Virus record (IMG/VR): IMGVR_UViG_3300020365_000001
Length of the DNA stretch: 64,000 nt
Direction: 5' to 3' (one strand)
Source: a virus
Lineage: Duplodnaviria; Caudoviricetes
Part shown: piece by piece, positions 1 to 64,000 of the stretch
Position numbering within the stretch: the stretch's first letter is position 1
How the letters are laid out: each line of letters opens with the position of its first letter
Translations under genes and position numbers: made by a program
The notes under the pieces: generated by a model
What the model was told of the DNA's origin: nothing
What the model saw: the letters and a program-made list of their open reading frames with translations, nothing else
The model's database searches: none

Positions 1-825
1 AGCAGCCTTGTAGATGGTACGGATGATCTCGCGGTTGATCTCAGCAAGAATCTCAGTGCTGAGGATGTTAGCGAGTTCCGCTTCAGCATCCAGACCGTGG
101 ATCGCCTTCAGGTCCTGAGCAAGCTCAAGGCTGTACTCTGCCTTCAGGGCACGAGACTTAGCAGTCACCGAGACTTTCTCGATGCTGAACGCCATCTCGC
201 GGAAGTCGTTCGAGGCGCTGTCACCCAGTGCTTCAGAAGCTTGAGTGGAGAAACCTTGACCAACGCTGTAAGCATTAGCAGCACCACCGTTGAGAACGGC
301 AGGGTTCGTGCCGCCTTGGGCGGTAGTACCGAAACCAACCGAAGTGCCACCACCGGAGGAACCGGTGTAGTCGCCTTGTGCCAGGGAAGCGTCGCTGTCC
401 TGAGCGGAGAATGCCGAATCAGGCTCGTTGAAGAATGCTTCGGTGCCAGACTGGTTGTCGTAGCGGGAACGCATTGCGAAGATCAGTCCGGTAGGACCGT
501 TCATCGGTTGCACACCAGCGAGGTCATAAGCGACCAGGTTGGGCATTGCACGACGGATCAGGCTGATCAGCACCGGGTCGAAACCGGAGACAGGACCAGC
601 GGCAGCAGCGCCACCACTAAAACCAGCAGCGCCAGTTGAATTGGGGTCGGTGTTGACGGTCGGAGGTGCTTCACTCAGGAATGCACGCTCTTCGCGGAGA
701 AAACGTTCTTGGTTTTCGAGAAGTTGGGCGGTGACCGCCTTCCGGTGGGAGTCCTTGATGTTATCAAGACCCTCTGCCTCCAGGAGGGGTGCCCACTTCT
801 TCTGGAGATTGCCAGAATTGAACAT
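1..825 (-). CDS. gp23: Major capsid protein (5' part; runs off the window start)
   Basis: Not in the ORF track. Manual translation from the ATG at 825 gives MFNSGNLQKKWAPLLEAEGLDNIKDSHRKAVTAQLLENQE..., then LAGVQPMNGPTGLIFAMRS and KSRALKAEYSLELAQDLKAIHGLDAEAELANILSTEILAEINREII, all hallmark T4-like gp23 motifs. It lies downstream of gp22. Confidence 0.97.
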   Translation of the reverse strand, partial: MFNSGNLQKKWAPLLEAEGLDNIKDSHRKAVTAQLLENQERFLREERAFLSEAPPTVNTDPNSTGAAGFSGGAAAAGPVSGFDPVLISLIRRAMPNLVAYDLAGVQPMNGPTGLIFAMRSRYDNQSGTEAFFNEPDSAFSAQDSDASLAQGDYTGSSGGGTSVGFGTTAQGGTNPAVLNGGAANAYSVGQGFSTQASEALGDSASNDFREMAFSIEKVSVTAKSRALKAEYSLELAQDLKAIHGLDAEAELANILSTEILAEINREIIRTIYKAA

Positions 826-863
826 GGGGGGATACCTTTTACTTGTTTAGGTGTTGGTAAATA

Positions 864-1943
864 CTATTGGAACTTAGTTAGTGCGTTGAGATATGCACTC
901 ATTGCCGGAGAATGCTCTTCGACCAGGCTCTCTTCGGAACTAACCTCTTGGGAATCAACCACAGGTTTCGCAGCGAAGTACGACTCCTTCAGTGTGGCAA
1001 GTTTTTCCCGGTATTGTTCTTCACTTTCAAACTCAACACCTTTAGAGAGTTCAGAGAGCTTGTCCTTTTGGGACAGTGCCAGACCTTCACTTACTTCATC
1101 GAGGATGTTGTCTGAAACAGAGTCCGACAGACGCTTAGTCAAAGCGACGTTGCTGTCGATCTGTTCGTTGAGTTTTGTCTCCATTTCATCTAACTTGGAA
1201 GTCATTGCTTCCAAGACATCATATTTATCTTCAGGGATTTCAACATAATGTTCTTCAAAAAGGGTCTTCAGACCCGTCATAAAGGATTCCGAAAGTTCAC
1301 CTCGGATTCCTGATTCGACTTGCAGCGCATTCTCGTTGATCCACTCGTTTGCAACGAACTCTAGGTATGAATCAACACGCTCAGTCAATTCAGTTTTGAA
1401 AGCGGCGATCTCTTGATCGTATGCTTCCTGGAACTGAGTTTCCAGAGTGTCTGCCACCTGATCAATTTTGCTGCGGACAGCAGCTTCAAAGATCGTAGCG
1501 GTCTTTTCTTGGAACTCGGGAGAGAGTTCTTCACCTTCCAGAAGAGCAGCAACATCTTCGGTCACGTCGATCGTGATCTCTGCTTGCTCTTCTTCGGCAA
1601 CTACGGTTTCCGTCTCTTCAACCGGAGCTTCAGCAACAACTTCCTCTTCGGTCTCAACTTCTTCACCGTAACCAGTGCTCTTCAAAGCAGCAGGTCCGGG
1701 CAGTTGCACCTTGCCAGAGGCATTGCGGAAATGAGGATCACCCGTCTGTGCAAGAGTTGCACTAGGTGTCTTCAGTTTGTTACTGTCGTCGGTTGGTTTT
1801 GCGTTGGTAGGAGTAGGTCCGCCGAGGTCCTCAATTGCGCCATTGTCAGGCACATAGTTGGGGGCTTTAGGCATAGGTTCCGCTGATTTGGCACCTTTAG
1901 TAACCTGGTTCTCCATTTCATCTAGATGTTGTTTCGCAGCCAT
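864..1943 (-). CDS. gp22: Prohead core scaffolding protein
   Basis: Acidic coiled coil with 'EFQEKTATIFEAAV', 'VDSYLEFVANEW' and C-terminal 'MSAYLNAL'; between gp21 and gp23. Confidence 0.93.
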   Translation of the reverse strand: MAAKQHLDEMENQVTKGAKSAEPMPKAPNYVPDNGAIEDLGGPTPTNAKPTDDSNKLKTPSATLAQTGDPHFRNASGKVQLPGPAALKSTGYGEEVETEEEVVAEAPVEETETVVAEEEQAEITIDVTEDVAALLEGEELSPEFQEKTATIFEAAVRSKIDQVADTLETQFQEAYDQEIAAFKTELTERVDSYLEFVANEWINENALQVESGIRGELSESFMTGLKTLFEEHYVEIPEDKYDVLEAMTSKLDEMETKLNEQIDSNVALTKRLSDSVSDNILDEVSEGLALSQKDKLSELSKGVEFESEEQYREKLATLKESYFAAKPVVDSQEVSSEESLVEEHSPAMSAYLNALTKFQ

Positions 1944-1989
1944 CGGTTAGCTTCCGTAGTTCCTAGTTATACTGTTATTATTTAGAGAT

Positions 1990-2637
1990 TTATAGATCTG
2001 AAAGGAACTGGGAGAACAAGCGAAGCTTGTGTGCTTCCAGCACTTTTTGATCTACAGCGGTATTTATACTCTCTTTGATCTGCTCGCAGTTCTTTTCGCG
2101 AAGGATACCGCCTTCCCAAACCCACTCTTTTCCTTCCATAATCCCATCTACAAAAGCATCAGGGGCAGAAGGATCAGCAACAATGTCAGCAGCTGTAGCA
2201 AGCATGAAATCTTCGCCGACATAATTTACTCCGTCGCGTTGGGTAATAGAACCCATACCACGAGAAGACACGCCGAGTTTTACCCCTTCGTTGATCAAGG
2301 ACTCAGCAATCTTACCCATGGGGGTAGAAAGAATCTGTGCTTTTCCGACAAAGTTGTTACCCTCTTGAGTGAGAGAAACGATTTTGTGAGAGACCCGATC
2401 TAGATTGATTTGGGGTCCATCGGGGTGACCCAGTTCACCAAGTGCACGACCTTTCGAGGTGAAAGATTCGTTATAACGTTTTACCTCATTGCACATTGTG
2501 GCAAGAGGATAGCAACGCTTATTACGGTTTACGACTTCCGCTTGAAGAAACGGACCTTGAATATAGAGAGTCTTCTTACCGTCTTTTTCTTCGGTAAGAA
2601 TATCAACTGATTCAATTTCCTCAGAAATAAGTTTCAT
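1990..2637 (-). CDS. gp21: Prohead protease
   Basis: Motifs 'NRNKRCYP', 'ALGELGHP', 'GVSSRGMGS' and 'DIVADPSAPDAFV'. Confidence 0.97.
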   Translation of the reverse strand: MKLISEEIESVDILTEEKDGKKTLYIQGPFLQAEVVNRNKRCYPLATMCNEVKRYNESFTSKGRALGELGHPDGPQINLDRVSHKIVSLTQEGNNFVGKAQILSTPMGKIAESLINEGVKLGVSSRGMGSITQRDGVNYVGEDFMLATAADIVADPSAPDAFVDGIMEGKEWVWEGGILREKNCEQIKESINTAVDQKVLEAHKLRLFSQFLSDL

Positions 2638-3200
2638 CCTAGTTGTACCTCGTGAAGATGCATTGTAGAACCATCAGAAGTTTCAGGTGCCATCCGGAAG
2701 ATAACAGACCTAGAAACTGTGGCAGTTCCTGTAAAATCACCGAGACTAGAAGTATCGGCATCTACCGTAATTTTCATACCGTAACCGTTCTGCCGTTGAG
2801 GGGTGGTGACTGCCGTCACTTCCACGTGAGCAATTTCGGTGTTATAACCACCAACCGCAGAACCCGTCATGGTGATATAATCACCAACACGAATCTTGGT
2901 GTCTTGACGATCAAGCGTCAGTACACAAGGGTTTGCTTTAGTTGCACTAGTAACGTTAGCGTTAGCGGGGTGACCGTAACGATAAAGGAAGTCGCGACCC
3001 TTTTCAATATGAAAAGAACCAACGCCTGCTTGAGCAACGGTGTTGCACACAGAAATGTGCCCACTCTTCTTCTCAGAACTACAGGCAACATACAAGATGC
3101 CAGTCTTTACGATCTTTGCATCTGATGCAGCAGTAGTAGCATTCGCACTAGTTAGTTCACCGTGGTCTGCCACCAAATGCAGTGGTTGTGATGCGCTCAT
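2634..3200 (-). CDS. Hypothetical protein, probably virion-associated
   Basis: 188-aa beta-rich ORF translationally coupled between the gp20-side ORF and gp21. Confidence 0.7.
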   Translation of the reverse strand: MSASQPLHLVADHGELTSANATTAASDAKIVKTGILYVACSSEKKSGHISVCNTVAQAGVGSFHIEKGRDFLYRYGHPANANVTSATKANPCVLTLDRQDTKIRVGDYITMTGSAVGGYNTEIAHVEVTAVTTPQRQNGYGMKITVDADTSSLGDFTGTATVSRSVIFRMAPETSDGSTMHLHEVQLG

Positions 3201-3415
3201 TCTTCCTCTTGCGATTCTGGTTCGGGGTCAATAACAGTATCTACCGGTTCATCGACTTCTGGTTCGTTACCAAAAGTTGCTGCTGCCACAGCAGGGGTAA
3301 CCTGCTGGACTTTCTCTGCTGACTTTTGATACAGTAGAGATTTGATAGCATCATGGATTTCAGTCGGTGAACTTTCACCGCTGCCCATCATGTCAAGCAA
3401 TTCATTAGTATCCAT
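3197..3415 (-). CDS. Small acidic prohead core protein (gp67/68 position)
   Basis: 72-aa acidic ORF directly after the portal gene; a late promoter TATAAATA lies upstream. Confidence 0.65.
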   Translation of the reverse strand: MDTNELLDMMGSGESSPTEIHDAIKSLLYQKSAEKVQQVTPAVAAATFGNEPEVDEPVDTVIDPEPESQEEE

Positions 3416-3440
3416 TATAAAATAGTAGAAACGCTAGGGT

Positions 3441-3448
3441 TATTTATA
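3441..3448 (-). promoter_or_regulatory. T4-type late promoter TATAAATA
   Basis: Plus-strand tatttata reads TATAAATA on the minus strand. Variant boxes (NATAAATA or CTAAATA) precede many structural genes, e.g. near 1980, 5125, 8013, 11188, 14873, 16252, 19111, 24176, 33924 and 47418. Confidence 0.75.
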
Positions 3449-5096
3449 TCTTCGCCTTCTTGATATCTAACGTCGGCGCTTCTGCGCCGCTTGAATCGAC
3501 ATCATCTGCCAAAGAATTTTTCCCTAATTGACCATTTTCAATTTGACCTTGCATGATTGCTTGCTGGGTTTCAAGTGGCACACCAACACCAGAAGCATTC
3601 TCTTCATCCATCTCTTGCTCCATCTCGATAATTTCTTCATCGGATTGGCGCAAGACCTTACGCTTCACATAGTCACGTGAGTAGTAAGTGCCGATATATG
3701 GTTCGATCTGTGCCATGATGTTGAGACGTTCGTTCATCAACTCAGTCTCTTTCAACTCAGCAAAGTGGTTGTCATACAGATAGTCGAACTGGATGTGCTC
3801 TGCCATCTTCTCCCAATCTTCAGGAGTCACGATGTTCTTCAGGATCAACTGAGTCTTCAGCAGATCAAGGAACAGTGCAGAGAAACGCTTACGGAGACGA
3901 CCCACGAACTTACTGAACATCAGTTCGTCACGCAGAATCTCACTAGAACGACCCATGTTGAAACCACTGTCCCCACCAATGCGGGACTCAGGAACGTTCA
4001 GTGAACGATACAGTTTCTTCTGGAAGTATTCGATGTCACTCAGTTCTCCCAGATTCTGACCGCCAGGCAGAGTAGAGATCTCAGTGCCGCGACCGCCTTC
4101 ACGACGAGGCAACCAGAAGTCCTCCAACATGGACATGAACTTCTTGTCGTCCTTGATCTCACCGGTGTTGGCGTCATACACCAACTTGTTCCGGTAACGA
4201 CTCATCACGTCACGCAGATACTGTTCTGCCTTCACCTTTGGCAGGTTGCCAACGTCGATGTAGAAGATACGACGCTCAGGTGCACGCGACAAACGGTAGA
4301 TGACGAGGGAGTCCTCAATCATCCGCAGTTGGTTCAGACCCTTGATTGCCTTGTGCAGATAAGACAGGGTGATCTTTTTGTTGCGATCAACCAGACCAGA
4401 GTGGACGTGGCAGATAGCATCCTTAGCAATGCGGACACCCTTACCTGCAACAGAACCATACTTCTGTGCCACACCCTGTGGATAGTAAGTATAGAACTCA
4501 CTTACCTTGGTGTCTTTAGTTACAACCTCTCCGTTGTTCTCATTGGTTGGGAGATTCTGAGCAACTCCCTTTTCCTTATCATGAGGTTTGACCCTCATCA
4601 ATTTGATTTTGAGTGCGTCAATATAACGTACTTCTTTCAAACCCTCATCGGGTTTTTGCAAGTCGATTACTTTGTGATAGTAAAGTCGTCCGTCAACATA
4701 CCAGTTGCGGAAAATTTCATGCGACTTTTTATCGAACTCAAGCAGGTCCTTGACCGTCTTGAACTCGTTACGGATAATTGTTTTTAGTGATTGACCAACC
4801 TGAAGATTGTCCAGATCGATTTCAACAGGAGAATCATTCAGGTCAGAGACGATTGCCTCGTTCACCACATGCTCTACAGCAGTGTCACATTCTGGGTGCA
4901 AAGACATGTCTCTGTACCGTTTGATAATGTCAAACTCGGTACGAAAAACACCTTCAATATCTACATACTGCCCATAAAAACCAGAAGAAAGGTAGTAATC
5001 AGCACCGTCCTCATTACTGGGGGCAACGGGACTGATTACACCTTTAGACTTCTTTTTGTCTCCATCATCAATTGAAAAACCAAAAAGTTTGGCCAT
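3444..5096 (-). CDS. gp20: Portal vertex protein
   Basis: Motifs 'YRLSRAPERRIFYIDVGNLPKVKAEQYL' and 'MLEDFWLPRREGGRGTEISTLPGGQNL'. Confidence 0.98.
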   Translation of the reverse strand: MAKLFGFSIDDGDKKKSKGVISPVAPSNEDGADYYLSSGFYGQYVDIEGVFRTEFDIIKRYRDMSLHPECDTAVEHVVNEAIVSDLNDSPVEIDLDNLQVGQSLKTIIRNEFKTVKDLLEFDKKSHEIFRNWYVDGRLYYHKVIDLQKPDEGLKEVRYIDALKIKLMRVKPHDKEKGVAQNLPTNENNGEVVTKDTKVSEFYTYYPQGVAQKYGSVAGKGVRIAKDAICHVHSGLVDRNKKITLSYLHKAIKGLNQLRMIEDSLVIYRLSRAPERRIFYIDVGNLPKVKAEQYLRDVMSRYRNKLVYDANTGEIKDDKKFMSMLEDFWLPRREGGRGTEISTLPGGQNLGELSDIEYFQKKLYRSLNVPESRIGGDSGFNMGRSSEILRDELMFSKFVGRLRKRFSALFLDLLKTQLILKNIVTPEDWEKMAEHIQFDYLYDNHFAELKETELMNERLNIMAQIEPYIGTYYSRDYVKRKVLRQSDEEIIEMEQEMDEENASGVGVPLETQQAIMQGQIENGQLGKNSLADDVDSSGAEAPTLDIKKAKI

Positions 5097-5129
5097 AATA
5101 TTGTTAGTAGGTTCTTATTTACCTATTTA

Positions 5130-5774
5130 TCAGACGATGGAACCGCGATTCTGACCATCGTATGCCTGCCACCACTGGACCTGCATCGTGACCTGGAATT
5201 CTTCAATCACATCCTGGGCATCATAGGTGAGTTCAATAGCACCCACAGAAGAAGGCCAGCAACCAACCATTTGGTAACGGCGGAGGACTTCAATCTTAGC
5301 GGGGTTAGAATCGCCAGTGACTGTCAGATCGGTGTTAGCACGACCAAGTTGGTTCACAACCCAGTCAGCATAGTAGTCAGAAGGATTGACGGTACCAGAT
5401 CCATCAGACACTTTAGTGATGAAGTTCGCCCACTTCTCGAATGCTTCGCGCAGACGGAAGTCACCATCGTTGATGACGGTGATGGTCCAAGGTTCAAAGC
5501 GACGATCACCAGCAACCTTGAGTTGACGACCCCGGAAAGGGACCACCACTTCTTGGATGTTGGATGCAGGGAGTTGTGCTCCCTTGATCATCATGCGATA
5601 ACTCGTGTCCTTGAGTTCAGGGAAAATAGCAGAGTCATCTCCGTTCACCGAAGGAAATGCCATCTCAACCTCAAAGAGGTTGGGACGGGCACCACCACCA
5701 ATCAGGCGAGATTTGAAAGAATCAATCGACCTTGTGTTATTACGAATTGAAAAAATGTTCTTGTCTAAAGCCAT
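5130..5774 (-). CDS. gp19: Tail tube protein
   Basis: Motifs 'GGARPNLFEV', 'FRGRQLKVAGDRRFEPWTITVIND' and 'IEEFQVTMQVQWW'. Confidence 0.96.
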   Translation of the reverse strand: MALDKNIFSIRNNTRSIDSFKSRLIGGGARPNLFEVEMAFPSVNGDDSAIFPELKDTSYRMMIKGAQLPASNIQEVVVPFRGRQLKVAGDRRFEPWTITVINDGDFRLREAFEKWANFITKVSDGSGTVNPSDYYADWVVNQLGRANTDLTVTGDSNPAKIEVLRRYQMVGCWPSSVGAIELTYDAQDVIEEFQVTMQVQWWQAYDGQNRGSIV

Positions 5775-5792
5775 TGTTGGGATCTCCTATGA

Positions 5793-7979
5793 TCAGACAG
5801 TACCGACGACTTCACTAAAGGAGACGCCCGTGCGAGTAGCAACGAATGTCAGACCGATGAAGTTGATGGAGCGAGCGGGTTTGATAAAGATGTCAGCAAG
5901 GAATTCATTACGATCAATGACATCAGGGGTATTGTTTGTTTCATCACAAACAACCAGGAAGTCAGTAACACCACGCTTCGACTGAACGTCGCGGAGGAAA
6001 GGTTCTACAATGTTCACGAAGTTAGTACGAGTTCCGGCATCGTTGAGCTCGAAGAGTTGTGCTCGTGCAGCGTTCTCGATTGCTTTCTCCAGAGTAATGA
6101 AGAGGCGACGAACGTTGATGCGATCAAATGCACTCTCAAAGGAGAGTCCGGTCTTGTCACCGAACAGGATGATTCCAGATCCGGGACGAGAGATGATCGG
6201 GTTGATGCGATTAGAGTAAAGTTGGTCCCGAGCGTCTTGACCTGGGTTGAATGCCAGTTTGACAGGGAAGTTCAGGTTACCGCGAGTTTCGCCAGCAGGA
6301 GAGAACCAGGGGAAGTTGTCCCGGTCAGTCCGTGCACAAAGACCTGCGATATCAGAAGAGGTTGGCATGTACACGAACTTCCGGTTGAACCGGTCGTACA
6401 CGTACTGATAACCAGCATCAAAGATCGCGTAAGAAGATGACGTAATCGGAGAGAAGAACTCCAGAACGTTCTTCAGTTTGTCAGCGTTGTCAGTAACGTT
6501 GACGAGAGAACTGCGGCAAGGTGAGATGAAGGTGATGCAATCCTTACGGAATTCGCAGAGAGAGATCAGGTGGTTTGCCTTTGCCTGCTCTTCTTCTTTG
6601 TTGCGGTAGGCACTGCCTTGAAGAAGGAAGCGAATGTCAGCATCTTCAGGATCACGGAACTTATTGTAAGATGCGATGACATCACCCAGAGGTGCTCCGA
6701 ATACGCCAACGCCGGTGTAGTCGAGACCTGCTTCCAGTTTGTAGACTTGGTTGCCAACCGAGTTGAATTTGATGTCCTTGGAGTCTTGACCCCATGCACC
6801 AGCGTTAGCAAGAACCGCCGTAAATCCAGAACTAAATCCAGAGGCGATCGGTTCGGTGCCGTTGTATGAGTCAGAACCAGAAACCAGAGATGCACCTGCC
6901 CAGAGATACTCAGAGTTCTCTGCCAGATAATCCTTATAGTAGATCTCCAGATTGCCGGTGACCTTAGCGTCCTTAGACTTAGAAAGGTTCGGGAACTTCT
7001 CCAGAACAGAAGCAGGATCGCCAGTTACGTTGCCAGCAGCGTCAATGACCACAATGTGAATTGCGTCATTGCTGCCCTCGCGAGCAGAAGTGTAGTTGCT
7101 GGTCTGAGGACGGTTCAGAACTGAGCGCCAGGGAAGGGTAACGAGGTCGTTACCACCATCTTCGATGCTGGTGAGAATGTTCTGAGTGTTATACCAGTCA
7201 ACACTGGTAGTTGTTTGTCCCATTGCAACGGTGTTACCGCTGCTGTTGACGAAGTTGATAGCGGAACCAGTCTTGAACTCACGCTGTGAGTTTTGCTGGT
7301 AGTTGACCAAAGTCTCCGTTCCGCCAATGACGGTGCTGACCACGCGAACTTCGACGGTTCCTGCGGTGTCGTCCTTAGCGGTAACAATACCCTTGAGGAT
7401 ACCAGTTGCATTAGTTACGGTACCGACGCCAATCGTCTGACCGGTAAGTGCTTGGGTGACACCCATGCCAACAGTCACGTTGGATGAGATGCTACCAGTT
7501 TGCAGGGTAGGGGTGAGGATTTGGTCTGAGATATTGTCAATGACTGCGACCTTGATCTCGTTCGCCCACGATCCGGGGTTTTTCGCGGCGAAGTACCAAC
7601 CGAGGTCATCGGCATTATTATTTTCATAATCTTCAATGTTCTCAACCATCAAAGAGGTTGATGCTGCGTAACCAACGGCAGCGTTTGCGTTGTTCAGGTC
7701 ACCGCCCTTACAACGGACAATATCAAGTTTGCCTCCGTAAGAGAGGAAATTTGATGCTGCAAGAAAAGTCTCGTAGTGGTAATCAGTCGTGCCCACTCCG
7801 GGTTGACCAAAAACTTCAATGAGTTCTTTCTCGTTATTGATCCGTGTAATTTCGTTGACCGGACCTTTACGGAAAGGCGCTGCCAAACCCGCTACGACGT
7901 TGACTGTAAAATCAACGCCACCACGAGTTAGGTCAACCTCCCTAATTGAAATCCCCGGAGATGCTAATCGAAGTGCCAT
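5793..7979 (-). CDS. gp18: Tail sheath protein
   Basis: Motifs 'SPGISIREVDLT', 'PWFSPAG', 'FDRINVRRLF' and 'IKPARSINFI'. Confidence 0.97.
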   Translation of the reverse strand: MALRLASPGISIREVDLTRGGVDFTVNVVAGLAAPFRKGPVNEITRINNEKELIEVFGQPGVGTTDYHYETFLAASNFLSYGGKLDIVRCKGGDLNNANAAVGYAASTSLMVENIEDYENNNADDLGWYFAAKNPGSWANEIKVAVIDNISDQILTPTLQTGSISSNVTVGMGVTQALTGQTIGVGTVTNATGILKGIVTAKDDTAGTVEVRVVSTVIGGTETLVNYQQNSQREFKTGSAINFVNSSGNTVAMGQTTTSVDWYNTQNILTSIEDGGNDLVTLPWRSVLNRPQTSNYTSAREGSNDAIHIVVIDAAGNVTGDPASVLEKFPNLSKSKDAKVTGNLEIYYKDYLAENSEYLWAGASLVSGSDSYNGTEPIASGFSSGFTAVLANAGAWGQDSKDIKFNSVGNQVYKLEAGLDYTGVGVFGAPLGDVIASYNKFRDPEDADIRFLLQGSAYRNKEEEQAKANHLISLCEFRKDCITFISPCRSSLVNVTDNADKLKNVLEFFSPITSSSYAIFDAGYQYVYDRFNRKFVYMPTSSDIAGLCARTDRDNFPWFSPAGETRGNLNFPVKLAFNPGQDARDQLYSNRINPIISRPGSGIILFGDKTGLSFESAFDRINVRRLFITLEKAIENAARAQLFELNDAGTRTNFVNIVEPFLRDVQSKRGVTDFLVVCDETNNTPDVIDRNEFLADIFIKPARSINFIGLTFVATRTGVSFSEVVGTV

Positions 7980-8045
7980 TCTAACTCCTTGCTGTCCCTA
8001 CAATGACTAGGATTATTTAGGGAAAAGGTTATTTATGGACGACTT

Positions 8046-9692
8046 CTAATGGTACTCCCACATGTATGAACGGTCGCCGTACTCGTCAACTCTCCAGACC
8101 TCACCAGTGGTGTCTATGATTTCTGTCTCGTCTTCAAATCCATCACTAATAAACCCAAAGGGTGCCATGTCCTGTTCAATAGCGTTCTTTTGCTCCTCAT
8201 ATATCCGTTTTCTGACATCTTGGTCAGTCATTTCTTTGAAATAATCCTGAGCAACTAACCAGGCAAAGATGACAAGACACATCGCCAAATCATCGTTAGA
8301 ACCTTCTTCTGCCTCAAACGATTGCCTCTTTTGAATGAACGTTGTCAGTTCTGCAATGATGTTGTAGTCACAGAAAATTAGTTTGTCATCCTCAATCAGA
8401 GTCTTGAGGTTAGAGCAACCCACCTTCTTGGTGACCTGACTCATCTTGACACCCAACTGAGTCTTGACTCCAGAGAAACCAGATCCAACAATCTGACCTG
8501 CTCGTCCACGCATAGCAACCATCAGAAGGTTTTCATATTCCAAGTCGTAGAAAAGAATTGATGCTACCTGGTCACCAATATCATTCACCTCACACAAGAC
8601 ATACGCATTGTTGTATGCTCTACCAACCTCATCAATAATTGATGGGAAGAGCATTGGTTTGATTTCATTATCTCTAAATGTAGCAACAACTTTGTATGGG
8701 AATTTAGTGATATCAAATACACAGAATGTGCTGAAGTCTTTTCCTACACCGCGTGCAACGTCAACAGTGATGATATAATCATTCTTCTCTCTTGGCGTTT
8801 CAAAAACAGATAACTTCCCATTCCGCTTCACTGGATCTTCATAGACCATTGCCTTCAGTTTGGCAGCAGAGATTAGAGTATCAACAGATCCTAAGAATTC
8901 GCATTCAAACTCAATCTGGAACTGTTGCTCTGACGTGTTAGCAATAGTCTGCGCTTTCCACTTGGAGTCTCTACCTGGTACCTCTGACCAGTGCACCTCA
9001 GTAGCAACGTACTCATTCTTTCCACGCTCAGCATCATGCCACATCCTGTAGAAGTGGTTCATGCCATGAGGCGTAGACACAATGATCACCTTGGTAGACT
9101 TACCAGATGAGATCGTGGGATACACAGATGCAAAGAAGTCATCTGCCAGGTGGTTTGCAACGAACGCAAATTCGTCCAGGAAGATGATGTTGAATGACAT
9201 ACCCCGAACAGCAGATGCTGAGGTAGATGCTGCGATAATCTTGGAACCATTCTCCAGTTCCATAGATCCTTTGTTCCAAGCTATGATGCCTTGCTGCATC
9301 CAACGCGGCAGGTTCTCATACGCCAGTTGTAATCTGCCGAGGAGATCTCTAGCAGTAGCCGCCTTGTTTGCGAGGATTCCGATGTTGACGTTATCATTGA
9401 AGATTGCGTAGTGCAGCAAATAAGATACCACAGTGGTAGACTTACCAGTCTGTCGTGGCATCTTACAAATATTGAATCGGTTTTCGTGGAAGTTTCTGAT
9501 CAGTTTCCTTTGAAAAGGATACATCTCAAATCCAACTAGACCTTCATCAACGTTGACGATTTTGATATATTTTTCTGTAAAATAAACAGGATCGTTTTTA
9601 CACCGAACGAACTCAATGATGTTCTCTTCGGTGAACTCCTGTGTAGTATTTGCTTTTTTTAGATTAGGATTACCAAGATAGATATCACTCAT
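8046..9692 (-). CDS. gp17: Terminase large subunit
   Basis: Motifs 'YLGNPNLK', Walker A 'PRQTGKST', Walker B 'IIFLDEFAF' and nuclease 'DDLAMCL'. Confidence 0.98.
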   Translation of the reverse strand: MSDIYLGNPNLKKANTTQEFTEENIIEFVRCKNDPVYFTEKYIKIVNVDEGLVGFEMYPFQRKLIRNFHENRFNICKMPRQTGKSTTVVSYLLHYAIFNDNVNIGILANKAATARDLLGRLQLAYENLPRWMQQGIIAWNKGSMELENGSKIIAASTSASAVRGMSFNIIFLDEFAFVANHLADDFFASVYPTISSGKSTKVIIVSTPHGMNHFYRMWHDAERGKNEYVATEVHWSEVPGRDSKWKAQTIANTSEQQFQIEFECEFLGSVDTLISAAKLKAMVYEDPVKRNGKLSVFETPREKNDYIITVDVARGVGKDFSTFCVFDITKFPYKVVATFRDNEIKPMLFPSIIDEVGRAYNNAYVLCEVNDIGDQVASILFYDLEYENLLMVAMRGRAGQIVGSGFSGVKTQLGVKMSQVTKKVGCSNLKTLIEDDKLIFCDYNIIAELTTFIQKRQSFEAEEGSNDDLAMCLVIFAWLVAQDYFKEMTDQDVRKRIYEEQKNAIEQDMAPFGFISDGFEDETEIIDTTGEVWRVDEYGDRSYMWEYH

Positions 9693-9703
9693 AATAATCT
9701 AGA

Positions 9704-11164
9704 TCAACACTTCCACTTCCTGAGAGCAAGAGCTTTACGAGTCGGACGCCCCTTCTCATCTTTCATAGGTCCTTTCACACCACTCATACGGGCACAGAAA
9801 GATCTCTTACGAGGACCACCTTCTGGTTGCGGTGCTTTCAGATCTGAACCAGGATTCTCACGCTCATAAGATTTGCGACCCTTCTCGTTCAAACCACCAG
9901 TTTTGCTCTTGCCTTCCTTACGCTGCCATGCAGATTCTCTCTTTAGACCAGGAAACAGAACCTGAGTAGCAATGCTGTTTTGTTTGTTATAAAGTTTATA
10001 TGATGGCATTGATGCTCTTCCACCATGAGCTTTGACGGCATCTACCTTTTTTTGGTTTATAACATTTGAAGTATCTGCGGCATCTTGAGCGATACGAATA
10101 GGATTTGGAACCCCATATGGTTTGCCACCGATGTTCACCGTTGGTCCAAGATAACCATCACCTGGTTTCTCCTGAAGATTCTCACCATCAACTTCAGTTT
10201 CCTGATTCAACATTTGAAGTGCTTTATTCTTGGTATCGGTTGCTCTCCGAATCGCGCCGTATTTGCCTTTACCAGAATCCGCACTTTGTTTGACTGTATT
10301 TGCAGCTTTCATTCCTTGGATTGCTTGCCACGTGGCAAGACCAGCAGCAATCGCACCTGCACCTATAAGACCAGCAGCTTCGGATACTTCACCTGGTTTT
10401 TCTTGACGATTAGATTCTACAATAGGAACAGCGGTTTCGAGATACTGCCTAAAAGTAATACCTTCTTTCCAAGAAGATTTGCCAAATGCAGCGGTAGCAC
10501 CACCGATAGTATCCTTCGCTACTTTCGCTGCCCATCCAAGTGCCTTTGCAGCAACATGCCCTTTCGCTCTAAGTCCCATACCTTTACCTCCCTTCTTCTT
10601 AGGAGTTCCAGGAGGACCTTCTCTCTTAGCAAGAGCACCACCTTTTCCCCGTGTGTCATCTTTTTGACCTGCACCAGAAGGAGGACGCCTGTTACCACTT
10701 GTTCCACCACCTCCAGAACCGCCTGATCCTGAGGAAGACGTAGAACCACCTGCTGAACCAGGAAGTTTTTTCTGTCCAGGAGTTACGTCCCGAACCTTCA
10801 CCTTCTTCACACCCATATCTACTGCCGTGCCCCCAGCAGAAGACACACGCTTGCTACCACCAGAGCCACCAACCTTATTAGACTTATTGCCTTGTGAATC
10901 ACTTTTGACAACACGATCATTCCTAACAATGGCACTAGTACCTAACTTTTTCTGTCCGGATGGTTTTGCCGAACTAGAACTAGCACCACTAGTGGGTTTT
11001 GCCCCTGCCTTAGCAGCACGTGCTTGTGCCTGCTTACGAACTTGTTTTGCCCTTTCCGCAGTACCAGGATTTTTCTTCTGGTAGTCCGCAAACTGGTCGT
11101 CGCTCATCTTGGCAAACGCATCACCAGGTGCCTCAAAGATGGGCAATCTATAGGTATATTTCAT
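9704..11164 (-). CDS. Basic, Gly/Lys-rich hypothetical protein; candidate internal head (poly)protein
   Basis: 486 aa of low-complexity basic segments. The C-terminal module 'AWQRKEGK...GGLNEKGRKSY...RKRSFCARM...ALRKWKC' recurs in cyanophage proteins. A late-type box lies upstream. Confidence 0.7.
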   Translation of the reverse strand: MKYTYRLPIFEAPGDAFAKMSDDQFADYQKKNPGTAERAKQVRKQAQARAAKAGAKPTSGASSSSAKPSGQKKLGTSAIVRNDRVVKSDSQGNKSNKVGGSGGSKRVSSAGGTAVDMGVKKVKVRDVTPGQKKLPGSAGGSTSSSGSGGSGGGGTSGNRRPPSGAGQKDDTRGKGGALAKREGPPGTPKKKGGKGMGLRAKGHVAAKALGWAAKVAKDTIGGATAAFGKSSWKEGITFRQYLETAVPIVESNRQEKPGEVSEAAGLIGAGAIAAGLATWQAIQGMKAANTVKQSADSGKGKYGAIRRATDTKNKALQMLNQETEVDGENLQEKPGDGYLGPTVNIGGKPYGVPNPIRIAQDAADTSNVINQKKVDAVKAHGGRASMPSYKLYNKQNSIATQVLFPGLKRESAWQRKEGKSKTGGLNEKGRKSYERENPGSDLKAPQPEGGPRKRSFCARMSGVKGPMKDEKGRPTRKALALRKWKC

Positions 11165-11173
11165 CTGATGAGA

Positions 11174-11587
11174 CTACTTGTCCGTATTATTTAGCAGACC
11201 CTTCTTGATCATCTTCTGTAGTTCACTTGTGCTACCAACAAATAGCGCATTGTTAGTGACATTTTTAGGACCATCTTCTGCTTTCAGATCCTTCATCTTC
11301 TTCTGAAGATCAACGATTTTGTCAGTAACATCACCAACGTGTTTGATCAACTGACCAGCAACTTCATATGCTCTAGGATGTTGAGTATCCATGCATACAT
11401 CAAGGATACCGTTTACTGCTTCTTGTCCTTTCTCTACAAGATTATAAAGTTGAGCACGAGAATACTCGTAGTCTTGATCAGGAGCATCTGGTGTCTCCTT
11501 GATCTTTTTCTTGATTGCCTTTGTCTCATTGACAATCTCGGATTTTACATCTAGTGCTTTATCGATAGCATCAAAGTCTTTTGTCAT
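11174..11587 (-). CDS. gp16: Terminase small subunit
   Basis: Motifs 'DYEYSRAQLYNLVEKG', 'HPRAYEVAGQLIK' and 'NNALFVGSTSELQK'. Confidence 0.94.
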   Translation of the reverse strand: MTKDFDAIDKALDVKSEIVNETKAIKKKIKETPDAPDQDYEYSRAQLYNLVEKGQEAVNGILDVCMDTQHPRAYEVAGQLIKHVGDVTDKIVDLQKKMKDLKAEDGPKNVTNNALFVGSTSELQKMIKKGLLNNTDK

Positions 11588-12633
11588 AATTCATCAGTGC
11601 CAGTAACAGTACTGAATTCAAGACCATCTGCATCAAAGAAAGATCTGGTCTCCGTGAATCCAAAGGTATCGCCGTAATCAATAAGATCCGAATCAGATTT
11701 ATTTACCAGATCGATACTATCTCCACTTGCGTGTGAATCAATACTGGTGCCAAACTGTCCACGGTTGACGATCAAGTCGTTACCGGAGATCTCTTTGATC
11801 TTCATAACTTCACTGTTGATTTGGATAAATCCACCAACAGCGAAGGAAGATCCTGATGTAACTTTTACGAGAGTTTGCTTTGTGGTGAGGGTGGCAGCAA
11901 GAGATCCCGTGCCATCATCATTATAATCTTTGGCGGCTTGTGGAACAACAGTGTACCGTTGCTCCCTTGGAGCTCGGATAGCGGTAGCGTAATCGATTTG
12001 AACTTTTTTGATAATTCCATTTTCGTCCGTAGGTACTTCTTGATAAAAGTAAGTCTTTGCTACGAAATCTAGATCATATTGGATGAATCTACGAGTTGAA
12101 AAATCACCCTCATACTCATCAGTAAACGATACGTTTGTTAGAGTAAAGGGGATATCTCTCTTCTCTTCCACACCCTCCAGCATGTTCACTGTCACGCTGT
12201 AAGCGGGTTGGAAGAATGGTAAAATTTGTTCTATAATTTGCAGGGCATCGTCTTGCAACTTGGTTGCAAAACTGAGTCTGAATCCCACATCATATGGGAC
12301 AGGTAGAAACATTTTTTTGATCTTCGTCTTTTGAGACGGAGATTTCATAGTAAATTTTTGAATAGGTGATGCTTTCCTGCTAGCATCGTAAGTATATGAA
12401 GACAACTCAAATGACAAGCGAGGCAAAGAGATCGCTACATTGTCATCAAAGTTTGATTGTTGTTCAATGCGTGCAAGGAACCTTTGAATAGGTCCGTATG
12501 CAATGGGGACTTTGATCTGACTAATAGACTTACCATCACTAGCATACTTCTTGATAGTGATGTTATTGAACAGAGTACCGAATGCGATTACGGTCTTCCG
12601 AATAGTCTCATTGTAAAAATAATTACCAATCAT
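11584..12633 (-). CDS. gp15: Tail terminator / sheath stabiliser
   Basis: Motifs 'YFYNETIRKTVIAFGTLFN', 'KVPIAYGP' and 'QIIEQILPFFQP'. Confidence 0.95.
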   Translation of the reverse strand: MIGNYFYNETIRKTVIAFGTLFNNITIKKYASDGKSISQIKVPIAYGPIQRFLARIEQQSNFDDNVAISLPRLSFELSSYTYDASRKASPIQKFTMKSPSQKTKIKKMFLPVPYDVGFRLSFATKLQDDALQIIEQILPFFQPAYSVTVNMLEGVEEKRDIPFTLTNVSFTDEYEGDFSTRRFIQYDLDFVAKTYFYQEVPTDENGIIKKVQIDYATAIRAPREQRYTVVPQAAKDYNDDGTGSLAATLTTKQTLVKVTSGSSFAVGGFIQINSEVMKIKEISGNDLIVNRGQFGTSIDSHASGDSIDLVNKSDSDLIDYGDTFGFTETRSFFDADGLEFSTVTGTDEL

Positions 12634-14009
12634 TATACTTCACCAAATGGATTTTTCTCTGTAAAGTCTAAAATACCGTCTGCTTCAATCTCAATCACGT
12701 CACCAGTGTTGAACTCTTCTTCGGTATCATCATAGTCAATAGTATTTAGACGATATGCAGAACCTTCATTGTCAACGATTAGTTCGCCGATTTGGAAGTC
12801 GTTACTAATGTTACGTGCTGTCAGGGTCAAAGTGGAAGCATTCCAACCGGTTACAAACGCTGTGCTGAGAGAAGACTGACCGGTAATGACTTCTCCATAA
12901 GAGAATGTTCCGACCCCAACAGTTCCAGCAGCAGAGACTTGAATAGTGGGAGCACTGGTGTAACCACTACCAGCATCAGTAATCCGAATAGATTCAAGGT
13001 TTCCAGTGTTTCCAAGTACACCATAACCTTGAGCGGTGTGACCTGCTCCGGGAGGTGCGGAGAAGGTAATCGTGGGAGGAACAACATACTCACCACCACC
13101 AGAGGTGATCGTAACAACACCAACACCACCTGTAGTGGAGATGGCAACTTGTGCAGCACCACCAATACCCTTACCATCTTCAGGAAGGAATTGGATGGAG
13201 GGGGTGCTTGTGTAACCAGAACCAGGATTAGTGATATAGAGTTGACTAATTCTGCGGCGTCTGAATCCTGACGTTTCACTAGTAATTGCAACAACAGTTG
13301 CTGTCGTTCCGCCAGCTTGAGGAGGAGAAATCTTGACTGGAGGATCAGCAGTCCATCCAGTACCACCGTCCAGCAATTTGATGTAACGGATGCCTGTTTG
13401 GACACTAGTAATTGCAGTTGCGGTATTGCCGACCGAGACCAGTCTCAAGGTAGCGTTGTAACCAGCAGTCCTGAAATCGTCATCTACGACAGTGATTCCA
13501 GTATCAATAACCTCATCTTCATACTCGAACGGTTCACACGTTAGAGTATATGAATAGTTCTTCCGTAGTTGATAGAAGTTGCTTACATCATCAACATACT
13601 TGATCTCTAGCAGAAGATCTCTGTATGGGAAATATAAAAGATCGCCTTCTAGAGGACGACTAGGATCGTTTGATAAACCAGTTCTTCCTGCAATCAGCGG
13701 TGTAATGTAGTTTGTATACCTATCCTGAGAGATGACAATCTTCATCTCTGCGGTGGTTCTCACACCAAATTTTGTAAGCAGATTATATCCAGAATCAAAT
13801 CCTTCATATGATTCGATATAACCTTCAATCGGGAAGGAGTTCTTGAACTCAGAACTCGTGACCTCCCGCATCACATTCTTTATATTTACAAAAGTTCTAG
13901 GCAGGTAAACGAACTCTACCCCATACATTTGGATCTGTTCGTTGATTAGATCCTGTACAAGATTTTGTTCACCTACTGTGCCTTGCTGAAAGAAGGGGTT
14001 TAGTGCCAT
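12633..14009 (-). CDS. gp14: Neck protein with inserted GxGY repeats
   Basis: Motifs 'EQNLVQDLINEQIQMYG', 'PLEGDLLYFP' and C-terminal 'DFTEKNPFG'. Confidence 0.93.
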   Translation of the reverse strand: MALNPFFQQGTVGEQNLVQDLINEQIQMYGVEFVYLPRTFVNIKNVMREVTSSEFKNSFPIEGYIESYEGFDSGYNLLTKFGVRTTAEMKIVISQDRYTNYITPLIAGRTGLSNDPSRPLEGDLLYFPYRDLLLEIKYVDDVSNFYQLRKNYSYTLTCEPFEYEDEVIDTGITVVDDDFRTAGYNATLRLVSVGNTATAITSVQTGIRYIKLLDGGTGWTADPPVKISPPQAGGTTATVVAITSETSGFRRRRISQLYITNPGSGYTSTPSIQFLPEDGKGIGGAAQVAISTTGGVGVVTITSGGGEYVVPPTITFSAPPGAGHTAQGYGVLGNTGNLESIRITDAGSGYTSAPTIQVSAAGTVGVGTFSYGEVITGQSSLSTAFVTGWNASTLTLTARNISNDFQIGELIVDNEGSAYRLNTIDYDDTEEEFNTGDVIEIEADGILDFTEKNPFGEV

Positions 14010-14854
14010 TATCCAATCAGGTCAAGAGGAGGAAGTTCATACTCATATGTCATCCTCTCCTCAAGTTTCTCAATCTCACCAAGGGCATCTTCATAGATTT
14101 GTCTGCCGTTGAGTTCAACCCCACCAGGCAATTTGACACCTTGGAACTTGATCAAGTTCATACCCCACTGCTTTTTACACAATGCAGTGAAGTATTTTTT
14201 CAAGAAAGGATCATTATATACTTTGTTATAGTCATTCGGATTTAGAACCCTATAACAACGAATAATCAAATAGTCACCCGCTTGCATGCTAGAGTAATCT
14301 ACATCTAGGTACAAACGATTCTGACGACGGTTGAATCGAATCTGTTTATCTGGATGCAGGATATGGTCCAGATCTTCCAAGTATCTCTTGGTCATCGTGT
14401 ACCCAAGCAGTTCCATTGAACTGAAGAAGTACACATCATTCAACATCATTTGATAGTTGATGTTGAACATGTTCGTCGAGATCAGACGATTGTCCAGTTT
14501 GAAAACTCTTTCAATCCCAATAACAGCGTCAGGAATCTGGATGAAATTCTGGTTCTCCTCATAACTAAAGGTGGTAGTGCCAATTCCAGTAATAGTTGCA
14601 CTAGCGGTGGTGGTAGTGATACCAGTCCCTTTATCGTTTCCTTTAGCTTGGATTGCATCAAGAAAATCCTGAGTGACTTGATGTTTCAGATACATCAATT
14701 CTACGCCATCCATGTGGCGATTTTGATAAATCTGAATGGCATCATCCATCAGATCTTCAATTTGCTCATCAGCAACATTGATTTCAAGAACCGGAGCACC
14801 CAGTTGCCTTTTGGCGTAATTGACTAACTCCTGTCTTGTAGATGGGTTCGCCAT
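14009..14854 (-). CDS. gp13: Neck protein
   Basis: Motifs 'RQLGAPVLEINVADEQ' and 'KKQWGMNLIKFQGVKLPGGVELNG'. Confidence 0.96.
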   Translation of the reverse strand: MANPSTRQELVNYAKRQLGAPVLEINVADEQIEDLMDDAIQIYQNRHMDGVELMYLKHQVTQDFLDAIQAKGNDKGTGITTTTASATITGIGTTTFSYEENQNFIQIPDAVIGIERVFKLDNRLISTNMFNINYQMMLNDVYFFSSMELLGYTMTKRYLEDLDHILHPDKQIRFNRRQNRLYLDVDYSSMQAGDYLIIRCYRVLNPNDYNKVYNDPFLKKYFTALCKKQWGMNLIKFQGVKLPGGVELNGRQIYEDALGEIEKLEERMTYEYELPPLDLIG

Positions 14855-14875
14855 TTATTCAAGACTTTCTTTTAT

Positions 14876-16201
14876 TTATGAACGTCTTACGACAACATCT
14901 AACTCGTCACCTACATCTAGACCGGTTACAGGGTTGATAATTGTGATAGCGGGACTGCCAATAGTCCAATCAGCAGTCTTTTGCAATAATATACCATTCA
15001 GGTATACTTCCATATTATCAGCAGATGTGTCAGAGTTTGATGGGGCAAATGAAGTTTGACCTTGAGCAGCAGTTAGTTGGTCCTCAGCTTGATCTGAACA
15101 GATATCAATTTCATCTCCAACATTAGCGGCTTCTACTAAGACCACAGAAGCAGATGCTTGATAGTCAATATCTTTTCGGAGTCTGACTCCATTTAGAAAA
15201 ACTCTATAGTTCTTAGAAGCAGAAAGGTTGCCAGCAAGAGTAAAGGTTGTTTGATTCTGAGTAGATGTAAAATATTCTTCTTCAAAGGTGTGCCCAAAAT
15301 AAACACTAATCTGTACGTTGTCACCTGCGGTAAGACCATTAGCAAAGGTTACCGTTGAGGGTGCTGATAATTGATAATCATTACTGGCACCTACTCTTTG
15401 TTTGACACCATTGACACTCACCTGCACCGAGAATGCAGTTGCCTGCTGTCCGTCATCAAACACATTGGGAGCAGTGAACGAAGTCTGTCCTTGGGATGCT
15501 TCGATATTAGATACACTCAGTGTGGTAGCGCCACCTACAGCACCTCCTCCACCACCTGACAGTGTTTTGAATGATAAGGAACCATTTCCATCAGTAACAA
15601 GTGCCTGATCTTCACTCCCGTCAGTTGATGGGAATGTAAACCCTGCAATGGTACTAATACCAGTAGAGTTTATGTTGCCAGAAAGACCATGGCCAGTTAT
15701 ATCAATACCAAAACAGGTTACGATTCCTGATAGGTTTGCACCTGCTCCGGTAAGACCTGCATTATGAACAAAAGTATTGCCTACATTATATCCAGTTGAG
15801 TGAACAAATACTCCATTGCCACCAACCTGCAATCCAGTGGTAAGTACTGTTGTACCTGCACCAACATTTATGCTGTCGTCATCGAGGGTTACACTACCGC
15901 TTCCTACGGTTAGAACACCAACAACCCGACCATTTCCTCTAACTAAAAATTGAGTTTGTGCTGCACCAACTACAACAGTCTGGTCTCCGAAAGTACCAAT
16001 ACCAGACGATAGTACGTGCTCAGTTGATATACCAACTTCTCGTACAGTAACACCAGCACCAACACCATCTTGTCCTGCGGCGATAAAGACTTTACCGTCC
16101 GTGGTATTGATTGCAAATTCCCCTAAAGATATTGAATCTGGGTAATGGGGAACCTTACCCGCGATACTAGATCGCTTGACTTTTATTTGAGGAGCTGCCA
16201 T
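14876..16201 (-). CDS. Fibre-like structural protein
   Basis: N-terminal 'IKVKRS...LGEFAINTTDGKVF' typical of phage fibres, and three C-terminal 'QGQTxF...(V/L)NG(V/I)...GD' modules also present in the 1417-aa fibre. Confidence 0.75.
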   Translation of the reverse strand: MAAPQIKVKRSSIAGKVPHYPDSISLGEFAINTTDGKVFIAAGQDGVGAGVTVREVGISTEHVLSSGIGTFGDQTVVVGAAQTQFLVRGNGRVVGVLTVGSGSVTLDDDSINVGAGTTVLTTGLQVGGNGVFVHSTGYNVGNTFVHNAGLTGAGANLSGIVTCFGIDITGHGLSGNINSTGISTIAGFTFPSTDGSEDQALVTDGNGSLSFKTLSGGGGGAVGGATTLSVSNIEASQGQTSFTAPNVFDDGQQATAFSVQVSVNGVKQRVGASNDYQLSAPSTVTFANGLTAGDNVQISVYFGHTFEEEYFTSTQNQTTFTLAGNLSASKNYRVFLNGVRLRKDIDYQASASVVLVEAANVGDEIDICSDQAEDQLTAAQGQTSFAPSNSDTSADNMEVYLNGILLQKTADWTIGSPAITIINPVTGLDVGDELDVVVRRS

Positions 16202-16251
16202 TTATATCGGTGCTATGTAGCATCAATGAGTGGTATATACCACCGTCACAA

Positions 16252-16268
16252 TATTTATGTGTTATAAT
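16252..16268. promoter_or_regulatory. Closely spaced divergent promoters (late box on minus strand, extended -10 on plus strand)
   Basis: CATAAATA on the minus strand (16252-16259) towards the fibre gene; TGtTATAAT on the plus strand (16260-16268) ahead of the ATG at 16291. Confidence 0.5.
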
Positions 16269-16290
16269 TAGTTTGGGATTACGATATTAC

Positions 16291-16959
16291 ATGAAGACTC
16301 TCTGTGTACTTATTGGACCTCAAGGATCGGGCAACCATCTGTGGTCAAAAATCTTCTCGTTACATGAAGAAGTCTTTGGGTGGAAAACGCTGCTCGATAA
16401 TTATTGGGAAGCACACCGATTATCCGAACCCTTCGCAGAGTATTGGAAAGACCCTGATACCTTGCGAACCTTTGATTGGTCTCAAAGTGAATATTTCTTT
16501 ACATCAGTTAGCATCCCCCTCGGCATAAAATCTCAAGGGACCTTACGTTGTCCAAACGTCGTGCAGTTTTGCACTGTCGCCGAGAGTATGGGGATCAATG
16601 TCAAAGTGCTCGTCTTAGGACGAGATAAAAATATTCTAAATCATCAACAGTCACGCATACGTGAGCAAGATACCCTACATTATTTCTTAGATCAATTACC
16701 AAAAATCAAAAACCCAACATATCTTAGTTACGAACTTTTGTATCTTTACAGGAGAGAGTATCTAAAATCATTAGATGTTGGTATTCCTATTGCTTGGTAT
16801 GATCCAAGAGTTCAAAAGATTTTAGAAATTGATGCTAACCAAAAATACATTTCTTATGTAAAATCTAGTCCTCTAGATGATTGCAATAAGACAGGAGTTC
16901 CTTCTAAATGGAACCCCAATAAAACATATGTGGATCTTGATAGAGACCTGTGCTGCTAA
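16291..16959 (+). CDS. P-loop / sulfotransferase-like hypothetical protein (paralog of 17727..18437)
   Basis: The start is more likely the ATG at 16291 (MKTLCVLIGPQGSGNHLWSKIFS). Shares 'GPQGSGNHL', 'EPFAEYW' and 'DAN.KY.S' with 17727..18437. Confidence 0.7.
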   Translation: MKTLCVLIGPQGSGNHLWSKIFSLHEEVFGWKTLLDNYWEAHRLSEPFAEYWKDPDTLRTFDWSQSEYFFTSVSIPLGIKSQGTLRCPNVVQFCTVAESMGINVKVLVLGRDKNILNHQQSRIREQDTLHYFLDQLPKIKNPTYLSYELLYLYRREYLKSLDVGIPIAWYDPRVQKILEIDANQKYISYVKSSPLDDCNKTGVPSKWNPNKTYVDLDRDLCC

Positions 16960-17141
16960 TGGGCAAATATGATTTTGGTGGAAGACCAGTAGAACCTTGT
17001 AACTTGTTACTACTTATTAGTGACATGGAAGGAACCTACCAAAATCTCAAGTATATGGGATTTGGGGAAGATATGAATATCATTGATGAAATGAAAAAGA
17101 AATACTATAAACTCTACTTTCAAAGTCTAAAGAAAAAATGA
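16959..17141 (+). CDS. Small cyanophage-type hypothetical protein
   Basis: TAATG coupling at 16957-16961; MGKYDFGG...LISDMEGTYQNLKYMGF...KKYYKLYF. Confidence 0.7.
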   Translation: MGKYDFGGRPVEPCNLLLLISDMEGTYQNLKYMGFGEDMNIIDEMKKKYYKLYFQSLKKK

Positions 17142-17749
17142 TGTTATTCAGTGGGTGTTCATTTACCTATGGTGCCGAACTAATAGATCGAGATAACGAA
17201 AGATTTTCTTCACATTTTCATTCTCACAACATCGGTGAATGTGGTCTATGTAATGATGCTATTGTTAGAAATACTATATCTGAAATAGAATCAAACCCAG
17301 GAAAATATGATACTGTTGTAGTTCAGTTTACCCTACACACTAGAACCGAGGTTCCTCTTCAAGACGGTTATCTTCCCATCACACCTCAGAATCTAAAACT
17401 TGAATCCCGTAGGGTAAAGCGATGGAAATTTGCAAAAGCAATATACAATAATGAATTGTGGACTATGCATATTGGTAAGGAAAATATGCATAAGAATATA
17501 TTTTTTATGCAGACATTCCTTAGAATGAAAGGATTGAAATATGTATTTCTAAGTATTGACGGACATAATCCAAAACATAATCATTTCACAGACTCGTGTT
17601 GGAAAGATATGATAGATAGTCCAATCATCAATATCCATGATATAATTGGATTTAGATGTGACCATCCACAATATTATGATGGTTACGGGGGTCACCCCAA
17701 TTCACTAGGTCACCGAGTCATCGCTAATGCAATCAAAGAAAGACTATGA
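17138..17749 (+). CDS. SGNH/GDSL-like hydrolase or acyltransferase
   Basis: Block I-like 'SGCSFTYG' and C-terminal 'GGHPNSLGHRVIA'. Confidence 0.7.
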   Translation: MMLFSGCSFTYGAELIDRDNERFSSHFHSHNIGECGLCNDAIVRNTISEIESNPGKYDTVVVQFTLHTRTEVPLQDGYLPITPQNLKLESRRVKRWKFAKAIYNNELWTMHIGKENMHKNIFFMQTFLRMKGLKYVFLSIDGHNPKHNHFTDSCWKDMIDSPIINIHDIIGFRCDHPQYYDGYGGHPNSLGHRVIANAIKERL

Positions 17750-18437
17750 CGGTCCATTGTATGCACCATGGTCTAGTGTAGTAAAAGGAAGGCGACAAAG
17801 AAACAAAAAATTGCTTATCGTTACTGGTCCACAAGGATCTGGTAATCATTTGTTTGCTAGGGTGTTTAGTCAGCATCCAGATGTTATTGGTTGGGAAAAA
17901 CTAAAAACAAATTATTGGGTTCCCTCTGATGAAGAACCCTTTGCTGAGTATTGGGTAAACCCAGACTTGCTAGACTTCCCTGATGGAGATTATTTTCTAG
18001 CAAATGTAAGCGTCCCATTCTTTTATGATGGGGTAAGACAGACACCAAAAATTTCACAGGTATGTCATCAAGCATTGCATCTTGGTGTTCAACCTATCGT
18101 TGCGATCATTACTAGAGATCAAAATATCAACGCTGTCCAACAAAAAAGAGTCGGCGGGGAAGTTACCCTACCGACTGCTATGGAGTATTACAAGCATATT
18201 ATCAATGACGAGTGGATTGAAACTCACTTCTTGTCACATGAATGCTTTTTCCTTTGGGGAGAAAATTATATCAAGTACGTTGCGGAGATGATCAACTTCC
18301 CTGTAACGACCAAAGGCATCGACCAGTATATAACCAGCGATGCCAATGGAAAGTATGTAAGTGCCATCGACCATCACTGGTTAGATGACACTATTAGGGA
18401 AGGTCGCAAACCGTTCAAACAACGGCGAGCGGAGTAG
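17727..18437 (+). CDS. P-loop / sulfotransferase-like hypothetical protein
   Basis: 'LLIVTGPQGSGNHLFARVFS'; paralog of 16291..16959. Confidence 0.7.
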   Translation: MQSKKDYDGPLYAPWSSVVKGRRQRNKKLLIVTGPQGSGNHLFARVFSQHPDVIGWEKLKTNYWVPSDEEPFAEYWVNPDLLDFPDGDYFLANVSVPFFYDGVRQTPKISQVCHQALHLGVQPIVAIITRDQNINAVQQKRVGGEVTLPTAMEYYKHIINDEWIETHFLSHECFFLWGENYIKYVAEMINFPVTTKGIDQYITSDANGKYVSAIDHHWLDDTIREGRKPFKQRRAE

Positions 18438-19089
18438 CGGTGTTCTGGCGGGAGATCTCCAGGAGATCAGAACGCATACGCTCAACCAGAGCGAGAACAC
18501 GGTCTTGCAGTTCAGCACTACCTTCGACCAAACGACTCAGAGCACGACCACCCAGGTTGGAGTGGAAACCTTCGTCTTTGGCGATAGCGGCATAGCGGGA
18601 AGAGATGAAGGTGTCATCAACACATTCTGCCATCTCGTTCCAGACTGCTTCTGCACGACCTTCAGCAACGAGCTGATAGGCAGCGAGGGCAGCGGGATCT
18701 TCAGCAGCTTCATACTTCTCAAGCAGGGAAGCACCCTTTGCCTGAGGCTTGTCTTCTTCAGCAGCAAATGCAGCAGCAACATCCAGTTCTTCACCGGTGA
18801 TGTGCTCGATCACTTCCTTGACCATACGGAAGTGTTTTGCTTCGTCGAGTGCCTGCTTGCTCAGCAGTTCCAGATCACGGACATCCGTGCTTGGGTCGGC
18901 AGAAGCAACTTGACCGGCGATGGCATACATGTTTTGAGCTTCGTTGACCATGCGGCCACGGAAATGCTCAACCAGATACTCATCGCTAGGGGAGGAGGCA
19001 AAGAAACGTCGCACATTCGCACGTGAAGTGGCGAACAGTTCTTTATTACCTTCCTTGATTTTCTTGACAAAATCGGTTCCAGAAAGCAT
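18415..19089 (-). CDS. Ferritin-like diiron-carboxylate protein
   Basis: Paired E...ExxH ligand pattern: 'NEAQN...DEAKHF' and 'AEGRA...DEGFHS'. All-helical character. Confidence 0.8.
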   Translation of the reverse strand: MLSGTDFVKKIKEGNKELFATSRANVRRFFASSPSDEYLVEHFRGRMVNEAQNMYAIAGQVASADPSTDVRDLELLSKQALDEAKHFRMVKEVIEHITGEELDVAAAFAAEEDKPQAKGASLLEKYEAAEDPAALAAYQLVAEGRAEAVWNEMAECVDDTFISSRYAAIAKDEGFHSNLGGRALSRLVEGSAELQDRVLALVERMRSDLLEISRQNTATPLAVV

Positions 19090-19110
19090 TTTTGAATCCT
19101 ATCTACGTTG

Positions 19111-19629
19111 TTATTTAGTGTACCGAAAATAATAACGTAGGTGTCCTTGTGGAGAAAGTTCCTCCTCCAAACACTCTAAGTTATAGTTGTATGTAACGGC
19201 AATACTATTTATTTTTTCTTTTGTCCACTGATACCAAATGATACCTTCGTGATCTGCCCAATCATGAGCAATACCAGGATTTACCCTGAAGATACATTCT
19301 TTCAACCACAACTTATCCAACATCTTGATTTGGGAATCAATAGTTTCCTCATCACCAAAATTGATTGACCCCAGACACAATGCAATATCTGCCGGAGGGA
19401 AATCATAGGCATAGTAATCTTCTAACGACAGATGCAGATGTGCCTCTGAGTTATATGGGTCTATGCCTATTAGACCTGGTATGAGATCGCGAAAACGATT
19501 ATACCCACAACCAACATCTAAAACGCTGGAAGGGTTCTGGGCATTTACGTGTTCAACAACTTGGTATCCGGAGTGCTCATAACCTTCAAAGTTATGGTCT
19601 TTCCAGACACCCCCAAAATAAGATTGCAT
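19111..19629 (-). CDS. Class I SAM-dependent methyltransferase
   Basis: Motif I 'VLDVGCG', followed by 'GIDP' and 'DIALCLGSINF'. Confidence 0.8.
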   Translation of the reverse strand: MQSYFGGVWKDHNFEGYEHSGYQVVEHVNAQNPSSVLDVGCGYNRFRDLIPGLIGIDPYNSEAHLHLSLEDYYAYDFPPADIALCLGSINFGDEETIDSQIKMLDKLWLKECIFRVNPGIAHDWADHEGIIWYQWTKEKINSIAVTYNYNLECLEEELSPQGHLRYYFRYTK

Positions 19630-19820
19630 TATTTTTTGGTGGTCTTTGCAGACCCAGGGTTGGTATCTTGTAATTCTTGGATCTTTTCAACTAATTTCTG
19701 TTGCACCTCAATGAGACTGTTTATCCTTGCCTCATATGCAATACATTTCTGAGTCTCGTCCGTCAAGCGTTTGATATACACTTGCAAGACTGCTGTCAAT
19801 TCTTGCTCTTTTTCACTCAT
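19629..19820 (-). CDS. Small coiled-coil hypothetical protein
   Basis: Likely start at ATG 19820 (MSEKEQELTAVL...); the longer track start falls inside a terminator hairpin. Confidence 0.65.
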   Translation of the reverse strand: MSEKEQELTAVLQVYIKRLTDETQKCIAYEARINSLIEVQQKLVEKIQELQDTNPGSAKTTKK

Positions 19821-19846
19821 AAAAAAAGGGGGAGTCAACTCCCCCT
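19821..19846 (-). terminator. Rho-independent terminator after the long fibre gene
   Basis: Minus strand: GGGGGAGT-TG-ACTCCCCC hairpin followed by TTTTTTT. Confidence 0.75.
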
Positions 19847-19857
19847 ATATAGCAACT

Positions 19858-22800
19858 TTAGAACGATCCTCCATCGATCGTTACGTTCTCCAAGGATCGA
19901 GTTGTGCCAGAACAGGAGATCACCTGTGAAGCGCCAGCACAATCGTTGACGTAGAGAGAACCAACTTCCAATCCAGCGTAGGCACTTGGAGTCAGAACAC
20001 CGGAGTTCTCAGCAGCTTCGCTTGCGAGCACGAAGCGAGCAGCAGAGTCATCCCAGAAGACCGCTGCCTTCTTGGCAGATCCACTGTAGTAGTTCATCAC
20101 CAAACCAACGTCTTTGTTGGTGTCGCTGCTCAGGTTACCGCCGTCAACCTTTTGGAGTTCGAGGAGAGTATCCTCAATCGTGGTGTTGACTGTATTGATC
20201 TGAGTGGTGTTACCGTTGACAACCAAGTCTCCAGTGACGGTCAGATTGCTGGTAGCAGTGATTGAACCGTTGACGGCAAGAGTTGATCCATTGAACGTCA
20301 GGTTAGCACTATCCTCAACAGCACCAGAAGATCCTGCAAGGACGACACGACCAGAAGTTAGGTCAGACACCGTAGCGGAGGACAGAACTGTCTCAGCGCC
20401 TGTGATACTCGCTCCATTGGAACCGTTGATAGCACCACCAACTCCCAGAGTAGAACCGTCCCAGGTCAGGTTAGCATCATCTTCCAAGGTACCGGCACTA
20501 CCCGCAGTTACGATGCGACCGTCAGTCAGGTCGGAGACCGTTGCGGAGGACAGGACGGTTTCGCCACCGGAGATGTTTGCACCGCCGTTTCCGTCAAGTG
20601 CACCGCCGACCGTCAGACCAGCACCCACAGTGGCGGTGGTAGACTTCATGAAGGTATTGGTGGAAATACCCGTTACATTGATTTGAGCGAAGGTTGCTCC
20701 AGACCCACCGCCGAGAACGTAGGACTTCAGGTTGCTGGCAGTCAGTTTGCGGTTGGTTCCGTTAGCACCATCATCCACAAGCAGAAGGTCTGCGTCAGCA
20801 AGACTACTGGTAGCAGTAGCACCATCAATGTCCAGAGCACTTGCAGCGACCTTGTTAGCAGTGCTAATCGTGTTGAGTTTGCTGTCAGCAATAGAACCCG
20901 CCAACTGTGCGTTGGTGATGGTACCAGTCAAACTGGTCGTCGGTAGGTTCGTTGCGTCCTGGAGGTCAAAAGCAGGAGTTGCATCAGCAGCACCAAGATC
21001 AACCTCTACACCACCAAAGGAAACACTATTATTTGCCAACTGTGCATTAGTAATCGTGCCAGTTAGGTTTGTAGTTGCTAGTGCACCGTCAAAGGTAGTA
21101 GCAGTGGCAATGCCGCCGACCGTCAAGTCGGTGACCGTGGTCAGAGAAGTCAGTTCAACAACGTTACCCAGGGACTTCCAACCCACCATCTCCAGTTCAT
21201 CACCAGCGGTGGCAGCGTTAGTAAGAACTGCGGTGCTTCCGTTCGTGGCAGCGTAATCAGTACCAGTTACGAGACGAACACCGTTGAGGTACAGATCAAG
21301 GAATCCTGCTTGGTAACCGGCGTTGAAGGTAAAGGTGGTTTGACCTTGAGTTGCTGTCTTTACCTCTGTAGTAGTAAAGGTGGTAGAAGCAACACCAGTC
21401 AGAACAACGTCAGCAACTCCATCTGCAACGATGAAGTCTTCGAGACCTTGACCTCTAAACTTGAATGCAGTAACAATACCAGCAGAACCAGAGGCACTGG
21501 AAACACCGACCAGGGAAAGCAGACCGCCAGCAGCGTTACGAACGTCGGTTGCAGTAATAACACCACTAGAGACCACGTTACGCAGAGAAGCGTCGCGAGC
21601 AGTCAGTTCTTCGGTAACCGTCAGGTCAGTGCTGACAGTTGCAGCACCCGTGACAGCAAGAGTTGAACCATCAAAGGTCAGGTTTCCGCTGTCTTCCAGT
21701 TCACCACCGGAACCAGCAAGAACCACCCGACCGTCAGTCAGGTCAGAAACAACAGCACTGTTGAGAGTTGCACCACCAGTTACGGTCAGACCAGAAGCGA
21801 TGTTAGCACCGCCGTCAACGTCGAGTGCACCAGTAACAGTTGCACCAGCACCAACCTTCAGGGTCGTGGTGTCGGCAAACGTTACAGTACCAATACCACT
21901 AACACTGATGGCATTGAAGTTAGCACCAGCGCCACCACCAAGGACATATTCCTTGACGCGAGACATTGCCGTCTTGCGGTTAGTGCCGCCAGCACCATCA
22001 TCCACAAGCAGAAGATCTGCATCAACCAGGTCAGCACCAATATCCGTGGCACCGTCAATGTTGACAGAAGCAACGTCAACTACAACAGAACTGCTCAGAG
22101 CAGTTGCACTCAGGATCTCAGTGTTGTTGACCTTGAGGACCTTGCCAGAAGCAAGGTTGATGTTTTCTGATGCACCCCAGTTATCGCCAGTTGCTTCAAA
22201 CTGGAAGGTCTTGTCACCATCACCAGAATCAACTGTGATACCAGCACCATTTGCAGCAGAATCATCAGCAGCACCAGTGGCAACCTGGATGTTCTTATCA
22301 ACAATATTGACGACCGTAGAATTCACAGTCGTAGTGGTGCCATCAACTTGGAGGTCACCAGCAATCACAACCTTACCAGTGTCATCGCCTACAGCAGCAG
22401 GGTCAATGGTAAGGGTTGCTGGACCGGAGATAGTGTCGGAGGTAACACGAATTGCAGAACCTTCAGCACCCGTGTGGAATGCAGTACCATTTACAACACC
22501 ACCTACTGTCAAACCAGAAGCGATGTTAGCGCCACCGTCAACGTCAAGAGCACCAGTAACAGTTGCACCAGCACCAACGGTCAGTGTGGTCGCCTTAGCA
22601 AAGGTTACGGTAGAAATACCAGTAACGTTGATGGCAGCAAAGTTTGCACCTGCACCGCCACCAAGCATGTAATCCTTGAGGTTGCTTGCAGTGACCTTAC
22701 GGTTTGTACCGTTAGCACCGTCATCAACAACCAGCAGGTCAGCATCAACAACACTGGTTGTAGCGGTAGCACCATCAATATCGAGGGCACTCAAGGCAAC

Positions 22801-24111
22801 CTTATTGGCGGTAGATACCGTGTTCAGTTTGCTGTCAGCAATGCTACCTGCAAGTTGAGCGTTGGTGATCGTACCAGTCAGACTGGTGGTAGGAAGATTA
22901 GTTGCATCTTGAAGATCAAATGCAGGAGTTGCGTCAGCAGCACCCAGGGCAACCTCTACGCCACCAAAAGAAACGCTGTCGTTTACCAGTTTGGCGTTGG
23001 TAATGTTACCCGTCAGTTGAGCATTACTAATGGTGCCTACCAGACTGCTGGTGGGATAGTTAGTAGCGTCAGAAAGGTTGAATGCTGGTGTAGCGTCAGT
23101 TTGACCAAGGTCAAGGTTTACACCACCAAAGTTGATGCTACTGTTAGCAAGTTTAGCGTTAGCAATACTACCTGCTAACTGGGCATTGGTAATTGTGCCA
23201 ACCAGAGAACCGGTAGGATAGTTGGTAGCATCTGCCAAATCAAAGGCAGGAGTTGCGTCAGCAGCACCTAGTGCTAGGGTGACACCACCGAAAGCAACGG
23301 TACTGTTTGCCAACTTGTCATTGGCAATACTACCTGCCAACTGGGCGTTGGTGATGGTTCCTGTCAGGTTAGTAGTTGCCAGTGCACCATCAAAGGTAGT
23401 TGCAGTTGCAACACCAGAAACCGTCAGTTGATCAACAGTCTGTGATCCAGTTACAGTCAGACCACCGGCAACATTAGCGCCACCGTCAACGTCTAGGGCA
23501 CCAGTAACAGTTGCACCAGCAGCAACCTTCAGGGTCGTGGTATCAGCAAACGTTACAGTACCAATACCGCTAACACTGATAGCAGCAAAACTAGCACCAC
23601 TACCACCACCAAGAACATAAGTCTTGAGTCGTGAGGCAGCAGTCTTCCTATTCGTTCCGCCACCACCGTCATCTACGATGAAGAGGTCAGCATCAGTAAT
23701 ATCTGCGCCAATATCAGTACCACCGTCGATGTCCAACACCGAGAGAGGGGTATCAATATCAACTTCTGTAGACCAGGACATGTTGCCTGATCCGTCTACC
23801 TTCAGATAACCACCTGCTGTAGCAGAGGCAGGTAGAATGTAATCTTGATTTCCAGTAAGTGCTGCCGGTGACTTCAGGGCAACATAGTGGTCACCATTAT
23901 TCGCACCTTCTACGAGGCGAACAGCGGATCCGGTTGTTGCTGTTTCTCTTTCCCAATAACGGGCAGAACCAACAATCTTATTATTGTTAGTTGTAGAATC
24001 AATACCAACAAATAGGTCAAACTCATCTACAACCCATCCCGGTTCACCTGCTTGGAGACCCGGAAGAGCTGAAAAGTTACCCCGCTTGAACTGTAAGACA
24101 GGCGCTGCCAT
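19858..24111 (-). CDS. Long repetitive tail-fibre-like protein (1417 aa)
   Basis: N-terminal 'LQFKRG...LQAGEPG', Gly/Thr/Ala-rich repeats, 'GDLQVDGTTTTVNST' fibre motifs and C-terminal 'IDGGSF'. Confidence 0.85.
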   Translation of the reverse strand: MAAPVLQFKRGNFSALPGLQAGEPGWVVDEFDLFVGIDSTTNNNKIVGSARYWERETATTGSAVRLVEGANNGDHYVALKSPAALTGNQDYILPASATAGGYLKVDGSGNMSWSTEVDIDTPLSVLDIDGGTDIGADITDADLFIVDDGGGGTNRKTAASRLKTYVLGGGSGASFAAISVSGIGTVTFADTTTLKVAAGATVTGALDVDGGANVAGGLTVTGSQTVDQLTVSGVATATTFDGALATTNLTGTITNAQLAGSIANDKLANSTVAFGGVTLALGAADATPAFDLADATNYPTGSLVGTITNAQLAGSIANAKLANSSINFGGVNLDLGQTDATPAFNLSDATNYPTSSLVGTISNAQLTGNITNAKLVNDSVSFGGVEVALGAADATPAFDLQDATNLPTTSLTGTITNAQLAGSIADSKLNTVSTANKVALSALDIDGATATTSVVDADLLVVDDGANGTNRKVTASNLKDYMLGGGAGANFAAINVTGISTVTFAKATTLTVGAGATVTGALDVDGGANIASGLTVGGVVNGTAFHTGAEGSAIRVTSDTISGPATLTIDPAAVGDDTGKVVIAGDLQVDGTTTTVNSTVVNIVDKNIQVATGAADDSAANGAGITVDSGDGDKTFQFEATGDNWGASENINLASGKVLKVNNTEILSATALSSSVVVDVASVNIDGATDIGADLVDADLLLVDDGAGGTNRKTAMSRVKEYVLGGGAGANFNAISVSGIGTVTFADTTTLKVGAGATVTGALDVDGGANIASGLTVTGGATLNSAVVSDLTDGRVVLAGSGGELEDSGNLTFDGSTLAVTGAATVSTDLTVTEELTARDASLRNVVSSGVITATDVRNAAGGLLSLVGVSSASGSAGIVTAFKFRGQGLEDFIVADGVADVVLTGVASTTFTTTEVKTATQGQTTFTFNAGYQAGFLDLYLNGVRLVTGTDYAATNGSTAVLTNAATAGDELEMVGWKSLGNVVELTSLTTVTDLTVGGIATATTFDGALATTNLTGTITNAQLANNSVSFGGVEVDLGAADATPAFDLQDATNLPTTSLTGTITNAQLAGSIADSKLNTISTANKVAASALDIDGATATSSLADADLLLVDDGANGTNRKLTASNLKSYVLGGGSGATFAQINVTGISTNTFMKSTTATVGAGLTVGGALDGNGGANISGGETVLSSATVSDLTDGRIVTAGSAGTLEDDANLTWDGSTLGVGGAINGSNGASITGAETVLSSATVSDLTSGRVVLAGSSGAVEDSANLTFNGSTLAVNGSITATSNLTVTGDLVVNGNTTQINTVNTTIEDTLLELQKVDGGNLSSDTNKDVGLVMNYYSGSAKKAAVFWDDSAARFVLASEAAENSGVLTPSAYAGLEVGSLYVNDCAGASQVISCSGTTRSLENVTIDGGSF

Positions 24112-24183
24112 TTTTTACTATTCAGTAATTGTTATGCCATTAGTCACTGCAAATAATAAAGATTTTTATAGTAATATTTATTT

Positions 24184-24558
24184 CTAAAACGACCCTGCGT
24201 CAAGATCGATACGATCATCCAGGGCGTCATCCAAGTATTGAAGTGCTTCGCTGGATATGCCACCACTTGGGGGAGCACCGCCAGGAACAGTAGATGCTCC
24301 AGTTGCAGCATCGACTACTTCATCAGGGTTTACAAATTTGAAAGAAGATGATGATGCATCATAAATCAAAACAAATCTGTTTTGATCTGCACTTGTAAGA
24401 TTGGATGTATTCACATCCGTAAGTTGTGTCAGTCGATCCACGTCGCTTCCTCCTCCGGCAGAACCACCTGCTCCTTGCAAATTTACAGTAAAATTTTCAG
24501 ATTGTCCTGGAGAAACAAGGCGAACTGAAAACTGATTATTCTCTAATTGTACTTTCAT
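24184..24558 (-). CDS. Small fibre-associated structural protein
   Basis: 'LTQLTDV...FVLIYDA...IDLDAGSF' motifs typical of cyanophage fibre-region proteins. Confidence 0.6.
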   Translation of the reverse strand: MKVQLENNQFSVRLVSPGQSENFTVNLQGAGGSAGGGSDVDRLTQLTDVNTSNLTSADQNRFVLIYDASSSSFKFVNPDEVVDAATGASTVPGGAPPSGGISSEALQYLDDALDDRIDLDAGSF

Positions 24559-24896
24559 GCAATCGTCCCATTGACTTGTGACTGACCTTGAATGACCTTT
24601 GTTACTTTACTAGTAACATCATTCGTGACCAAGACATCGTAATTATAACGACCGGCGGTAATGATACCGGTTTGAGAGTTTGTTAGAGTAATAGTAATTT
24701 TACCTTCGGTTGGCGCTGCACCAAAAGTTACTCCAAAACCAATAAAACCAGCATCAACACCTGAGTGCTTGCTCATCCTTGCGGTGATGCTGTGATTTGT
24801 CAGATTTAGAGGTAATCCAGTGGCTGCTGTTACTGAATAGGTAGCAGTGAAGTCAGTACCCTGTTCAATTTGAATATTTACAACTGGTACTGCCAT
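24555..24896 (-). CDS. Small Ig-like virion structural protein
   Basis: 'NIQIEQGTDF...GKITITLT..QT...GRYNYDV' pattern. Confidence 0.65.
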   Translation of the reverse strand: MAVPVVNIQIEQGTDFTATYSVTAATGLPLNLTNHSITARMSKHSGVDAGFIGFGVTFGAAPTEGKITITLTNSQTGIITAGRYNYDVLVTNDVTSKVTKVIQGQSQVNGTIA

Positions 24897-24918
24897 CTCT
24901 GCCTAGAATGTCACTGTA

Positions 24919-25125
24919 TTATTTATTCAAATGATTGCGAATCAGATCTTTGAGTTCCTTGATCTCGTCTTCCAGATCACTGATTCTACTGTTCTGCAAT
25001 CGTCGGGAATCGCGATCGGCAATATATTTTTTGTATCCTGTGGTATCAGTTGACACCACCGCACTAGTCGTCAGATCCCTCTCTAGATGAGGATGATCCT
25101 CCACTTTCGCTCTCTTCGCTTTCAT
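24919..25125 (-). CDS. Small coiled-coil hypothetical protein
   Basis: 'KVEDHPHLERD..TSAVV...LEDEIKELKDLI', a type commonly found after the VrlC-like gene in T4-like cyanophages. Confidence 0.7.
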   Translation of the reverse strand: MKAKRAKVEDHPHLERDLTTSAVVSTDTTGYKKYIADRDSRRLQNSRISDLEDEIKELKDLIRNHLNK

Positions 25126-25152
25126 ACAGCAACTCCCATAAAAATCCCCAAC

Positions 25153-25293
25153 TCATTCGTCTAACGGTCTCTTTTTATTGATACGTTTGATCATCCTAGC
25201 ATAGGAAAGTTCTGCTGGGGTATACATCTCGGGATGCTTTTTGGCAATCTTCAAGATCTTTTTAGCGATCTTTCGATCTTCTTTGTTTCTCAT
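25153..25293 (-). CDS. 46-aa basic hypothetical protein (not in ORF track)
   Basis: MRNKEDRKIAKKILKIAKKHPEMYTPAELSYARMIKRINKKRPLDE; its start overlaps the upstream stop (TAATG). Confidence 0.6.
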   Translation of the reverse strand: MRNKEDRKIAKKILKIAKKHPEMYTPAELSYARMIKRINKKRPLDE

Positions 25294-28200
25294 TATGCGA
25301 CAGCAATGGTACGGAAGTCGAGCAGTTCTGGTGCCTCAGACTGAGTGCTAGAGTTGAATACAACCTTGACTTGGAAGGAAGTAAACTGTGGCAGGTCATC
25401 AGCAGTGTACTCATACTCGTTGAACGAGTTTGTCAAACTTGGCGAAATGTTTCTATCTGGCAAACCGCTGTTGTTGTTTTCGTTGATAACGTCACCAGAT
25501 GCATCCAAGTTATTGAATCCAGGCATAGGTTCAAAAACCTGATCGAACTCGGAAGAGTCTTCCCGCTTGAGGCGATAGAAGACACGCATCTCACATTCAG
25601 CAGGACGGTTAGCAGCAAAGAGAACTTTCAGCGATGTAGAAGGATTCTCAAGACCAATTTCCTTAGTCTGATAGATCATGCTATGAGGATCGTCAATAAC
25701 GTTAGAACGACGGTCTGTCAGGAAGTTATCGATGGGTTTGTTGATTCGGTTAGACTCAGTAAGAATAGAACTCTTGAACACGTCAATGACAGGTGACACG
25801 TTCTCATTGTCGGTGCTGAGAGTTCCCTCAAAGGTGAACGATTTAGCACCAGGCAGGGCAAGGATAGAAGACTTTGCCTGCTCGTTTTTGCGAGAAGCAA
25901 TGATACGAGTAGAGTTCAACTGAGTACGACCAAAGAGGGAGATGTCCTCAAATCCTTGGTCGGAGAAAGAAGTCTCATTACCATCAACACTGGTTCCACT
26001 GGTGGTACGAATCTTACCAGTCAGTTTGGTTCCAATAGGTGTGCTGTGGGCAATGTTAGGATTGACGGTATCGAACACGATGTTACTAGAACCACGTGCA
26101 CCGTCACCACCACCAACTTTATCTTTGGCGAACAGAACACCACCACCAACTTTTACGAAATAACTATCAAGAGCAATCTTACCTTCGATGTTGTTGGTAA
26201 CATCAATCAGGTCATGATCGGTATTGATCTTGCGGAGGGACATTCCAGAGAGTTCGTACTTTTGAATCGGAGTGTCAATAGCGTGATCAATAGCGATGGT
26301 ATCGTCAACAGAACGGGTGATAGTTCCTGAGAGTGCATTTGTACCAACGCTGGTGTAGGAGATAACTTCGTCACCAATCTTGGCAAATCCAGGATTGCTT
26401 GCAGTAACTTGTGCACCCTCAAAGAAGTTGAATCCGATGGTACTTGCAACACTGACCACAGAGGTCAGACTTGCGGCATAACCAACAGTCAGACGGGTTG
26501 GGACGCTATCACCACCAACACCAGTCAGACTGACTACAGAGTTGTTGGAGTGGTTACCATGATTAGGATGGTTGACCTTGAAGTGGCGACCATCGTACTG
26601 ATCAGAGTTGACAGTAACAACCTTAGGAATGATGTTAGTTTGGACAGATGCAATACCTGCTTGGGGACCAACAGCAGGGATGTAGGAGATAGAGTCAGTG
26701 GTATTGAAATCGGCACCAGAGACGTTAGTCAGTACAAGTGCACTAGTGCTGGTAGTAACGCCAACAGTCAGTACCAAATTCTTACCAAGTCCCTTTGTTC
26801 CCAGGTTAGCAGTCAGGGTATCACCAACAGAGTAACCTTCGCCTGTGTTATCAAGTTTGACAGTTGCACCAGTAATACTGCCACTAGAGACGGTCACAAC
26901 ACCAACTGCGTTTTGACCCCGACCAGTGGAGGTGATAAAGTTCACTGTGTTATAGGTACCATCTTCATAGTCGGTACCAGCGTTGGTGATGGCCAGAGTG
27001 TTTGCTGCCTGACTGAGGTGAGACAAACGTGAGGCAATCGTGCCACGGGCAGTAGTATTGTTCTCTTGAGAAACAACCACACCCTCAAGGATATGGGGAC
27101 TATCAGTACCCGACGCCAGACCCACGTACACGCGCTTGGAGAAGGTCTCAATCGGATTATCCGGCAACTTGTTACGTTGGTTGAGCAAGTTCAACTGAGG
27201 GTTGTACAGACGCACTGTACCGGGTTCTGTGATGAACTTTGCTTTGTAGGACCTATACTTCAAGTCTTCCAACTGAGATGCAGTCCAGGTGAAGTTGCTC
27301 TGTGCTTTGAACAGAGAACCTTGAGACGGTTGCTTAGCGACAATGACTTGCTGGAACTGACTCAGATCAGCAGTAGTAATGTCTGCTTCGCCAACTTGAG
27401 AAATCCAGGCATCGTAATCGCCAGATGCTGAACCCAGGTAGAAGGCATAGTTGCCTTTGGGCAGATACACCGGAGCACGGAAACGGAAGTTTGTCGGTAC
27501 AGTTCCGTCGTTAGAAATCGACACCTGGTCTGGGTTCAAGAACACTTCACTGTTCTTCATCACCTTGGCAGATGGATAACCATTCTCCAGAGGAACGATA
27601 CGGACCTTGAGGGGAACTTCTGCTGCCTTGCTCTGGAAGAACATGTCAACAGAGGTCATGAAGATACCAGGATCATCGGTAACTTCAAAGGACTGTGCCA
27701 GGGGATCGTCATTGTTATCTTGCTCCGGCGGCGGTTGGATAACATTGGTGACGTTGTTCACAACGTTCGTGACGTTGATAACAACCGGTTCGGGAAGAGC
27801 AGGTTCCGTGCGGATAACAGTAGTCTCTGTAATTTCAAATCCTTCAGAGAAGAAGTTCTGTGTAGCGTTACTGAAGTTCTTACCAGGGATTTGATCTTCT
27901 GGTTTGATCTCAACTAACTGGGAAGTATTCTCTCCGTCTTGGAAAGTGTTCGGGGGAATGTAATAGCAACCTTGAACACAACCAGTAGAGTCAGACACCA
28001 GACGGATGTCATTGACCGTTGCTTGTGCGCCACTAGTTTCACCAACCAGAAGCATGCCCGGAGTCAGGACTCCGAAGAAGTTAGAGTCGGACTTTTGGTT
28101 CAGGGACGAACAATCAACGTTCAAAACAGTTGTTGTCTCTGAGTAAGAAGAAGACAATCCAACCGTAGAGGAGTATGGGTTGTCACCGTAAGTGATTTGT

Positions 28201-31200
28201 GGGTTGGCGAAAGGACCTGCCTTGTGGTTAGGTGCTGCCAGTCGGAAACGGATGTCAGCAGAAGTAGTAGCATTCTGCATTGTGAACATGTAACCGATGA
28301 CGGTCTCACCAGTCTGGAAGGATCCACTTTGAGGAGTAACCTCAATCAGTTTAGGAATAGTGTAGAAGTTATCATCAATCATATCGGTGCCAGACCAATA
28401 TGAATAGTGACGAGTGTGGGGTTTCAGAACAGTCGCATTGAACTCGATGTTCTGCTCACGCATGAACGGAACTGGTTCAGTCTCAGAGATGAAGTCGTTT
28501 GCAAATCCTTCACCCTCAGTGATAGTCTGTTGGACACGATCGACATACACATCAGAATCGGGAACCAATTGAAGCACACCGTTCCAGTCACGGTACATGT
28601 AGGGGTTGACACTCTCCAAACGGGTAGCGTAGGGTTGGTTACGATCTTCAACTTCCTCGTATGCAAGAGTCACCATGTCTCCAGTCTTCTGGATGTTAGG
28701 TGAACCAAGGTCTTCGGCAAAACGGGGATCCACAGTAGGATCTGGAGCACCAGTCAGACCAACAACACTGTTAGAACCGATCAAGAGATCGATAGAGTCA
28801 CGTGTCTTCTTAGGTGTCAGTTTGCCACCATCAATTTCATATTTGATTTCTGTCTGCGTCTTGTCTGCAACATCAAATGAGTTGAATGGATCAACAACAA
28901 AACCATTCTTGAAACGATCAAGACCAGTATCAGGATCCTTGATAGTCAGACTTTCGGTCTTAGCTTCTAGGAGAGACAGTGATGTGATCTCTTCAAGATC
29001 TTCAATACGATTCTCCAGTTTGCCGATATCCTTCATGGTATATCGACGGTTTGCCTTGAACCGGATAGTAGTCTCTAGACGAGCATCGTAAATGTATGGG
29101 GCGTATTCAATAGTTGCCAGTTCAAAAGCACCACCCACGACATCGGGGAGAACTGGGTTGTCGGAAGGAATACCTTCTACAATATTGAAGGAGTTATCGG
29201 GGTTGAGATACAGGCGATCTTTCCTTCCCTGATAGTAGCTATAGTTGAAGAGAATGTTCTCGTTAGACTCAAGAACATTGGGGACAGACTGTCCTCCAGA
29301 GGCAAAACTACGAGAGTCAAATTCAAAGGGAGAACGACTACCGGAGTAAGGTGCTACCCTAGGACGCAAGTCAATGATGTCACTGTTACGGATATTGCCG
29401 TATGCGGGGATCCTGTCATACTCTGCTTTCTCGTAACTAGATGCAGTAACAACATCACCAGCATCTTGAGCATTGACCTCATAGTGATCGAAGTAAATCT
29501 TCAAACGACCTTGAGGTTCACCTGCATTTTGCTTACGAACCAAACGTCCGAAGTCATAATATTCATCACGCTGACCATTGTCCAGAACAAAGTTCTTGCG
29601 GATGTTAGGATCGCCAGGAGTGATAACAGAAACATTTGCTTTGACACCACTGGTCTCAAACAAGATCTCCTCAGTCTCAATAAAGTTGCGGGAGTTCTTC
29701 GTGCAAATTTCAATCGCAGTGCTGCCACTACGGGCAAGAATATAAGCGGCACAACCAGAGGATTGACCAATACCAACCTCACCCAGGATGAGGTCACTGT
29801 TGTCGTTGTTGGGTCCAGTGAAAGATGAAAGAGTTATGGATGGTATAGTTGGATCGCCAGACCCAGAAGACTCAAATACAGCATGAACCTGAACAATATC
29901 AGGGTAGTCAAGTGAGATTTCCCTATCTTGGACTCGTTTTCCGTAGATGGAGTTAGCGGTAAGACCATCGGCAAGACCTGCACTGCTAGAGTTACTTGAA
30001 CCGTCTACCGTCAAAGCGGTAGCTTTTGTCAGTGTCTTCAGTTTAGAAGACACGTTGCCTTTTTGTTTTGTGACGTGAACAACAACGTTTCCAGACTGAC
30101 TAGCAGTCAATCCAGAAATAGTACCAGACTTACTGCCGCCAGTGAAGACAACTTGGTCTTCAGACAGATCTTCAATGGTACCGTTGTTGTAAATGACAGT
30201 ATAACGTTCTTCGTCGAACGCAGAATATACGAAGTCAGTACCAACCAGTGACGGCAGGGTCAACTGACCACTACCATCAGTGGATTGACTTGTCAGTTCT
30301 TGACGAGTAGAAATCACTGCATTCGTCAGATCAACACTTTCAACATTAGTGTTGGGCATCTCCGCATACAGGAAACCAGTGTCAGAACCAATCAGTTTGG
30401 GGGAGACGACTTTCAGACCAGTAATTGTAATCGTGCCACTACCGGGCAGATCATGATATGCAACACCAGCAACTGCTGCATTAGCACTTGCTACCAAGGT
30501 TGCACTTTGATTAGATCCTGCAACAGCAGAGACCTGGTTATAAACAGTATCGCTTTGTCCAGAGACGTTATAAGCAACGATGTCACCAACTTTCAGGCGT
30601 TTTGCCCACCCAGTAGAACCGGAAGTCAATGCACCACCAGAGGTCAGGAAGAATTCTTGTGCGCCGAAGTTGAACTGCTCCTCAAGAACAGTGTCAGCAG
30701 CGAATGTACGACCACCACCAGTAGAGCGGACAGACTTGACATCTGCCATACCATACTCACGCACCTCGATGATGATACGACCTTGATCTTCTCCATTCAC
30801 ACGAATGGGTTCATCGACCAAGAACTTACCAGCAGTTTCACAGAGAATAAGTTCGTCACTAGTGGTATTGCTACGGAGCATACCGCGAGCACCAGAACGA
30901 GCACCCTCAACCAGAGCAGGTGCGTTCAATGTAATTGCTTGGTTGACAGTCACCTTAGTGTCGGTGACGATATCAAACAGGAAGAGTTCAAAAACTGAAG
31001 TATTATCAGTGTAGGCCGAGTTCTGGAGTTTATAATCGTAGACGCGAGCACGACCGATGCTTTCACCGGAAGCGGTTGATTTATTGCTATCAAGACGCTC
31101 GCTACGGAGATCAACAAAATCGCTATTGGCCGCGGCAATAGAAATCTGGGCTGCACTCAAAGTGTTGTTGACCCGGAGGCGATTACCTGCCTCAAACGGG

Positions 31201-32366
31201 ATTGCACGATCAGTTACAGTCTTGGTAGTACGAGGTTTTTTGACATCAAGGAACCGAGTACCAATAACTCGTGTTTCAAAACCTTGAACGTATGCTTTAC
31301 CGGGACCAATCCGGATACACATCAAATCTTTAGATGGTTTGTTGCCATCTTCGGTCAGTCTGTTTTGACTGAATTGACCAAAGTTAGAATAGCGATCGTT
31401 CAGACACTCTTTTGCTTCAAGGTCGAACTTATTGACATAGTAGTTGCCACTCTCGTCAAACGTACGACGAGCAAATTCCTTAGCAATCTCACTATAGACG
31501 GTACGGTCAACTAACTGCTTGACTTCACCCTCATCTGTGCGAAGAAGTTCAATGAAGTTCTCATCATTGAAGTCATCCAGACGCTTACGGGTCAGAGCAA
31601 GACTGATCTTCAGTCGATCAGCACCCGGAGCAGTAAAGTTAGAGAAACCTGCTGCATTGTCATACAGCGTAGGATCCTCTACAGCAGTGATGATTTCCTC
31701 TACTACCTGGAATCCTACCCGGAAGGAGGGTTTGTTGTTGTACTGGTCCAGCAGGAGGGTCTGAGTGGGTACTTCAACGAAAGCACCACGTGCAAAGAAG
31801 ACACCACGGACCAGAGTGAACGCAGAACCAGAACCAGTTGCGTTAGAATTGAGAGCAGTGGCGAAGTCAGAACCCTCAGTAATAGTCGTCACACCATAAG
31901 TGAAGTCACTCAGGGTAACCAAGTTCTCACCATCCAACATAGTGGATGTTGAGAGGTCGTCAGAATTGGTCTCGTACTTCAGATAGATTGTAGTACAGTT
32001 ATCAGTAGACTCTTCAGACGACAGAACAAGAACAACCTGAGCAATGACACCTGAAGTCTTGCCCTTGATACGGAGACCAACCAGTTTGTCGTAGTAGAGT
32101 TCTACCGGAACACCAAAGAACGTAGACTCTACTTTGACATACGTGTAGTCAAAGTCATAGTTGAACTTACCAGGGATTACAACAGATCCCTCTTTGAAAA
32201 TATGTTTACCAAACTTCTCAATCTGTCCCTGTAGGATAGATTGCAGAGTTGTTAGTTCTCTCGCTTGGACAGGAGATCCTGGTTTGAACAGAACTTTGTT
32301 GAAATTCTTTTCAGAATCAAAGTCGTCAAAATATGGACTGACGTTTAGGTTGGTGTTCTGTGGCAT
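25293..32366 (-). CDS. Large baseplate/tail structural protein (DUF4815 / VrlC-like)
   Basis: 'NLNVSPYFDDFD...VLFKPG.PVQARELTTLQSILQ.QI', 'APGADRLKI', 'RFKNGFVVDPF' and 'DPLAQSF'; follows gp8. Confidence 0.85.
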   Translation of the reverse strand: MPQNTNLNVSPYFDDFDSEKNFNKVLFKPGSPVQARELTTLQSILQGQIEKFGKHIFKEGSVVIPGKFNYDFDYTYVKVESTFFGVPVELYYDKLVGLRIKGKTSGVIAQVVLVLSSEESTDNCTTIYLKYETNSDDLSTSTMLDGENLVTLSDFTYGVTTITEGSDFATALNSNATGSGSAFTLVRGVFFARGAFVEVPTQTLLLDQYNNKPSFRVGFQVVEEIITAVEDPTLYDNAAGFSNFTAPGADRLKISLALTRKRLDDFNDENFIELLRTDEGEVKQLVDRTVYSEIAKEFARRTFDESGNYYVNKFDLEAKECLNDRYSNFGQFSQNRLTEDGNKPSKDLMCIRIGPGKAYVQGFETRVIGTRFLDVKKPRTTKTVTDRAIPFEAGNRLRVNNTLSAAQISIAAANSDFVDLRSERLDSNKSTASGESIGRARVYDYKLQNSAYTDNTSVFELFLFDIVTDTKVTVNQAITLNAPALVEGARSGARGMLRSNTTSDELILCETAGKFLVDEPIRVNGEDQGRIIIEVREYGMADVKSVRSTGGGRTFAADTVLEEQFNFGAQEFFLTSGGALTSGSTGWAKRLKVGDIVAYNVSGQSDTVYNQVSAVAGSNQSATLVASANAAVAGVAYHDLPGSGTITITGLKVVSPKLIGSDTGFLYAEMPNTNVESVDLTNAVISTRQELTSQSTDGSGQLTLPSLVGTDFVYSAFDEERYTVIYNNGTIEDLSEDQVVFTGGSKSGTISGLTASQSGNVVVHVTKQKGNVSSKLKTLTKATALTVDGSSNSSSAGLADGLTANSIYGKRVQDREISLDYPDIVQVHAVFESSGSGDPTIPSITLSSFTGPNNDNSDLILGEVGIGQSSGCAAYILARSGSTAIEICTKNSRNFIETEEILFETSGVKANVSVITPGDPNIRKNFVLDNGQRDEYYDFGRLVRKQNAGEPQGRLKIYFDHYEVNAQDAGDVVTASSYEKAEYDRIPAYGNIRNSDIIDLRPRVAPYSGSRSPFEFDSRSFASGGQSVPNVLESNENILFNYSYYQGRKDRLYLNPDNSFNIVEGIPSDNPVLPDVVGGAFELATIEYAPYIYDARLETTIRFKANRRYTMKDIGKLENRIEDLEEITSLSLLEAKTESLTIKDPDTGLDRFKNGFVVDPFNSFDVADKTQTEIKYEIDGGKLTPKKTRDSIDLLIGSNSVVGLTGAPDPTVDPRFAEDLGSPNIQKTGDMVTLAYEEVEDRNQPYATRLESVNPYMYRDWNGVLQLVPDSDVYVDRVQQTITEGEGFANDFISETEPVPFMREQNIEFNATVLKPHTRHYSYWSGTDMIDDNFYTIPKLIEVTPQSGSFQTGETVIGYMFTMQNATTSADIRFRLAAPNHKAGPFANPQITYGDNPYSSTVGLSSSYSETTTVLNVDCSSLNQKSDSNFFGVLTPGMLLVGETSGAQATVNDIRLVSDSTGCVQGCYYIPPNTFQDGENTSQLVEIKPEDQIPGKNFSNATQNFFSEGFEITETTVIRTEPALPEPVVINVTNVVNNVTNVIQPPPEQDNNDDPLAQSFEVTDDPGIFMTSVDMFFQSKAAEVPLKVRIVPLENGYPSAKVMKNSEVFLNPDQVSISNDGTVPTNFRFRAPVYLPKGNYAFYLGSASGDYDAWISQVGEADITTADLSQFQQVIVAKQPSQGSLFKAQSNFTWTASQLEDLKYRSYKAKFITEPGTVRLYNPQLNLLNQRNKLPDNPIETFSKRVYVGLASGTDSPHILEGVVVSQENNTTARGTIASRLSHLSQAANTLAITNAGTDYEDGTYNTVNFITSTGRGQNAVGVVTVSSGSITGATVKLDNTGEGYSVGDTLTANLGTKGLGKNLVLTVGVTTSTSALVLTNVSGADFNTTDSISYIPAVGPQAGIASVQTNIIPKVVTVNSDQYDGRHFKVNHPNHGNHSNNSVVSLTGVGGDSVPTRLTVGYAASLTSVVSVASTIGFNFFEGAQVTASNPGFAKIGDEVISYTSVGTNALSGTITRSVDDTIAIDHAIDTPIQKYELSGMSLRKINTDHDLIDVTNNIEGKIALDSYFVKVGGGVLFAKDKVGGGDGARGSSNIVFDTVNPNIAHSTPIGTKLTGKIRTTSGTSVDGNETSFSDQGFEDISLFGRTQLNSTRIIASRKNEQAKSSILALPGAKSFTFEGTLSTDNENVSPVIDVFKSSILTESNRINKPIDNFLTDRRSNVIDDPHSMIYQTKEIGLENPSTSLKVLFAANRPAECEMRVFYRLKREDSSEFDQVFEPMPGFNNLDASGDVINENNNSGLPDRNISPSLTNSFNEYEYTADDLPQFTSFQVKVVFNSSTQSEAPELLDFRTIAVA

Positions 32367-32370
32367 CGTA

Positions 32371-33900
32371 TCAGAATTCTAAGATAATTTTGATATCTTC
32401 TCTTTGGTTTGTCGCTCTAGTAACTTCAGGACGATTATCTAAGTAGATAATGTCGCCAGAATACTTTTGGATTTCAGGAGAAGCAATACCAGAATTGAAA
32501 GTTTGTCCGAAGTAATAAGTACGGTTGTTCACAGTTGTTGATACTCCCGTGAACCCACTATCGATAGCAAGTGTCTCTGTGCCAGTGGTTGTTTGGACCA
32601 CAACGTTCAAAGATCCGCCTGTACCAGGGGTTTTCGTAAACCTATTTAGACGGTATTGATGCATGGACGCTGCATCTCCATTGGCAACACTACGATCTTG
32701 CCAATACTGTAGGACCTGAGTTACAGTGTCGTAACCGATAATTTTACCAATAGCAGTAGAACCAACACCTACTGTCTGAGAAACCTCACCGTCAGTCTGG
32801 ACCGCCATAGTCGTAGAGGCAGCACCAGTCAAACGGATACCGTAAAGACCTGATGCGGTGGGGGCGTCCAACAGGTTAGTGCTACCACTAACAAGAGGAT
32901 TCTTGATAACCCCGATACGAGCAAACTGGTTACCGGTGGGGAAGTCAGGATTGGTAACGTCAGAGTTCTCGATACGTGAATAAACGAGAACTTTGTTAGA
33001 ACCCAACTCACGATAAACGTCAGCACCATGTCCACCTGGAGGAGGAATGATTACTGAGAAGGATGCACCAGAACCATTGACGACGGAATCGAGGTCAAGA
33101 GTTGCAAAAGTGTACCCGGTGCCCCCGTTTGTGACCTGCACATTGGTAGGTTTGCCATTGACGAAAGTGACAGACGCTACGCCGTCTTGACCATCTCCAC
33201 GAATGGGGACGCCATTCTTTGTACCAGAGAATTGGTATGATGCACTAGCAACGTTCTCAATGACAATGACTTCAATCTTTCCGTCAACAGCAGCGTTCCG
33301 AACATCTTGTACATCCGTGCTAGTTCCCCAGTCGCGGGGGACAGGAATGTAGTCAGCACTATCAAACTTGATAATGTCGCTGGGTTTGATTGTATACAGA
33401 TACTTCCAAATATATCCATCACTTTCCAAACGAGGTTGGAGATCAGTGTGCACAGGTTCTTGGAGAGAAATAATCCCCTTACCACTGTTTGATGGTGCAG
33501 CACCATTGTAGATACACTCATAAACCCGGAAGTCCGAGTTGATGATGTAATAGTTGGAATTATAGAGACTAGTAGAACTAGTATTAGGACTCAGGTTGTC
33601 AATACTGTAGTCGTGACGGTACATCTCATAGATGGAACCACTCGTCCAGTTATTCTTACGAATAACTCGAAGGACATCAGACGAATTGATTTTCTTTGCA
33701 GAAATCAACGTATCATAGATCTTATCGTGCTCATCAAAGTTATCGATGGGCGACGGGGTGTTGGTGTTCCAATCAGATGCAACATCAGTGGCGTTCGGCA
33801 AGCCAATAAAAACATAATAACTGTTATCAGTGGTTGAGATTCCGCTGACAAAGTTAGATGCGTTCAACACCCTGATTTGGTCAGTTATAATGGCTGGCAT
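32371..33900 (-). CDS. gp8: Baseplate wedge subunit
   Basis: Motifs 'AIITDQIR', 'DGYIWKYLYTI', 'PPGGHGAD' and 'REDIKIILEF'. Confidence 0.9.
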   Translation of the reverse strand: MPAIITDQIRVLNASNFVSGISTTDNSYYVFIGLPNATDVASDWNTNTPSPIDNFDEHDKIYDTLISAKKINSSDVLRVIRKNNWTSGSIYEMYRHDYSIDNLSPNTSSTSLYNSNYYIINSDFRVYECIYNGAAPSNSGKGIISLQEPVHTDLQPRLESDGYIWKYLYTIKPSDIIKFDSADYIPVPRDWGTSTDVQDVRNAAVDGKIEVIVIENVASASYQFSGTKNGVPIRGDGQDGVASVTFVNGKPTNVQVTNGGTGYTFATLDLDSVVNGSGASFSVIIPPPGGHGADVYRELGSNKVLVYSRIENSDVTNPDFPTGNQFARIGVIKNPLVSGSTNLLDAPTASGLYGIRLTGAASTTMAVQTDGEVSQTVGVGSTAIGKIIGYDTVTQVLQYWQDRSVANGDAASMHQYRLNRFTKTPGTGGSLNVVVQTTTGTETLAIDSGFTGVSTTVNNRTYYFGQTFNSGIASPEIQKYSGDIIYLDNRPEVTRATNQREDIKIILEF

Positions 33901-33926
33901 TACGCTATTGAACTTTATCGTTTTAT

Positions 33927-36824
33927 TTATGGGAGATCCAAGAGCAATCTGCTAGTTCTCACCACTTCGGGTGCAGTGGATAGACCCACCAGACCTTCTG
34001 TAGAGTTGACAGCAAATGAGGTTCCTATGTTTCCGCAGGTAACTTTCGCCCAACTAAATGTGCCGTAGTTGTTACCCACATCACTACTCAGACCAACAAA
34101 TCCTGGTGCTAGACCATGATTAGTTTGGATATTGACATGAACTCTCACAACTTGAGAGGCAAGATCTTCGATGTGCGATACTTCGTATACACCATCTAGG
34201 AACTCTGTAGCAATGCCAACTGTTCCAGTTCTGTCTTGAGTAAGTGCGGTTACACCAGTACCAACATTAGATCTAGAGATGACAAAGTAGTCACCTGTAC
34301 CAATACCGGTCTTGGATATACCTCCATATTTATTGACCCGCGCTTGGGCATTCAATGGGATGTGTAAATGTAGTTGCAGTGCTTGAGCACTCACACCCAC
34401 CCCACAGATAGTACCTTGGTCACCTGCAATGTTGGCACTTTCAATACTGACAACAGGCGTCTGATAGGTAGTAAGACCAAATCCAGTGGTAGGTCTGGCA
34501 GTATCTACAATCCTGATCGGGAAGTCTGATGTTGGATTGAAGGTATTTCCCTCACTGAATCGGAATCCAAGAGCACCACCCTGCATGTAAATAACGCTGT
34601 CGCTACTAGCGATGCTTTTGATTGCTCGGGAAGATGGGAAGACATTGCCAGCAAGTTCGGCACGGGACTTACTAACCTTTACACCCTCCACAAAGAGATC
34701 ATCTCTCTGCTTGGTCCACCGCAAAGGACGCAGTGGATCTACCACGTCAGTGATACCGGGACCCTTGTAGTTTGTAGTAAGAAGGGTGTCACGAGTCAGG
34801 ATGTCACGAGCAACTCTGGAATCCTGATCAATAATCTTGACACCATCACCTTTCTTGATAGACTCAAGTGCAGAAGCAGTATCAATGTCAGAGTCGGTTC
34901 CCCGGTAGAATAGAATTTGGCAACTAGAACCTGCTACAGGAGGTTCAGTAAATTCGATCCTAGTTCCACCAGAGAAGTTATATGCAACACCTGGTTTTTG
35001 CAGGACATCATTGATGAAGATTAGTAGAACATCGTCAAGACTAATCGGACTACCTTCCTGCTTTTCAATACTAAGAACGACATTGTTATTCTTCAGTTGG
35101 AACGTAGTCTTACGACCATTGAATTGATCACTAATGTCATCTAGGATTTGCAACTTACCAAACACCCAACCAGCAAACTCATCGTCTGCGGTGTCTTCTA
35201 CAGTAAAGATAGCGTTCTGGAAATTTGCTCCAATGCTGCTAACTGTAGGAATACCAACTACATTCAGGGTCTCGCCAACAGTATATCCATAACCAGGGTT
35301 GGTGATTGTAAACTCACCCAGACTCTTTCCAATACCAATTTCAACAGAGATGCTGGCACCTACACCAGTGTTGGCGCTTTCTAATTTGACATCATCATAC
35401 AATCCGGGTTCATATCCAAAACCTTGACTATTGCCAATAGAAACAATGATACCCTTTCTAGGCAGTTTGTTAGCATTGACATCAACGGTGCTGAGAACAT
35501 CTACTCCACCAGGAGTTTGTGTTCCAGTAAACCTAACAGAAGTAATACCTGTTGTAGAACCACCAATAAAAGTGTAGTCTTCGGAAGGTTTCTGGAAAAT
35601 ATTATTGATCAGAATTGCACCAAAATCACTGGTGATGCCTACAGTATTGCTGCCGCCAGAAGTCAGGGTAAAGGTTTTGCCAATACCAGTAAAGTTCTGG
35701 GCAACATCATCCATGACAACATTGCCGTCGTAGTCACTACGAGTAAATGCTCTGCCTTGGAAAGAACTACCAACAATGTCATCAGCAAAGACCAGGGTAT
35801 GAGTTCCAATACCAGCAGAGGTTAGTGCAATGGGTTGATTGGTTACAGCATCATCTTTAGTATCTGCAAACTTGAATGTGTTTGGTTCAGATTGGATAAT
35901 GTAGTATTCCCTGTTAGAAACAAGTGGAGAAGGTGGTGTCAATGAACGAAGTTTGACGGCACTTCCAGTCTCAAGACTCTCAGTAAGAATAGTAAAATTA
36001 TGATCTGTTCCTAGACCAACAATATTACTTGAATTGATACCAACTTGTCTACGATTGCCACCAAAAGGAACGTCTACAAAAGTAATCTTATCGCCAATAA
36101 TGTTGTAATCACCAAACACCAGCATGGCGGTGTCGCCAGCAGTATGGGTTTGTAATCTAGTTCCCAACCAACTTCTCTTTACCAGAAGGGTGTTAGCATT
36201 GCCACCACTGTTGGTAACTTCAACCACCATGATCTCATCATTGATTTTGATGAGACTACCTGCTTCAAACATACTAGCATCATCTAGAACAAGTGTATTG
36301 TTAGAGATAGAGACCAATGATGCAGTAGTATTCTGACGTGGATAAACCGGTGACTGAACAATATTGTCAATCAGGATAATACACTTGGTGTTTAGTTTCT
36401 TTGCAGTAAAAGCGTGAGTGGCACCCACACCAACAGTTGTGAGACCAATGGGAGAATTCTGTAACGCTAATGCTTTTGTTGCTGCAAGCCGGATCTTATT
36501 CTCGTCAACTTTGATTGCAAATACACTCTTGGGCAAGGTGGTTCCAGCACCAGTGCCGTTCTGCCCATGCTGAATGCCAATAGGAAAAGTAGATCCGGTA
36601 AAATCTACATTGGGATGGGAATCATATACCAGTTCTTCACCAGTCCGATAGAAATGGTTCGGAATGACAATCGAATCATCACCTAAAAGAATATCGGTTG
36701 TACTATCCCCAACAAATTCTTTCTTGAACAGAGGATCTCCCTCATGTCTCAGAGTAAACTGATTGAGGAAGGTCTCTTGCTCAGCGTTGAATTTTTTGTT
36801 GACGGATCCTATTTGAAATCCCAT
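33927..36824 (-). CDS. Baseplate structural protein, probably the C-terminal part of a gp7-like wedge initiator
   Basis: 965 aa with 'IPNHFYRTGEELVY', 'LDDISDQFNG' and 'FINDVLQKPG'; TAATG-coupled to the 2746-aa ORF, between it and gp8. Confidence 0.7.
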   Translation of the reverse strand: MGFQIGSVNKKFNAEQETFLNQFTLRHEGDPLFKKEFVGDSTTDILLGDDSIVIPNHFYRTGEELVYDSHPNVDFTGSTFPIGIQHGQNGTGAGTTLPKSVFAIKVDENKIRLAATKALALQNSPIGLTTVGVGATHAFTAKKLNTKCIILIDNIVQSPVYPRQNTTASLVSISNNTLVLDDASMFEAGSLIKINDEIMVVEVTNSGGNANTLLVKRSWLGTRLQTHTAGDTAMLVFGDYNIIGDKITFVDVPFGGNRRQVGINSSNIVGLGTDHNFTILTESLETGSAVKLRSLTPPSPLVSNREYYIIQSEPNTFKFADTKDDAVTNQPIALTSAGIGTHTLVFADDIVGSSFQGRAFTRSDYDGNVVMDDVAQNFTGIGKTFTLTSGGSNTVGITSDFGAILINNIFQKPSEDYTFIGGSTTGITSVRFTGTQTPGGVDVLSTVDVNANKLPRKGIIVSIGNSQGFGYEPGLYDDVKLESANTGVGASISVEIGIGKSLGEFTITNPGYGYTVGETLNVVGIPTVSSIGANFQNAIFTVEDTADDEFAGWVFGKLQILDDISDQFNGRKTTFQLKNNNVVLSIEKQEGSPISLDDVLLIFINDVLQKPGVAYNFSGGTRIEFTEPPVAGSSCQILFYRGTDSDIDTASALESIKKGDGVKIIDQDSRVARDILTRDTLLTTNYKGPGITDVVDPLRPLRWTKQRDDLFVEGVKVSKSRAELAGNVFPSSRAIKSIASSDSVIYMQGGALGFRFSEGNTFNPTSDFPIRIVDTARPTTGFGLTTYQTPVVSIESANIAGDQGTICGVGVSAQALQLHLHIPLNAQARVNKYGGISKTGIGTGDYFVISRSNVGTGVTALTQDRTGTVGIATEFLDGVYEVSHIEDLASQVVRVHVNIQTNHGLAPGFVGLSSDVGNNYGTFSWAKVTCGNIGTSFAVNSTEGLVGLSTAPEVVRTSRLLLDLP

Positions 36825-39800
36825 TAGAGTGTTATGGTTGTGTCGTTTGCGACGTTATCGGGTTTGTCAATTCGGATTTCAGAAACCCGGACAACATAGT
36901 CCTTGTTTGCTAGTGGCGTAAACCTCAAACGCATATTATTGCCACTGATGTTTATATCTATGGCTCGAATATCACGCTTCTGTTGAGTAGCGTTAGACAG
37001 GTTATTGTATACGTTATAATTTGAATATCCAGCAAACGCATTTGCGGATACGTTGAACACGGAGTATTCATCATCAGTGGTGTTATGCACTTGAATCAAA
37101 TACTTCACAGAGGTGTAGTTAGTGTAATCCTTGGAAGAAACAATAACTGCGGAAGGAGATCCAGTAGCAGCAATCTCTGTGCGAGTAGCATTCAACTCAG
37201 CATCACCCACCTCAATTTTAGGAATCTCCGAAACATTCAGTCCAGCAGTGGTGGCAACACCAACAGAGGTTGTCAAAGTTCTAATGGTAACTGCCTGGTT
37301 TGCTGCGGGAGTATATTGGAGTTTGAGAACTCCGCTATTTTGAACAACGTCAAAATCTCCCAAGGTGCTACCAGAATTCATGTTGCCATAATCTGAGAAC
37401 AGGACTCCACCAGTGCCATCTGCCAAGAAGTTATATTCCTCAAGATCAGTTTCTGTATTGCTAGAGTGAACAACCAAAATTGTTCCTGACTTGAAGTCAG
37501 AAGCATCAATATCTTGAATAGTATGTGTTGCGGGAGAACCAGTTGCAGAGAAAGCAGAAGCAATACCAATCTTCTCGATGTTGGAATAAGAAGTGCTTCC
37601 TACACCAAGAGATTTGAGAACTGCTTCTTTATAGAACGTGATGTCGTAAGTGAAAGTGTTGTTGTAGGGTTCAAAAGAAACCTCAACAACATTTCCGTTC
37701 TGTTGTACAACAAACTCGCCCAAATCAAATGCATCTGACAGATCAGAATACTGGTTGATATATGCGTCAGTTCCGTCTGTGAATACAGCGAACTCACAAT
37801 ACTGAGTAGCATTGTAGGAAATTCCCAGAGAAGAATCTAGGACAACCTGAGCATAATACTTGACACAAACAGGACTGTTGGCAGAAGAGGTGTCAAAAGA
37901 GTCAATAGCAACTGTTCGGATGAGGTTAGGATCATCATAGAACTGGGGACTGATGTCATCAATCTCCAAAACGCGGTTAGACTTACAGATCAGAGAAGAA
38001 CCAAAACGTTGTGCATTGAAAATAATCTTGTCACTTACAGTGTTGGTTGCATTTGGTTCTTCATAAACCAAGTCGAAGTTATGGATATTGGACAGGGAAT
38101 CTTCACTGTCAATCAGGACCACAGACTTGGAGATAGTTCCTACGCCAACACCAGTAGTAGAGGTTTTACCAACACCAGTGGGTTGCGACGGAATCAGCAT
38201 GTCTGAATGCTTTTTGAATCCGGCAATATGTGCCAGTGCATCAACTGGTTCACTCCAAGAAGCAATTCCAACGTTACTCTTCAGAGAGTATGCAAACGAT
38301 TGATAGTAATCACTGTCTTGGATGCGCTGATAGAAGTTAGACAGTTGTCCGACATCATTTTCCCATCCAAAACGTTTCTTGAATACAACACCAACATCAA
38401 AGTTTCCTTTGAAAGTTTCTATCCTCTCGATAGTTCCGCCTGAACCGGAGAGTTCAGCAGTAATGCTGTCTCCAACTTGGAATTCGTCAACATTGTTGAC
38501 ACGAATAACATTTCTTACTTTACCTTCGCCCGAGACAATTCTAGATGTCTCAGAATTACGCATATTGATAATTCGCTCACCTTTGAAGAATCTACCTTCA
38601 TCAAGAGTCACATCAAACTTGGCAATGTCCTTATCGTTGCTAACAGTGCCAAAGGTTCCCAGATCATAGACGCCAGGATCAACGGGGACCTCATAAGTAA
38701 TCGTTGCTTTGTTGATAAGACCAACAGCCGGATTGACTGCTGTTAGAGTAAAGGTATCAAATCCAAATGTGGATGAGTTATATCCATGGCCGGATGTCAC
38801 ACCAACGTTCTCAACGAACACTTTATCGCCAACTGCGAATGGCATGTTAGTTGCATCAAATCCAGTCTCTGGGGTCTTCAGAGTTAGAGTGACATTAGGA
38901 GCACTATATGTGACAGTTACAATACCAACTCCATTGCTGTTGTTGATAGCAACCAGTTTATTGTCACCACTGCTCAGGTTGTTACCTCCCTGGACAATGC
39001 GAACATTAGATACACTAGAACCAAGAAGTTCTACTTTGAATTCAGTGCCAGCATTGACTTCATTCTTCTTCGTGTTATAGATTACCAAGTCTGGACCAGT
39101 CAGATATTTCTTGCCAGTGCTGGTAATAGCAACGTTAGAGACGGTGAAGTTGTCCTTCAGGAAGAGAACCTGAGGCATCTCTGCTTCTGGACGCAGAGTC
39201 TTATCTGATGGATAATCATAACCAGACTGGATGATTTCTACAGTATCCAACTTGCCAACGTTTGAACCAGAAGCACGCAGCAATGCAGATGTACCAGTTG
39301 TTGACCCAACAGTTACTTGCGGAAGATCTCTATAACGAGTACCCTTAGAAACCAAGAGCAGATCAGCGATTGGACCTTTCTCAGTAAGAGAAGTCGTGGT
39401 ATAATTGATGTCTGCTGTTACTGAAGTATATCCAACACGTTCTGGGTTCTCAAAAATGTTGAACTTGAATGTGTCGCTAGTAACAGAACTAATAGATGCT
39501 TTGGTCGTAAAATCACTTTGTGTGACTACGATCTTACCGTAATCGTCAATAGAGTCATCGACTTCAATAATCTTAGAAGTATCAAGTGATTCTAACTTGT
39601 AGAATAGAGTTCTAGGAACTTCTGGAGTGAAGTGTACAGATGCCTTAGAACCACTAGAACCAGGGGCACCACTATAACTAACTTCGATAGTAGATTTACC
39701 GGAACCAACAAAAGACTTCTGGTACGTTGAATCTAGATAGAATCCGAGTTTAGTGTTTGACAAAGACGAATCAGACATGTCAAACTCAAGCAGATCACCA

Positions 39801-42800
39801 TCAACAACGGTGACTTTGGGATTTGCTGAGTTACCAATACTCACAAACCTGTTGCCAGGATTGTAGGTAAGAGCGATAGAACTAGTTCCCATGGAAACAA
39901 TGTTCATATCAATCTCATCCCCAGGACGCAGAGTATGGGGATTCTTGGTGGTAGCAGTTACATCAGTGATTTGAATTGTGGCAGTGATTTCTCCTCTAAC
40001 TGTTTTGAAGGAGTGGGTATTGCCAACACCAATGTTGCTGTAGAACAGTGCCCGACTATTAGGAGAATTGATCTGGTTCTGCATGGTGACAACACCAACA
40101 GTGCTGTTGTCAACAACTTGAACGAACAGAGTTTCGGGCAGAGGAGCAGACCAACCAGAAGCAGTGCCAACACCAGCAGTCAAATATTGGATGGCAGTGC
40201 CGTCATCATAGTTGTAAGTAATTTTTTCACCGTTCTTGAACGGATGGTTGGGTAGGAAAATAGTGCCCTTGGGAATGTCACGAGTACCACCAGTGCCTAG
40301 GATTCTTTGGTTGGTGATAGTATGGGTTTCTCCTTGACCAATAGATGCACCAATACCCAACTGGGAAGTGGCATCAAAATAGACACGTTCGTCTAGTGGG
40401 GTGGAGTCGCAACTCGGAAGACCGAAGGTAAACTTACGCTCAAGACGATCAATACGTGAACCGTTAGTATGAGCGACACCAGCAGTGCCATTTTGGGCAC
40501 GCAGCAGGTCAAGTTCATTTCTTGCAGTATCAATTCTGTAAATACGGAACTGCTCACTATTGATGCGGATGATGTCATCAATTTCAAATTTGGATGGATC
40601 ATCACTGATCTTGACACTGGTAGTAATACCACCATTGATGCCTAGGGCATTGATTGTGGTAGACAGACCAGATTTGACAGAACTTACCGTAACAGTATGA
40701 CGACCTTCAAGTTCGTCATGCAGGGTAGAAGAGACATCATCTACCCTAAGCGAAGTTCCAGTAACTAGGTTATGAGGAACAGTGGTAATACCAGTGACAC
40801 TGCCACCGGTATATACAAACGTAGTATCAGGGAAACTGTTTACAGTCGATGTGAAAGAACTAATGATCGGGCCACTAATTTTTGAAACGTGGGCGATTGC
40901 GCCAAATCCGTTGGTTTCACTGTTATCAAATACCACGTTGTCACCAACACCGTACTCATTACCACCATCAATAATGTCCAGTGAAGTAATTCCACCAGTG
41001 TTTGTCGAGACGATTCGGGATTGGACGAATGTATTTTTCTGTGAGTTCGAGACGAAATCATATGAATTGATGTTGTAGTTTCTAGTATTCCTGACCAGAT
41101 TGTACTTCAAGGGATCATGCTGTTGGTCAAATCCGAATCCTAGGTTCAATACCTCTGGTTGAGATCTATAAGAATCTCCCACAACATATGGGAAAATGGG
41201 TTCTCTGCCATTGTTGAAAGGACTTCCAGAGTTAGAAATCTGGTTACTAGTTACCGTAGTAAAGTATGCATACACTCCGTTTGGATAATCTGGAGTGACA
41301 GTAAATCTACCATTATGTTCATCAAGGTCACCAAAACCAGGTCTGTATGTGTAATCCTCAACAAAGAATCCAGCAGGATAGTTTACGATACTAGGACCGT
41401 TAGTACGCTGACCAGACAATTTCACATAACTGGATTGCATATATCCAAGAAGACCGCTACCGTTGGGATTCTTGAATCCTACGGGTCCATAAATGGGGTT
41501 GCCGTCATACGCCCAACCGAGGATGGGTGAGTGGTCACCGCCAGAATCTTGGAGATAATCCCTCAAGTTACGTGGTGCATAGTAATTTACGTAAGGGTTG
41601 CCAAGATTGCTGTCCTTGGCAACTTCGTAATAACCATCATCCGTAGATACATCACCAAAACGTGCATATCGATTCACCTGGTTGATAGTCCACTCATTCA
41701 GATTAGCAGAGTAGATTGCATGACCACCAGGAGTCTTTGCTGCAACAGTAGTTTGGGACTGGGTGTAGTTACCACCCTTTTCAATCATCTCAATGGCAAC
41801 AATCTGACCATTAGAAACAACTGCTTTCGCCTTTGCACCCACACCGTCACCAGTGATGACAATATCTGGGGTGCTGAAGAAATCTTTACCACCAGACTTG
41901 ATGATAATTTGATCTACTCGACCATTGACGATGAACGGTTGCAAGAATGCTTCTTTGCCAATAACCGTGTTGATTTCTGGTCTGAAGTTATCATTGATTA
42001 CGGTAGAACCGAAGTTATCACCAGGAACGGTAACAAAGACGTTCTGAACAGAACCTCGTACAATAGGAGTTGCCGTGGTGTTAGAAGTTGTAATGCCCTG
42101 ACGACCACTAACAAGAACCTGAATCGCAGGATCTTTGAAGGTATGCGTTCCTGACCCAGGACCGTTCAGTGCAATAAGATTTTGATTATTTTTGTCAGTA
42201 GTCAGTTGGAAAATGTCATCAGAGACTTTGGATACAAAGTATTGACTGTCATCAACCAAACCTTGAATGTTTGCAATATCAGAACTATAGACAACAACAT
42301 CTCCACTGTTGAATCCGTGGTTGTTGATTTCAATGCTGTTAGTAAATGTATTGATACCAGCAATAGTGGTGATTTCCCTATTATGGAAAGAACCGGTTCC
42401 TTCAATCAGGATCTCATCAATTCTGCTACGTCTCCTAACAGAGGTGAATCTTTGAATACCTCCACCACTACCAGTGATAGGAATAATAACCTCAACATTT
42501 GTCGCCAAAGAATTTGCTTTGGTCTCAGAAAGACGGAATGAGAAGTCATCAATCTTCCTTACAAAATACGATGCAGAATCAATAAGGGTTCCTGGTGTCG
42601 TGCCAATACCAATATTGCTTGTGCCATTCGTGGTATAGATGATCTCCTCACCATTTGTAAATCCATGAGGTTTGGCAAACAGGAAGGTATCTGTTGAGGT
42701 GTTTACCACACCACCAGTTGTTGTACTGTCAAAATCAATGACTCGGGGTACAGTTTTCATCTTTGCCCGTGCCACAACATCCTTATGGTTGCCGCCAAGG

Positions 42801-45064
42801 ATGGATACTGTAGGAACTTCCTCGTAGTCAAGTCCCACAGTGTCGTCATCGTCCACCAGGACCTCCTGTAAGGTGCCTTTCATCTGTGCAATGCAAGATG
42901 CACCCACTCCGGTGTGTCCTGCCTGTGCAACCGATAGACGGGGAGGATTGATGACATCATATCCATCACCACTATTCAGGACAGTGACAGATTGCAGGGA
43001 ACCATAGAAAATCTTGTCAGTTGCTTTATATGAATAGATCTCAACACCGTTGACAAACAGACCAACGCCACCTTGTACAGTTTTGACTGGACCAGTTGGA
43101 GAAAATTCTGGTTTGTTGAATTTACGCAGCAGTTTCTGAGCACCTAAGTCGGTGTTGTAGAAAATTGTAGGAGTCAGTAACCCAGACTGGGAGGTACCGA
43201 TATCTGCTGCGGTGAATACATCAATATACTGACCACTACGAACGTTCTCGGGAGTAAATGCCAGAGCAATCTGACTATCACTGATCCTCTTGACAAAGTA
43301 AGACTCACCCTCAGTAAGGTTGGTCAGTACAGTGCCAAGAACGTTCTGATAAACAACCTGATCGCCATCATAGAGGTGGTGATCGCTAATGTCGATCAGA
43401 TTAGTGGCACTGTTTGGAGTGAAGAAAGCACGATCCCTCTTGGAAGGATTGATCGCCCAGTGAGGAATGCTATTTGATGCAACAAAGACATTATCGTCTG
43501 GATCAGAATAAGTATTCTGAACGTCAGCAATAACTTGCTGGTTGAGTTTCAGATTACGACGGACTTTATAGCGTTTTTGTGGAGTGAGAGTTGAACAAGC
43601 AACTGTGATGCTATCATCAGAGATAGATGCAGTGATAGTGCCAGGAATTACGACATTATCAACATCAATGATGTCAACTGTGTCACCAGCAATAAAAACA
43701 TGATCGGTGTCAAGTTTGATATTGTAGTTGTTAGAACCGTTTGCGGTAAATTCTAGAATACCATAAGATACAGCGGTATTGTAGATCCAACTAGACCATC
43801 GACGATCATTCTGCTCTATACCCAGAGTCTTGACATTGATGTCACTGCCTTTCTGTTGATTGACTGCCTCGCCATTGAATTTGGAGAGAGACCCAACAAT
43901 CTCCAGTTCAACTGGGCGTTGCAAGTCTCCATTTTCATAAGACTTTGCATTGATTCCTTGAGTTACTGTTGACCCAATAGAAATAGCAACCGGACAAGCA
44001 ACATCAAGATCAAATTTAGTATAACTTTTGTTATTATATCTAAGGACTCTATTATCTACTTTGATATTGCCACTAGTGCTAAAACCAACGGTAGAATCGA
44101 CAAAGATGGAAGTAGCACCAAGGGGTGCTTCAATAGTTGTGAATGACTTGTTTGTTTGTTGGAACTCACCGAAAGTGGTGTTCTCAGAAATAGCAATGCT
44201 GTAATATGTTGTGAGACCAACAATAACAGACTCGACATTGTAGATCGATCCTTCAGTCTTAGTAGGAGAAGTGTCCTGCTCTAAAGATTCTCCAGCAATT
44301 TTCAGGGCATCACCACTAATACCTTTAGCAATGATGACATCATTAGTGACATAATCCGCCGAAGAAGGACGAATCATAAACTTGGCAGGTTGAATCATTT
44401 CAACCGGTTCGCCATACAAAGCACCAAACAGAATCTTGAATGCTTCTTCTGTTCCTTTGGAACGATAAAAATCTTTTGCTTGACGGATAAAGTTGGATTG
44501 ATCAACTCTACCGTGCAACGGACGCTCCGAGAAACCAGGCAGCACCTGCTTTTTCAGTTTCTTCAGGAACTGGGTCAAGAAAACATTACTAAGGTTTTCT
44601 ACCCTTGCACCAACATCATGAGTGCCTACACCACTGGTGCTGAAGGTCAGATACTCAGGTTGGTTGGTTTTGGCGTTATTTTCAATGCCACTGAATCCAC
44701 GGGTGCAACCAGTGAAAGAGTTTGTGGTGATACCAGTATAGGTAATGATCTCATTGTTGATCTTCAGCAGACCATACCTATTAGGCCAACCTTTTGTTGA
44801 CACAACTTCAATGGTTTTTTGTCCACCATCACGATAAGACGTGAGTGATGTAAAACCAATCAGGTTCTCATTGTTGAGAAAGTCGAGACCCTTGTATTCA
44901 ACTAGGTTTTCCGCAATATCAATCGATCCCCCTTGGAATTCCTGGGAGATATAATACTGCTTTAGAAACTCTCCAAAATCAGGATTCTCAGCATCTATAG
45001 ACGCAGGAATTTGACTTTGAACAACCTCGTGTATTTTTACTCGGCTAAGAGAGGTCTCTATCAT
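36824..45064 (-). CDS. gp7: Baseplate wedge initiator (cyanophage gp7-like)
   Basis: 'FLKQYYISQE', 'KDFYRSKGT', 'HSPILGWAYDGNPIYGP', 'DLDEHNGRF' and 'IQDSDYYQSFAYSLKS'; follows gp6. Confidence 0.85.
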   Translation of the reverse strand: MIETSLSRVKIHEVVQSQIPASIDAENPDFGEFLKQYYISQEFQGGSIDIAENLVEYKGLDFLNNENLIGFTSLTSYRDGGQKTIEVVSTKGWPNRYGLLKINNEIITYTGITTNSFTGCTRGFSGIENNAKTNQPEYLTFSTSGVGTHDVGARVENLSNVFLTQFLKKLKKQVLPGFSERPLHGRVDQSNFIRQAKDFYRSKGTEEAFKILFGALYGEPVEMIQPAKFMIRPSSADYVTNDVIIAKGISGDALKIAGESLEQDTSPTKTEGSIYNVESVIVGLTTYYSIAISENTTFGEFQQTNKSFTTIEAPLGATSIFVDSTVGFSTSGNIKVDNRVLRYNNKSYTKFDLDVACPVAISIGSTVTQGINAKSYENGDLQRPVELEIVGSLSKFNGEAVNQQKGSDINVKTLGIEQNDRRWSSWIYNTAVSYGILEFTANGSNNYNIKLDTDHVFIAGDTVDIIDVDNVVIPGTITASISDDSITVACSTLTPQKRYKVRRNLKLNQQVIADVQNTYSDPDDNVFVASNSIPHWAINPSKRDRAFFTPNSATNLIDISDHHLYDGDQVVYQNVLGTVLTNLTEGESYFVKRISDSQIALAFTPENVRSGQYIDVFTAADIGTSQSGLLTPTIFYNTDLGAQKLLRKFNKPEFSPTGPVKTVQGGVGLFVNGVEIYSYKATDKIFYGSLQSVTVLNSGDGYDVINPPRLSVAQAGHTGVGASCIAQMKGTLQEVLVDDDDTVGLDYEEVPTVSILGGNHKDVVARAKMKTVPRVIDFDSTTTGGVVNTSTDTFLFAKPHGFTNGEEIIYTTNGTSNIGIGTTPGTLIDSASYFVRKIDDFSFRLSETKANSLATNVEVIIPITGSGGGIQRFTSVRRRSRIDEILIEGTGSFHNREITTIAGINTFTNSIEINNHGFNSGDVVVYSSDIANIQGLVDDSQYFVSKVSDDIFQLTTDKNNQNLIALNGPGSGTHTFKDPAIQVLVSGRQGITTSNTTATPIVRGSVQNVFVTVPGDNFGSTVINDNFRPEINTVIGKEAFLQPFIVNGRVDQIIIKSGGKDFFSTPDIVITGDGVGAKAKAVVSNGQIVAIEMIEKGGNYTQSQTTVAAKTPGGHAIYSANLNEWTINQVNRYARFGDVSTDDGYYEVAKDSNLGNPYVNYYAPRNLRDYLQDSGGDHSPILGWAYDGNPIYGPVGFKNPNGSGLLGYMQSSYVKLSGQRTNGPSIVNYPAGFFVEDYTYRPGFGDLDEHNGRFTVTPDYPNGVYAYFTTVTSNQISNSGSPFNNGREPIFPYVVGDSYRSQPEVLNLGFGFDQQHDPLKYNLVRNTRNYNINSYDFVSNSQKNTFVQSRIVSTNTGGITSLDIIDGGNEYGVGDNVVFDNSETNGFGAIAHVSKISGPIISSFTSTVNSFPDTTFVYTGGSVTGITTVPHNLVTGTSLRVDDVSSTLHDELEGRHTVTVSSVKSGLSTTINALGINGGITTSVKISDDPSKFEIDDIIRINSEQFRIYRIDTARNELDLLRAQNGTAGVAHTNGSRIDRLERKFTFGLPSCDSTPLDERVYFDATSQLGIGASIGQGETHTITNQRILGTGGTRDIPKGTIFLPNHPFKNGEKITYNYDDGTAIQYLTAGVGTASGWSAPLPETLFVQVVDNSTVGVVTMQNQINSPNSRALFYSNIGVGNTHSFKTVRGEITATIQITDVTATTKNPHTLRPGDEIDMNIVSMGTSSIALTYNPGNRFVSIGNSANPKVTVVDGDLLEFDMSDSSLSNTKLGFYLDSTYQKSFVGSGKSTIEVSYSGAPGSSGSKASVHFTPEVPRTLFYKLESLDTSKIIEVDDSIDDYGKIVVTQSDFTTKASISSVTSDTFKFNIFENPERVGYTSVTADINYTTTSLTEKGPIADLLLVSKGTRYRDLPQVTVGSTTGTSALLRASGSNVGKLDTVEIIQSGYDYPSDKTLRPEAEMPQVLFLKDNFTVSNVAITSTGKKYLTGPDLVIYNTKKNEVNAGTEFKVELLGSSVSNVRIVQGGNNLSSGDNKLVAINNSNGVGIVTVTYSAPNVTLTLKTPETGFDATNMPFAVGDKVFVENVGVTSGHGYNSSTFGFDTFTLTAVNPAVGLINKATITYEVPVDPGVYDLGTFGTVSNDKDIAKFDVTLDEGRFFKGERIINMRNSETSRIVSGEGKVRNVIRVNNVDEFQVGDSITAELSGSGGTIERIETFKGNFDVGVVFKKRFGWENDVGQLSNFYQRIQDSDYYQSFAYSLKSNVGIASWSEPVDALAHIAGFKKHSDMLIPSQPTGVGKTSTTGVGVGTISKSVVLIDSEDSLSNIHNFDLVYEEPNATNTVSDKIIFNAQRFGSSLICKSNRVLEIDDISPQFYDDPNLIRTVAIDSFDTSSANSPVCVKYYAQVVLDSSLGISYNATQYCEFAVFTDGTDAYINQYSDLSDAFDLGEFVVQQNGNVVEVSFEPYNNTFTYDITFYKEAVLKSLGVGSTSYSNIEKIGIASAFSATGSPATHTIQDIDASDFKSGTILVVHSSNTETDLEEYNFLADGTGGVLFSDYGNMNSGSTLGDFDVVQNSGVLKLQYTPAANQAVTIRTLTTSVGVATTAGLNVSEIPKIEVGDAELNATRTEIAATGSPSAVIVSSKDYTNYTSVKYLIQVHNTTDDEYSVFNVSANAFAGYSNYNVYNNLSNATQQKRDIRAIDINISGNNMRLRFTPLANKDYVVRVSEIRIDKPDNVANDTTITL

Positions 45065-45081
45065 TTATTCCGATACTATTT

Positions 45082-46992
45082 CTAGTTAGATGCACCAGTG
45101 CTAGTTATAACAGTTCCACGGACCTTCTTGTCAGCAAAGTAACTGGACTGTGGGACGAATTGTGATCCAGAAGTATTGGCACCGGTTGCAATACTATCCT
45201 TCCTCATGTAGAAGTTGCTCTTAGAGACATCAAACTGCAAGTACAGTTCGTTCTTTGCAAGAACATCGTTCGATTGAGGAATTGCCTCAACCTCAATAAT
45301 ATTGTCGCCCACAAGAGTGGATGTGATGTTGATGGTATCAAGAACAATCTCACCTTTAGCATAATCAATTCGACCAAGGTTCTTGGTGATAACTTTGACG
45401 CTATCATCCTGAAGAATCTGGAACATAAAGATCGTACCCTTATCTTCACTCACCTTTTGGTCACTGAAGTAACAAGTTCCAACAACACCAGACGCAGTAA
45501 ATCCGGTAGACCGGATGTTATACTGCTCATCAGGTGCATACATGGTATTGAGGAAACAAATCTCATACTGGGCAAACTGATTGACTTTGGCAATCAAATC
45601 CCTTCTCATTCTCACTAGGGTGATATTTGAAGTGATAGAAGTATCAACATTGTCAATCGTAGATAGAATCTTACTGTACTTGAACCTGCCGCCGAATTTG
45701 TTGAGTTCCTTGCCAGACCCAAAAGTAGAAAGAGCTTTGATAACATTAGTCTTCAAGTTGTCAATATCTCCAACAAAGTTGGAGTTGTAGTAAACATATG
45801 AGTCAATCTCAACATACAGGAACTTGAGATCAATGAACGTAGGAACAATTCCAGCAATAGAATAACTCTTCAAGTCATTCAAAAGATTCTTCTTAGTCAA
45901 GTTTGACAGGAAAGAACCATTCTTGGGTTTGGCAGCAATGTAAACCCGACCAAACTGGGGAGGATCTAACTCCTCACCACCATAGGCACTAACAGACTCA
46001 ATGTTAGGGAAGATTGCCGGGAGGATTGCTTCATAGTCATTTGCCGTCACTGCCCTGTATTGGGACGCATAGAGGCGGGGAGCGTAATACTTGACACTCT
46101 CCAACGGTTCAATGCTATCGCCGTTCTGAGACGCTTCTAGGGCAACTAGAGCAGCACTAAACCCAGACTCAGTAGCACCATCCTGATCTTTTAGGGTGCC
46201 TGAGAAATTGAACTGCTTGACACCATTACCCACCTTACCATTGGTCTTGATGTAACCAATTTCGATGACATTACCGGATGACAACTTTTTACCAAAGATA
46301 TCATCACCAAACAAGACCTCATACTTCTCGTCAGAAGTTTCTTGGAGCAAATAAATGTTGGACGTAGAGGTGACACCAACAATAGTGTCAACTAGATTAT
46401 AATCAACGCTAGTATTGTCAGAAGCACTATTTTTGATCTTGACTTTGATCGTAGAGGTGTCAACATTGTTGTTGGGGATCACAAACCTTTGATTGGGTTG
46501 TGACTGATCTACGGTAAAAGTATTCTTGATATATTGTCCTTGATAAATCTCAATGTTTGCTCCAGCTTCACCACTGTCTGCTGGGAAAGTGATCTCCTCA
46601 GGAATGGAGAACAAGAAACTGGTATCATTAGTAGAACCATTGGCAACAATGCCAGGTTGGATACTTACAGTCTCAGTATCAGATGCTAGATTAGAAAGGT
46701 CAATGGCAACCAGAGCACGCGCTGCTCTTGCTGAACGAGGAACATATCCAATGTTTCGTGCCAGGGATACAACGTTCTCCCTCAGCGTTGCAGAGTCAAT
46801 GAAAGTCTCATTGACCGCCATGTTGGTGTTATAGGCGGTGCTATAAGCATTATACGCTAAAATATTGATTAGGATGCTGAGGTTAGACCCCTCAAAGTCC
46901 ATATCTGTGAAGTTACTGTTCTCCCTCAGATAGTCTTTGATGGACCTCTTGATGTCCTCAAAATTCAGATTGGTAAATTGGGTGAGTGCCAT
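45082..46992 (-). CDS. gp6: Baseplate wedge subunit
   Basis: Motifs 'DFEGSNLSIL', 'SATLRENVVSLARNIGYVPRS' and 'RAVTANDYE'. Confidence 0.95.
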   Translation of the reverse strand: MALTQFTNLNFEDIKRSIKDYLRENSNFTDMDFEGSNLSILINILAYNAYSTAYNTNMAVNETFIDSATLRENVVSLARNIGYVPRSARAARALVAIDLSNLASDTETVSIQPGIVANGSTNDTSFLFSIPEEITFPADSGEAGANIEIYQGQYIKNTFTVDQSQPNQRFVIPNNNVDTSTIKVKIKNSASDNTSVDYNLVDTIVGVTSTSNIYLLQETSDEKYEVLFGDDIFGKKLSSGNVIEIGYIKTNGKVGNGVKQFNFSGTLKDQDGATESGFSAALVALEASQNGDSIEPLESVKYYAPRLYASQYRAVTANDYEAILPAIFPNIESVSAYGGEELDPPQFGRVYIAAKPKNGSFLSNLTKKNLLNDLKSYSIAGIVPTFIDLKFLYVEIDSYVYYNSNFVGDIDNLKTNVIKALSTFGSGKELNKFGGRFKYSKILSTIDNVDTSITSNITLVRMRRDLIAKVNQFAQYEICFLNTMYAPDEQYNIRSTGFTASGVVGTCYFSDQKVSEDKGTIFMFQILQDDSVKVITKNLGRIDYAKGEIVLDTINITSTLVGDNIIEVEAIPQSNDVLAKNELYLQFDVSKSNFYMRKDSIATGANTSGSQFVPQSSYFADKKVRGTVITSTGASN

Positions 46993-47396
46993 TATAGCCT
47001 AGTAGGTTCAAGTACGAATGATACCGACTGAGCAGGTCTAGTCAGTCCCACAATGTCGTAACTAATAGTCACCGCAAGTGCATTATCATCGGGTCTGCTA
47101 ATAACCTGGATGTCTGTCAGGTCAACCCTTGGTTCAAAGTTGGTTATTGTAGTCTCAATCTCTCCTCGAATGGGATCAATGTAATCATCGTTCGCTAACT
47201 CAAATAACGAAGCGGTAATTCTTGTTCCCAGAAGTGTATTGAAAAATACTTCGCCTAATCGGATACGGACCAAGTTTTGAACGGAACGCTTGATAGCATC
47301 TTCGTTCTTCAGAGGAATTATGTCTTTAGTAACTGGATGAGTTTTCATGGATAAGGAAATATCCTTGAAACCCTCCGACGTTCTCTGAATCGGCAC
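46992..47396 (-). CDS. gp25: Baseplate wedge subunit
   Basis: GTG start; 'FKDISLS..HPVT.D...KNEDAIKRSVQNLV' and 'NFEPRV'. Confidence 0.93.
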   Translation of the reverse strand: MPIQRTSEGFKDISLSMKTHPVTKDIIPLKNEDAIKRSVQNLVRIRLGEVFFNTLLGTRITASLFELANDDYIDPIRGEIETTITNFEPRVDLTDIQVISRPDDNALAVTISYDIVGLTRPAQSVSFVLEPTRL

Positions 47397-47437
47397 TGTG
47401 ACCCTAATATCTCGTATATTTATCTATTTAGAGGCAC

Positions 47438-47464
47438 AAAAAAGGAGGTCCTTTCAGACCCCCT
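47438..47464 (-). terminator. Rho-independent terminator
   Basis: Minus strand AGGGGGTC-TGAAAG-GACCTCCT-TTTTT; it separates the accessory operon from the late promoter boxes of gp25. Confidence 0.75.
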
Positions 47465-47618
47465 CATGTCCTAAGTAACAAATCTCTACATCATCTGGGT
47501 GTGGATATCCATTTGCATAGTATTCGTCAGCAAGATCTTGAGAATATTCTTCCATTTCCGCTTCTGTGATGGAAGCGTAAACTTTCTTCCCACAAACCCA
47601 AATATCATATAGATCCAT
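47454..47618 (-). CDS. 54-aa acidic hypothetical protein
   Basis: Likely start at ATG 47618: MDLYDIWVCGKKVYASITEAEMEEYSQDLADEYY... Confidence 0.65.
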   Translation of the reverse strand: MDLYDIWVCGKKVYASITEAEMEEYSQDLADEYYANGYPHPDDVEICYLGHEGV

Positions 47619-47652
47619 ATATCTATGGCACAGACTCAATTATATAGGCGTA

Positions 47653-48420
47653 TCAGATAATTCGAGTTTTTTCGTGTCCAACTCGACACTTAGGATCACA
47701 CCAAATTTCAAAACCTGCCTTCTGTGCTTCAAGACAGAATGACACATCTTCGCCACACATGTCTTGCACTTCACCAGATTCAAAGACCTGCATCTGTGGA
47801 GCAAACCAAGGATACTTCATCTTCTCGTGCTCGAAGACTCCGTGCTTGATCAGCAACCAACCAAAACCGGTATAGTCCACAGTGAACGGTTTACGACGCT
47901 TCTGGATGCCATCCAGCATCTCATGGTTCATCACACCACCGTTGTTTTTGAAATCTTCTTCTTCCAACCAGTGAGCAACAGAGGTAGTCTGTCCGTCTTC
48001 AGTCACATACCAACCACCAGCAATATCTTTATCCATCCAAAGGAGACGGTAGAACTGCTCTAGACCGAAAACAATATCACTATCAATCCACAACTGATAA
48101 TCATACTTCAGGTTGCCCTGCCAAGGTTTCTGATCTGGACCTTGGAGAACATTAGCGCCCAGACATTTACATCGGGCAAAATTGACCATGGACGAATAGT
48201 CTTGGGAGATCTGCAAAGAACCTCCACGTTGCACAATCTCAAAAGCGAGTTGCACAAAATTCTTCAGGTAGATATATGAAACCGTACGACCGGGAAGACA
48301 GAAAACAAACGTTTTTCCCTTTACCAGTTCGCGGGCAGCTTCAATACTAAACTCATCAGACTTTTTTGCAGCGTCCTCGCTTTCGGGTGGAGTCGTAACC
48401 ACCTTGAATCCTTTTGCCAT
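47653..48420 (-). CDS. Glycosyltransferase-like protein (GT-A fold)
   Basis: DxD motif 'LWIDSDIVF', 'GFGWLLIK.GVF', 'GEDVSFC' and 'VGHEK'. Confidence 0.75.
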   Translation of the reverse strand: MAKGFKVVTTPPESEDAAKKSDEFSIEAARELVKGKTFVFCLPGRTVSYIYLKNFVQLAFEIVQRGGSLQISQDYSSMVNFARCKCLGANVLQGPDQKPWQGNLKYDYQLWIDSDIVFGLEQFYRLLWMDKDIAGGWYVTEDGQTTSVAHWLEEEDFKNNGGVMNHEMLDGIQKRRKPFTVDYTGFGWLLIKHGVFEHEKMKYPWFAPQMQVFESGEVQDMCGEDVSFCLEAQKAGFEIWCDPKCRVGHEKTRII

Positions 48421-48472
48421 GAAATGAAAGGTTTGTCAATTCAATTATACCACCTTATATAGGTTAGCACAA

Positions 48473-49858
48473 TTAGAACACTTTTACGTTATACTTTGCC
48501 TGAAAATCCAGTGCATCACCCCAATCGTTGACCATGGGTTTGCCCCTTATGTTCAATGAAGTGTTGAGTAGTACAGGACAACCTGTGACACGATACCACT
48601 CCTCTAGGATAGGTCTTAGGATGCTGCTAGAGGTCTCAGGTACAGTTTGTACTCGTGCACTATTATCGACGTGTACAGCAGCAGGAATCTCCTCAGGACG
48701 CAAACAATTATAGACATATGACATATACCTAGAATGCGAATGATTCATGTCAAAATAATCCCGACAATGCTCTTCTAGGATTGCAGGAGCAAAAGGCCGG
48801 AATTCCTGGCGTTTTTTGATGCGATTTACTTTTTCCTTGTTCTCGGCTTTCCTAGGATCCGCTAGAAGTGATCTGTTGCCTAAAGCACGGGGACCATACT
48901 CTGCTCTGCCATTTGCAACACCCACAACGCCATTTTCAAGCAAACACTGAACAACATCCTTAGGATCAACCTTACGTTCAATATTATGTCCACAGTAAGG
49001 CGTCCACTGCACTTTCTTGCCAGATACCAACAATGCAGCACCTAACGCCGCTCCAGCATCTCCTGGGTTAGGCATAATCCATAGATTGCACATTTCCCGC
49101 AGTTTGGTGTTAGCAACGCAGTTTAGAGCAACCCCACCACCATAACAAACGTTATTGCTGTACTCAAGTGCTATCTTGAAGATTTTGGTCAGTTCTTCTT
49201 CCAAAACAACTTGAGCACTCTTTGCCAAGTCAAAAGTTGAGTTGGAGAAGTCAATATTGATTCCCCGGTGATTATTTTCTGTTAGGAGTTGTCTGAGTTG
49301 GTTTTCGTGCTTATTTTCACCAAATGCCGCCATACCCATAAAAATATACTCTTCATCCAAAGGACGAAGACCAGCATACTTCGTTAGAGCAGAATACCAA
49401 AGACCAATCGACTTTGGATACTTCTTAGACCAGACTTTCGTATATTTCGCTCTTCCGTCAATCATATTGGCAACCCAGACTGAACTACAGTCAAATTCGC
49501 CAATACTGTCTACAACAACACATGCTGCCTGCTCAAACACCGAAGTTTGGAATGCTGCGGCAGCATGAGACAAATGATGGGTAAAATCTACCGTAGGACG
49601 AAATCTTAGTTCCCTAGGTTTGTTCCAATGCTTCTGTCCAGCAAAAAACTGCCTCATCCGTTTAGGAAAAGGTTTTTCATAGAAAGCATAGACACCATCA
49701 TAGGTATTCAGTGCTTCCGCCATAAATGCAGCTTCATCACAAAGATATTTGTCATGTTTCTTCTTTGAGTACCTTTCGCCGTGTGTGGCAAAGATAATTC
49801 TGTCTTCATGAACTACTGCAACTGCTGAGTCATGAAAACCTTCGGAAAAACCAATCAT
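48473..49858 (-). CDS. NodU/CmcH-family carbamoyltransferase
   Basis: 'HDSAVA', 'HHLSHAA', 'GGVALNC', 'PGDAGAALG', 'EYGPRALGNRS', 'RPFAP' and 'LLNTSLN'. Confidence 0.95.
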   Translation of the reverse strand: MIGFSEGFHDSAVAVVHEDRIIFATHGERYSKKKHDKYLCDEAAFMAEALNTYDGVYAFYEKPFPKRMRQFFAGQKHWNKPRELRFRPTVDFTHHLSHAAAAFQTSVFEQAACVVVDSIGEFDCSSVWVANMIDGRAKYTKVWSKKYPKSIGLWYSALTKYAGLRPLDEEYIFMGMAAFGENKHENQLRQLLTENNHRGINIDFSNSTFDLAKSAQVVLEEELTKIFKIALEYSNNVCYGGGVALNCVANTKLREMCNLWIMPNPGDAGAALGAALLVSGKKVQWTPYCGHNIERKVDPKDVVQCLLENGVVGVANGRAEYGPRALGNRSLLADPRKAENKEKVNRIKKRQEFRPFAPAILEEHCRDYFDMNHSHSRYMSYVYNCLRPEEIPAAVHVDNSARVQTVPETSSSILRPILEEWYRVTGCPVLLNTSLNIRGKPMVNDWGDALDFQAKYNVKVF

Positions 49859-49974
49859 TCTTCAGGATTTGGTTCCTCATCCATATCATCGTCATCTTCG
49901 TAAATGAATGGGTCCATTCGACGAATCTGACGTAACCGCCACTGTAGTATCAACCAAGAGAACGGATTGAACAT
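49855..49974 (-). CDS. 39-aa DPFIY peptide coupled to the carbamoyltransferase (not in ORF track)
   Basis: MFNPFSWLILQWRLRQIRRMDPFIYEDDDDMDEEPNPEE; its stop overlaps the carbamoyltransferase start (ATGA). Confidence 0.7.
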   Translation of the reverse strand: MFNPFSWLILQWRLRQIRRMDPFIYEDDDDMDEEPNPEE

Positions 49975-50001
49975 ATGAATGAGTAGTGCGTTCTATGTAT
50001 A

Positions 50002-50895
50002 TTACTTTATTTCCCATCTTTCGGGGAGATAACCGAAATACATTCTAAAATTGTCATATATTGGTTTACACATTTGTTTTGCATACTCCATAGTTTCTTT
50101 TGGCATATGCATCACGTCAGATTCCCACTGATCGTTCAAATACTGTATATGGGGTGCTGCTGGACCCAAATCCGGCACATATGCGTTTTTGTGGACTTCT
50201 TTGATTTCATATCCGATAAAATCCGACAATGGTTTGGTTTCTCCATTCCAGAAATCCTCCATAATCGTAATATGACAATTTTCCGACCCAAACGCCATTG
50301 CCCACTTCAAAAACATTTCTGCATACCCAAAATCGACGCCAGATTTCATAAAATGGCGAACTGGGTCATTAGGATTTTGTTTTTGACGCACAGACCACAA
50401 TCTGCGAATTGGATCTCGGAAAACGATGCTAATTTTTACATCAAAGTGTTTTTTTAGGTCAGGAGCAATCGACATGATGAAATTTTCATCACAATACCCG
50501 TTTGGGTTGCTAAAATCTGCTACTGCCTTATAATCGTCTTTGATATTGTCCCAATGCCGTTCGTAGTACTCAATATACTTTTGTAGAGTAAACGGAGGAG
50601 ACCAAAAATACTTTATTTCCTCCTCAGTCCACTTTCCTGCAACATAAGGAGACTCATGAGTAAATATCTTTGGTTTTCTCGTTGACGTTGATTGTTTTGA
50701 CGGTCCAAAAAACTCTTTGTAAAATCTGACACGCTCAAAGGTCTTTTTTTCTGCCGCCAGGTTCATCAACCACAAATATCCCTTCTCTTTCCGATGCCCA
50801 GCATGGCAATACTTGTTATACCAACCTAAAGTGTAATATAATGGAGTTGTACCAGACCATCCGGTGCCAACATTCAAAAATAAGGTGGGTTTCAT
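50002..50895 (-). CDS. Sulfotransferase-fold protein A
   Basis: 5'-PSB-like 'GTGWSGTTPL', 'KE..Y' and 3'-PB-like 'FRDPIRRLWS'. Confidence 0.75.
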   Translation of the reverse strand: MKPTLFLNVGTGWSGTTPLYYTLGWYNKYCHAGHRKEKGYLWLMNLAAEKKTFERVRFYKEFFGPSKQSTSTRKPKIFTHESPYVAGKWTEEEIKYFWSPPFTLQKYIEYYERHWDNIKDDYKAVADFSNPNGYCDENFIMSIAPDLKKHFDVKISIVFRDPIRRLWSVRQKQNPNDPVRHFMKSGVDFGYAEMFLKWAMAFGSENCHITIMEDFWNGETKPLSDFIGYEIKEVHKNAYVPDLGPAAPHIQYLNDQWESDVMHMPKETMEYAKQMCKPIYDNFRMYFGYLPERWEIK

Positions 50896-51050
50896 GATTT
50901 GGACAATTCAACTCTAATTTGTTCGACGGTATAGTCGGTTTTTATACCCGCCATGATCATTCTTTGCATTGTGATCTGAATATCTTCTGCTTGCTCTTTA
51001 GTCAACTCTGTAAAAATAATTTTTTTGTCTAGATAGACATCATAAGGCAT
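50892..51050 (-). CDS. 52-aa hypothetical protein
   Basis: Likely start at ATG 51050 (MPYDVYLDKKIIFTELTKEQAED...); ATGA-coupled to sulfotransferase A. Confidence 0.6.
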   Translation of the reverse strand: MPYDVYLDKKIIFTELTKEQAEDIQITMQRMIMAGIKTDYTVEQIRVELSKS

Positions 51051-51084
51051 AAGTGACCTCCAATTTTGTACAATATATAGGTTT

Positions 51085-52065
51085 ATGAAACCAACGCTAC
51101 TAATAAATCCTGGCACTGGGTGGTCGGCAACCACGCCCATGTTTTACACCCTTGCGTTGGATAATAAGTACGCTCATCAGGGACATTATAAAGAAAATTG
51201 GTTTCTGGTGAAACTACAGAAGAATGATGACTCTTTCAATGAGGTTTTCAAGAAAGCAAACTCTCCTGCATTGAAGGGATCAAAGGGCAAGCGCCCACAT
51301 GACCATCCTTGGGGTAAAATTCTATCATCTCGCAACGAAATTGCCAAGGATACCCCGATGGACATCTTTTTTCGGGAAAAAATCAAAATCGATGACTACA
51401 TTGAGTACTATTTGACGCACTGGGACAATATAAAACACGATTACGCTGCTGTCTGTGACTTTTGCAACGGAAATTGGGGTTTAGATTACGGATTTTTGAA
51501 GATGATCGCTCCAAAACTGCTTGATCACTTTGAAATCAAGGTCATGATGGAATTTCGCGACCCAGTAAGGCGTTTTTATTCGGAAATTGGCAGTCTTTTC
51601 ACCAAAACTCTTGATTTTGGGTCAAAAGATCACCACGATTTCAAAGTCAAGTCGCTAATTCGGCGAAAAAAGCAGACAAAGACGTTTTTTTACCATCTTT
51701 CTCAAGGTTGGTACTCAAATAATTCTAATTTTCGGGAAGGTTATGCCAAATACGTCGATGTTTTTGGTAAAGAGAACGTTTATACTGTTATAATGGAAGA
51801 TTTTTGGGATAAAAAACAAGAAAAAAACCAATTACAACAAATTTCTGACTTCTTGTCATATAAAGTTGAGAAAATTCATGAAAATGCCTACGTTCCCTTC
51901 ATGGGAAAGAACGCTCCACAGTATGAATTCCTCAAAGATCAGTGGTCAAGTGACATTGAAGAGTTGACTGACGAGGAATATCGGAGGGCAGTTCACATTA
52001 TGTCTAGATATTATACCGATTTTGAAAATACCTTCGGGTATATACCAAGTTCATGGAAGAAATAA
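51085..52065 (+). CDS. Sulfotransferase-fold protein B
   Basis: 'PGTGWSATTPM' and 'FRDPVRRFYS'; paralog of 50002..50895. Confidence 0.75.
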   Translation: MKPTLLINPGTGWSATTPMFYTLALDNKYAHQGHYKENWFLVKLQKNDDSFNEVFKKANSPALKGSKGKRPHDHPWGKILSSRNEIAKDTPMDIFFREKIKIDDYIEYYLTHWDNIKHDYAAVCDFCNGNWGLDYGFLKMIAPKLLDHFEIKVMMEFRDPVRRFYSEIGSLFTKTLDFGSKDHHDFKVKSLIRRKKQTKTFFYHLSQGWYSNNSNFREGYAKYVDVFGKENVYTVIMEDFWDKKQEKNQLQQISDFLSYKVEKIHENAYVPFMGKNAPQYEFLKDQWSSDIEELTDEEYRRAVHIMSRYYTDFENTFGYIPSSWKK

Positions 52066-52175
52066 TCGCGTACCAAACGACTTTGATGTCATTGCTGATG
52101 TTTAGGAAGCTCGTATCAGATAAATACCAGAGGGCATGGAAAATCATGCTCACAATACCATCGCACGAAGCATAG

Positions 52176-52994
52176 ATGAAACTCCTTACGTTTGGATCTT
52201 CTTGGACCCAAGGAACAGGGGCTAGTTACACTGATGGTATGACCTTGGCAGAGTATAAGTCCGCAATTTGCATTGCAGGCGAAACTACTTACGACAAGGA
52301 TCGAAATAACCCCCTAACCTGGAAGAACCTTCTTGCTGAGAAGAATGGGTGGGAACTGACTACACATGCTCGTGTTGGTAGTAGCAACATGAGAAACTTC
52401 CGTAAGATGACGGAAGTTCTTGATGGTACTGATGCTGCTGAGACCATTGTTTTGGTCGGTATTCCTCATCTTGCCCGTCATGAACTCTTTATGAACGATG
52501 ACTCAGTAGGATTCAATGCCTCTGGCAAAGGATATGTTGGTGTGCTGTATGCCAACGGATATGGTAACAACGCTAATATCTTCAAGACCAAAGATTTTGA
52601 CATGTTCCAGTATGTCAAGAATCACTATAACGAACAGAACGAAACCGAGCAACTGCAATATAACATTGCTCACTGGAATCGTTATCTGAATAACCTTGGA
52701 TACAAGGTCTTCTGGTATGATGAACTCAACCAGATCAAGTATACAACGGTACCCGACAACTATCTGTTCACTGAAAAGGACGATCGTTCTCTGATGACCA
52801 TGCTTGCTGTAGATGCAGGTTGGACTCCTGAAGAAGATAATGATCACTCTGGTCAGTCCATGCATCAAGATTGTAAGCGGGCAAAGTATCTGGTAGAGAA
52901 GAAGGCAGTCAACCCTCACGCTATTCTGCCTACCGCAGCATCTCAAGCAAAGATCGCAGATTGGATGGACGCTGCAATCAAAGCAAAACTCTAA
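52176..52994 (+). CDS. SGNH-like paralog 1
   Basis: 'FGSSWTQG', 'GSSN' and C-terminal 'NPHAILPT'. A late-type GATAAATA lies at about 52119-52126. Confidence 0.7.
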   Translation: MKLLTFGSSWTQGTGASYTDGMTLAEYKSAICIAGETTYDKDRNNPLTWKNLLAEKNGWELTTHARVGSSNMRNFRKMTEVLDGTDAAETIVLVGIPHLARHELFMNDDSVGFNASGKGYVGVLYANGYGNNANIFKTKDFDMFQYVKNHYNEQNETEQLQYNIAHWNRYLNNLGYKVFWYDELNQIKYTTVPDNYLFTEKDDRSLMTMLAVDAGWTPEEDNDHSGQSMHQDCKRAKYLVEKKAVNPHAILPTAASQAKIADWMDAAIKAKL

Positions 52995-53011
52995 ATTGAT
53001 CTGACTTTGTT

Positions 53012-53803
53012 ATGAAAAAATTAGTTACCTTTGGTTGCTCATGGACCTTCGGGACGGGTTCTGCCTTTGAGAACGGCATGACCAAGATGGAGTACAGGAA
53101 CATCTCTGCGGATAAGGAACTATGCCGTCAGAATGCTTTCCGTACAATCCTTGCTGAGCACTACCAATATAAGAACGTCAATTATTCTGTCCAGGGTTCG
53201 TCAAACCAGAGACAGTTTCGTCATGCCAGAAAATATTTTGCTACGAATGAACTAGCAGAAGATAAAGTAATTGTGTTGTGGTTTATCACCTCCACAGCAC
53301 GCCATGAGGTCTATTGTACGAATCGTTGGGGGAAAGAGGGCAACGCAGGGTATAGTAACGTGCTGTACGGCAACGGAGGCACCGCTCATGAGCACATGAT
53401 GAGAAAGTGCAACTTTGATTCAAAGCAATACGTCAAAGATCATTATAACCACGAAGAGCAGGTGAGACGACTGAGATTTGAAATGCTCCATTGGAATCGA
53501 TACTTTGAAGGTCGTGGTATTGAGAACTATTGGATCGATACATTCAATCATCATGACTATGGAGCAGAGATTCCTCGGTTGTTATTCGATAAGGAACCTC
53601 AAAGGGATGTACTCTATCAAATGCTAAATGCTAGGGGAATCTCTATACAAAATGATTCCTATCATATCTCACAATACACTAGAGATTCTAAAAGGATCGA
53701 TACTGCTGTCCGATTAGGTCTTGTCAATCCATATTCTTATCATCCGACCAAAGCGGGTCATTATCTGATTGCAGAACTCATCAATCGGCAAATTGCATTA
53801 TGA
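53012..53803 (+). CDS. SGNH-like paralog 2
   Basis: 'FGCSWTFG', 'GSSNQRQFR' and 'NPYSYHPTKAGH'. Confidence 0.75.
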   Translation: MKKLVTFGCSWTFGTGSAFENGMTKMEYRNISADKELCRQNAFRTILAEHYQYKNVNYSVQGSSNQRQFRHARKYFATNELAEDKVIVLWFITSTARHEVYCTNRWGKEGNAGYSNVLYGNGGTAHEHMMRKCNFDSKQYVKDHYNHEEQVRRLRFEMLHWNRYFEGRGIENYWIDTFNHHDYGAEIPRLLFDKEPQRDVLYQMLNARGISIQNDSYHISQYTRDSKRIDTAVRLGLVNPYSYHPTKAGHYLIAELINRQIAL

Positions 53804-54516
53804 TTCTAGTTACATTAGGAGATAGTTGGGTACGAGGTCGTTATCCACTCAAACAAAAGAATTGGATGAGAATTCTTGGTGAGCATTATAATTTCAAGTG
53901 TAACGACTTATCAGAAAAGGGTGCGTCAAACTGGAATCAATTTCGTAAGGCAACCCAGTACTTCAATCAGAACATCGATCCAAAAGAAGTCATCGTCCTA
54001 TGGGGTATCAATACTCTATACTCAGATGAGATCTACATGAATGGTAGGAATGCTTACACTCAAATGCGATTCTCTGCTCATACAATGAATCCTAGAGCAG
54101 ATCGTAAGTTCCGGCATAATAACTATGATTATTCAATCACCAGGCACTATGAAGATCATTTTGATATTGATATCATAGAAGAAAGGACTAGAGACAATAT
54201 CCGATTGTGGCAAAAGTATTTTGACATGTCTGGTATCCGTAATCTGTGGTATGATATCCATAACGAAACCAATACCATCACTGCTAATAAAGTTGTATTC
54301 CCCCATCAAGGAATGCAAGACTTAGTATCACAAACCATTGCATCTAGAAAAGTTTATGAGCAAGATCGACATCATTTCGCTACTGGTTACGTCGATTGTG
54401 ACCGTATTGGTGATTTACAGTTAGGTGGTCTAGTTGATGATGCACTCCTCCCAACACAGGATGGTCATAACGAAATCGCTATACTATTTGAAAAAGCACT
54501 GAAAGATATCTTATGA
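53800..54516 (+). CDS. SGNH-like paralog 3
   Basis: 'LGDSWVRG', 'GASNWNQFR' and 'DDALLPTQDGH'. Confidence 0.7.
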   Translation: MILVTLGDSWVRGRYPLKQKNWMRILGEHYNFKCNDLSEKGASNWNQFRKATQYFNQNIDPKEVIVLWGINTLYSDEIYMNGRNAYTQMRFSAHTMNPRADRKFRHNNYDYSITRHYEDHFDIDIIEERTRDNIRLWQKYFDMSGIRNLWYDIHNETNTITANKVVFPHQGMQDLVSQTIASRKVYEQDRHHFATGYVDCDRIGDLQLGGLVDDALLPTQDGHNEIAILFEKALKDIL

Positions 54517-55295
54517 CAACATTAGTCACGATTGGTTGCTCATGGGTCAAAGGTGTTGGTGCAGCATATTCCTGCAAGAACCCAGATGATAAAGACACCT
54601 ATCAGAGTTATCGAGGCATAACGCCCCATAATGCCCCCTATGCCTGGCGAACACTTTTAGCAAAGAAGTATAACTTAGAACAACATAACCTCGCAAAAGG
54701 TGGTTCTGCTAATAAAACACAGTTCCGTCTTGCAACAGAATACTTCAATACAGTAGAAAATCCAGAAGACATTATCGTCCTATGGGGTATCACATCTATC
54801 CATAGAGACGAACTCTTCTTCAATAATATCGATAAGTATAGAGCATTCATTTTCAATCGCCATACTAAACGTCAAGAACCGTGGGAGAGAAGATCCAGGT
54901 TCAACGTCATCAATCACTTTGAAAGACACTTCAATGAAAAGAATGAATACTACCAACTTGCAGAAAATATCAAACATTGGCAGAAGTACTTTGACCTGAG
55001 GGGCATCCGCCATAAATGGTTCGATACTCTAAACCCCACAAACACCATCCATAAGAACGCCATAGTATTCCCACATGAGGGGATGCCCGACCTGATGTCC
55101 CAAATGACCGCAGAGGTTTCCGGTGAACCATGTCATGGAGATCAAATGCACTTCTCTAATTGGCTCGTAGACTCTTCAAGAATACAAAAACTCCTAGACC
55201 ATAACGTAGTCAACCCACACTCTCTCCACCCCTCTCAAGAAGGTTCTATAGTTATCGCCAACCTCCTTGACCAACATGTAGCATCTATGCTATAA
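54513..55295 (+). CDS. SGNH-like paralog 4
   Basis: 'IGCSWVKG', 'GSANKTQFR' and 'NPHSLHPSQEG'. Confidence 0.75.
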   Translation: MTTLVTIGCSWVKGVGAAYSCKNPDDKDTYQSYRGITPHNAPYAWRTLLAKKYNLEQHNLAKGGSANKTQFRLATEYFNTVENPEDIIVLWGITSIHRDELFFNNIDKYRAFIFNRHTKRQEPWERRSRFNVINHFERHFNEKNEYYQLAENIKHWQKYFDLRGIRHKWFDTLNPTNTIHKNAIVFPHEGMPDLMSQMTAEVSGEPCHGDQMHFSNWLVDSSRIQKLLDHNVVNPHSLHPSQEGSIVIANLLDQHVASML

Positions 55296-55296
55296 T
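55267..55296 (+). promoter_or_regulatory. Sigma70-like promoter
   Basis: TTGACC-N18-TATAAT with extended-10 TG, upstream of the DUF3310-like gene. Confidence 0.55.
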
Positions 55297-55317
55297 CTTA
55301 TCACATCACTGATTGCC

Positions 55318-55548
55318 ATGTCTGAAACCACAGAGAGTAAATATAGTCCTGCACACTATCAACAAGGTAATATTCAAGTATGGGACTTCATCGCTGATCA
55401 GAACTTAGACTTCTTCTGTGGTAATGTCGTAAAGTACATCTGTCGGGCAGGTCATAAACCTCATGAATCCCAAATGGATGACCTCCGTAAAGCACAAGTG
55501 TATATTGAAAAAGCAATATTACTTGCATCTCAGTCCAGAAATCGCTAG
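55318..55548 (+). CDS. DUF3310-like protein
   Basis: 'SPAHYQQGNIQVWDFI...FFCGNVVKYICRAGHK...DDLRKA..YI'. Confidence 0.85.
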   Translation: MSETTESKYSPAHYQQGNIQVWDFIADQNLDFFCGNVVKYICRAGHKPHESQMDDLRKAQVYIEKAILLASQSRNR

Positions 55549-55587
55549 ACTAAGATCTAAATACTTTGATCAACTGCTGTTCTCCCC

Positions 55588-55857
55588 ATGAAGAAATGTG
55601 AGAAATGTGGTGCTACCTGGATGGAGGGTCAACTCTATTGGCAAGGTACTGGCAAACCTGGTAAAGATATAGACCTCGCTGGTCTTGTCTGCAATAACAT
55701 CAGACAAGATGACCCTGACTCCGATAAATGTATCAACCCTTCCCGTGGTCAACTCGGAGGAGATACTTGGGATTACCGTCGTGGTTTCGTAGATGGTGCT
55801 CTCTCAACACTCAAAAAAGAAAAAGAAGATCTTCGTGATCGCTTCGGTGACTTATGA
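55588..55857 (+). CDS. Cyanophage-type Cys-containing hypothetical protein
   Basis: 'CEKCGATW..GQLYW.GTGK...DLAGLVCN...CINP...GDTW'. Confidence 0.75.
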   Translation: MKKCEKCGATWMEGQLYWQGTGKPGKDIDLAGLVCNNIRQDDPDSDKCINPSRGQLGGDTWDYRRGFVDGALSTLKKEKEDLRDRFGDL

Positions 55858-56045
55858 AATATATCATTGAATACCAGGATCAATTCTTCAAGTGGCATCG
55901 CTATGGCGAGTCCCATAACGTGACATCTGCTTCCAATACCGCAAAAATCCGTTCCGTACAGTCCGGTAAGAAGTTCAGAGTCACTCAAAACGCCCAACTC
56001 ATAGAAATCTTCTACCCTTGATATGACTGGATAGTTGAACACTTC

Positions 56046-56077
56046 TCCCCCCTCGAAAGGTACGGGGGGATTTTTTT
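56046..56077 (+). terminator. Rho-independent terminator of the plus-strand operon
   Basis: TCCCCCC-TCGAAAGGTAC-GGGGGGA-TTTTTTT. Confidence 0.6.
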
Positions 56078-56363
56078 ATGGGCAAAATTTTTCTAAGGGC
56101 ACTTTTAGGGGTGGGAAAAAAATTTTGATATTGATATCTTTCGTGCTCTGGGAAACGTTTGTAGGTTAGAAAGAAGGTACTTTTTTGCAACGGGCTCCGC
56201 CCGCCACAACAATAAGGGGCAAATAACTGTCCCTAAGTGTTACTAACTGTTCACGGAGTTTGTGTTAGATAGGGGGCACGATTGTTGGCAGTTGGTGTGA
56301 GGAACTGTGTGCCCCTTATCTATCACTGAGTGCTGTGTGATTCCCCCTGTGTTCGTTACAACG

Positions 56364-56422
56364 AGTATAAGCGATTTTCACGGGGTCTGTGTGACTGTTT
56401 GTGCCACTTTGTAGACCGTCAC
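56364..56422 (-). promoter_or_regulatory. Early promoter with GTGNCA dyad motif
   Basis: Minus strand GTGACGG-N8-GTGGCAC, then 31 nt, then TATACT. Confidence 0.6.
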
Positions 56423-56459
56423 TAACACTAACTGTTTCGCAAGTGTGTGAACTTTGGGG

Positions 56460-56488
56460 TTGTAATCTGTGTGGAACTGTGATAGAAT
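56460..56488 (+). promoter_or_regulatory. Sigma70-like promoter pointing into the structured non-coding element
   Basis: TTGTAA-N17-TAGAAT with extended-10 TG. Confidence 0.5.
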
Positions 56489-56504
56489 GGGAGAAAAAAG
56501 TGTG

Positions 56505-56619
56505 AGGGTCTGAGTGTTACTTAGTGGGTCTCATAGTGTTTCACGGTGTCTCATAGTGCGACCGCTAAGGTAACAACAACCACGAGGATAATGGACGACT
56601 AAGTAACACTCACGATCCT
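56505..56619 (+). ncRNA. Candidate structured RNA or DNA hairpin element
   Basis: Perfect 15-bp inverted repeat (56511-56525 / 56598-56612), extendable by AGGGTC/GATCCT, enclosing two GTCTCATAGTG direct repeats. Confidence 0.4.
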
Positions 56620-56807
56620 TATACGAAAAAGACATATATTTATTCACACATTTTTATTATCATTCAATTTTAGAAATATACCCCATTGAAGTGCATCAAC
56701 GGGGTGCATATTTAGTAGACTTTTATACACCTTCATTGTTAGCAAACTATTAGTTTTACCAATGGTTTTGTGTACCTTAGTTGATGCTAACTGATGGTGT
56801 GCGCGTT

Positions 56808-56990
56808 TCATACATTCTCCAACAATTTGATCACGTTACTATCTAGATTCTCTTGAAGATTATTTTCTTCGAGTACATCTAGGAAATGTGGTTCATGATA
56901 GTTTGACTGATCATATTGGAAGTCATTTTCATACTCATCCCATGCATCGTTGATGTTAGTTTGTGCGTTGAAATCGTTCATGATAATCAA
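56808..56990 (-). CDS. Early-region hypothetical protein
   Basis: Short acidic ORF, last in the minus-strand early array; the start may be the ATG a few codons in. Confidence 0.55.
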   Translation of the reverse strand: MIIMNDFNAQTNINDAWDEYENDFQYDQSNYHEPHFLDVLEENNLQENLDSNVIKLLENV

Positions 56991-57202
56991 TAGCGAGAGG
57001 GGATACGATTGAGGTCGATAGATGATACACAGAACCCAGCAGATTCTGTGATTTGATCAACTACTTCATCCTCATCTTCTGCGAAATAAACTGTTGCTAA
57101 TGTGGCATTGATTATGCCTTGTTGAAATTGCACTGGCAACTCAAAATCACCATCTACAAAATCAAACTGAATGGAGTCAACAACGTAGCGATTTTGTGTC
57201 AT
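56987..57202 (-). CDS. Early-region hypothetical protein
   Basis: 'IQFDF...AEDEDEVVDQITESAGFCVSSID', typical of cyanophage early ORFs. Confidence 0.7.
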   Translation of the reverse strand: MTQNRYVVDSIQFDFVDGDFELPVQFQQGIINATLATVYFAEDEDEVVDQITESAGFCVSSIDLNRIPSRY

Positions 57203-57336
57203 GAATCAGAAGAAAGTTGGTTGTCTAGTTTTGTTTGAATAGAGTCAAATAACTCCATTTCATCATCAGTGAAGTCAGAGAACATTTGCTCCATACAATA
57301 ATAGATTAGAGCACGTTCTTCGTTGGTGATATACAT
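57199..57336 (-). CDS. 45-aa early hypothetical protein (not in track)
   Basis: MYITNEERALIYYCMEQMFSDFTDDEMELFDSIQTKLDNQLSSDS; ATGA-coupled to the next ORF. Confidence 0.6.
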   Translation of the reverse strand: MYITNEERALIYYCMEQMFSDFTDDEMELFDSIQTKLDNQLSSDS

Positions 57337-57344
57337 TTGAATGA

Positions 57345-57692
57345 TCAGGCGAAAGTATAACCAGTGCGGAAAAGATTGTTTTGGAATACATCTTCGCCGT
57401 TGATTGTGCCAACAAACTGTCTCACATACCAGGTGAAATCTTTCTGGAATACACCTTCACCTGCCATGCAGAATTCTTCACAGATAGCATTGAGGCGAGA
57501 TTTTGTGGTGTTAGTTTGCCATCCACCATCGAAGATTTCTACGTCATTATCAGAAACAATGGCGATAAGATTGTCATGCAGATAAACAGTAGTGGTGCCG
57601 TATTCTGCATTGAAGTGAACACTAGTGTTGCCAGATTTCCAAGTTTCGTTGTTCTTGATGGCGGCACACATTTGCTTTTCGATCTTACGCAT
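57345..57692 (-). CDS. Early-region hypothetical protein
   Basis: Likely start at ATG 57692 with a GGAG RBS: MRKIEKQMCAAI...WQTNTTKSRLNA...GVFQKDFTWY. Confidence 0.75.
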   Translation of the reverse strand: MRKIEKQMCAAIKNNETWKSGNTSVHFNAEYGTTTVYLHDNLIAIVSDNDVEIFDGGWQTNTTKSRLNAICEEFCMAGEGVFQKDFTWYVRQFVGTINGEDVFQNNLFRTGYTFA

Positions 57693-57697
57693 GGTGG

Positions 57698-57739
57698 TGA
57701 ACTCCTGTGTTTGTTTGTTGTACCAACAATAATCGATTT
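57698..57739 (-). repeat. 42-bp direct repeat copy A (early -10, leader and RBS); partner at 59283-59324
   Basis: tgaactcctgtgtttgtttgttgtaccaacaataa(t/c)cgattt, 41/42 identical. Confidence 0.9.
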
Positions 57740-57750
57740 TGGACCCTAAA

Positions 57751-57894
57751 TCATTTCCATGTGCCACTTTTATAGGTGACCACTAATTCCTCCAAACGAG
57801 CAATTTTCTGTTCTAGATTCTCTATCGAGCGTTCTAGATTCTTGATGTGATCAACTATAGAAAGTTGATCATATAACGGATCATTTCTGTTCAT
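57751..57894 (-). CDS. 47-aa coiled-coil early protein (not in track)
   Basis: MNRNDPLYDQLSIVDHIKNLERSIENLEQKIARLEELVVTYKSGTWK. Confidence 0.5.
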   Translation of the reverse strand: MNRNDPLYDQLSIVDHIKNLERSIENLEQKIARLEELVVTYKSGTWK

Positions 57895-58084
57895 TTTGCT
57901 CCAACAAATGTGGATAGTATTCTTTCACTTCTTCGATCAATTCATCGACCGAATAACTATCATAACTGTTGCTCATGTTGTCATAAAGAATTGCCATCAT
58001 AGTTTTGATGTCCATGTCGTCCAAAATTTGGTTGATCATGTCATCTTGTAGTTGATCCCGATCGATGATATTATCCTTATTCAT
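57881..58084 (-). CDS. Early-region hypothetical protein
   Basis: 'ILDDMD...YS..ELIEEV...YPHLL' pattern. Confidence 0.7.
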   Translation of the reverse strand: MNKDNIIDRDQLQDDMINQILDDMDIKTMMAILYDNMSNSYDSYSVDELIEEVKEYYPHLLEQNEQK

Positions 58085-58278
58085 TCTGCTGCCTCGTCAT
58101 AGATTTCATAGAACATATTCCATGCTTTTAGATCACTCACAAAAGAACTAATTTCTGCTTGATCACTAACCCAATCATATGCCATATCAATGTCGGCATT
58201 ATTATCAAGAATGAAAGATTGCAATCCTTCGAGTGCATCCAAGAATTTTGGATTGTTGTAAACAGCAGCAATAGACAT
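58081..58278 (-). CDS. Early-region hypothetical protein
   Basis: Acidic 65-aa ORF, coupled to its neighbour. Confidence 0.7.
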   Translation of the reverse strand: MSIAAVYNNPKFLDALEGLQSFILDNNADIDMAYDWVSDQAEISSFVSDLKAWNMFYEIYDEAAE

Positions 58279-58311
58279 GATGTTAGATAAGAAAAGAACA
58301 GTTAGTGATAA

Positions 58312-58578
58312 TCAGCAGAAACAAGGCATATACTCAGCGCGAGGCATTTTGTCGGTGTTGAAGTGTGTAACTGTTGCACCCTTAGCAATTCTTGCTTGCC
58401 AATCATATTTTGCTTCAATACCTAAAACAACGCTATAAGATTTCTGACCAGTAGCACGGAAATGAACGCGACGGATGAAACGTTTCACCACAACTTTCAT
58501 ACCTTTGTTCTCATCTGCCTCAGCAATAAATGCTTCGGGAAAGTAATCAACAATGGTGGCAGAATTGGTCACTTGCAT
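58312..58578 (-). CDS. Early-region hypothetical protein
   Basis: GGAG RBS and its own sigma70 promoter upstream. Confidence 0.75.
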   Translation of the reverse strand: MQVTNSATIVDYFPEAFIAEADENKGMKVVVKRFIRRVHFRATGQKSYSVVLGIEAKYDWQARIAKGATVTHFNTDKMPRAEYMPCFC

Positions 58579-58608
58579 GAATTGAACTCCGTTGCTTTTG
58601 ACTCTTCT

Positions 58609-58637
58609 AAATTACAGGAGACGCAGGATGCTGTCAA
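58609..58637 (-). promoter_or_regulatory. Sigma70-like early promoter
   Basis: TTGACA-N17-TAATTT on the minus strand. Confidence 0.65.
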
Positions 58638-58652
58638 GTATCAAATGATACA

Positions 58653-58820
58653 TCAAAAGACATTGGTCCATTTGTGATGCTTTGCTTCAGTGATATTTCC
58701 CTCCGCTAACAAGTTATCGCAAACATTGCAGAAAACTTGAAACTTTTCTACTTTGCTCAATGCTTTACCATCAGCACATTCTTTGATGGTTTGGATGATA
58801 ATTGCTTTTGAAGTAATCAT
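58653..58820 (-). CDS. 55-aa early hypothetical protein (not in track)
   Basis: MITSKAIIIQTIKECADGKALSKVEKFQVFCNVCDNLLAEGNITEAKHHKWTNVF. Confidence 0.65.
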   Translation of the reverse strand: MITSKAIIIQTIKECADGKALSKVEKFQVFCNVCDNLLAEGNITEAKHHKWTNVF

Positions 58821-58858
58821 GATTTTGTGAAAAGAATTGGGTGGGAGTTAGTGTTAGT

Positions 58859-59074
58859 TTACCAGAAACATCCTTGGTGACGAGCATCAAGCATGTCAAC
58901 ATATTTCTGCCAAAGTATTTCAATTTCACCCACAGTTTCAGACAATTTCAGCAGATATTCGTCATCAGGATTCTCTACTTTCGCATAAGCATCAAGCGCC
59001 TGACCATAATACTTTCGAGCATTGATTAGGTCCGTTGCATAATCATTACCGGTGACACGTTGAAGAGTAAACAT
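58859..59074 (-). CDS. Early-region hypothetical protein
   Basis: 71-aa ORF in the co-oriented array. Confidence 0.65.
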   Translation of the reverse strand: MFTLQRVTGNDYATDLINARKYYGQALDAYAKVENPDDEYLLKLSETVGEIEILWQKYVDMLDARHQGCFW

Positions 59075-59107
59075 GATGAAAAAAGAGTGATGGTTGACTG
59101 TAAAGAA

Positions 59108-59278
59108 TTAGCAGGAAACTTCCATCCATTCAATATCATTACGAGCAACAATCATTGTTTTTCCATGCTCTTCAACACTCCAAGTGTAAGCAACATCTAC
59201 GGCATGATGTTCGCTGGTGAAATACTCAGCATCGAATTGTTCGCCCTTAGGGTACACTGACCAAGAAACAAATGCCAT
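59108..59278 (-). CDS. Early-region hypothetical protein
   Basis: Likely start at ATG 59278 (MAFVSWSVYPKG...) after a GGAG RBS. Confidence 0.7.
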   Translation of the reverse strand: MAFVSWSVYPKGEQFDAEYFTSEHHAVDVAYTWSVEEHGKTMIVARNDIEWMEVSC

Positions 59279-59282
59279 TGAT

Positions 59283-59324
59283 TGAACTCCTGTGTTTGTT
59301 TGTTGTACCAACAATAACCGATTT
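59283..59324 (-). repeat. 42-bp direct repeat copy B
   Basis: Partner of 57698-57739. Confidence 0.9.
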
Positions 59325-59343
59325 CAGATGCTGTGCACGTTTA

Positions 59344-59625
59344 TTATGCCACTAAAACATCTGGCACATCGGTATCATCGAAATCAGCAACATCTTCGGG
59401 CATAGGCATATCATCAATGCCAGGATCATACCAGTCTGATGCATACATAATCGCATCTTTCATCTGCTCTAATTCATCCTTACGTTGCTGCATTTTGTCG
59501 ATCTGTTTATCAATCAATGCAAGGCGAATCATCACAGTGTCGAGATCCATTCCATCGTAAGTTTCGGTCATAATTGTTTTACCTTTGAGTGCGTGAAAAC
59601 GTGGTTGTTTTTGAATAATAGACAT
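59344..59625 (-). CDS. Early-region coiled-coil hypothetical protein
   Basis: The start may be the internal MTETYDG; the C-terminus overlaps an early promoter dyad. Confidence 0.6.
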   Translation of the reverse strand: MSIIQKQPRFHALKGKTIMTETYDGMDLDTVMIRLALIDKQIDKMQQRKDELEQMKDAIMYASDWYDPGIDDMPMPEDVADFDDTDVPDVLVA

Positions 59626-59634
59626 AAACTTTCC

Positions 59635-60078
59635 TCAGAGATAGAGATAACCGCCCGACCAATCTGCACGGGCAAAACATTCTTCACGGGATGCAATGTT
59701 CAGAAGATTGAAACGCACAATCTTTGCAGGTGATTTGAATGATGCTGGTTTGTATACTTCACCAGTCTTTTTATCAACAAAAGCATGAACAGAAAGTTGA
59801 TTGCCAGTGTTCATTACAATTTTGTGATACTTTCGCCCACCTTCTTCAATATAAAAATCATAATCACAAATGCCATTCTTCAGTTCTTCAATGGTATCTT
59901 TATGATAACTGCCGATCTCATTACCTTCAGAAATTGCACGCTTGTGATGCTTTATGCAACGCTCAATATAGTTCATTTTGAGTGTTTCGCAGAGCATCAA
60001 AGTGTACTTACGAACATTCAACTGAATTGTGTTCTTTGCATCCTGTTGTGCAACGAAATCGGCGAAGTCAGTTTTCAT
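59635..60078 (-). CDS. Phage-type hypothetical protein
   Basis: 'RKYHKIV...SVHAFVDKKTGEVYKPAS.KSPAK.VRFNL...ADWSGGYLY', recognisable from T4-like phage early regions. Confidence 0.8.
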   Translation of the reverse strand: MKTDFADFVAQQDAKNTIQLNVRKYTLMLCETLKMNYIERCIKHHKRAISEGNEIGSYHKDTIEELKNGICDYDFYIEEGGRKYHKIVMNTGNQLSVHAFVDKKTGEVYKPASFKSPAKIVRFNLLNIASREECFARADWSGGYLYL

Positions 60079-60156
60079 TGAAGTTTCTCAACTGTTGATA
60101 CAATACATGAAATAAGTCTCAGTGCACGTTTATTGTGCCACTAAAACTATTGTCAC
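60077..60156 (-). repeat. 80-bp direct repeat copy A (early promoter cassette); partner at 60436-60515
   Basis: 74/80 identical by manual alignment; contains the dyad motif and a TATTGT -10. Confidence 0.92.
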
Positions 60157-60434
60157 TTCACATACTCTAATTTCTTGGCATTTGTCACGGAGAAGTTATT
60201 ATAGTCGCTCATACTTACTGACACGTTATTAGGAAGAACGCTAAAATCTTCCCGTAGTTGCCAGAAACCGTCACCCTGTACGATAACAGCGAAACCGAAA
60301 CATCCTGCCATTGGCATCATATAAAGACCATGCTTTTCTGCTTCTTTTAGACTACAAAACCCGCGAGCAGTTATTGTCCATGTAATGCCAAATTGATCAC
60401 CACCAAAATAAGCACAAACGAATTCAGTAGGCAT
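60153..60434 (-). CDS. Early-region hypothetical protein
   Basis: 93-aa ORF bracketed by the two 80-bp repeats. Confidence 0.7.
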   Translation of the reverse strand: MPTEFVCAYFGGDQFGITWTITARGFCSLKEAEKHGLYMMPMAGCFGFAVIVQGDGFWQLREDFSVLPNNVSVSMSDYNNFSVTNAKKLEYVK

Positions 60435-60435
60435 G

Positions 60436-60515
60436 ATTGAAGTTTCTCAACTGTTGATACAATACATGAAATAAGTTCTAGTGCACGTTTATTGTGACAC
60501 TAGAACTATTGGCAC
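60436..60515 (-). repeat. 80-bp direct repeat copy B
   Basis: Partner of 60077-60156. Confidence 0.92.
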
Positions 60516-60521
60516 ACGGTG

Positions 60522-60659
60522 TTAGTTTGTGACGTAGATGTTCCTCGCATTGGTATACTTTGCTTCCATCAATTTGATGGCGTGATGAATACTCACAGCG
60601 GTGAAACTTTCTTCGATTCGGTAACCCTCAACGAGAGCACTTACGATGAATTGTCTCAT
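60522..60659 (-). CDS. 45-aa early hypothetical protein (not in track)
   Basis: MRQFIVSALVEGYRIEESFTAVSIHHAIKLMEAKYTNARNIYVTN. Confidence 0.6.
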   Translation of the reverse strand: MRQFIVSALVEGYRIEESFTAVSIHHAIKLMEAKYTNARNIYVTN

Positions 60660-60811
60660 TCTAGATCTCCTGGTAAAAACTCTTGAAATTCGTGAAAATA
60701 GTAGTCTTCAGTGATACCGAACTTTTCGCAAAGAAACTTCACTGAATCATAACTTTCCTGATCCATTTCAACAACGAAATGTTCAGTTTCAACGGTGATT
60801 ACATCATTCAT
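60656..60811 (-). CDS. 51-aa early hypothetical protein (not in track)
   Basis: MNDVITVETEHFVVEMDQESYDSVKFLCEKFGITEDYYFHEFQEFLPGDLE; ATGA-coupled. Confidence 0.6.
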   Translation of the reverse strand: MNDVITVETEHFVVEMDQESYDSVKFLCEKFGITEDYYFHEFQEFLPGDLE

Positions 60812-60847
60812 GGTGAAATTTGAGTACAATGACAATATATCAGAGTC

Positions 60848-61471
60848 TTAGATAAATTGTAAGACTCCTGTGACACTTTGCGAAGCGTCTTTCTTACTAA
60901 CTCGTTGTTTTGCTCGTTGATACAATGCTTGATCACTTTCACATCCCCAGTAATGACGACCGAGACGTTTTGCACTCACAGCAGTATCACCATCTCCCAT
61001 GAATATATCAAGCACAGTATCACCAGGGATAGTATATGCGTTGATTAGTAGTTCATCAAGAGATTGACGAGATGTAGATGAATGGACGCAAGTGTAGTGA
61101 TCACTATCATTTTTGTAAGTGAAATCCTTGCCCTTTGAGTAACACCAAGCATGTTGATGTTTGTGTGCAAAGTTCTTCTTACTACGACGACCAGTTCTAC
61201 ACTCAAACACGATCTCATTCTGCTCTGTTAGTTGTTTGTTACGATTCAGAGCATACTTATACACTAAGAACGATTCATTCTTGAGTGTTCCCCACACAAT
61301 CATCATCCCATTGGGTTTCAATACACGCACACATTCTGTGGTCCATTTCATACACCAACTGAGATACTTTTTACCTCCACCAGGTGGAGGTTCAGTGAGG
61401 ACGAGATCAACAGAATTGTCCTTCAATTTACTGAGAAACTGTAAACAATCCTTGTGCTGTAATTTATTCAT
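60848..61471 (-). CDS. Beta-class N6-adenine/N4-cytosine DNA methyltransferase homolog with degenerate catalytic motifs
   Basis: Family layout 'DCLQFL..L.DNSVDLVLT', 'RVLKPNG', 'PGDTVLDIF.G.G.T...A..LGR...G.E'. Motif IV reads EPPP rather than (D/N/S)PPY, and HPTxKP is missing. Confidence 0.8.
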   Translation of the reverse strand: MNKLQHKDCLQFLSKLKDNSVDLVLTEPPPGGGKKYLSWCMKWTTECVRVLKPNGMMIVWGTLKNESFLVYKYALNRNKQLTEQNEIVFECRTGRRSKKNFAHKHQHAWCYSKGKDFTYKNDSDHYTCVHSSTSRQSLDELLINAYTIPGDTVLDIFMGDGDTAVSAKRLGRHYWGCESDQALYQRAKQRVSKKDASQSVTGVLQFI

Positions 61472-61998
61472 AAGTTGGCATACAATGACTTCATGAAGGG
61501 AAAGTCTTGGGGGAATCCATCAAGGAAAAATGTACCTGAGTTCACGGTTTTACCACCATGTTGGTTGTACTTCCAGAACCCATTCTCATCTTGTGCTGAC
61601 ACGAACTCATCAACTTCTTGTTTGGTTGATGAATACATCTCAACACGATCAGGATACATTGCCAGGAAGATAATCACATCATAGTCTTGACTAGTGCGAA
61701 TTTGTTGCCAACGAAACTGATCACCACCACCCCACAACATCGATCCTTTGATTTCACATCGACGACCGTTGATGATACGATCGTATTCACTTTGTTTTGG
61801 ACGAGTAACTGCGAACCCAAGATGTTTGCAGTATTCACTAACAAGTTGCTCAAAGAACTTTCCCTTGCGTTTGCTACTCATTTCTTTGTAGACACGAAAG
61901 GGAGAATCAATGTAGAGATCAGCATCACGATCATTCAATGCATCATCGTGAGTCTGATAACTTTCAATGAACTGAGCAGGAATCGTGGTGTCAATCAT
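61468..61998 (-). CDS. PD-(D/E)XK restriction-endonuclease-like protein
   Basis: 'KGKFFEQLV...EYDRIINGRRCEIKGS...FRWQQIR...YD' fits the E...D...ExK core; ATGA-coupled to the MTase homolog. Confidence 0.7.
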   Translation of the reverse strand: MIDTTIPAQFIESYQTHDDALNDRDADLYIDSPFRVYKEMSSKRKGKFFEQLVSEYCKHLGFAVTRPKQSEYDRIINGRRCEIKGSMLWGGGDQFRWQQIRTSQDYDVIIFLAMYPDRVEMYSSTKQEVDEFVSAQDENGFWKYNQHGGKTVNSGTFFLDGFPQDFPFMKSLYANL

Positions 61999-62018
61999 GA
62001 TACTTTACTTAGGAATGT

Positions 62019-62351
62019 TCAGGACAGATCGATAACACCTGTTTTTTCGTCATTTCTAAACGGGAAAGCGACCGTGGCACCCTTACCCGTTTCCTTGGAC
62101 GAAAATTCTTGTTTGTGCAGTGGCACCACCACACTATTCCATGCTTTGATGTGAGAATTTTCCAGTTTTTGTTGCATATACGATGCAACACCTTCAATGC
62201 ACATGGCAGAGTTCAGAATTTCATCTGAATCACACTCATCACACAGTTTTTCGTTCAATTCGTGAAGCATTTGCTCAACGATCTTCAGTTGTGTGATGAC
62301 TTCATCCACGTCATTCATCACGGTCCACACCTGTTCGTAATCTAATGACAT
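62019..62351 (-). CDS. Early-region hypothetical protein
   Basis: Likely start at ATG 62351 (MSLDYEQVWTVMND...); the track start lies inside the terminator. Confidence 0.7.
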   Translation of the reverse strand: MSLDYEQVWTVMNDVDEVITQLKIVEQMLHELNEKLCDECDSDEILNSAMCIEGVASYMQQKLENSHIKAWNSVVVPLHKQEFSSKETGKGATVAFPFRNDEKTGVIDLS

Positions 62352-62370
62352 GATAAAGATAAAATAAGAG

Positions 62371-62399
62371 AAAAAAAATGCCACCGGTGTGGTGGCATT
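62371..62399 (-). terminator. Rho-independent terminator
   Basis: Minus strand AATGCCACC-ACACC-GGTGGCATT-TTTTTT. Confidence 0.8.
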
Positions 62400-62420
62400 A
62401 TGAACCTGATCAGAGAGTGA

Positions 62421-62642
62421 TCAGACAGCAACCTGCTGGAGGTTGCCCTCACGGCGGTACTTAGCAATCAGGCGACCAACCGACTCGCCTTTGGCGATGG
62501 TGGTCTCAAGGTCGGAGCGAAGGACGGAAGCATCCTTAGCAACGAAGTCATAAGCGGTGTCCTTAGAGGTGAACTGGACAGACACAGCGTTGTCGGTACC
62601 GAAGTCGATAGCAGCGATTGCGGAAGAACCAGTGATGTTCAT
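62421..62642 (-). CDS. Small KTSC-like hypothetical protein
   Basis: 'SSAIAAIDF...VSVQF....Y.F...GESVGRLI' resembles the KTSC pattern; it has its own promoter and terminator. Confidence 0.55.
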   Translation of the reverse strand: MNITGSSAIAAIDFGTDNAVSVQFTSKDTAYDFVAKDASVLRSDLETTIAKGESVGRLIAKYRREGNLQQVAV

Positions 62643-62716
62643 GATGAAAAAGTGAAATGTAAGTTGGAGCAGTGACGATCTTTTGGTGGGGCGGCGTCTC
62701 TCCCCTTGTTGTCCTA

Positions 62717-62774
62717 ATTATAGCGCCTGATCAACCTGGCGCTCTTGGATGGGTGACAGTTCGTCATCTGGCAC
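62717..62774 (-). promoter_or_regulatory. Early promoter: dyad, stem-loop and TATAAT
   Basis: Minus strand GTGCCAG-N8-CTGTCAC, an AGCGCC...GGCGCT hairpin, then TATAAT. Confidence 0.7.
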
Positions 62775-62954
62775 ATCCTCGTTGACTCCAATCATGGATT
62801 CGTAGTAGGTGTCATAGTCGATGCCGATGTAGCGGGCGAGTTCTTCGTAGTCATTGTGACAGCGCAGTTCTCGTTGCAGTGCAAGGTAATCGGAGAGATC
62901 CATGGAAGCAATGAGGCAGACAGTAATCTTAGCACGGGTTGAGACATTTCTCAA
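62718..62954 (-). CDS. Early-region hypothetical protein
   Basis: The start is probably the internal MDLSDY; the C-terminus overlaps the promoter dyad. Confidence 0.55.
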   Translation of the reverse strand: MRNVSTRAKITVCLIASMDLSDYLALQRELRCHNDYEELARYIGIDYDTYYESMIGVNEDVPDDELSPIQERQVDQAL

Positions 62955-62995
62955 CCCTTATTCTGTTTGCCTCATAACACTGAGGCGTATGTTAT

Positions 62996-64000
62996 TTAGA
63001 TAGACTCATCTTCAACAATGTCCACATGTTCATCCAGTTTAGTATACAACTGCATGAATGACAGTTTGGTATCATCATCGAAACGATTCAAGCACATTTC
63101 GATTGCTTTCATCTTGTCACCAAAGATGCTATATGCTCGCACAATATGCACCAGGCGACGAGTTGAAATAATTTCATCGATGCCACCATCATTGAATGTT
63201 TTGCGTACAATGTCTGCCCAATCTACAAGATGCTTGTAGAAGTCAGTATGATCACCAGTAGCAGGAATGTTGAGAGATTCAGCAACATTAGCGAGAATCT
63301 TCTTCTCTACTGCTGGTGTTGGATACTGTTGCTCGAAGGTGATAGGGAATCGCTCAAGAAATGCTTCATTGAGAACATTTGTGCCAATGAATCGTCCATC
63401 ATCAGAACCCTTACCTTTTGTGTTGGCAGTAGCAACAACATTGAAACCAGGTGCTGGTTTGATATGTTCACCGATCTTCTTCAGGAAGACACCATTACCT
63501 TCGAGAATAGATTGCAGGCACAAAATCTTATTTGATGCCAGGTCAATCTCATCTAGCAGCAACAATGCTCCACGTTCCATTGCATCAACAACAGGACCAT
63601 TATGCCAGACAGTCTCACCATTTACCAGGCGGAAACCACCGATAAGATCATCTTCATCCGTCTCAATAGTGATATTCACACGGATACATTCTCTGCCAAG
63701 TTGTGCACATGCTTGCTCAACACCAAATGTTTTACCATTACCAGACATGCCAGTAATAAACACTGGATAGAACTGGTGAGATTGAACAACTTTCTTCAGG
63801 TCAGTAAATCCACCAAAGGTAACAAAAGTATTATCTTTGGTAGGAATCAGCGACTCTTTAGTTTTAGTCTGAACTGGTGTCTCTTTTACATCATACTGAA
63901 CACTACCATCAGGATTAGCGGTAGATGTTAGAGTCCACTGCCCTCGCTTGGTTTTATACTTGTTCAGATACTTGGTGAGTGTCTGATAACCAACGTCATG
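62996..64000 (-). CDS. cobS: CobS-like (MoxR-type) AAA+ ATPase, 5'-truncated by the window end
   Basis: Walker A 'GMSGNGKT', 'ITIETDEDDLIGGFRL', Walker B 'LLLDEID' and 'NEAFLERF'. The frame stays open to 64000 (HDVGYQTLTKYLNKYKTKRGQWTL), matching the cyanophage CobS N-terminus. Confidence 0.92.
   Translation of the reverse strand, partial: HDVGYQTLTKYLNKYKTKRGQWTLTSTANPDGSVQYDVKETPVQTKTKESLIPTKDNTFVTFGGFTDLKKVVQSHQFYPVFITGMSGNGKTFGVEQACAQLGRECIRVNITIETDEDDLIGGFRLVNGETVWHNGPVVDAMERGALLLLDEIDLASNKILCLQSILEGNGVFLKKIGEHIKPAPGFNVVATANTKGKGSDDGRFIGTNVLNEAFLERFPITFEQQYPTPAVEKKILANVAESLNIPATGDHTDFYKHLVDWADIVRKTFNDGGIDEIISTRRLVHIVRAYSIFGDKMKAIEMCLNRFDDDTKLSFMQLYTKLDEHVDIVEDESI

Follow-up and report, generated by a model that had tools for sequence, protein, structure and literature searches.

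Complete absence of TTAA from a T4-like cyanomyovirus lineage and a proposed phage-encoded restriction nuclease beside a methylase relic

The genome of Staphylococcus phage K reportedly lacks GATC. Chloroviruses carry small type II restriction enzymes and methylases (R.CviAII/M.CviAII; CviJI, which reads RGCY) and protect their own DNA by methylation. Phage T4 degrades host DNA with EndoII and EndoIV and protects itself with the modified base hydroxymethylcytosine. To our knowledge, cyanomyophages are without T4's modified bases, which poses the question of how own and host DNA are distinguished. Cyanomyophages break down the host chromosome as a supply for phage replication (PMC6708340), and the avoidance of restriction sites in phages has been surveyed (PMC6286503).

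We analysed a 64,000-base stretch of DNA (the window) with 56 ORFs, 91.5% coding density and 43.8% GC, identified as a T4-like cyanomyovirus by portal, sheath, terminase, prohead protease and CobS matches. Its features are as follows.

1..64000, no strand: TTAA-free DNA (count 0) covering structural and early genes of a T4-like cyanomyovirus
61468..61998, minus strand: 176-aa PD-(D/E)XK nuclease (phrog_6927), assessed by motif, fold, dimer model and distribution
60848..61471, minus strand: 207-aa N6_N4 (beta-class) DNA methyltransferase relic (PF01555, 96 bits), catalytic motifs lost
62019..62384, minus strand: small ORF (phrog_7295), 121 aa from the first GTG or ~110 aa from ATG

As in the known cases of phage site avoidance, a short palindrome has been wholly or almost wholly removed from a large lytic genome by synonymous changes, apparently selected by a nuclease, but the known cases involve a host nuclease and here the best-supported agent is a phage gene. 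The chlorovirus systems are alike in being virus-borne small type II enzymes able to degrade host DNA early, and relatives of the window carry a nuclease and a methylase as an adjacent pair; they differ in that the window lineage has lost its methylase, with protection apparently provided by the lack of sites. The T4 system is similar in that own and host DNA are told apart and nucleases hit only the latter, a role that would also apply here; however, the enzymes are not homologous and the window phage apparently relies on sequence content alone. R.MseI and Tru9I share the TTAA site proposed for the window nuclease, and no protein named R.MseI was among the 120 nuclease homologues listed. A literature search on TTAA/MseI in cyanophages, phage-encoded restriction with site avoidance and S-ShM2 restriction found no earlier description.

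An exact count gave 0 copies of TTAA in the window compared to 175.7 expected under a second-order Markov model (TTA 802, TAA 766, TA 3496) and 398 from base composition. The first-pass annotation had noted this apparent absence and had estimated ~55% A+T with several hundred copies expected; the window has 56.2% A+T. TTAA was the only 4-mer with zero copies. Avoidance was also said to be complete in AT-rich and intergenic DNA, and it was, with 0 copies in the 5.5 kb of non-coding DNA (40 expected) and in the eight most AT-rich 2-kb stretches (17-19 expected in each). The statement that other 4-mers are common held for AATT (258), ATAT (281), TATA (206), GATC (345) and CCGG (109) and failed for AGCT (32 compared to 144 expected) and GCGC (40 compared to 70). 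All four RGCY words were 4- to 13-fold depleted in the window, and several 6-bp palindromes were likewise avoided.

Counts on near-identical and related records, taken over whole records, gave 0 TTAA in a 112-kb record with 98.5% identity to the window (G001; 321 expected), a complete 192-kb relative (G003; 693 expected) and the cultured phages S-ShM2 (180 kb; 586 expected) and S-RIM14 (180 kb; 588 expected). The absence is genome-wide and common to the lineage. Contigs of this lineage from independent metagenomes (L001-L003, L081-L086, L088, G001) were likewise free of TTAA, and the window result is therefore not an assembly artefact. The counts refute mutational bias, chance, and assembly or sequencing artefact: the words next to TTAA (TTAG, TTAC, TTAT, CTAA, GTAA and ATAA) were over-represented in the window with none depleted, the probability of 0 copies given 176 expected is ~e^-176, and the same zero was obtained from independent metagenomes and from cultured isolates that different groups had sequenced.

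The mechanism of TTAA avoidance is context-dependent synonymous codon choice. In the window, Leu TTA was used in 0 of 416 cases before codons starting with A and 97 times elsewhere, xTT codons preceded AAN in 0 of 574 cases (compared to ~50% usage elsewhere), and T|TAA stops were found in 0 of 24 cases. Such sidestepping by codon choice had been read in the first-pass annotation from gene ends that were quoted correctly (TTC-TAA at 19858 and 48473, CTA-TAA at 1990). Words one mutation short of TTAA numbered 4,001 in the window, 7,145 in G001 and 13,996 in G003. TTAA stays at zero among lineages whose synonymous divergence has reached saturation (dS 0.5 to >1), showing that selection is ongoing; it targets the DNA itself and still operates. 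A cause other than restriction, in which TTAA is an insertion target of mobile elements or a signal for phage replication, packaging or transcription, is highly improbable. Elsewhere TTAA is known to serve as a target of transposons, with no support for this from the present data; the window has no transposase or repeated element, an exact zero across 190 kb is rarely produced by such pressures, and they do not predict dependence on DNA methylase state.

The nuclease looks like an active restriction enzyme by its motif, fold, dimer model and low dN/dS (0.07-0.26). The D...ExK motif (D73, E82, K84) was unchanged across 23 homologues, in which E50, Q99, R101 and N145-G149 were also invariant. 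In the AlphaFold2 model (pLDDT 94.2) the core has a restriction-endonuclease-like alpha/beta fold, and the best Foldseek matches were moderate (I-Ssp6803I, NhoI, EcoRV and PvuII; E 2e-4 to 1e-2). The catalytic motif, core fold, small size and predicted symmetric homodimer are shared with the type IIP enzymes EcoRV and PvuII and the homing endonuclease I-Ssp6803I, but there is no detectable sequence similarity and TM is only 0.4-0.5. The homodimer model had an ipSAE of 0.77 compared to 0.00 for the best control, a mark reached by 20 of 30 solved homodimers and 1 of 23 monomers, with at least 83% of contacts shared between runs and a partner pLDDT of at least 89. The enzyme is thus probably a homodimer, as the reading of a palindrome needs. 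No family or match was found in Pfam, NCBIfam or PDB sequence searches, and a profile search of genome contigs with the nuclease alignment returned no bacterial or archaeal relative. An Atlas search returned viral clusters; the closest one with a name was that of a giant-virus Bsp6I-like endonuclease, a weak lead. We propose that the protein is a phage-encoded, type IIP-like restriction endonuclease specific for TTAA, a specificity that we infer from the way TTAA counts go with the presence of the gene and the state of the methylase.

The small ORF is the next one upstream of the nuclease, follows a terminator-like hairpin (62399-62377) and may be co-transcribed with the nuclease; a search for promoters and terminators near the nuclease gave nothing over shuffled background. 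In marine RNA libraries one 167-base piece (depth 2.4) lay on the nuclease, and short contigs lay on the methylase relic and the upstream ORFs (62090-62566). DNA carry-over is possible in both cases, so these contigs were not counted as evidence of transcription.

The relic's start and the nuclease's stop share 4 bases (ATGA). In most relatives an intact DPPY methylase lies directly downstream of the nuclease, and G003 has no methylase. Compared to intact orthologues (40-42% identical), the relic has one 14-aa and one ~40-aa deletion. Motif IV reads EPPP instead of the DPPY found in all intact orthologues (EPPS in L089), motif I has changed from FxGSGST to FMGDGDT, and the target-recognition block from WHPTxK to VHSSTS with the ~40 aa deleted. 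All catalytic motifs have been lost, and the window DNA is therefore unlikely to be methylated at TTAA. Overall homology has been retained, and the relic still shows purifying selection (dN/dS 0.18). This degeneration of the partner favours the reading that the cassette was once TTAA-specific and that the window nuclease is now inactive or repurposed, leaving the missing TTAA as an unenforced leftover; the limitation of expression traces to short RNA-library contigs points the same way. We regard it as very unlikely, since the catalytic residues are invariant, the nuclease is under purifying selection, and the divergent zero-TTAA lineages, with thousands of near-sites, have regained no site in 112-192 kb.

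In a set of over 60 phage loci and genomes, TTAA levels followed nuclease and methylase state. TTAA was at or near zero where the nuclease occurred without an intact methylase, present yet depleted where it occurred with an intact DPPY methylase, and normal (O/E 0.8-0.9) in its absence, even on the same host strains. Among 51 nuclease-bearing loci, each of those with an intact DPPY methylase retained at least one TTAA (O/E 0.01-0.9) and every one with a degenerate methylase had none. With a nuclease and no methylase, TTAA was absent from L090, L092 and L125, and 2 copies were found in nuclease-only L123 (54 expected). L130, also nuclease-only, had 0 in the locus and 2 in its contig (34 expected); it was rejected as a methylase-free case because an unrelated Eco57I-like methylase fragment adjoins its nuclease. 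At least four independent nuclease-only lineages (the window/G003 clade, G408, G006 and S-ShM2) occurred in differing genomic contexts. Cultured phages cover all three states: S-ShM2 (nuclease gene SShM2_059) and S-RIM14 have the nuclease only, S-BM3 has the nuclease and an unlinked orthologous methylase (67% identity, 82 kb apart; TTAA 76 compared to 552 expected), and many same-host isolates have neither. Nine complete cultured cyanomyophages without the nuclease had an O/E of 0.82-0.90.

The nuclease was found in none of 80 CobS-anchored control loci, within the stretch covered, and these had an O/E of 0.55-1.07 except for two zero-TTAA fragments and three S-BM3-like loci. No other 4-mer differed as strongly as TTAA between loci with and without the nuclease (median log2 O/E -3.21 compared to -0.21; p = 5e-13). 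From the 220 ORFs of G003, the nuclease alone was present in 7 of 7 depleted and 0 of 9 normal genomes (E <= 1e-15). More distant nuclease homologues in ACG-2014f and S-SSM4 accompanied normal TTAA. Three TTAA-depleted loci with a methylase only (L173, L147, L148) were rejected as counterexamples, as L173 is S-BM3-like (94% nucleotide identity) and S-BM3 has the nuclease. The P0124-type second methylase (SPPY) of some relatives has no link to TTAA, as S-SSM4 carries one and has normal TTAA. Lethal selection by a TTAA-cutting nuclease acting on unmethylated phage DNA had been suggested in the first-pass annotation, which named the 60848-61998 gene pair for comparison; that comparison gave the expected pattern and, together with the degenerate methylase, supports the suggestion, the TTAA specificity by association. 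This association is drawn from related phages that share ancestry.

Host restriction-modification is an established cause of site avoidance in phages (PMC6286503), and TTAA could have been purged by an MseI-like restriction system of natural picocyanobacterial hosts that is specific for TTAA, with the phage methylase as counter-defence and the nuclease as a passenger of other role or specificity. Such a reading fits the TTAA depletion of methylase-bearing relatives, a TTAA-free 7-kb fragment (L133; 0 compared to 24 expected) whose syntenic slot has no nuclease in view, the window's shunning of RGCY and 6-bp palindromes, and the lack of other palindromes in other cyanomyophages with no known phage nuclease. 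We consider it unlikely, as it leaves unexplained why the nuclease is the sole gene that tracks TTAA depletion and why it stayed under purifying selection after methylase loss. Furthermore, a search of 401 Cyanobiaceae genomes returned neither a nuclease homologue nor a close homologue of the methylase (best match 36% identical), although a non-homologous host TTAA enzyme may be the agent. Host-like DNA showed no avoidance (TTAA O/E 0.8-1.5), with about one TTAA per 0.7-2.6 kb in Synechococcus host DNA. TTAA-rich phages have been isolated on WH8102 (S-8S53, Sf-CH5) and WH7803 (S-SKS1, S-T4, S-SCSM1), two laboratory strains where natural hosts are far more diverse. Many cyanomyophages lack other 4-mers, with CTAG, CCGG, TCGA, GCGC or GGTC missing entirely from some isolates, so an outside agent may be at work.

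The nuclease behind the avoidance is most likely the phage's own and not the host's. We think it likely that a phage restriction-modification cassette has become restriction-only, with self-immunity now residing in the absence of sites. The nuclease would derive from a phage-borne cassette consisting of the nuclease, then the DPPY N6_N4 methylase and, in some relatives, a second methylase. In lineages retaining the methylase, TTAA would be tolerated but under purge; in the window lineage the purge would have been completed and the methylase, then dispensable, would have decayed, and in a sister lineage it would have been deleted. As the nuclease is now without a partner, any new TTAA in the phage genome would be cut and the mutant lost, holding the count at zero in coding, non-coding and island DNA. 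Host Synechococcus DNA is TTAA-bearing and would be unprotected, so the enzyme could shred it while sparing the phage genome, and the DNA of TTAA-bearing competitor phages could also be degraded. Strong depletion also in phages with an intact methylase calls for a further assumption in the model, for example that methylation trails replication.

If true, immunity in genome word content would answer the question of self and host DNA for the window lineage, as a self/non-self discrimination requiring no modification enzyme. It would also impede recombination and gene uptake, since only DNA free of TTAA could be acquired, and would thereby shape how genes move among cyanophages in the ocean. The nuclease family may yield new small TTAA-specific enzymes and the cognate methylase. 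More broadly, marine cyanomyophages may commonly bear solitary restriction-type nucleases with immunity by site absence, reached along a one-way route from a cassette through purge to methylase decay. TTAA would then be one case of a long-sought way for phages with unmodified DNA to shred host or rival DNA and spare their own; on this broader reading we are evenly balanced.

The 64,000 bases of the window (43.8% GC) held no copy of TTAA, compared to 176 expected under a second-order Markov model and 398 expected from base composition, and TTAA was the sole 4-mer without any copy. The exact count thus confirmed the absence that the first-pass annotation had reported from the sequence alone. No TTAA was present in the 5.5 kb of non-coding DNA (40 expected) or in the most AT-rich 2-kb stretches (17–19 expected apiece). 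Codon choices had also been said to sidestep the word, and the gene ends quoted as examples were right on checking the sequence. Across 56 ORFs TTAA was dodged via context-dependent synonymous choice: the Leu codon TTA was used 97 times, with 0 of 416 ahead of a codon starting with A, codons for Phe, Ile, Val and Leu that end in TT made up about half of their families generally and 0 of 574 preceding AAN codons, and a TAA stop followed a T-ending codon in 0 of 24 cases. Words one mutation away from TTAA were mostly over-represented. TTAA avoidance in the window is selection at the DNA level, with protein selection and mutation bias excluded.

The same annotation had described AGCT and GCGC as common, which did not hold, as AGCT was found 32 times against 144 expected and all four RGCY words were strongly depleted (4- to 13-fold; AGCC 9/119, GGCC 11/64 and GGCT 17/78, observed/expected). 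RGCY is the CviJI site. It was depleted in most cyanomyophage loci (L004–L080, L228–L304), with the putative TTAA nuclease described below present or not, whereas Synechococcus host DNA had it at normal levels. Also missing or rare in the window compared to the Markov expectation were several 6-bp palindromes without a TTAA inside (CTGCAG 0 vs 13.8; CAATTG 3 vs 17.2; TTCGAA 0 vs 6.5; GACGTC 0 vs 6.4; GTCGAC 0 vs 5.7). Other cyanomyophages, among the cultured phage genomes (L334–L461) and in G410 (L317–L323) and G006 (L324–L327), were found to be free of different words. CTAG was absent from S-SM2 (291 expected), GGTC and GACC from DSL-LC02 (191 and 263 expected), and TCGA and CCGG from S-SSM4 (330 and 133 expected). 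CCGG was also absent from S-SCSM1 (101 expected), S-BM3 (92 expected) and G006 (50 expected), occurred once each in S-ShM2 and S-RIM14 (123 expected), and GCGC was absent from G410 (43 expected).

The window comes from a T4-like cyanomyovirus and spans its structural genes and the early region beside them; it encodes portal, sheath, large terminase, prohead protease, scaffold, neck proteins and CobS. Among named relatives, the portal protein came closest to that of a marine single-cell virus contig (80%), followed by that of Synechococcus phage DSL-LC02 (74%). In a complete relative, psbA has 92–95% identity to psbA of marine Synechococcus and Cyanobium, which makes a marine Synechococcus the most likely host. 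TTAA was absent from the following relatives of the window:

L001–L003, L081–L086 and L088: loci of the window lineage from independent metagenomes, 4.6–20.5 kb each; TTAA 0 in all
G001: contig of 111,966 bp, 98.5% identity to window 10389–64000, extending 51 kb beyond the window end; TTAA 0 (321 expected)
G003: genome of a sister lineage, 192,351 bp, CheckV 100% complete; TTAA 0 (693 expected)

The nuclease genes of the zero-TTAA lineages have diverged to a dS of about 0.5 to >1, and G003 holds 13,996 words one mutation off TTAA; the zero is therefore actively maintained.

Two overlapping genes in the window bear on this:

61468–61998, minus strand: nuclease, 176 aa, phrog_6927, with a PD-(D/E)XK motif and fold
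60848–61471, minus strand: N6_N4 methyltransferase relic, 207 aa, overlapping the nuclease stop (ATGA)

The nuclease residues D73...E82-x-K84 and further blocks were invariant across 23 homologues, and dN/dS was 0.07–0.26. Its AlphaFold2 model (pLDDT 94) had PD-(D/E)XK enzymes as top PDB neighbours (I-Ssp6803I, NhoI, EcoRV and PvuII), with moderate similarity. A homodimer model scored 0.77 compared to 0.00 for the best control; in calibration, 20 of the 30 solved homodimers attained that mark, as did 1 of the 23 monomers. The runs agreed on at least 83% of contacts with pLDDT of at least 89. Some homologues reach 276 aa through an N-terminal extension of ~100 aa (P0031; locus L087, 10001–10831).

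The relic was aligned to intact orthologues such as P0123, the 264-aa methylase of L087. EPPP replaces the DPPY motif, VHSSTS replaces WHPTxK, FMGDGDT replaces FxGSGST, and deletions of 14 and about 40 residues include the target-recognition region. The protein is apparently catalytically dead, and purifying selection despite these losses (dN/dS 0.18 for the window vs locus L089, at a dS of 0.44) suggests a retained non-catalytic role. In the sister lineage G003 the relic has been cleanly deleted, and no N6_N4 methylase was found across that whole genome. A second N6_N4 methylase (288 aa, SPPY) follows the first in L087 (11622–12488), L094, L095 and L100–L103; it probably serves another specificity, as it is also present in S-SSM4 (66% identity), where TTAA is normal.

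Loci with a nuclease homologue (44 from IMG/VR and seven from assemblies) were compared to 80 control loci located through cobS, the gene next door, and to whole genomes of cultured phages. This comparison of relatives with and without the gene pair, proposed in the first-pass annotation, showed that the TTAA level follows three states. Where the nuclease occurs with a degenerate or absent methylase, TTAA was 0 in the window clade, in G408 (95 expected) and in the cultured S-ShM2 (586 expected) and S-RIM14 (588 expected), whose genomes contain no N6_N4 methylase. G006 had 2 copies (219 expected), both within the final 240 bases of the contig, and G409 (L130), in which an Eco57I-like methylase fragment adjoins the nuclease, had 2 (34 expected). 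Loci with the nuclease and an intact DPPY methylase always contained TTAA in depleted numbers (observed/expected 0.01–0.9), including G410 (114 vs 574) and S-BM3 (76 vs 552), in which the methylase is 67% identical to P0123 and unlinked to the nuclease. With neither gene, the ratio was 0.55–1.07 in 75 control loci and 0.82–0.90 in S-SM2, S-SKS1, DSL-LC02, S-CAM9, S-T4, Bellamy, S-SCSM1, S-8S53 and Sf-CH5.

Among all 136 strand-symmetric 4-mers, TTAA showed the largest difference between loci with and without the nuclease (median log2 observed/expected −3.21 vs −0.21; p = 5e-13). When each of 220 G003 ORFs was compared, only the nuclease was matched (E ≤ 1e-15) in 7 of 7 depleted and 0 of 9 normal genomes. 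In the nuclease tree the zero-TTAA window clade was nested among methylase-bearing, TTAA-depleted sisters, and at least three or four more nuclease-only lineages stood apart from it, in other genomic contexts. The one possible exception is L133, a 7-kb metagenomic fragment (1–6999) with no TTAA (24 expected). Its CobS has 82% identity to that of the window, yet the 3 kb that follow, where the nuclease would lie, hold no nuclease homologue. TTAA was normal in ACG-2014f and S-SSM4, which carry distant nuclease homologues. RNA-library evidence for transcription was too slight to be used. In L087, where the nuclease and methylases are all present, 29 TTAA copies are left; 28 of them lay in two flanking blocks (1–1949 and 15989–20732) and just one in the 14 kb between, a clustering that would be consistent with a genome otherwise already purged having recently acquired foreign DNA.

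Selection against TTAA could instead be exerted by a host enzyme. However, a profile that detects the nuclease in phage records gave no match in 401 sampled host-family genomes, and the top methylase match there had 36% identity. TTAA was not depleted in 15 host-like stretches of 11–21 kb (observed/expected 0.8–2.9; 0.8–1.5 where at least 5 sites were expected), with 0.4–2 copies per kb in Synechococcus-like stretches and RGCY again normal. Moreover, WH8102 and WH7803, the source strains of S-ShM2 and S-BM3, also yielded phages with 630–1,370 TTAA sites. A host TTAA enzyme is therefore the less likely explanation, neither needed nor supported.

Both site avoidance and restriction-modification systems encoded by viruses have been described before; a literature search found no phage nuclease self-protected solely by complete site absence after decay of its own methylase. 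Cyanophages commonly break down the host genome to obtain nucleotides (PMC6708340). From the association among related phages, the phage nuclease is a putative TTAA-cutting enzyme. A phage-borne TTAA restriction-modification cassette would expose fresh phage replicas to the phage's own nuclease, and TTAA sites would then be purged gradually. With no sites left, nothing would keep the methylase from decaying (the case of the window) or from being deleted (the case of G003), and each new TTAA would thereafter be lethal to the phage. The nuclease itself would be retained, as its low dN/dS indicates, because it would cut the DNA of the host and of competitors.

What the first reader, a model, noticed from the sequence alone, without database searches (positions are those of the whole stretch)
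60848..61998. Endonuclease coupled to a dead-looking methyltransferase: a candidate restriction system with immunity by site absence
Seen: an intact PD-(D/E)XK-like ORF (E...D...EIK) is ATGA-coupled to a beta-class MTase homolog. Its motif IV is EPPP instead of (D/N/S)PP(Y/F), losing the base-stacking aromatic. Motif I is DIFMGDGDT instead of DPFxGSGTT, HPTxKP is absent, and the target-recognition region looks shortened. The pair sits in the early region. Established: a Type II endonuclease without an active cognate MTase destroys any genome carrying its site, and some viruses (e.g. chloroviruses) use restriction enzymes to degrade host DNA. Inference: together with the TTAA absence, the phage may express a TTAA-specific nuclease early to cut host or competitor DNA. 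Having purged the site, it no longer needs methylation, so the MTase decayed or was repurposed as a partner or inhibitor subunit.
Basis: partly seen in the sequence, partly recalled or inferred. Interest (0 to 1): 0.88.

Follow-up and report, generated by a model that had tools for sequence, protein, structure and literature searches.

The report
Phage TTAA nuclease, dead methylase partner
A marine cyanophage carries a restriction-type DNA-cutting enzyme whose protective methylase has degenerated, and the phage and its relatives have removed every TTAA from their genomes, which points to a phage weapon against host or rival DNA made safe by having no target sites of its own.

Summary
On the minus strand, a 176-aa PD-(D/E)XK nuclease (61468..61998) overlaps by ATGA a 207-aa beta-class N6-adenine methylase homolog (60848..61471). 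The homolog has EPPP for DPPY, GDGDT for GSGST, HSSTSR for HPTTKN, and no target-recognition region.

- **Nuclease family absent:** TTAA is near expectation, in 9 isolates and about 75 metagenomic loci.
- **Nuclease next to an intact DPPY methylase:** TTAA is depleted but never zero where at least 15 sites are expected (1/95 to 74/112).
- **Methylase degenerate or absent:** TTAA is zero or nearly so in five separate nuclease lineages. These are the window (0/176), its near-twin G004 (0/321), complete relative G002 (0/693), isolate S-ShM2 (0/586), G008 (0/95), G007 (2/219) and G009 (2/34).
- **Reciprocal control:** a paralogous nuclease subfamily tracks loss of TCGA instead of TTAA.

Most likely this is a phage-borne TTAA-cutting nuclease with self-immunity by site purging.

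The pseudo-methylase is under purifying selection (dN/dS about 0.2) yet was deleted cleanly in sister lineages. Its role is unknown.

PacI is a bacterial precedent for immunity by site absence, so I rate this a new variant of a known kind. Other readers in this scan noted the TTAA absence in neighbouring windows of this genome.

The parts
61468..61998 (-). 176-aa PD-(D/E)XK nuclease, the candidate TTAA-specific restriction-type endonuclease. Catalytic candidates: E50 (61849-61851), D73 (61780-61782), E82 (61753-61755), K84 (61747-61749).
   Evidence: ORF and translation. The four residues are invariant in the family alignment A2. AlphaFold model pLDDT 93. Structural matches: I-Ssp6803I Z 11.3, NhoI Z 9.7, PvuII and EcoRV. 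phrog_6927 at 8e-24 and no Pfam hit. dN/dS 0.14.
60848..61471 (-). 207-aa degenerate beta-class N6-adenine DNA methyltransferase homolog (pseudo-methylase). EPPP lies at 61382-61393 and DIFMGDGDT at 60983-61009. The target-recognition region and the HPTTKN motif are lost.
   Evidence: PF01555 at 4e-27. Alignment A1 with intact ~250-aa relatives. Model pLDDT 79, with best structural matches M.MboIIA, M1.HpyAVI, CcrM and M.RsrI. dN/dS 0.18-0.20 against relatives that share the same deletions.
61468..61471 (-). ATGA stop/start overlap joining the nuclease and the pseudo-methylase.
   Evidence: Read directly from the sequence. A comparable overlap or near-abutment of nuclease and methylase genes is seen in about 30 related loci.
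1..64000 (.). TTAA-free DNA: no occurrence of the 4-bp palindrome anywhere in the window.
   Evidence: 0 observed against 176 (Markov) or 398 (composition) expected. The 98.5%-identical record G004 has 0 against 321 expected over 112 kb.

Best explanation
The 176-aa ORF most likely encodes an active, phage-borne Type II restriction-type endonuclease that cuts at TTAA. It comes from a two-gene nuclease-methylase cassette widespread in marine cyanomyoviruses. Its partner was a beta-class N6-adenine methylase that protected TTAA.

In the window's lineage the genome first lost most TTAA sites and then all of them. Methylation then became unnecessary. The methylase lost its catalytic tetrapeptide and its DNA-recognition region, and sister lineages deleted it altogether. 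The phage is now immune to its own nuclease because it has no sites, while host DNA and site-bearing rival phage DNA remain cleavable.

Shown: the gene anatomy, the degeneracy of the methylase, purifying selection on both genes, and the comparative link between nuclease, methylase state and TTAA content. Inferred: cleavage at TTAA, the biological target (host or competitor DNA), and the timing of expression. The remaining role of the pseudo-methylase is unknown. My guess is a SAM-binding or nuclease-modulating accessory protein that is not essential.
For: 1. The nuclease is intact and constrained. E50, D73 and E82-x-K84 are invariant across the family. The fold is a confident PD-(D/E)XK core. 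dN/dS is 0.14.

2. It belongs to a conserved cassette. In about 30 related loci, an intact DPPY/HPTTKN/FMGSG methylase overlaps or directly follows the nuclease gene.

3. TTAA content follows the state of the cassette.
- No nuclease: observed/expected is 0.86-1.05 in 9 isolates (S-PM2, Syn19, S-RIM2, S-SCSM1, P-TIM40, ACG-2014f, S-RIM8, S-CAM9, AG-345-D19). It is 0.55-1.07 in 75 of 80 CobS-centred loci.
- Nuclease plus intact methylase: depleted but never zero where at least 15 sites are expected, from 1/95 to 74/112. Larger records: S-BM3 whole genome 76/552 and G005, a 133-kb record about 70% complete, 114/574.
- Nuclease with a degenerate methylase, or with no PF01555 methylase found: window 0/176; G004 0/321; L006 0/84; complete genome G002 0/693; isolate S-ShM2 0/586; G008 0/95; G007 2/219, both sites in the last 240 bp of the contig; G009 2/34.

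4. These methylase-less cases fall in five separate places on the nuclease tree. S-ShM2 (0 TTAA, no PF01555 methylase) is sister to S-BM3 (intact methylase, 76 TTAA).

5. The same isolation hosts carry nuclease-less phages with normal TTAA: WH7803 for S-BM3 versus S-SCSM1, and WH8102 for S-ShM2.

6. Reciprocal control. A paralogous subfamily (S-SSM4 type) coincides with loss of TCGA rather than TTAA. TCGA is zero in 13 of 34 such loci against 1 of 77 control loci, and TTAA is normal in all 43.

7. The sister clade of the window's clade still has the DPPY methylase and is already 10- to 50-fold depleted (2/92, 15/138). This fits purging before methylase decay.

8. The literature says cyanomyoviruses lack denA, ndd and denB and may use an undescribed way of degrading host DNA (PMC2984593).
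Against: - No cleavage assay exists, so TTAA specificity rests on correlation.
- Closest structural relatives include a homing endonuclease (I-Ssp6803I), a methyl-directed enzyme (NhoI) and Holliday-junction resolvases. The fold does not prove a Type II restriction function.
- G009 has a different, split NPPF-type methylase-like pair after the nuclease. It is therefore not a clean 'no methylase' case.
- One 7-kb TTAA-free contig (L054) shows no nuclease in the 3 kb downstream of CobS.
- Other first-stage notes, unchecked, report two further nuclease-like genes elsewhere in this genome. I could not examine them because the window's own assembly is not held.
- Why intact-methylase phages are also strongly depleted is explained only by analogy with site avoidance in R-M-bearing genomes.
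Confidence: 0.72

Rival explanations
1. TTAA loss is driven by a host or third-party restriction system that cuts TTAA. The phage nuclease has some other job, and the methylase was an ordinary anti-restriction 'orphan' that became useless once the sites were gone.
For: Site avoidance against host enzymes is common in phages (PMC6286503, listed). Other 4-bp palindromes (CCGG, GCGC, RGCY) are absent or depleted in many cyanomyoviruses, with no nuclease identified here to explain them.
Against: Nuclease-less cyanomyoviruses have normal TTAA, including ones isolated on the same strains. G002 and S-ShM2 have no PF01555 methylase in the whole genome and zero TTAA, so the shared element is the nuclease. 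A paralogous nuclease subfamily tracks a different palindrome, TCGA.
Confidence: 0.08
2. [quoted passage not shown] Candidates are the 309-aa orphan restriction-like ORF or the 172-aa ORF coupled to a DPPY (probably Dam-type) methylase, both noted by other first-stage readers. On this view the nuclease studied here is a passenger.
For: First-stage notes e1-5750296 and e1-5750297, both unchecked. Relatives G002 and S-ShM2 each carry a PF02086 Dam-type methylase elsewhere in the genome.
Against: The link with TTAA was found by sampling on this nuclease family across distant lineages with different genome backgrounds. Its own adjacent methylase state predicts whether TTAA is zero or merely low. 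I could not test whether the other genes co-occur.
Confidence: 0.07
3. The 207-aa protein is still an active DNA methylase with altered chemistry or specificity, so this is an ordinary functional R-M pair.
For: The reading frame is open, the FxGxG core is kept, the model folds as a methylase core, and dN/dS is 0.18-0.20.
Against: The catalytic D and the aromatic residue of motif IV are both replaced. The fourth position varies between P and S among close relatives. The whole target-recognition region and the HPTTKN motif are deleted. Sister lineages deleted the gene with no change in TTAA status. With no TTAA in the genome there is nothing for a TTAA methylase to protect.
Confidence: 0.05
4. 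The nuclease is a selfish homing-type or repair/resolution nuclease, like I-Ssp6803I or Hjc, and its pairing with a methylase is incidental.
For: The top structural matches are I-Ssp6803I and Hjc resolvases. The gene occupies different genomic positions in different phages.
Against: The overlapping-gene linkage with one methylase subfamily is conserved in about 30 loci. The relation to one 4-bp palindrome is quantitative. No intron or intein context was seen.
Confidence: 0.05

Closest known systems
Type IIP restriction-modification systems with a beta-class N6-adenine methylase (for example RsrI; MseI is the known TTAA enzyme)
   Same: A small PD-(D/E)XK nuclease gene is directly coupled to a beta-class (motif IV before motif I) N6A methylase gene. 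The nearest solved methylase by sequence is M.RsrI at 5e-30. The inferred target is a 4-bp palindrome.
   Different: The cassette is carried by lytic cyanomyoviruses, and the one genome scan run found no relatives among cellular genomes. In the window the methylase is catalytically degenerate and protection comes from absence of sites. Sequence relationship to MseI and M.MseI could not be tested, because no REBASE or MseI sequence was available.
PacI, a solitary restriction endonuclease of Pseudomonas alcaligenes whose host genome lacks its site
   Same: An active restriction nuclease without a cognate methylase, tolerated because the carrier genome contains no recognition sites (discussion of PMC3488263).
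   Different: PacI recognises a rare 8-bp AT-only site (my own knowledge: an HNH enzyme in a GC-rich genome), so absence costs little. Here about 600-700 expected 4-bp sites have been purged from 180-190-kb genomes of about 41% GC. The carrier is a virus, and intermediate stages (intact, degenerate and deleted methylase) are all observable.
Chlorovirus and other viral R-M systems; T4 host-DNA degradation by EndoII/EndoIV with hmC self-protection
   Different: Those viruses protect themselves by chemically modifying their DNA. Here protection is by sequence alone. Cyanomyoviruses lack denA, ndd and denB (PMC2984593).
Catalytically dead methyltransferase paralogs such as METTL14 (EPPL motif), partner of METTL3
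   Same: The motif IV acid is changed to E and the aromatic residue is lost, while the fold is kept under selection. METTL3-METTL14 structures appear among weaker fold matches of the model. The EPPL detail is from my own knowledge.
   Different: No active paralog of the same subfamily was found in the near-identical record G004, which is 59% complete. No partner is shown. The similarity is by analogy, not close homology.

Membership tests
PD-(D/E)XK nuclease superfamily | Alpha-beta core with a catalytic acidic residue on the first helix, D at the start of a strand, and (D/E)xK on the next strand | tested here: met
   E50, D73 and E82-I-K84 are invariant in 21 homologs. In the model, helix 42-59 is followed by strands 74-76 and 79-87. 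Z 11.3 to I-Ssp6803I, 9.7 to NhoI, and 6-7 to PvuII and EcoRV.
Type II restriction endonuclease (functional class) | Cuts double-stranded DNA at a defined short site | not testable with these tools
   There is only indirect evidence: TTAA content of carrier genomes follows nuclease presence and methylase state.
Type II restriction-modification system | Nuclease gene linked to a cognate, active methyltransferase gene | tested here: not met
   In the window the linked gene has EPPP, no target-recognition region and no HPTTKN. Intact pairs do exist in related phages, so the ancestor qualified and the window's locus does not.
Beta-class N6/N4 DNA methyltransferase (Pfam PF01555) | Sequence and fold membership: motif order IV...X-I, Rossmann-like core | tested here: met
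   PF01555 at 96 bits against a cut-off of 26.7. Foldseek 3e-16 to M.MboIIA, M1.HpyAVI, CcrM and M.RsrI.
Beta-class N6/N4 DNA methyltransferase (active enzyme) | Catalytic (D/N/S)PP(Y/F/W) tetrapeptide and a target-recognition domain | tested here: not met
   EPPP in the window and EPPS in relatives. About 45 residues of the target-recognition region and about 14 residues after motif IV are deleted.
MseI-like (TTAA) isoschizomers | Sequence homology to R.MseI or M.MseI | not testable with these tools
   No MseI or REBASE sequence was on hand, and no solved structure exists in the PDB searches run.
Solitary restriction endonuclease with immunity by site absence (PacI-type situation) | No protecting methylase in the genome and no recognition sites in the genome | tested here: inconclusive
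   Met for relatives: G002 (complete, no PF01555, PF02384 or PF00145 methylase; one Dam-type PF02086; TTAA 0/693) and S-ShM2 (the same pattern; TTAA 0/586). For the window's own genome, only 64 kb plus the 112-kb near-twin G004 could be examined.

The most novel reading that the evidence does not exclude
Marine cyanomyoviruses carry a diversified family of small solitary restriction nucleases: a TTAA subfamily, a TCGA subfamily, and perhaps others behind the CCGG and GCGC gaps. These act as host-genome or rival-phage shredders. Self is told from non-self purely by genome-wide purging of a 4-bp word rather than by DNA modification. The intact, degenerate and deleted methylases record the evolutionary route from a classical R-M cassette to a modification-free weapon. 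The retained pseudo-methylase would have a new regulatory role.
Probability: 0.45. Interest if true: 0.9.

Novelty: new variant of a known kind. Interest (0 to 1): 0.8.

Why it matters
Cyanomyoviruses are among the most abundant viruses in the ocean. They recycle host nucleotides, yet they lack the T4 genes for host-DNA breakdown and the T4-style DNA modification that tells self from host. A review calls their mechanism undescribed (PMC2984593).

A phage-encoded 4-bp cutter made safe by complete site purging would answer this for a subset of these phages. It would also be a possible tool of phage-phage competition.

The case shows an extreme genome-wide sequence constraint: about 600-700 expected sites removed, including in coding sequence and at stop codons. 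It also shows an evolutionary series in which a restriction-modification cassette loses its modification half. S-ShM2 and S-BM3 are cultured isolates, so the idea can be tested directly.

Tried and rejected
- **Complex prediction:** nuclease with pseudo-methylase gave no verdict (score 0.00, controls not run). This says nothing either way about binding.
- **Cellular relatives:** a scan of about 185,000 bacterial and archaeal genomes for close relatives of the nuclease found none. The pattern-based scan reaches only fairly close relatives.
- **Source names:** names for 10 distant family members were uninformative.
- **Literature:** searches for TTAA or MseI with cyanophage, and for restriction-site avoidance in cyanophages, found nothing relevant.
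- **Own genome:** the window's own assembly is not held. The other nuclease and methylase candidates reported elsewhere in this genome could not be inspected.
- **Pattern search:** Counts were made by script on fetched DNA instead.
- **Idea rejected, general cyanophage trait:** TTAA depletion is not a general cyanomyovirus trait. It is normal in nuclease-less phages, unlike the RGCY depletion, which is general.
- **Idea rejected, neutral decay:** the pseudo-methylase is not a neutrally decaying pseudogene. Its dN/dS is about 0.2 over dS 0.4-0.5, measured between lineages that already share the deletions.

Full report
**What is there**

The window is a T4-like marine cyanophage. Its CobS-like gene is 70-80% identical to those of Kyanoviridae isolates. 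A 112-kb IMG/VR record, G001 (also handled as G004), is 98.5% identical to the window over about 54 kb of it.

Two overlapping genes lie on the minus strand. The first is a 176-aa ORF at 61468..61998. The second is a 207-aa ORF at 60848..61471. They are joined by an ATGA stop/start overlap at 61468-61471.

**The first ORF is a nuclease**

- It has no Pfam match but belongs to phrog_6927, a family of unknown function.
- It has at least 174 homolog clusters in marine metagenomes. A profile search finds 894 more distant clusters.
- E50, D73, E82 and K84 are invariant in an alignment reaching 45% identity.
- The AlphaFold model is confident (pLDDT 93).
- Its nearest solved structures are PD-(D/E)XK enzymes: I-Ssp6803I (Z 11.3), NhoI (Z 9.7), Hjc resolvases, PvuII and EcoRV.

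**The second ORF is a degenerate methylase**

It is a clear PF01555 homolog (4e-27). Aligned with its nearest relatives, it differs at every functional motif. Those relatives are a ~250-aa cyanophage beta-class N6-adenine methylase subfamily with DPPY, WHPTTKN and FMGSGST. Their closest solved relative is M.RsrI.

- DPPY has become EPPP (EPPS in relatives).
- About 14 residues after motif IV are deleted.
- About 45 residues of the target-recognition region are deleted.
- HPTTKN has become HSSTSR.
- GSGST has become GDGDT.

Only two other sequence clusters (86-88% identical) share this form. The model still folds as a methylase core.

**The TTAA gap**

TTAA is absent from all 64,000 bases, against 176 expected from a Markov model. 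No other tetranucleotide is absent. In ORFs of at least 100 codons, no TAA stop follows a T and no TTA codon is followed by A, unlike S-PM2 or Syn19. The near-identical record G004 has 0 against 321 expected over 112 kb.

**Does the gap belong to this locus?**

I sampled on the nuclease family, fetching 44 IMG/VR loci, several assembly contigs and cultured isolates. The loci sort into three classes.

1. *Nuclease directly followed or overlapped by an intact DPPY methylase (about 30 loci, roughly 20 distinct lineages).* TTAA is depleted to very different degrees, from 1/95 to 74/112. It is never zero where at least 15 sites are expected. G005, a 133-kb record about 70% complete, has 114/574. 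Isolate S-BM3, where the two genes are unlinked, has 76/552.

2. *Nuclease with the degenerate methylase.* All have zero TTAA: the window, G004, and L006-L010 and L014.

3. *Nuclease with no PF01555 methylase on the record.*

| Record | TTAA observed/expected | Note |
|---|---|---|
| G002 | 0/693 | 192 kb, CheckV 100% complete |
| S-ShM2 | 0/586 | 179.6-kb isolate |
| G008 | 0/95 | |
| G007 | 2/219 | both sites in the last 240 bp of the contig |
| G009 | 2/34 | a split NPPF-type methylase-like pair follows the nuclease |

In L011, a close relative of the window, the methylase gene is missing cleanly. The nuclease is followed at once by the homolog of the window's next ORF.

**Independence of the cases**

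On a maximum-likelihood tree of the nucleases, the methylase-less, TTAA-free cases fall in five separate places.
- S-ShM2 is sister to S-BM3.
- The window's clade is sister to a DPPY clade that is already 10- to 50-fold depleted.

Taking lineages as units gives about 4 of 5 exact zeros without the methylase against 0 of about 20 with it. A Fisher-type hand calculation gives roughly 4e-4. The lineage counts are approximate.

**Controls**

- Nine isolates in which the family profile finds nothing have TTAA at 0.86-1.05 of expectation.
- Of 80 loci fetched through the CobS gene, 75 lie at 0.55-1.07. The two zeros are the window's closest relatives. The three other low values (0.16-0.46) carry the DPPY methylase next to CobS, as in S-BM3.
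- S-SCSM1 was isolated on WH7803, like S-BM3, and has normal TTAA. A host enzyme is therefore an unlikely driver.
- A paralogous nuclease subfamily, found in S-SSM4 after the helicase gene, keeps the E..D..ExK residues but differs elsewhere. It goes with loss of TCGA, not TTAA. S-SSM4 has TCGA 0/107. TCGA is zero in 13 of 34 loci with this subfamily, against 1 of 77 control loci. TTAA is normal in all 43.

**Selection**

Between the window and relatives that already share the methylase deletions (dS 0.4-0.5), dN/dS is 0.14 for the nuclease and 0.18-0.20 for the pseudo-methylase. The pseudo-methylase is therefore maintained as a protein in this sub-clade. It is also dispensable, because L011 and G002 lack it and are equally TTAA-free. 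Its fourth motif IV position varies (P or S), as expected if catalysis is gone.

**Interpretation**

The nuclease cuts TTAA, and the ancestral partner methylated TTAA. Carrying the nuclease selects against TTAA even with the methylase present, which is the familiar avoidance of cognate sites by R-M carriers. Once all sites are gone, the methylase is free to decay or be lost.

What the nuclease is for is inference. Any 2-3 Mb host genome would hold thousands of TTAA sites (my estimate from base composition). Cyanomyoviruses lack denA, ndd and denB (PMC2984593). Host-DNA shredding or exclusion of rival phages is therefore plausible.

**Known precedent**

Immunity by site absence is known for PacI in a bacterium (PMC3488263). 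Virus-borne R-M systems are known in chloroviruses (my own knowledge). I found no report of a phage 4-bp cutter made safe by purging its sites, nor of TTAA avoidance in cyanophages.

**Limits**

- There is no biochemistry.
- The window's own full genome could not be searched.
- Other first-stage notes, unchecked, report a 309-aa orphan restriction-like gene and a 172-aa ORF coupled to a DPPY methylase elsewhere in this genome. The latter is probably the Dam-type PF02086 methylase that G002 and S-ShM2 also carry.
- The complex prediction for nuclease with pseudo-methylase gave no verdict.

Noticed in passing
L181:18296-18829 (S-SSM4) and loci L220-L262: A paralogous nuclease subfamily keeps E..D..TEIK, follows the helicase gene and has no methylase beside it. 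It coincides with loss of TCGA: S-SSM4 has 0/107, and TCGA is zero in 13 of 34 loci against 1 of 77 controls. TTAA is normal in these loci. Some loci with normal TCGA have SPPY or NPPY methylase-like ORFs just downstream.
   Followed up: partly
window 1-64000; isolates in loci L145-L192: CCGG is completely absent from sampled DNA of most cyanomyovirus isolates (S-PM2, Syn19, S-RIM2, S-SCSM1, P-TIM40, S-SSM4, S-RIM8, S-BM3). S-ShM2 has 1/123. In the window (109/116) and G004 (166/164) it is normal. No responsible gene was identified.
   Followed up: no
window 1-64000 and nearly all related loci: RGCY words (AGCC 9/119, GGCC 11/65, GGCT 17/78, AGCT 32/144) are 4- to 13-fold depleted in the window. 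They are also depleted in most cyanomyoviruses sampled, regardless of the TTAA nuclease.
   Followed up: no
L175-L177 (P-TIM40), L213-L219 (G005), L187-L189 (AG-345-D19), L184-L186 (S-RIM8): Other lineage-specific palindrome gaps: GCGC 0/38 in P-TIM40 and 0/43 in G005; CGCG and GCGC both 0 in AG-345-D19; GATC 31/237 in S-RIM8.
   Followed up: no
L051:6925-8895: Here a 298-aa ORF that starts just before an NPPF motif overlaps the nuclease. Next comes a 154-aa ORF with FTP...DPACGDGQFL (motifs X and I). This looks like a split, order-swapped gamma-type methylase. TTAA is 2/34 on that contig.
   Followed up: partly
L015, L016, L022-L024, L052 (about 740 bp after the nuclease): In several loci a second methylase of about 326 aa with SPPY (N4-cytosine-like motif) directly follows the DPPY methylase. 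This gives a three-gene nuclease-methylase-methylase cassette.
   Followed up: no
G005 (L213-L219), first 16 kb: In a phage with the intact cassette, TTAA is about 5-fold depleted across the record but completely absent from the 16 kb around the cassette (0/46 and 3/47 in the first two 10-kb bins).
   Followed up: partly
proteins P0009-P0013, P0031 (276 aa): A common variant of the nuclease carries an extra N-terminal region of about 100 residues with no match in the window's protein. It was seen on 75 contigs up to 153 kb.
   Followed up: no
window 62377-62399 (minus strand): A terminator-like hairpin with a T run lies upstream of the 121-aa ORF that precedes the nuclease. Only 20 bases separate that ORF from the nuclease start, so the nuclease is probably co-transcribed with it.
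   Followed up: no
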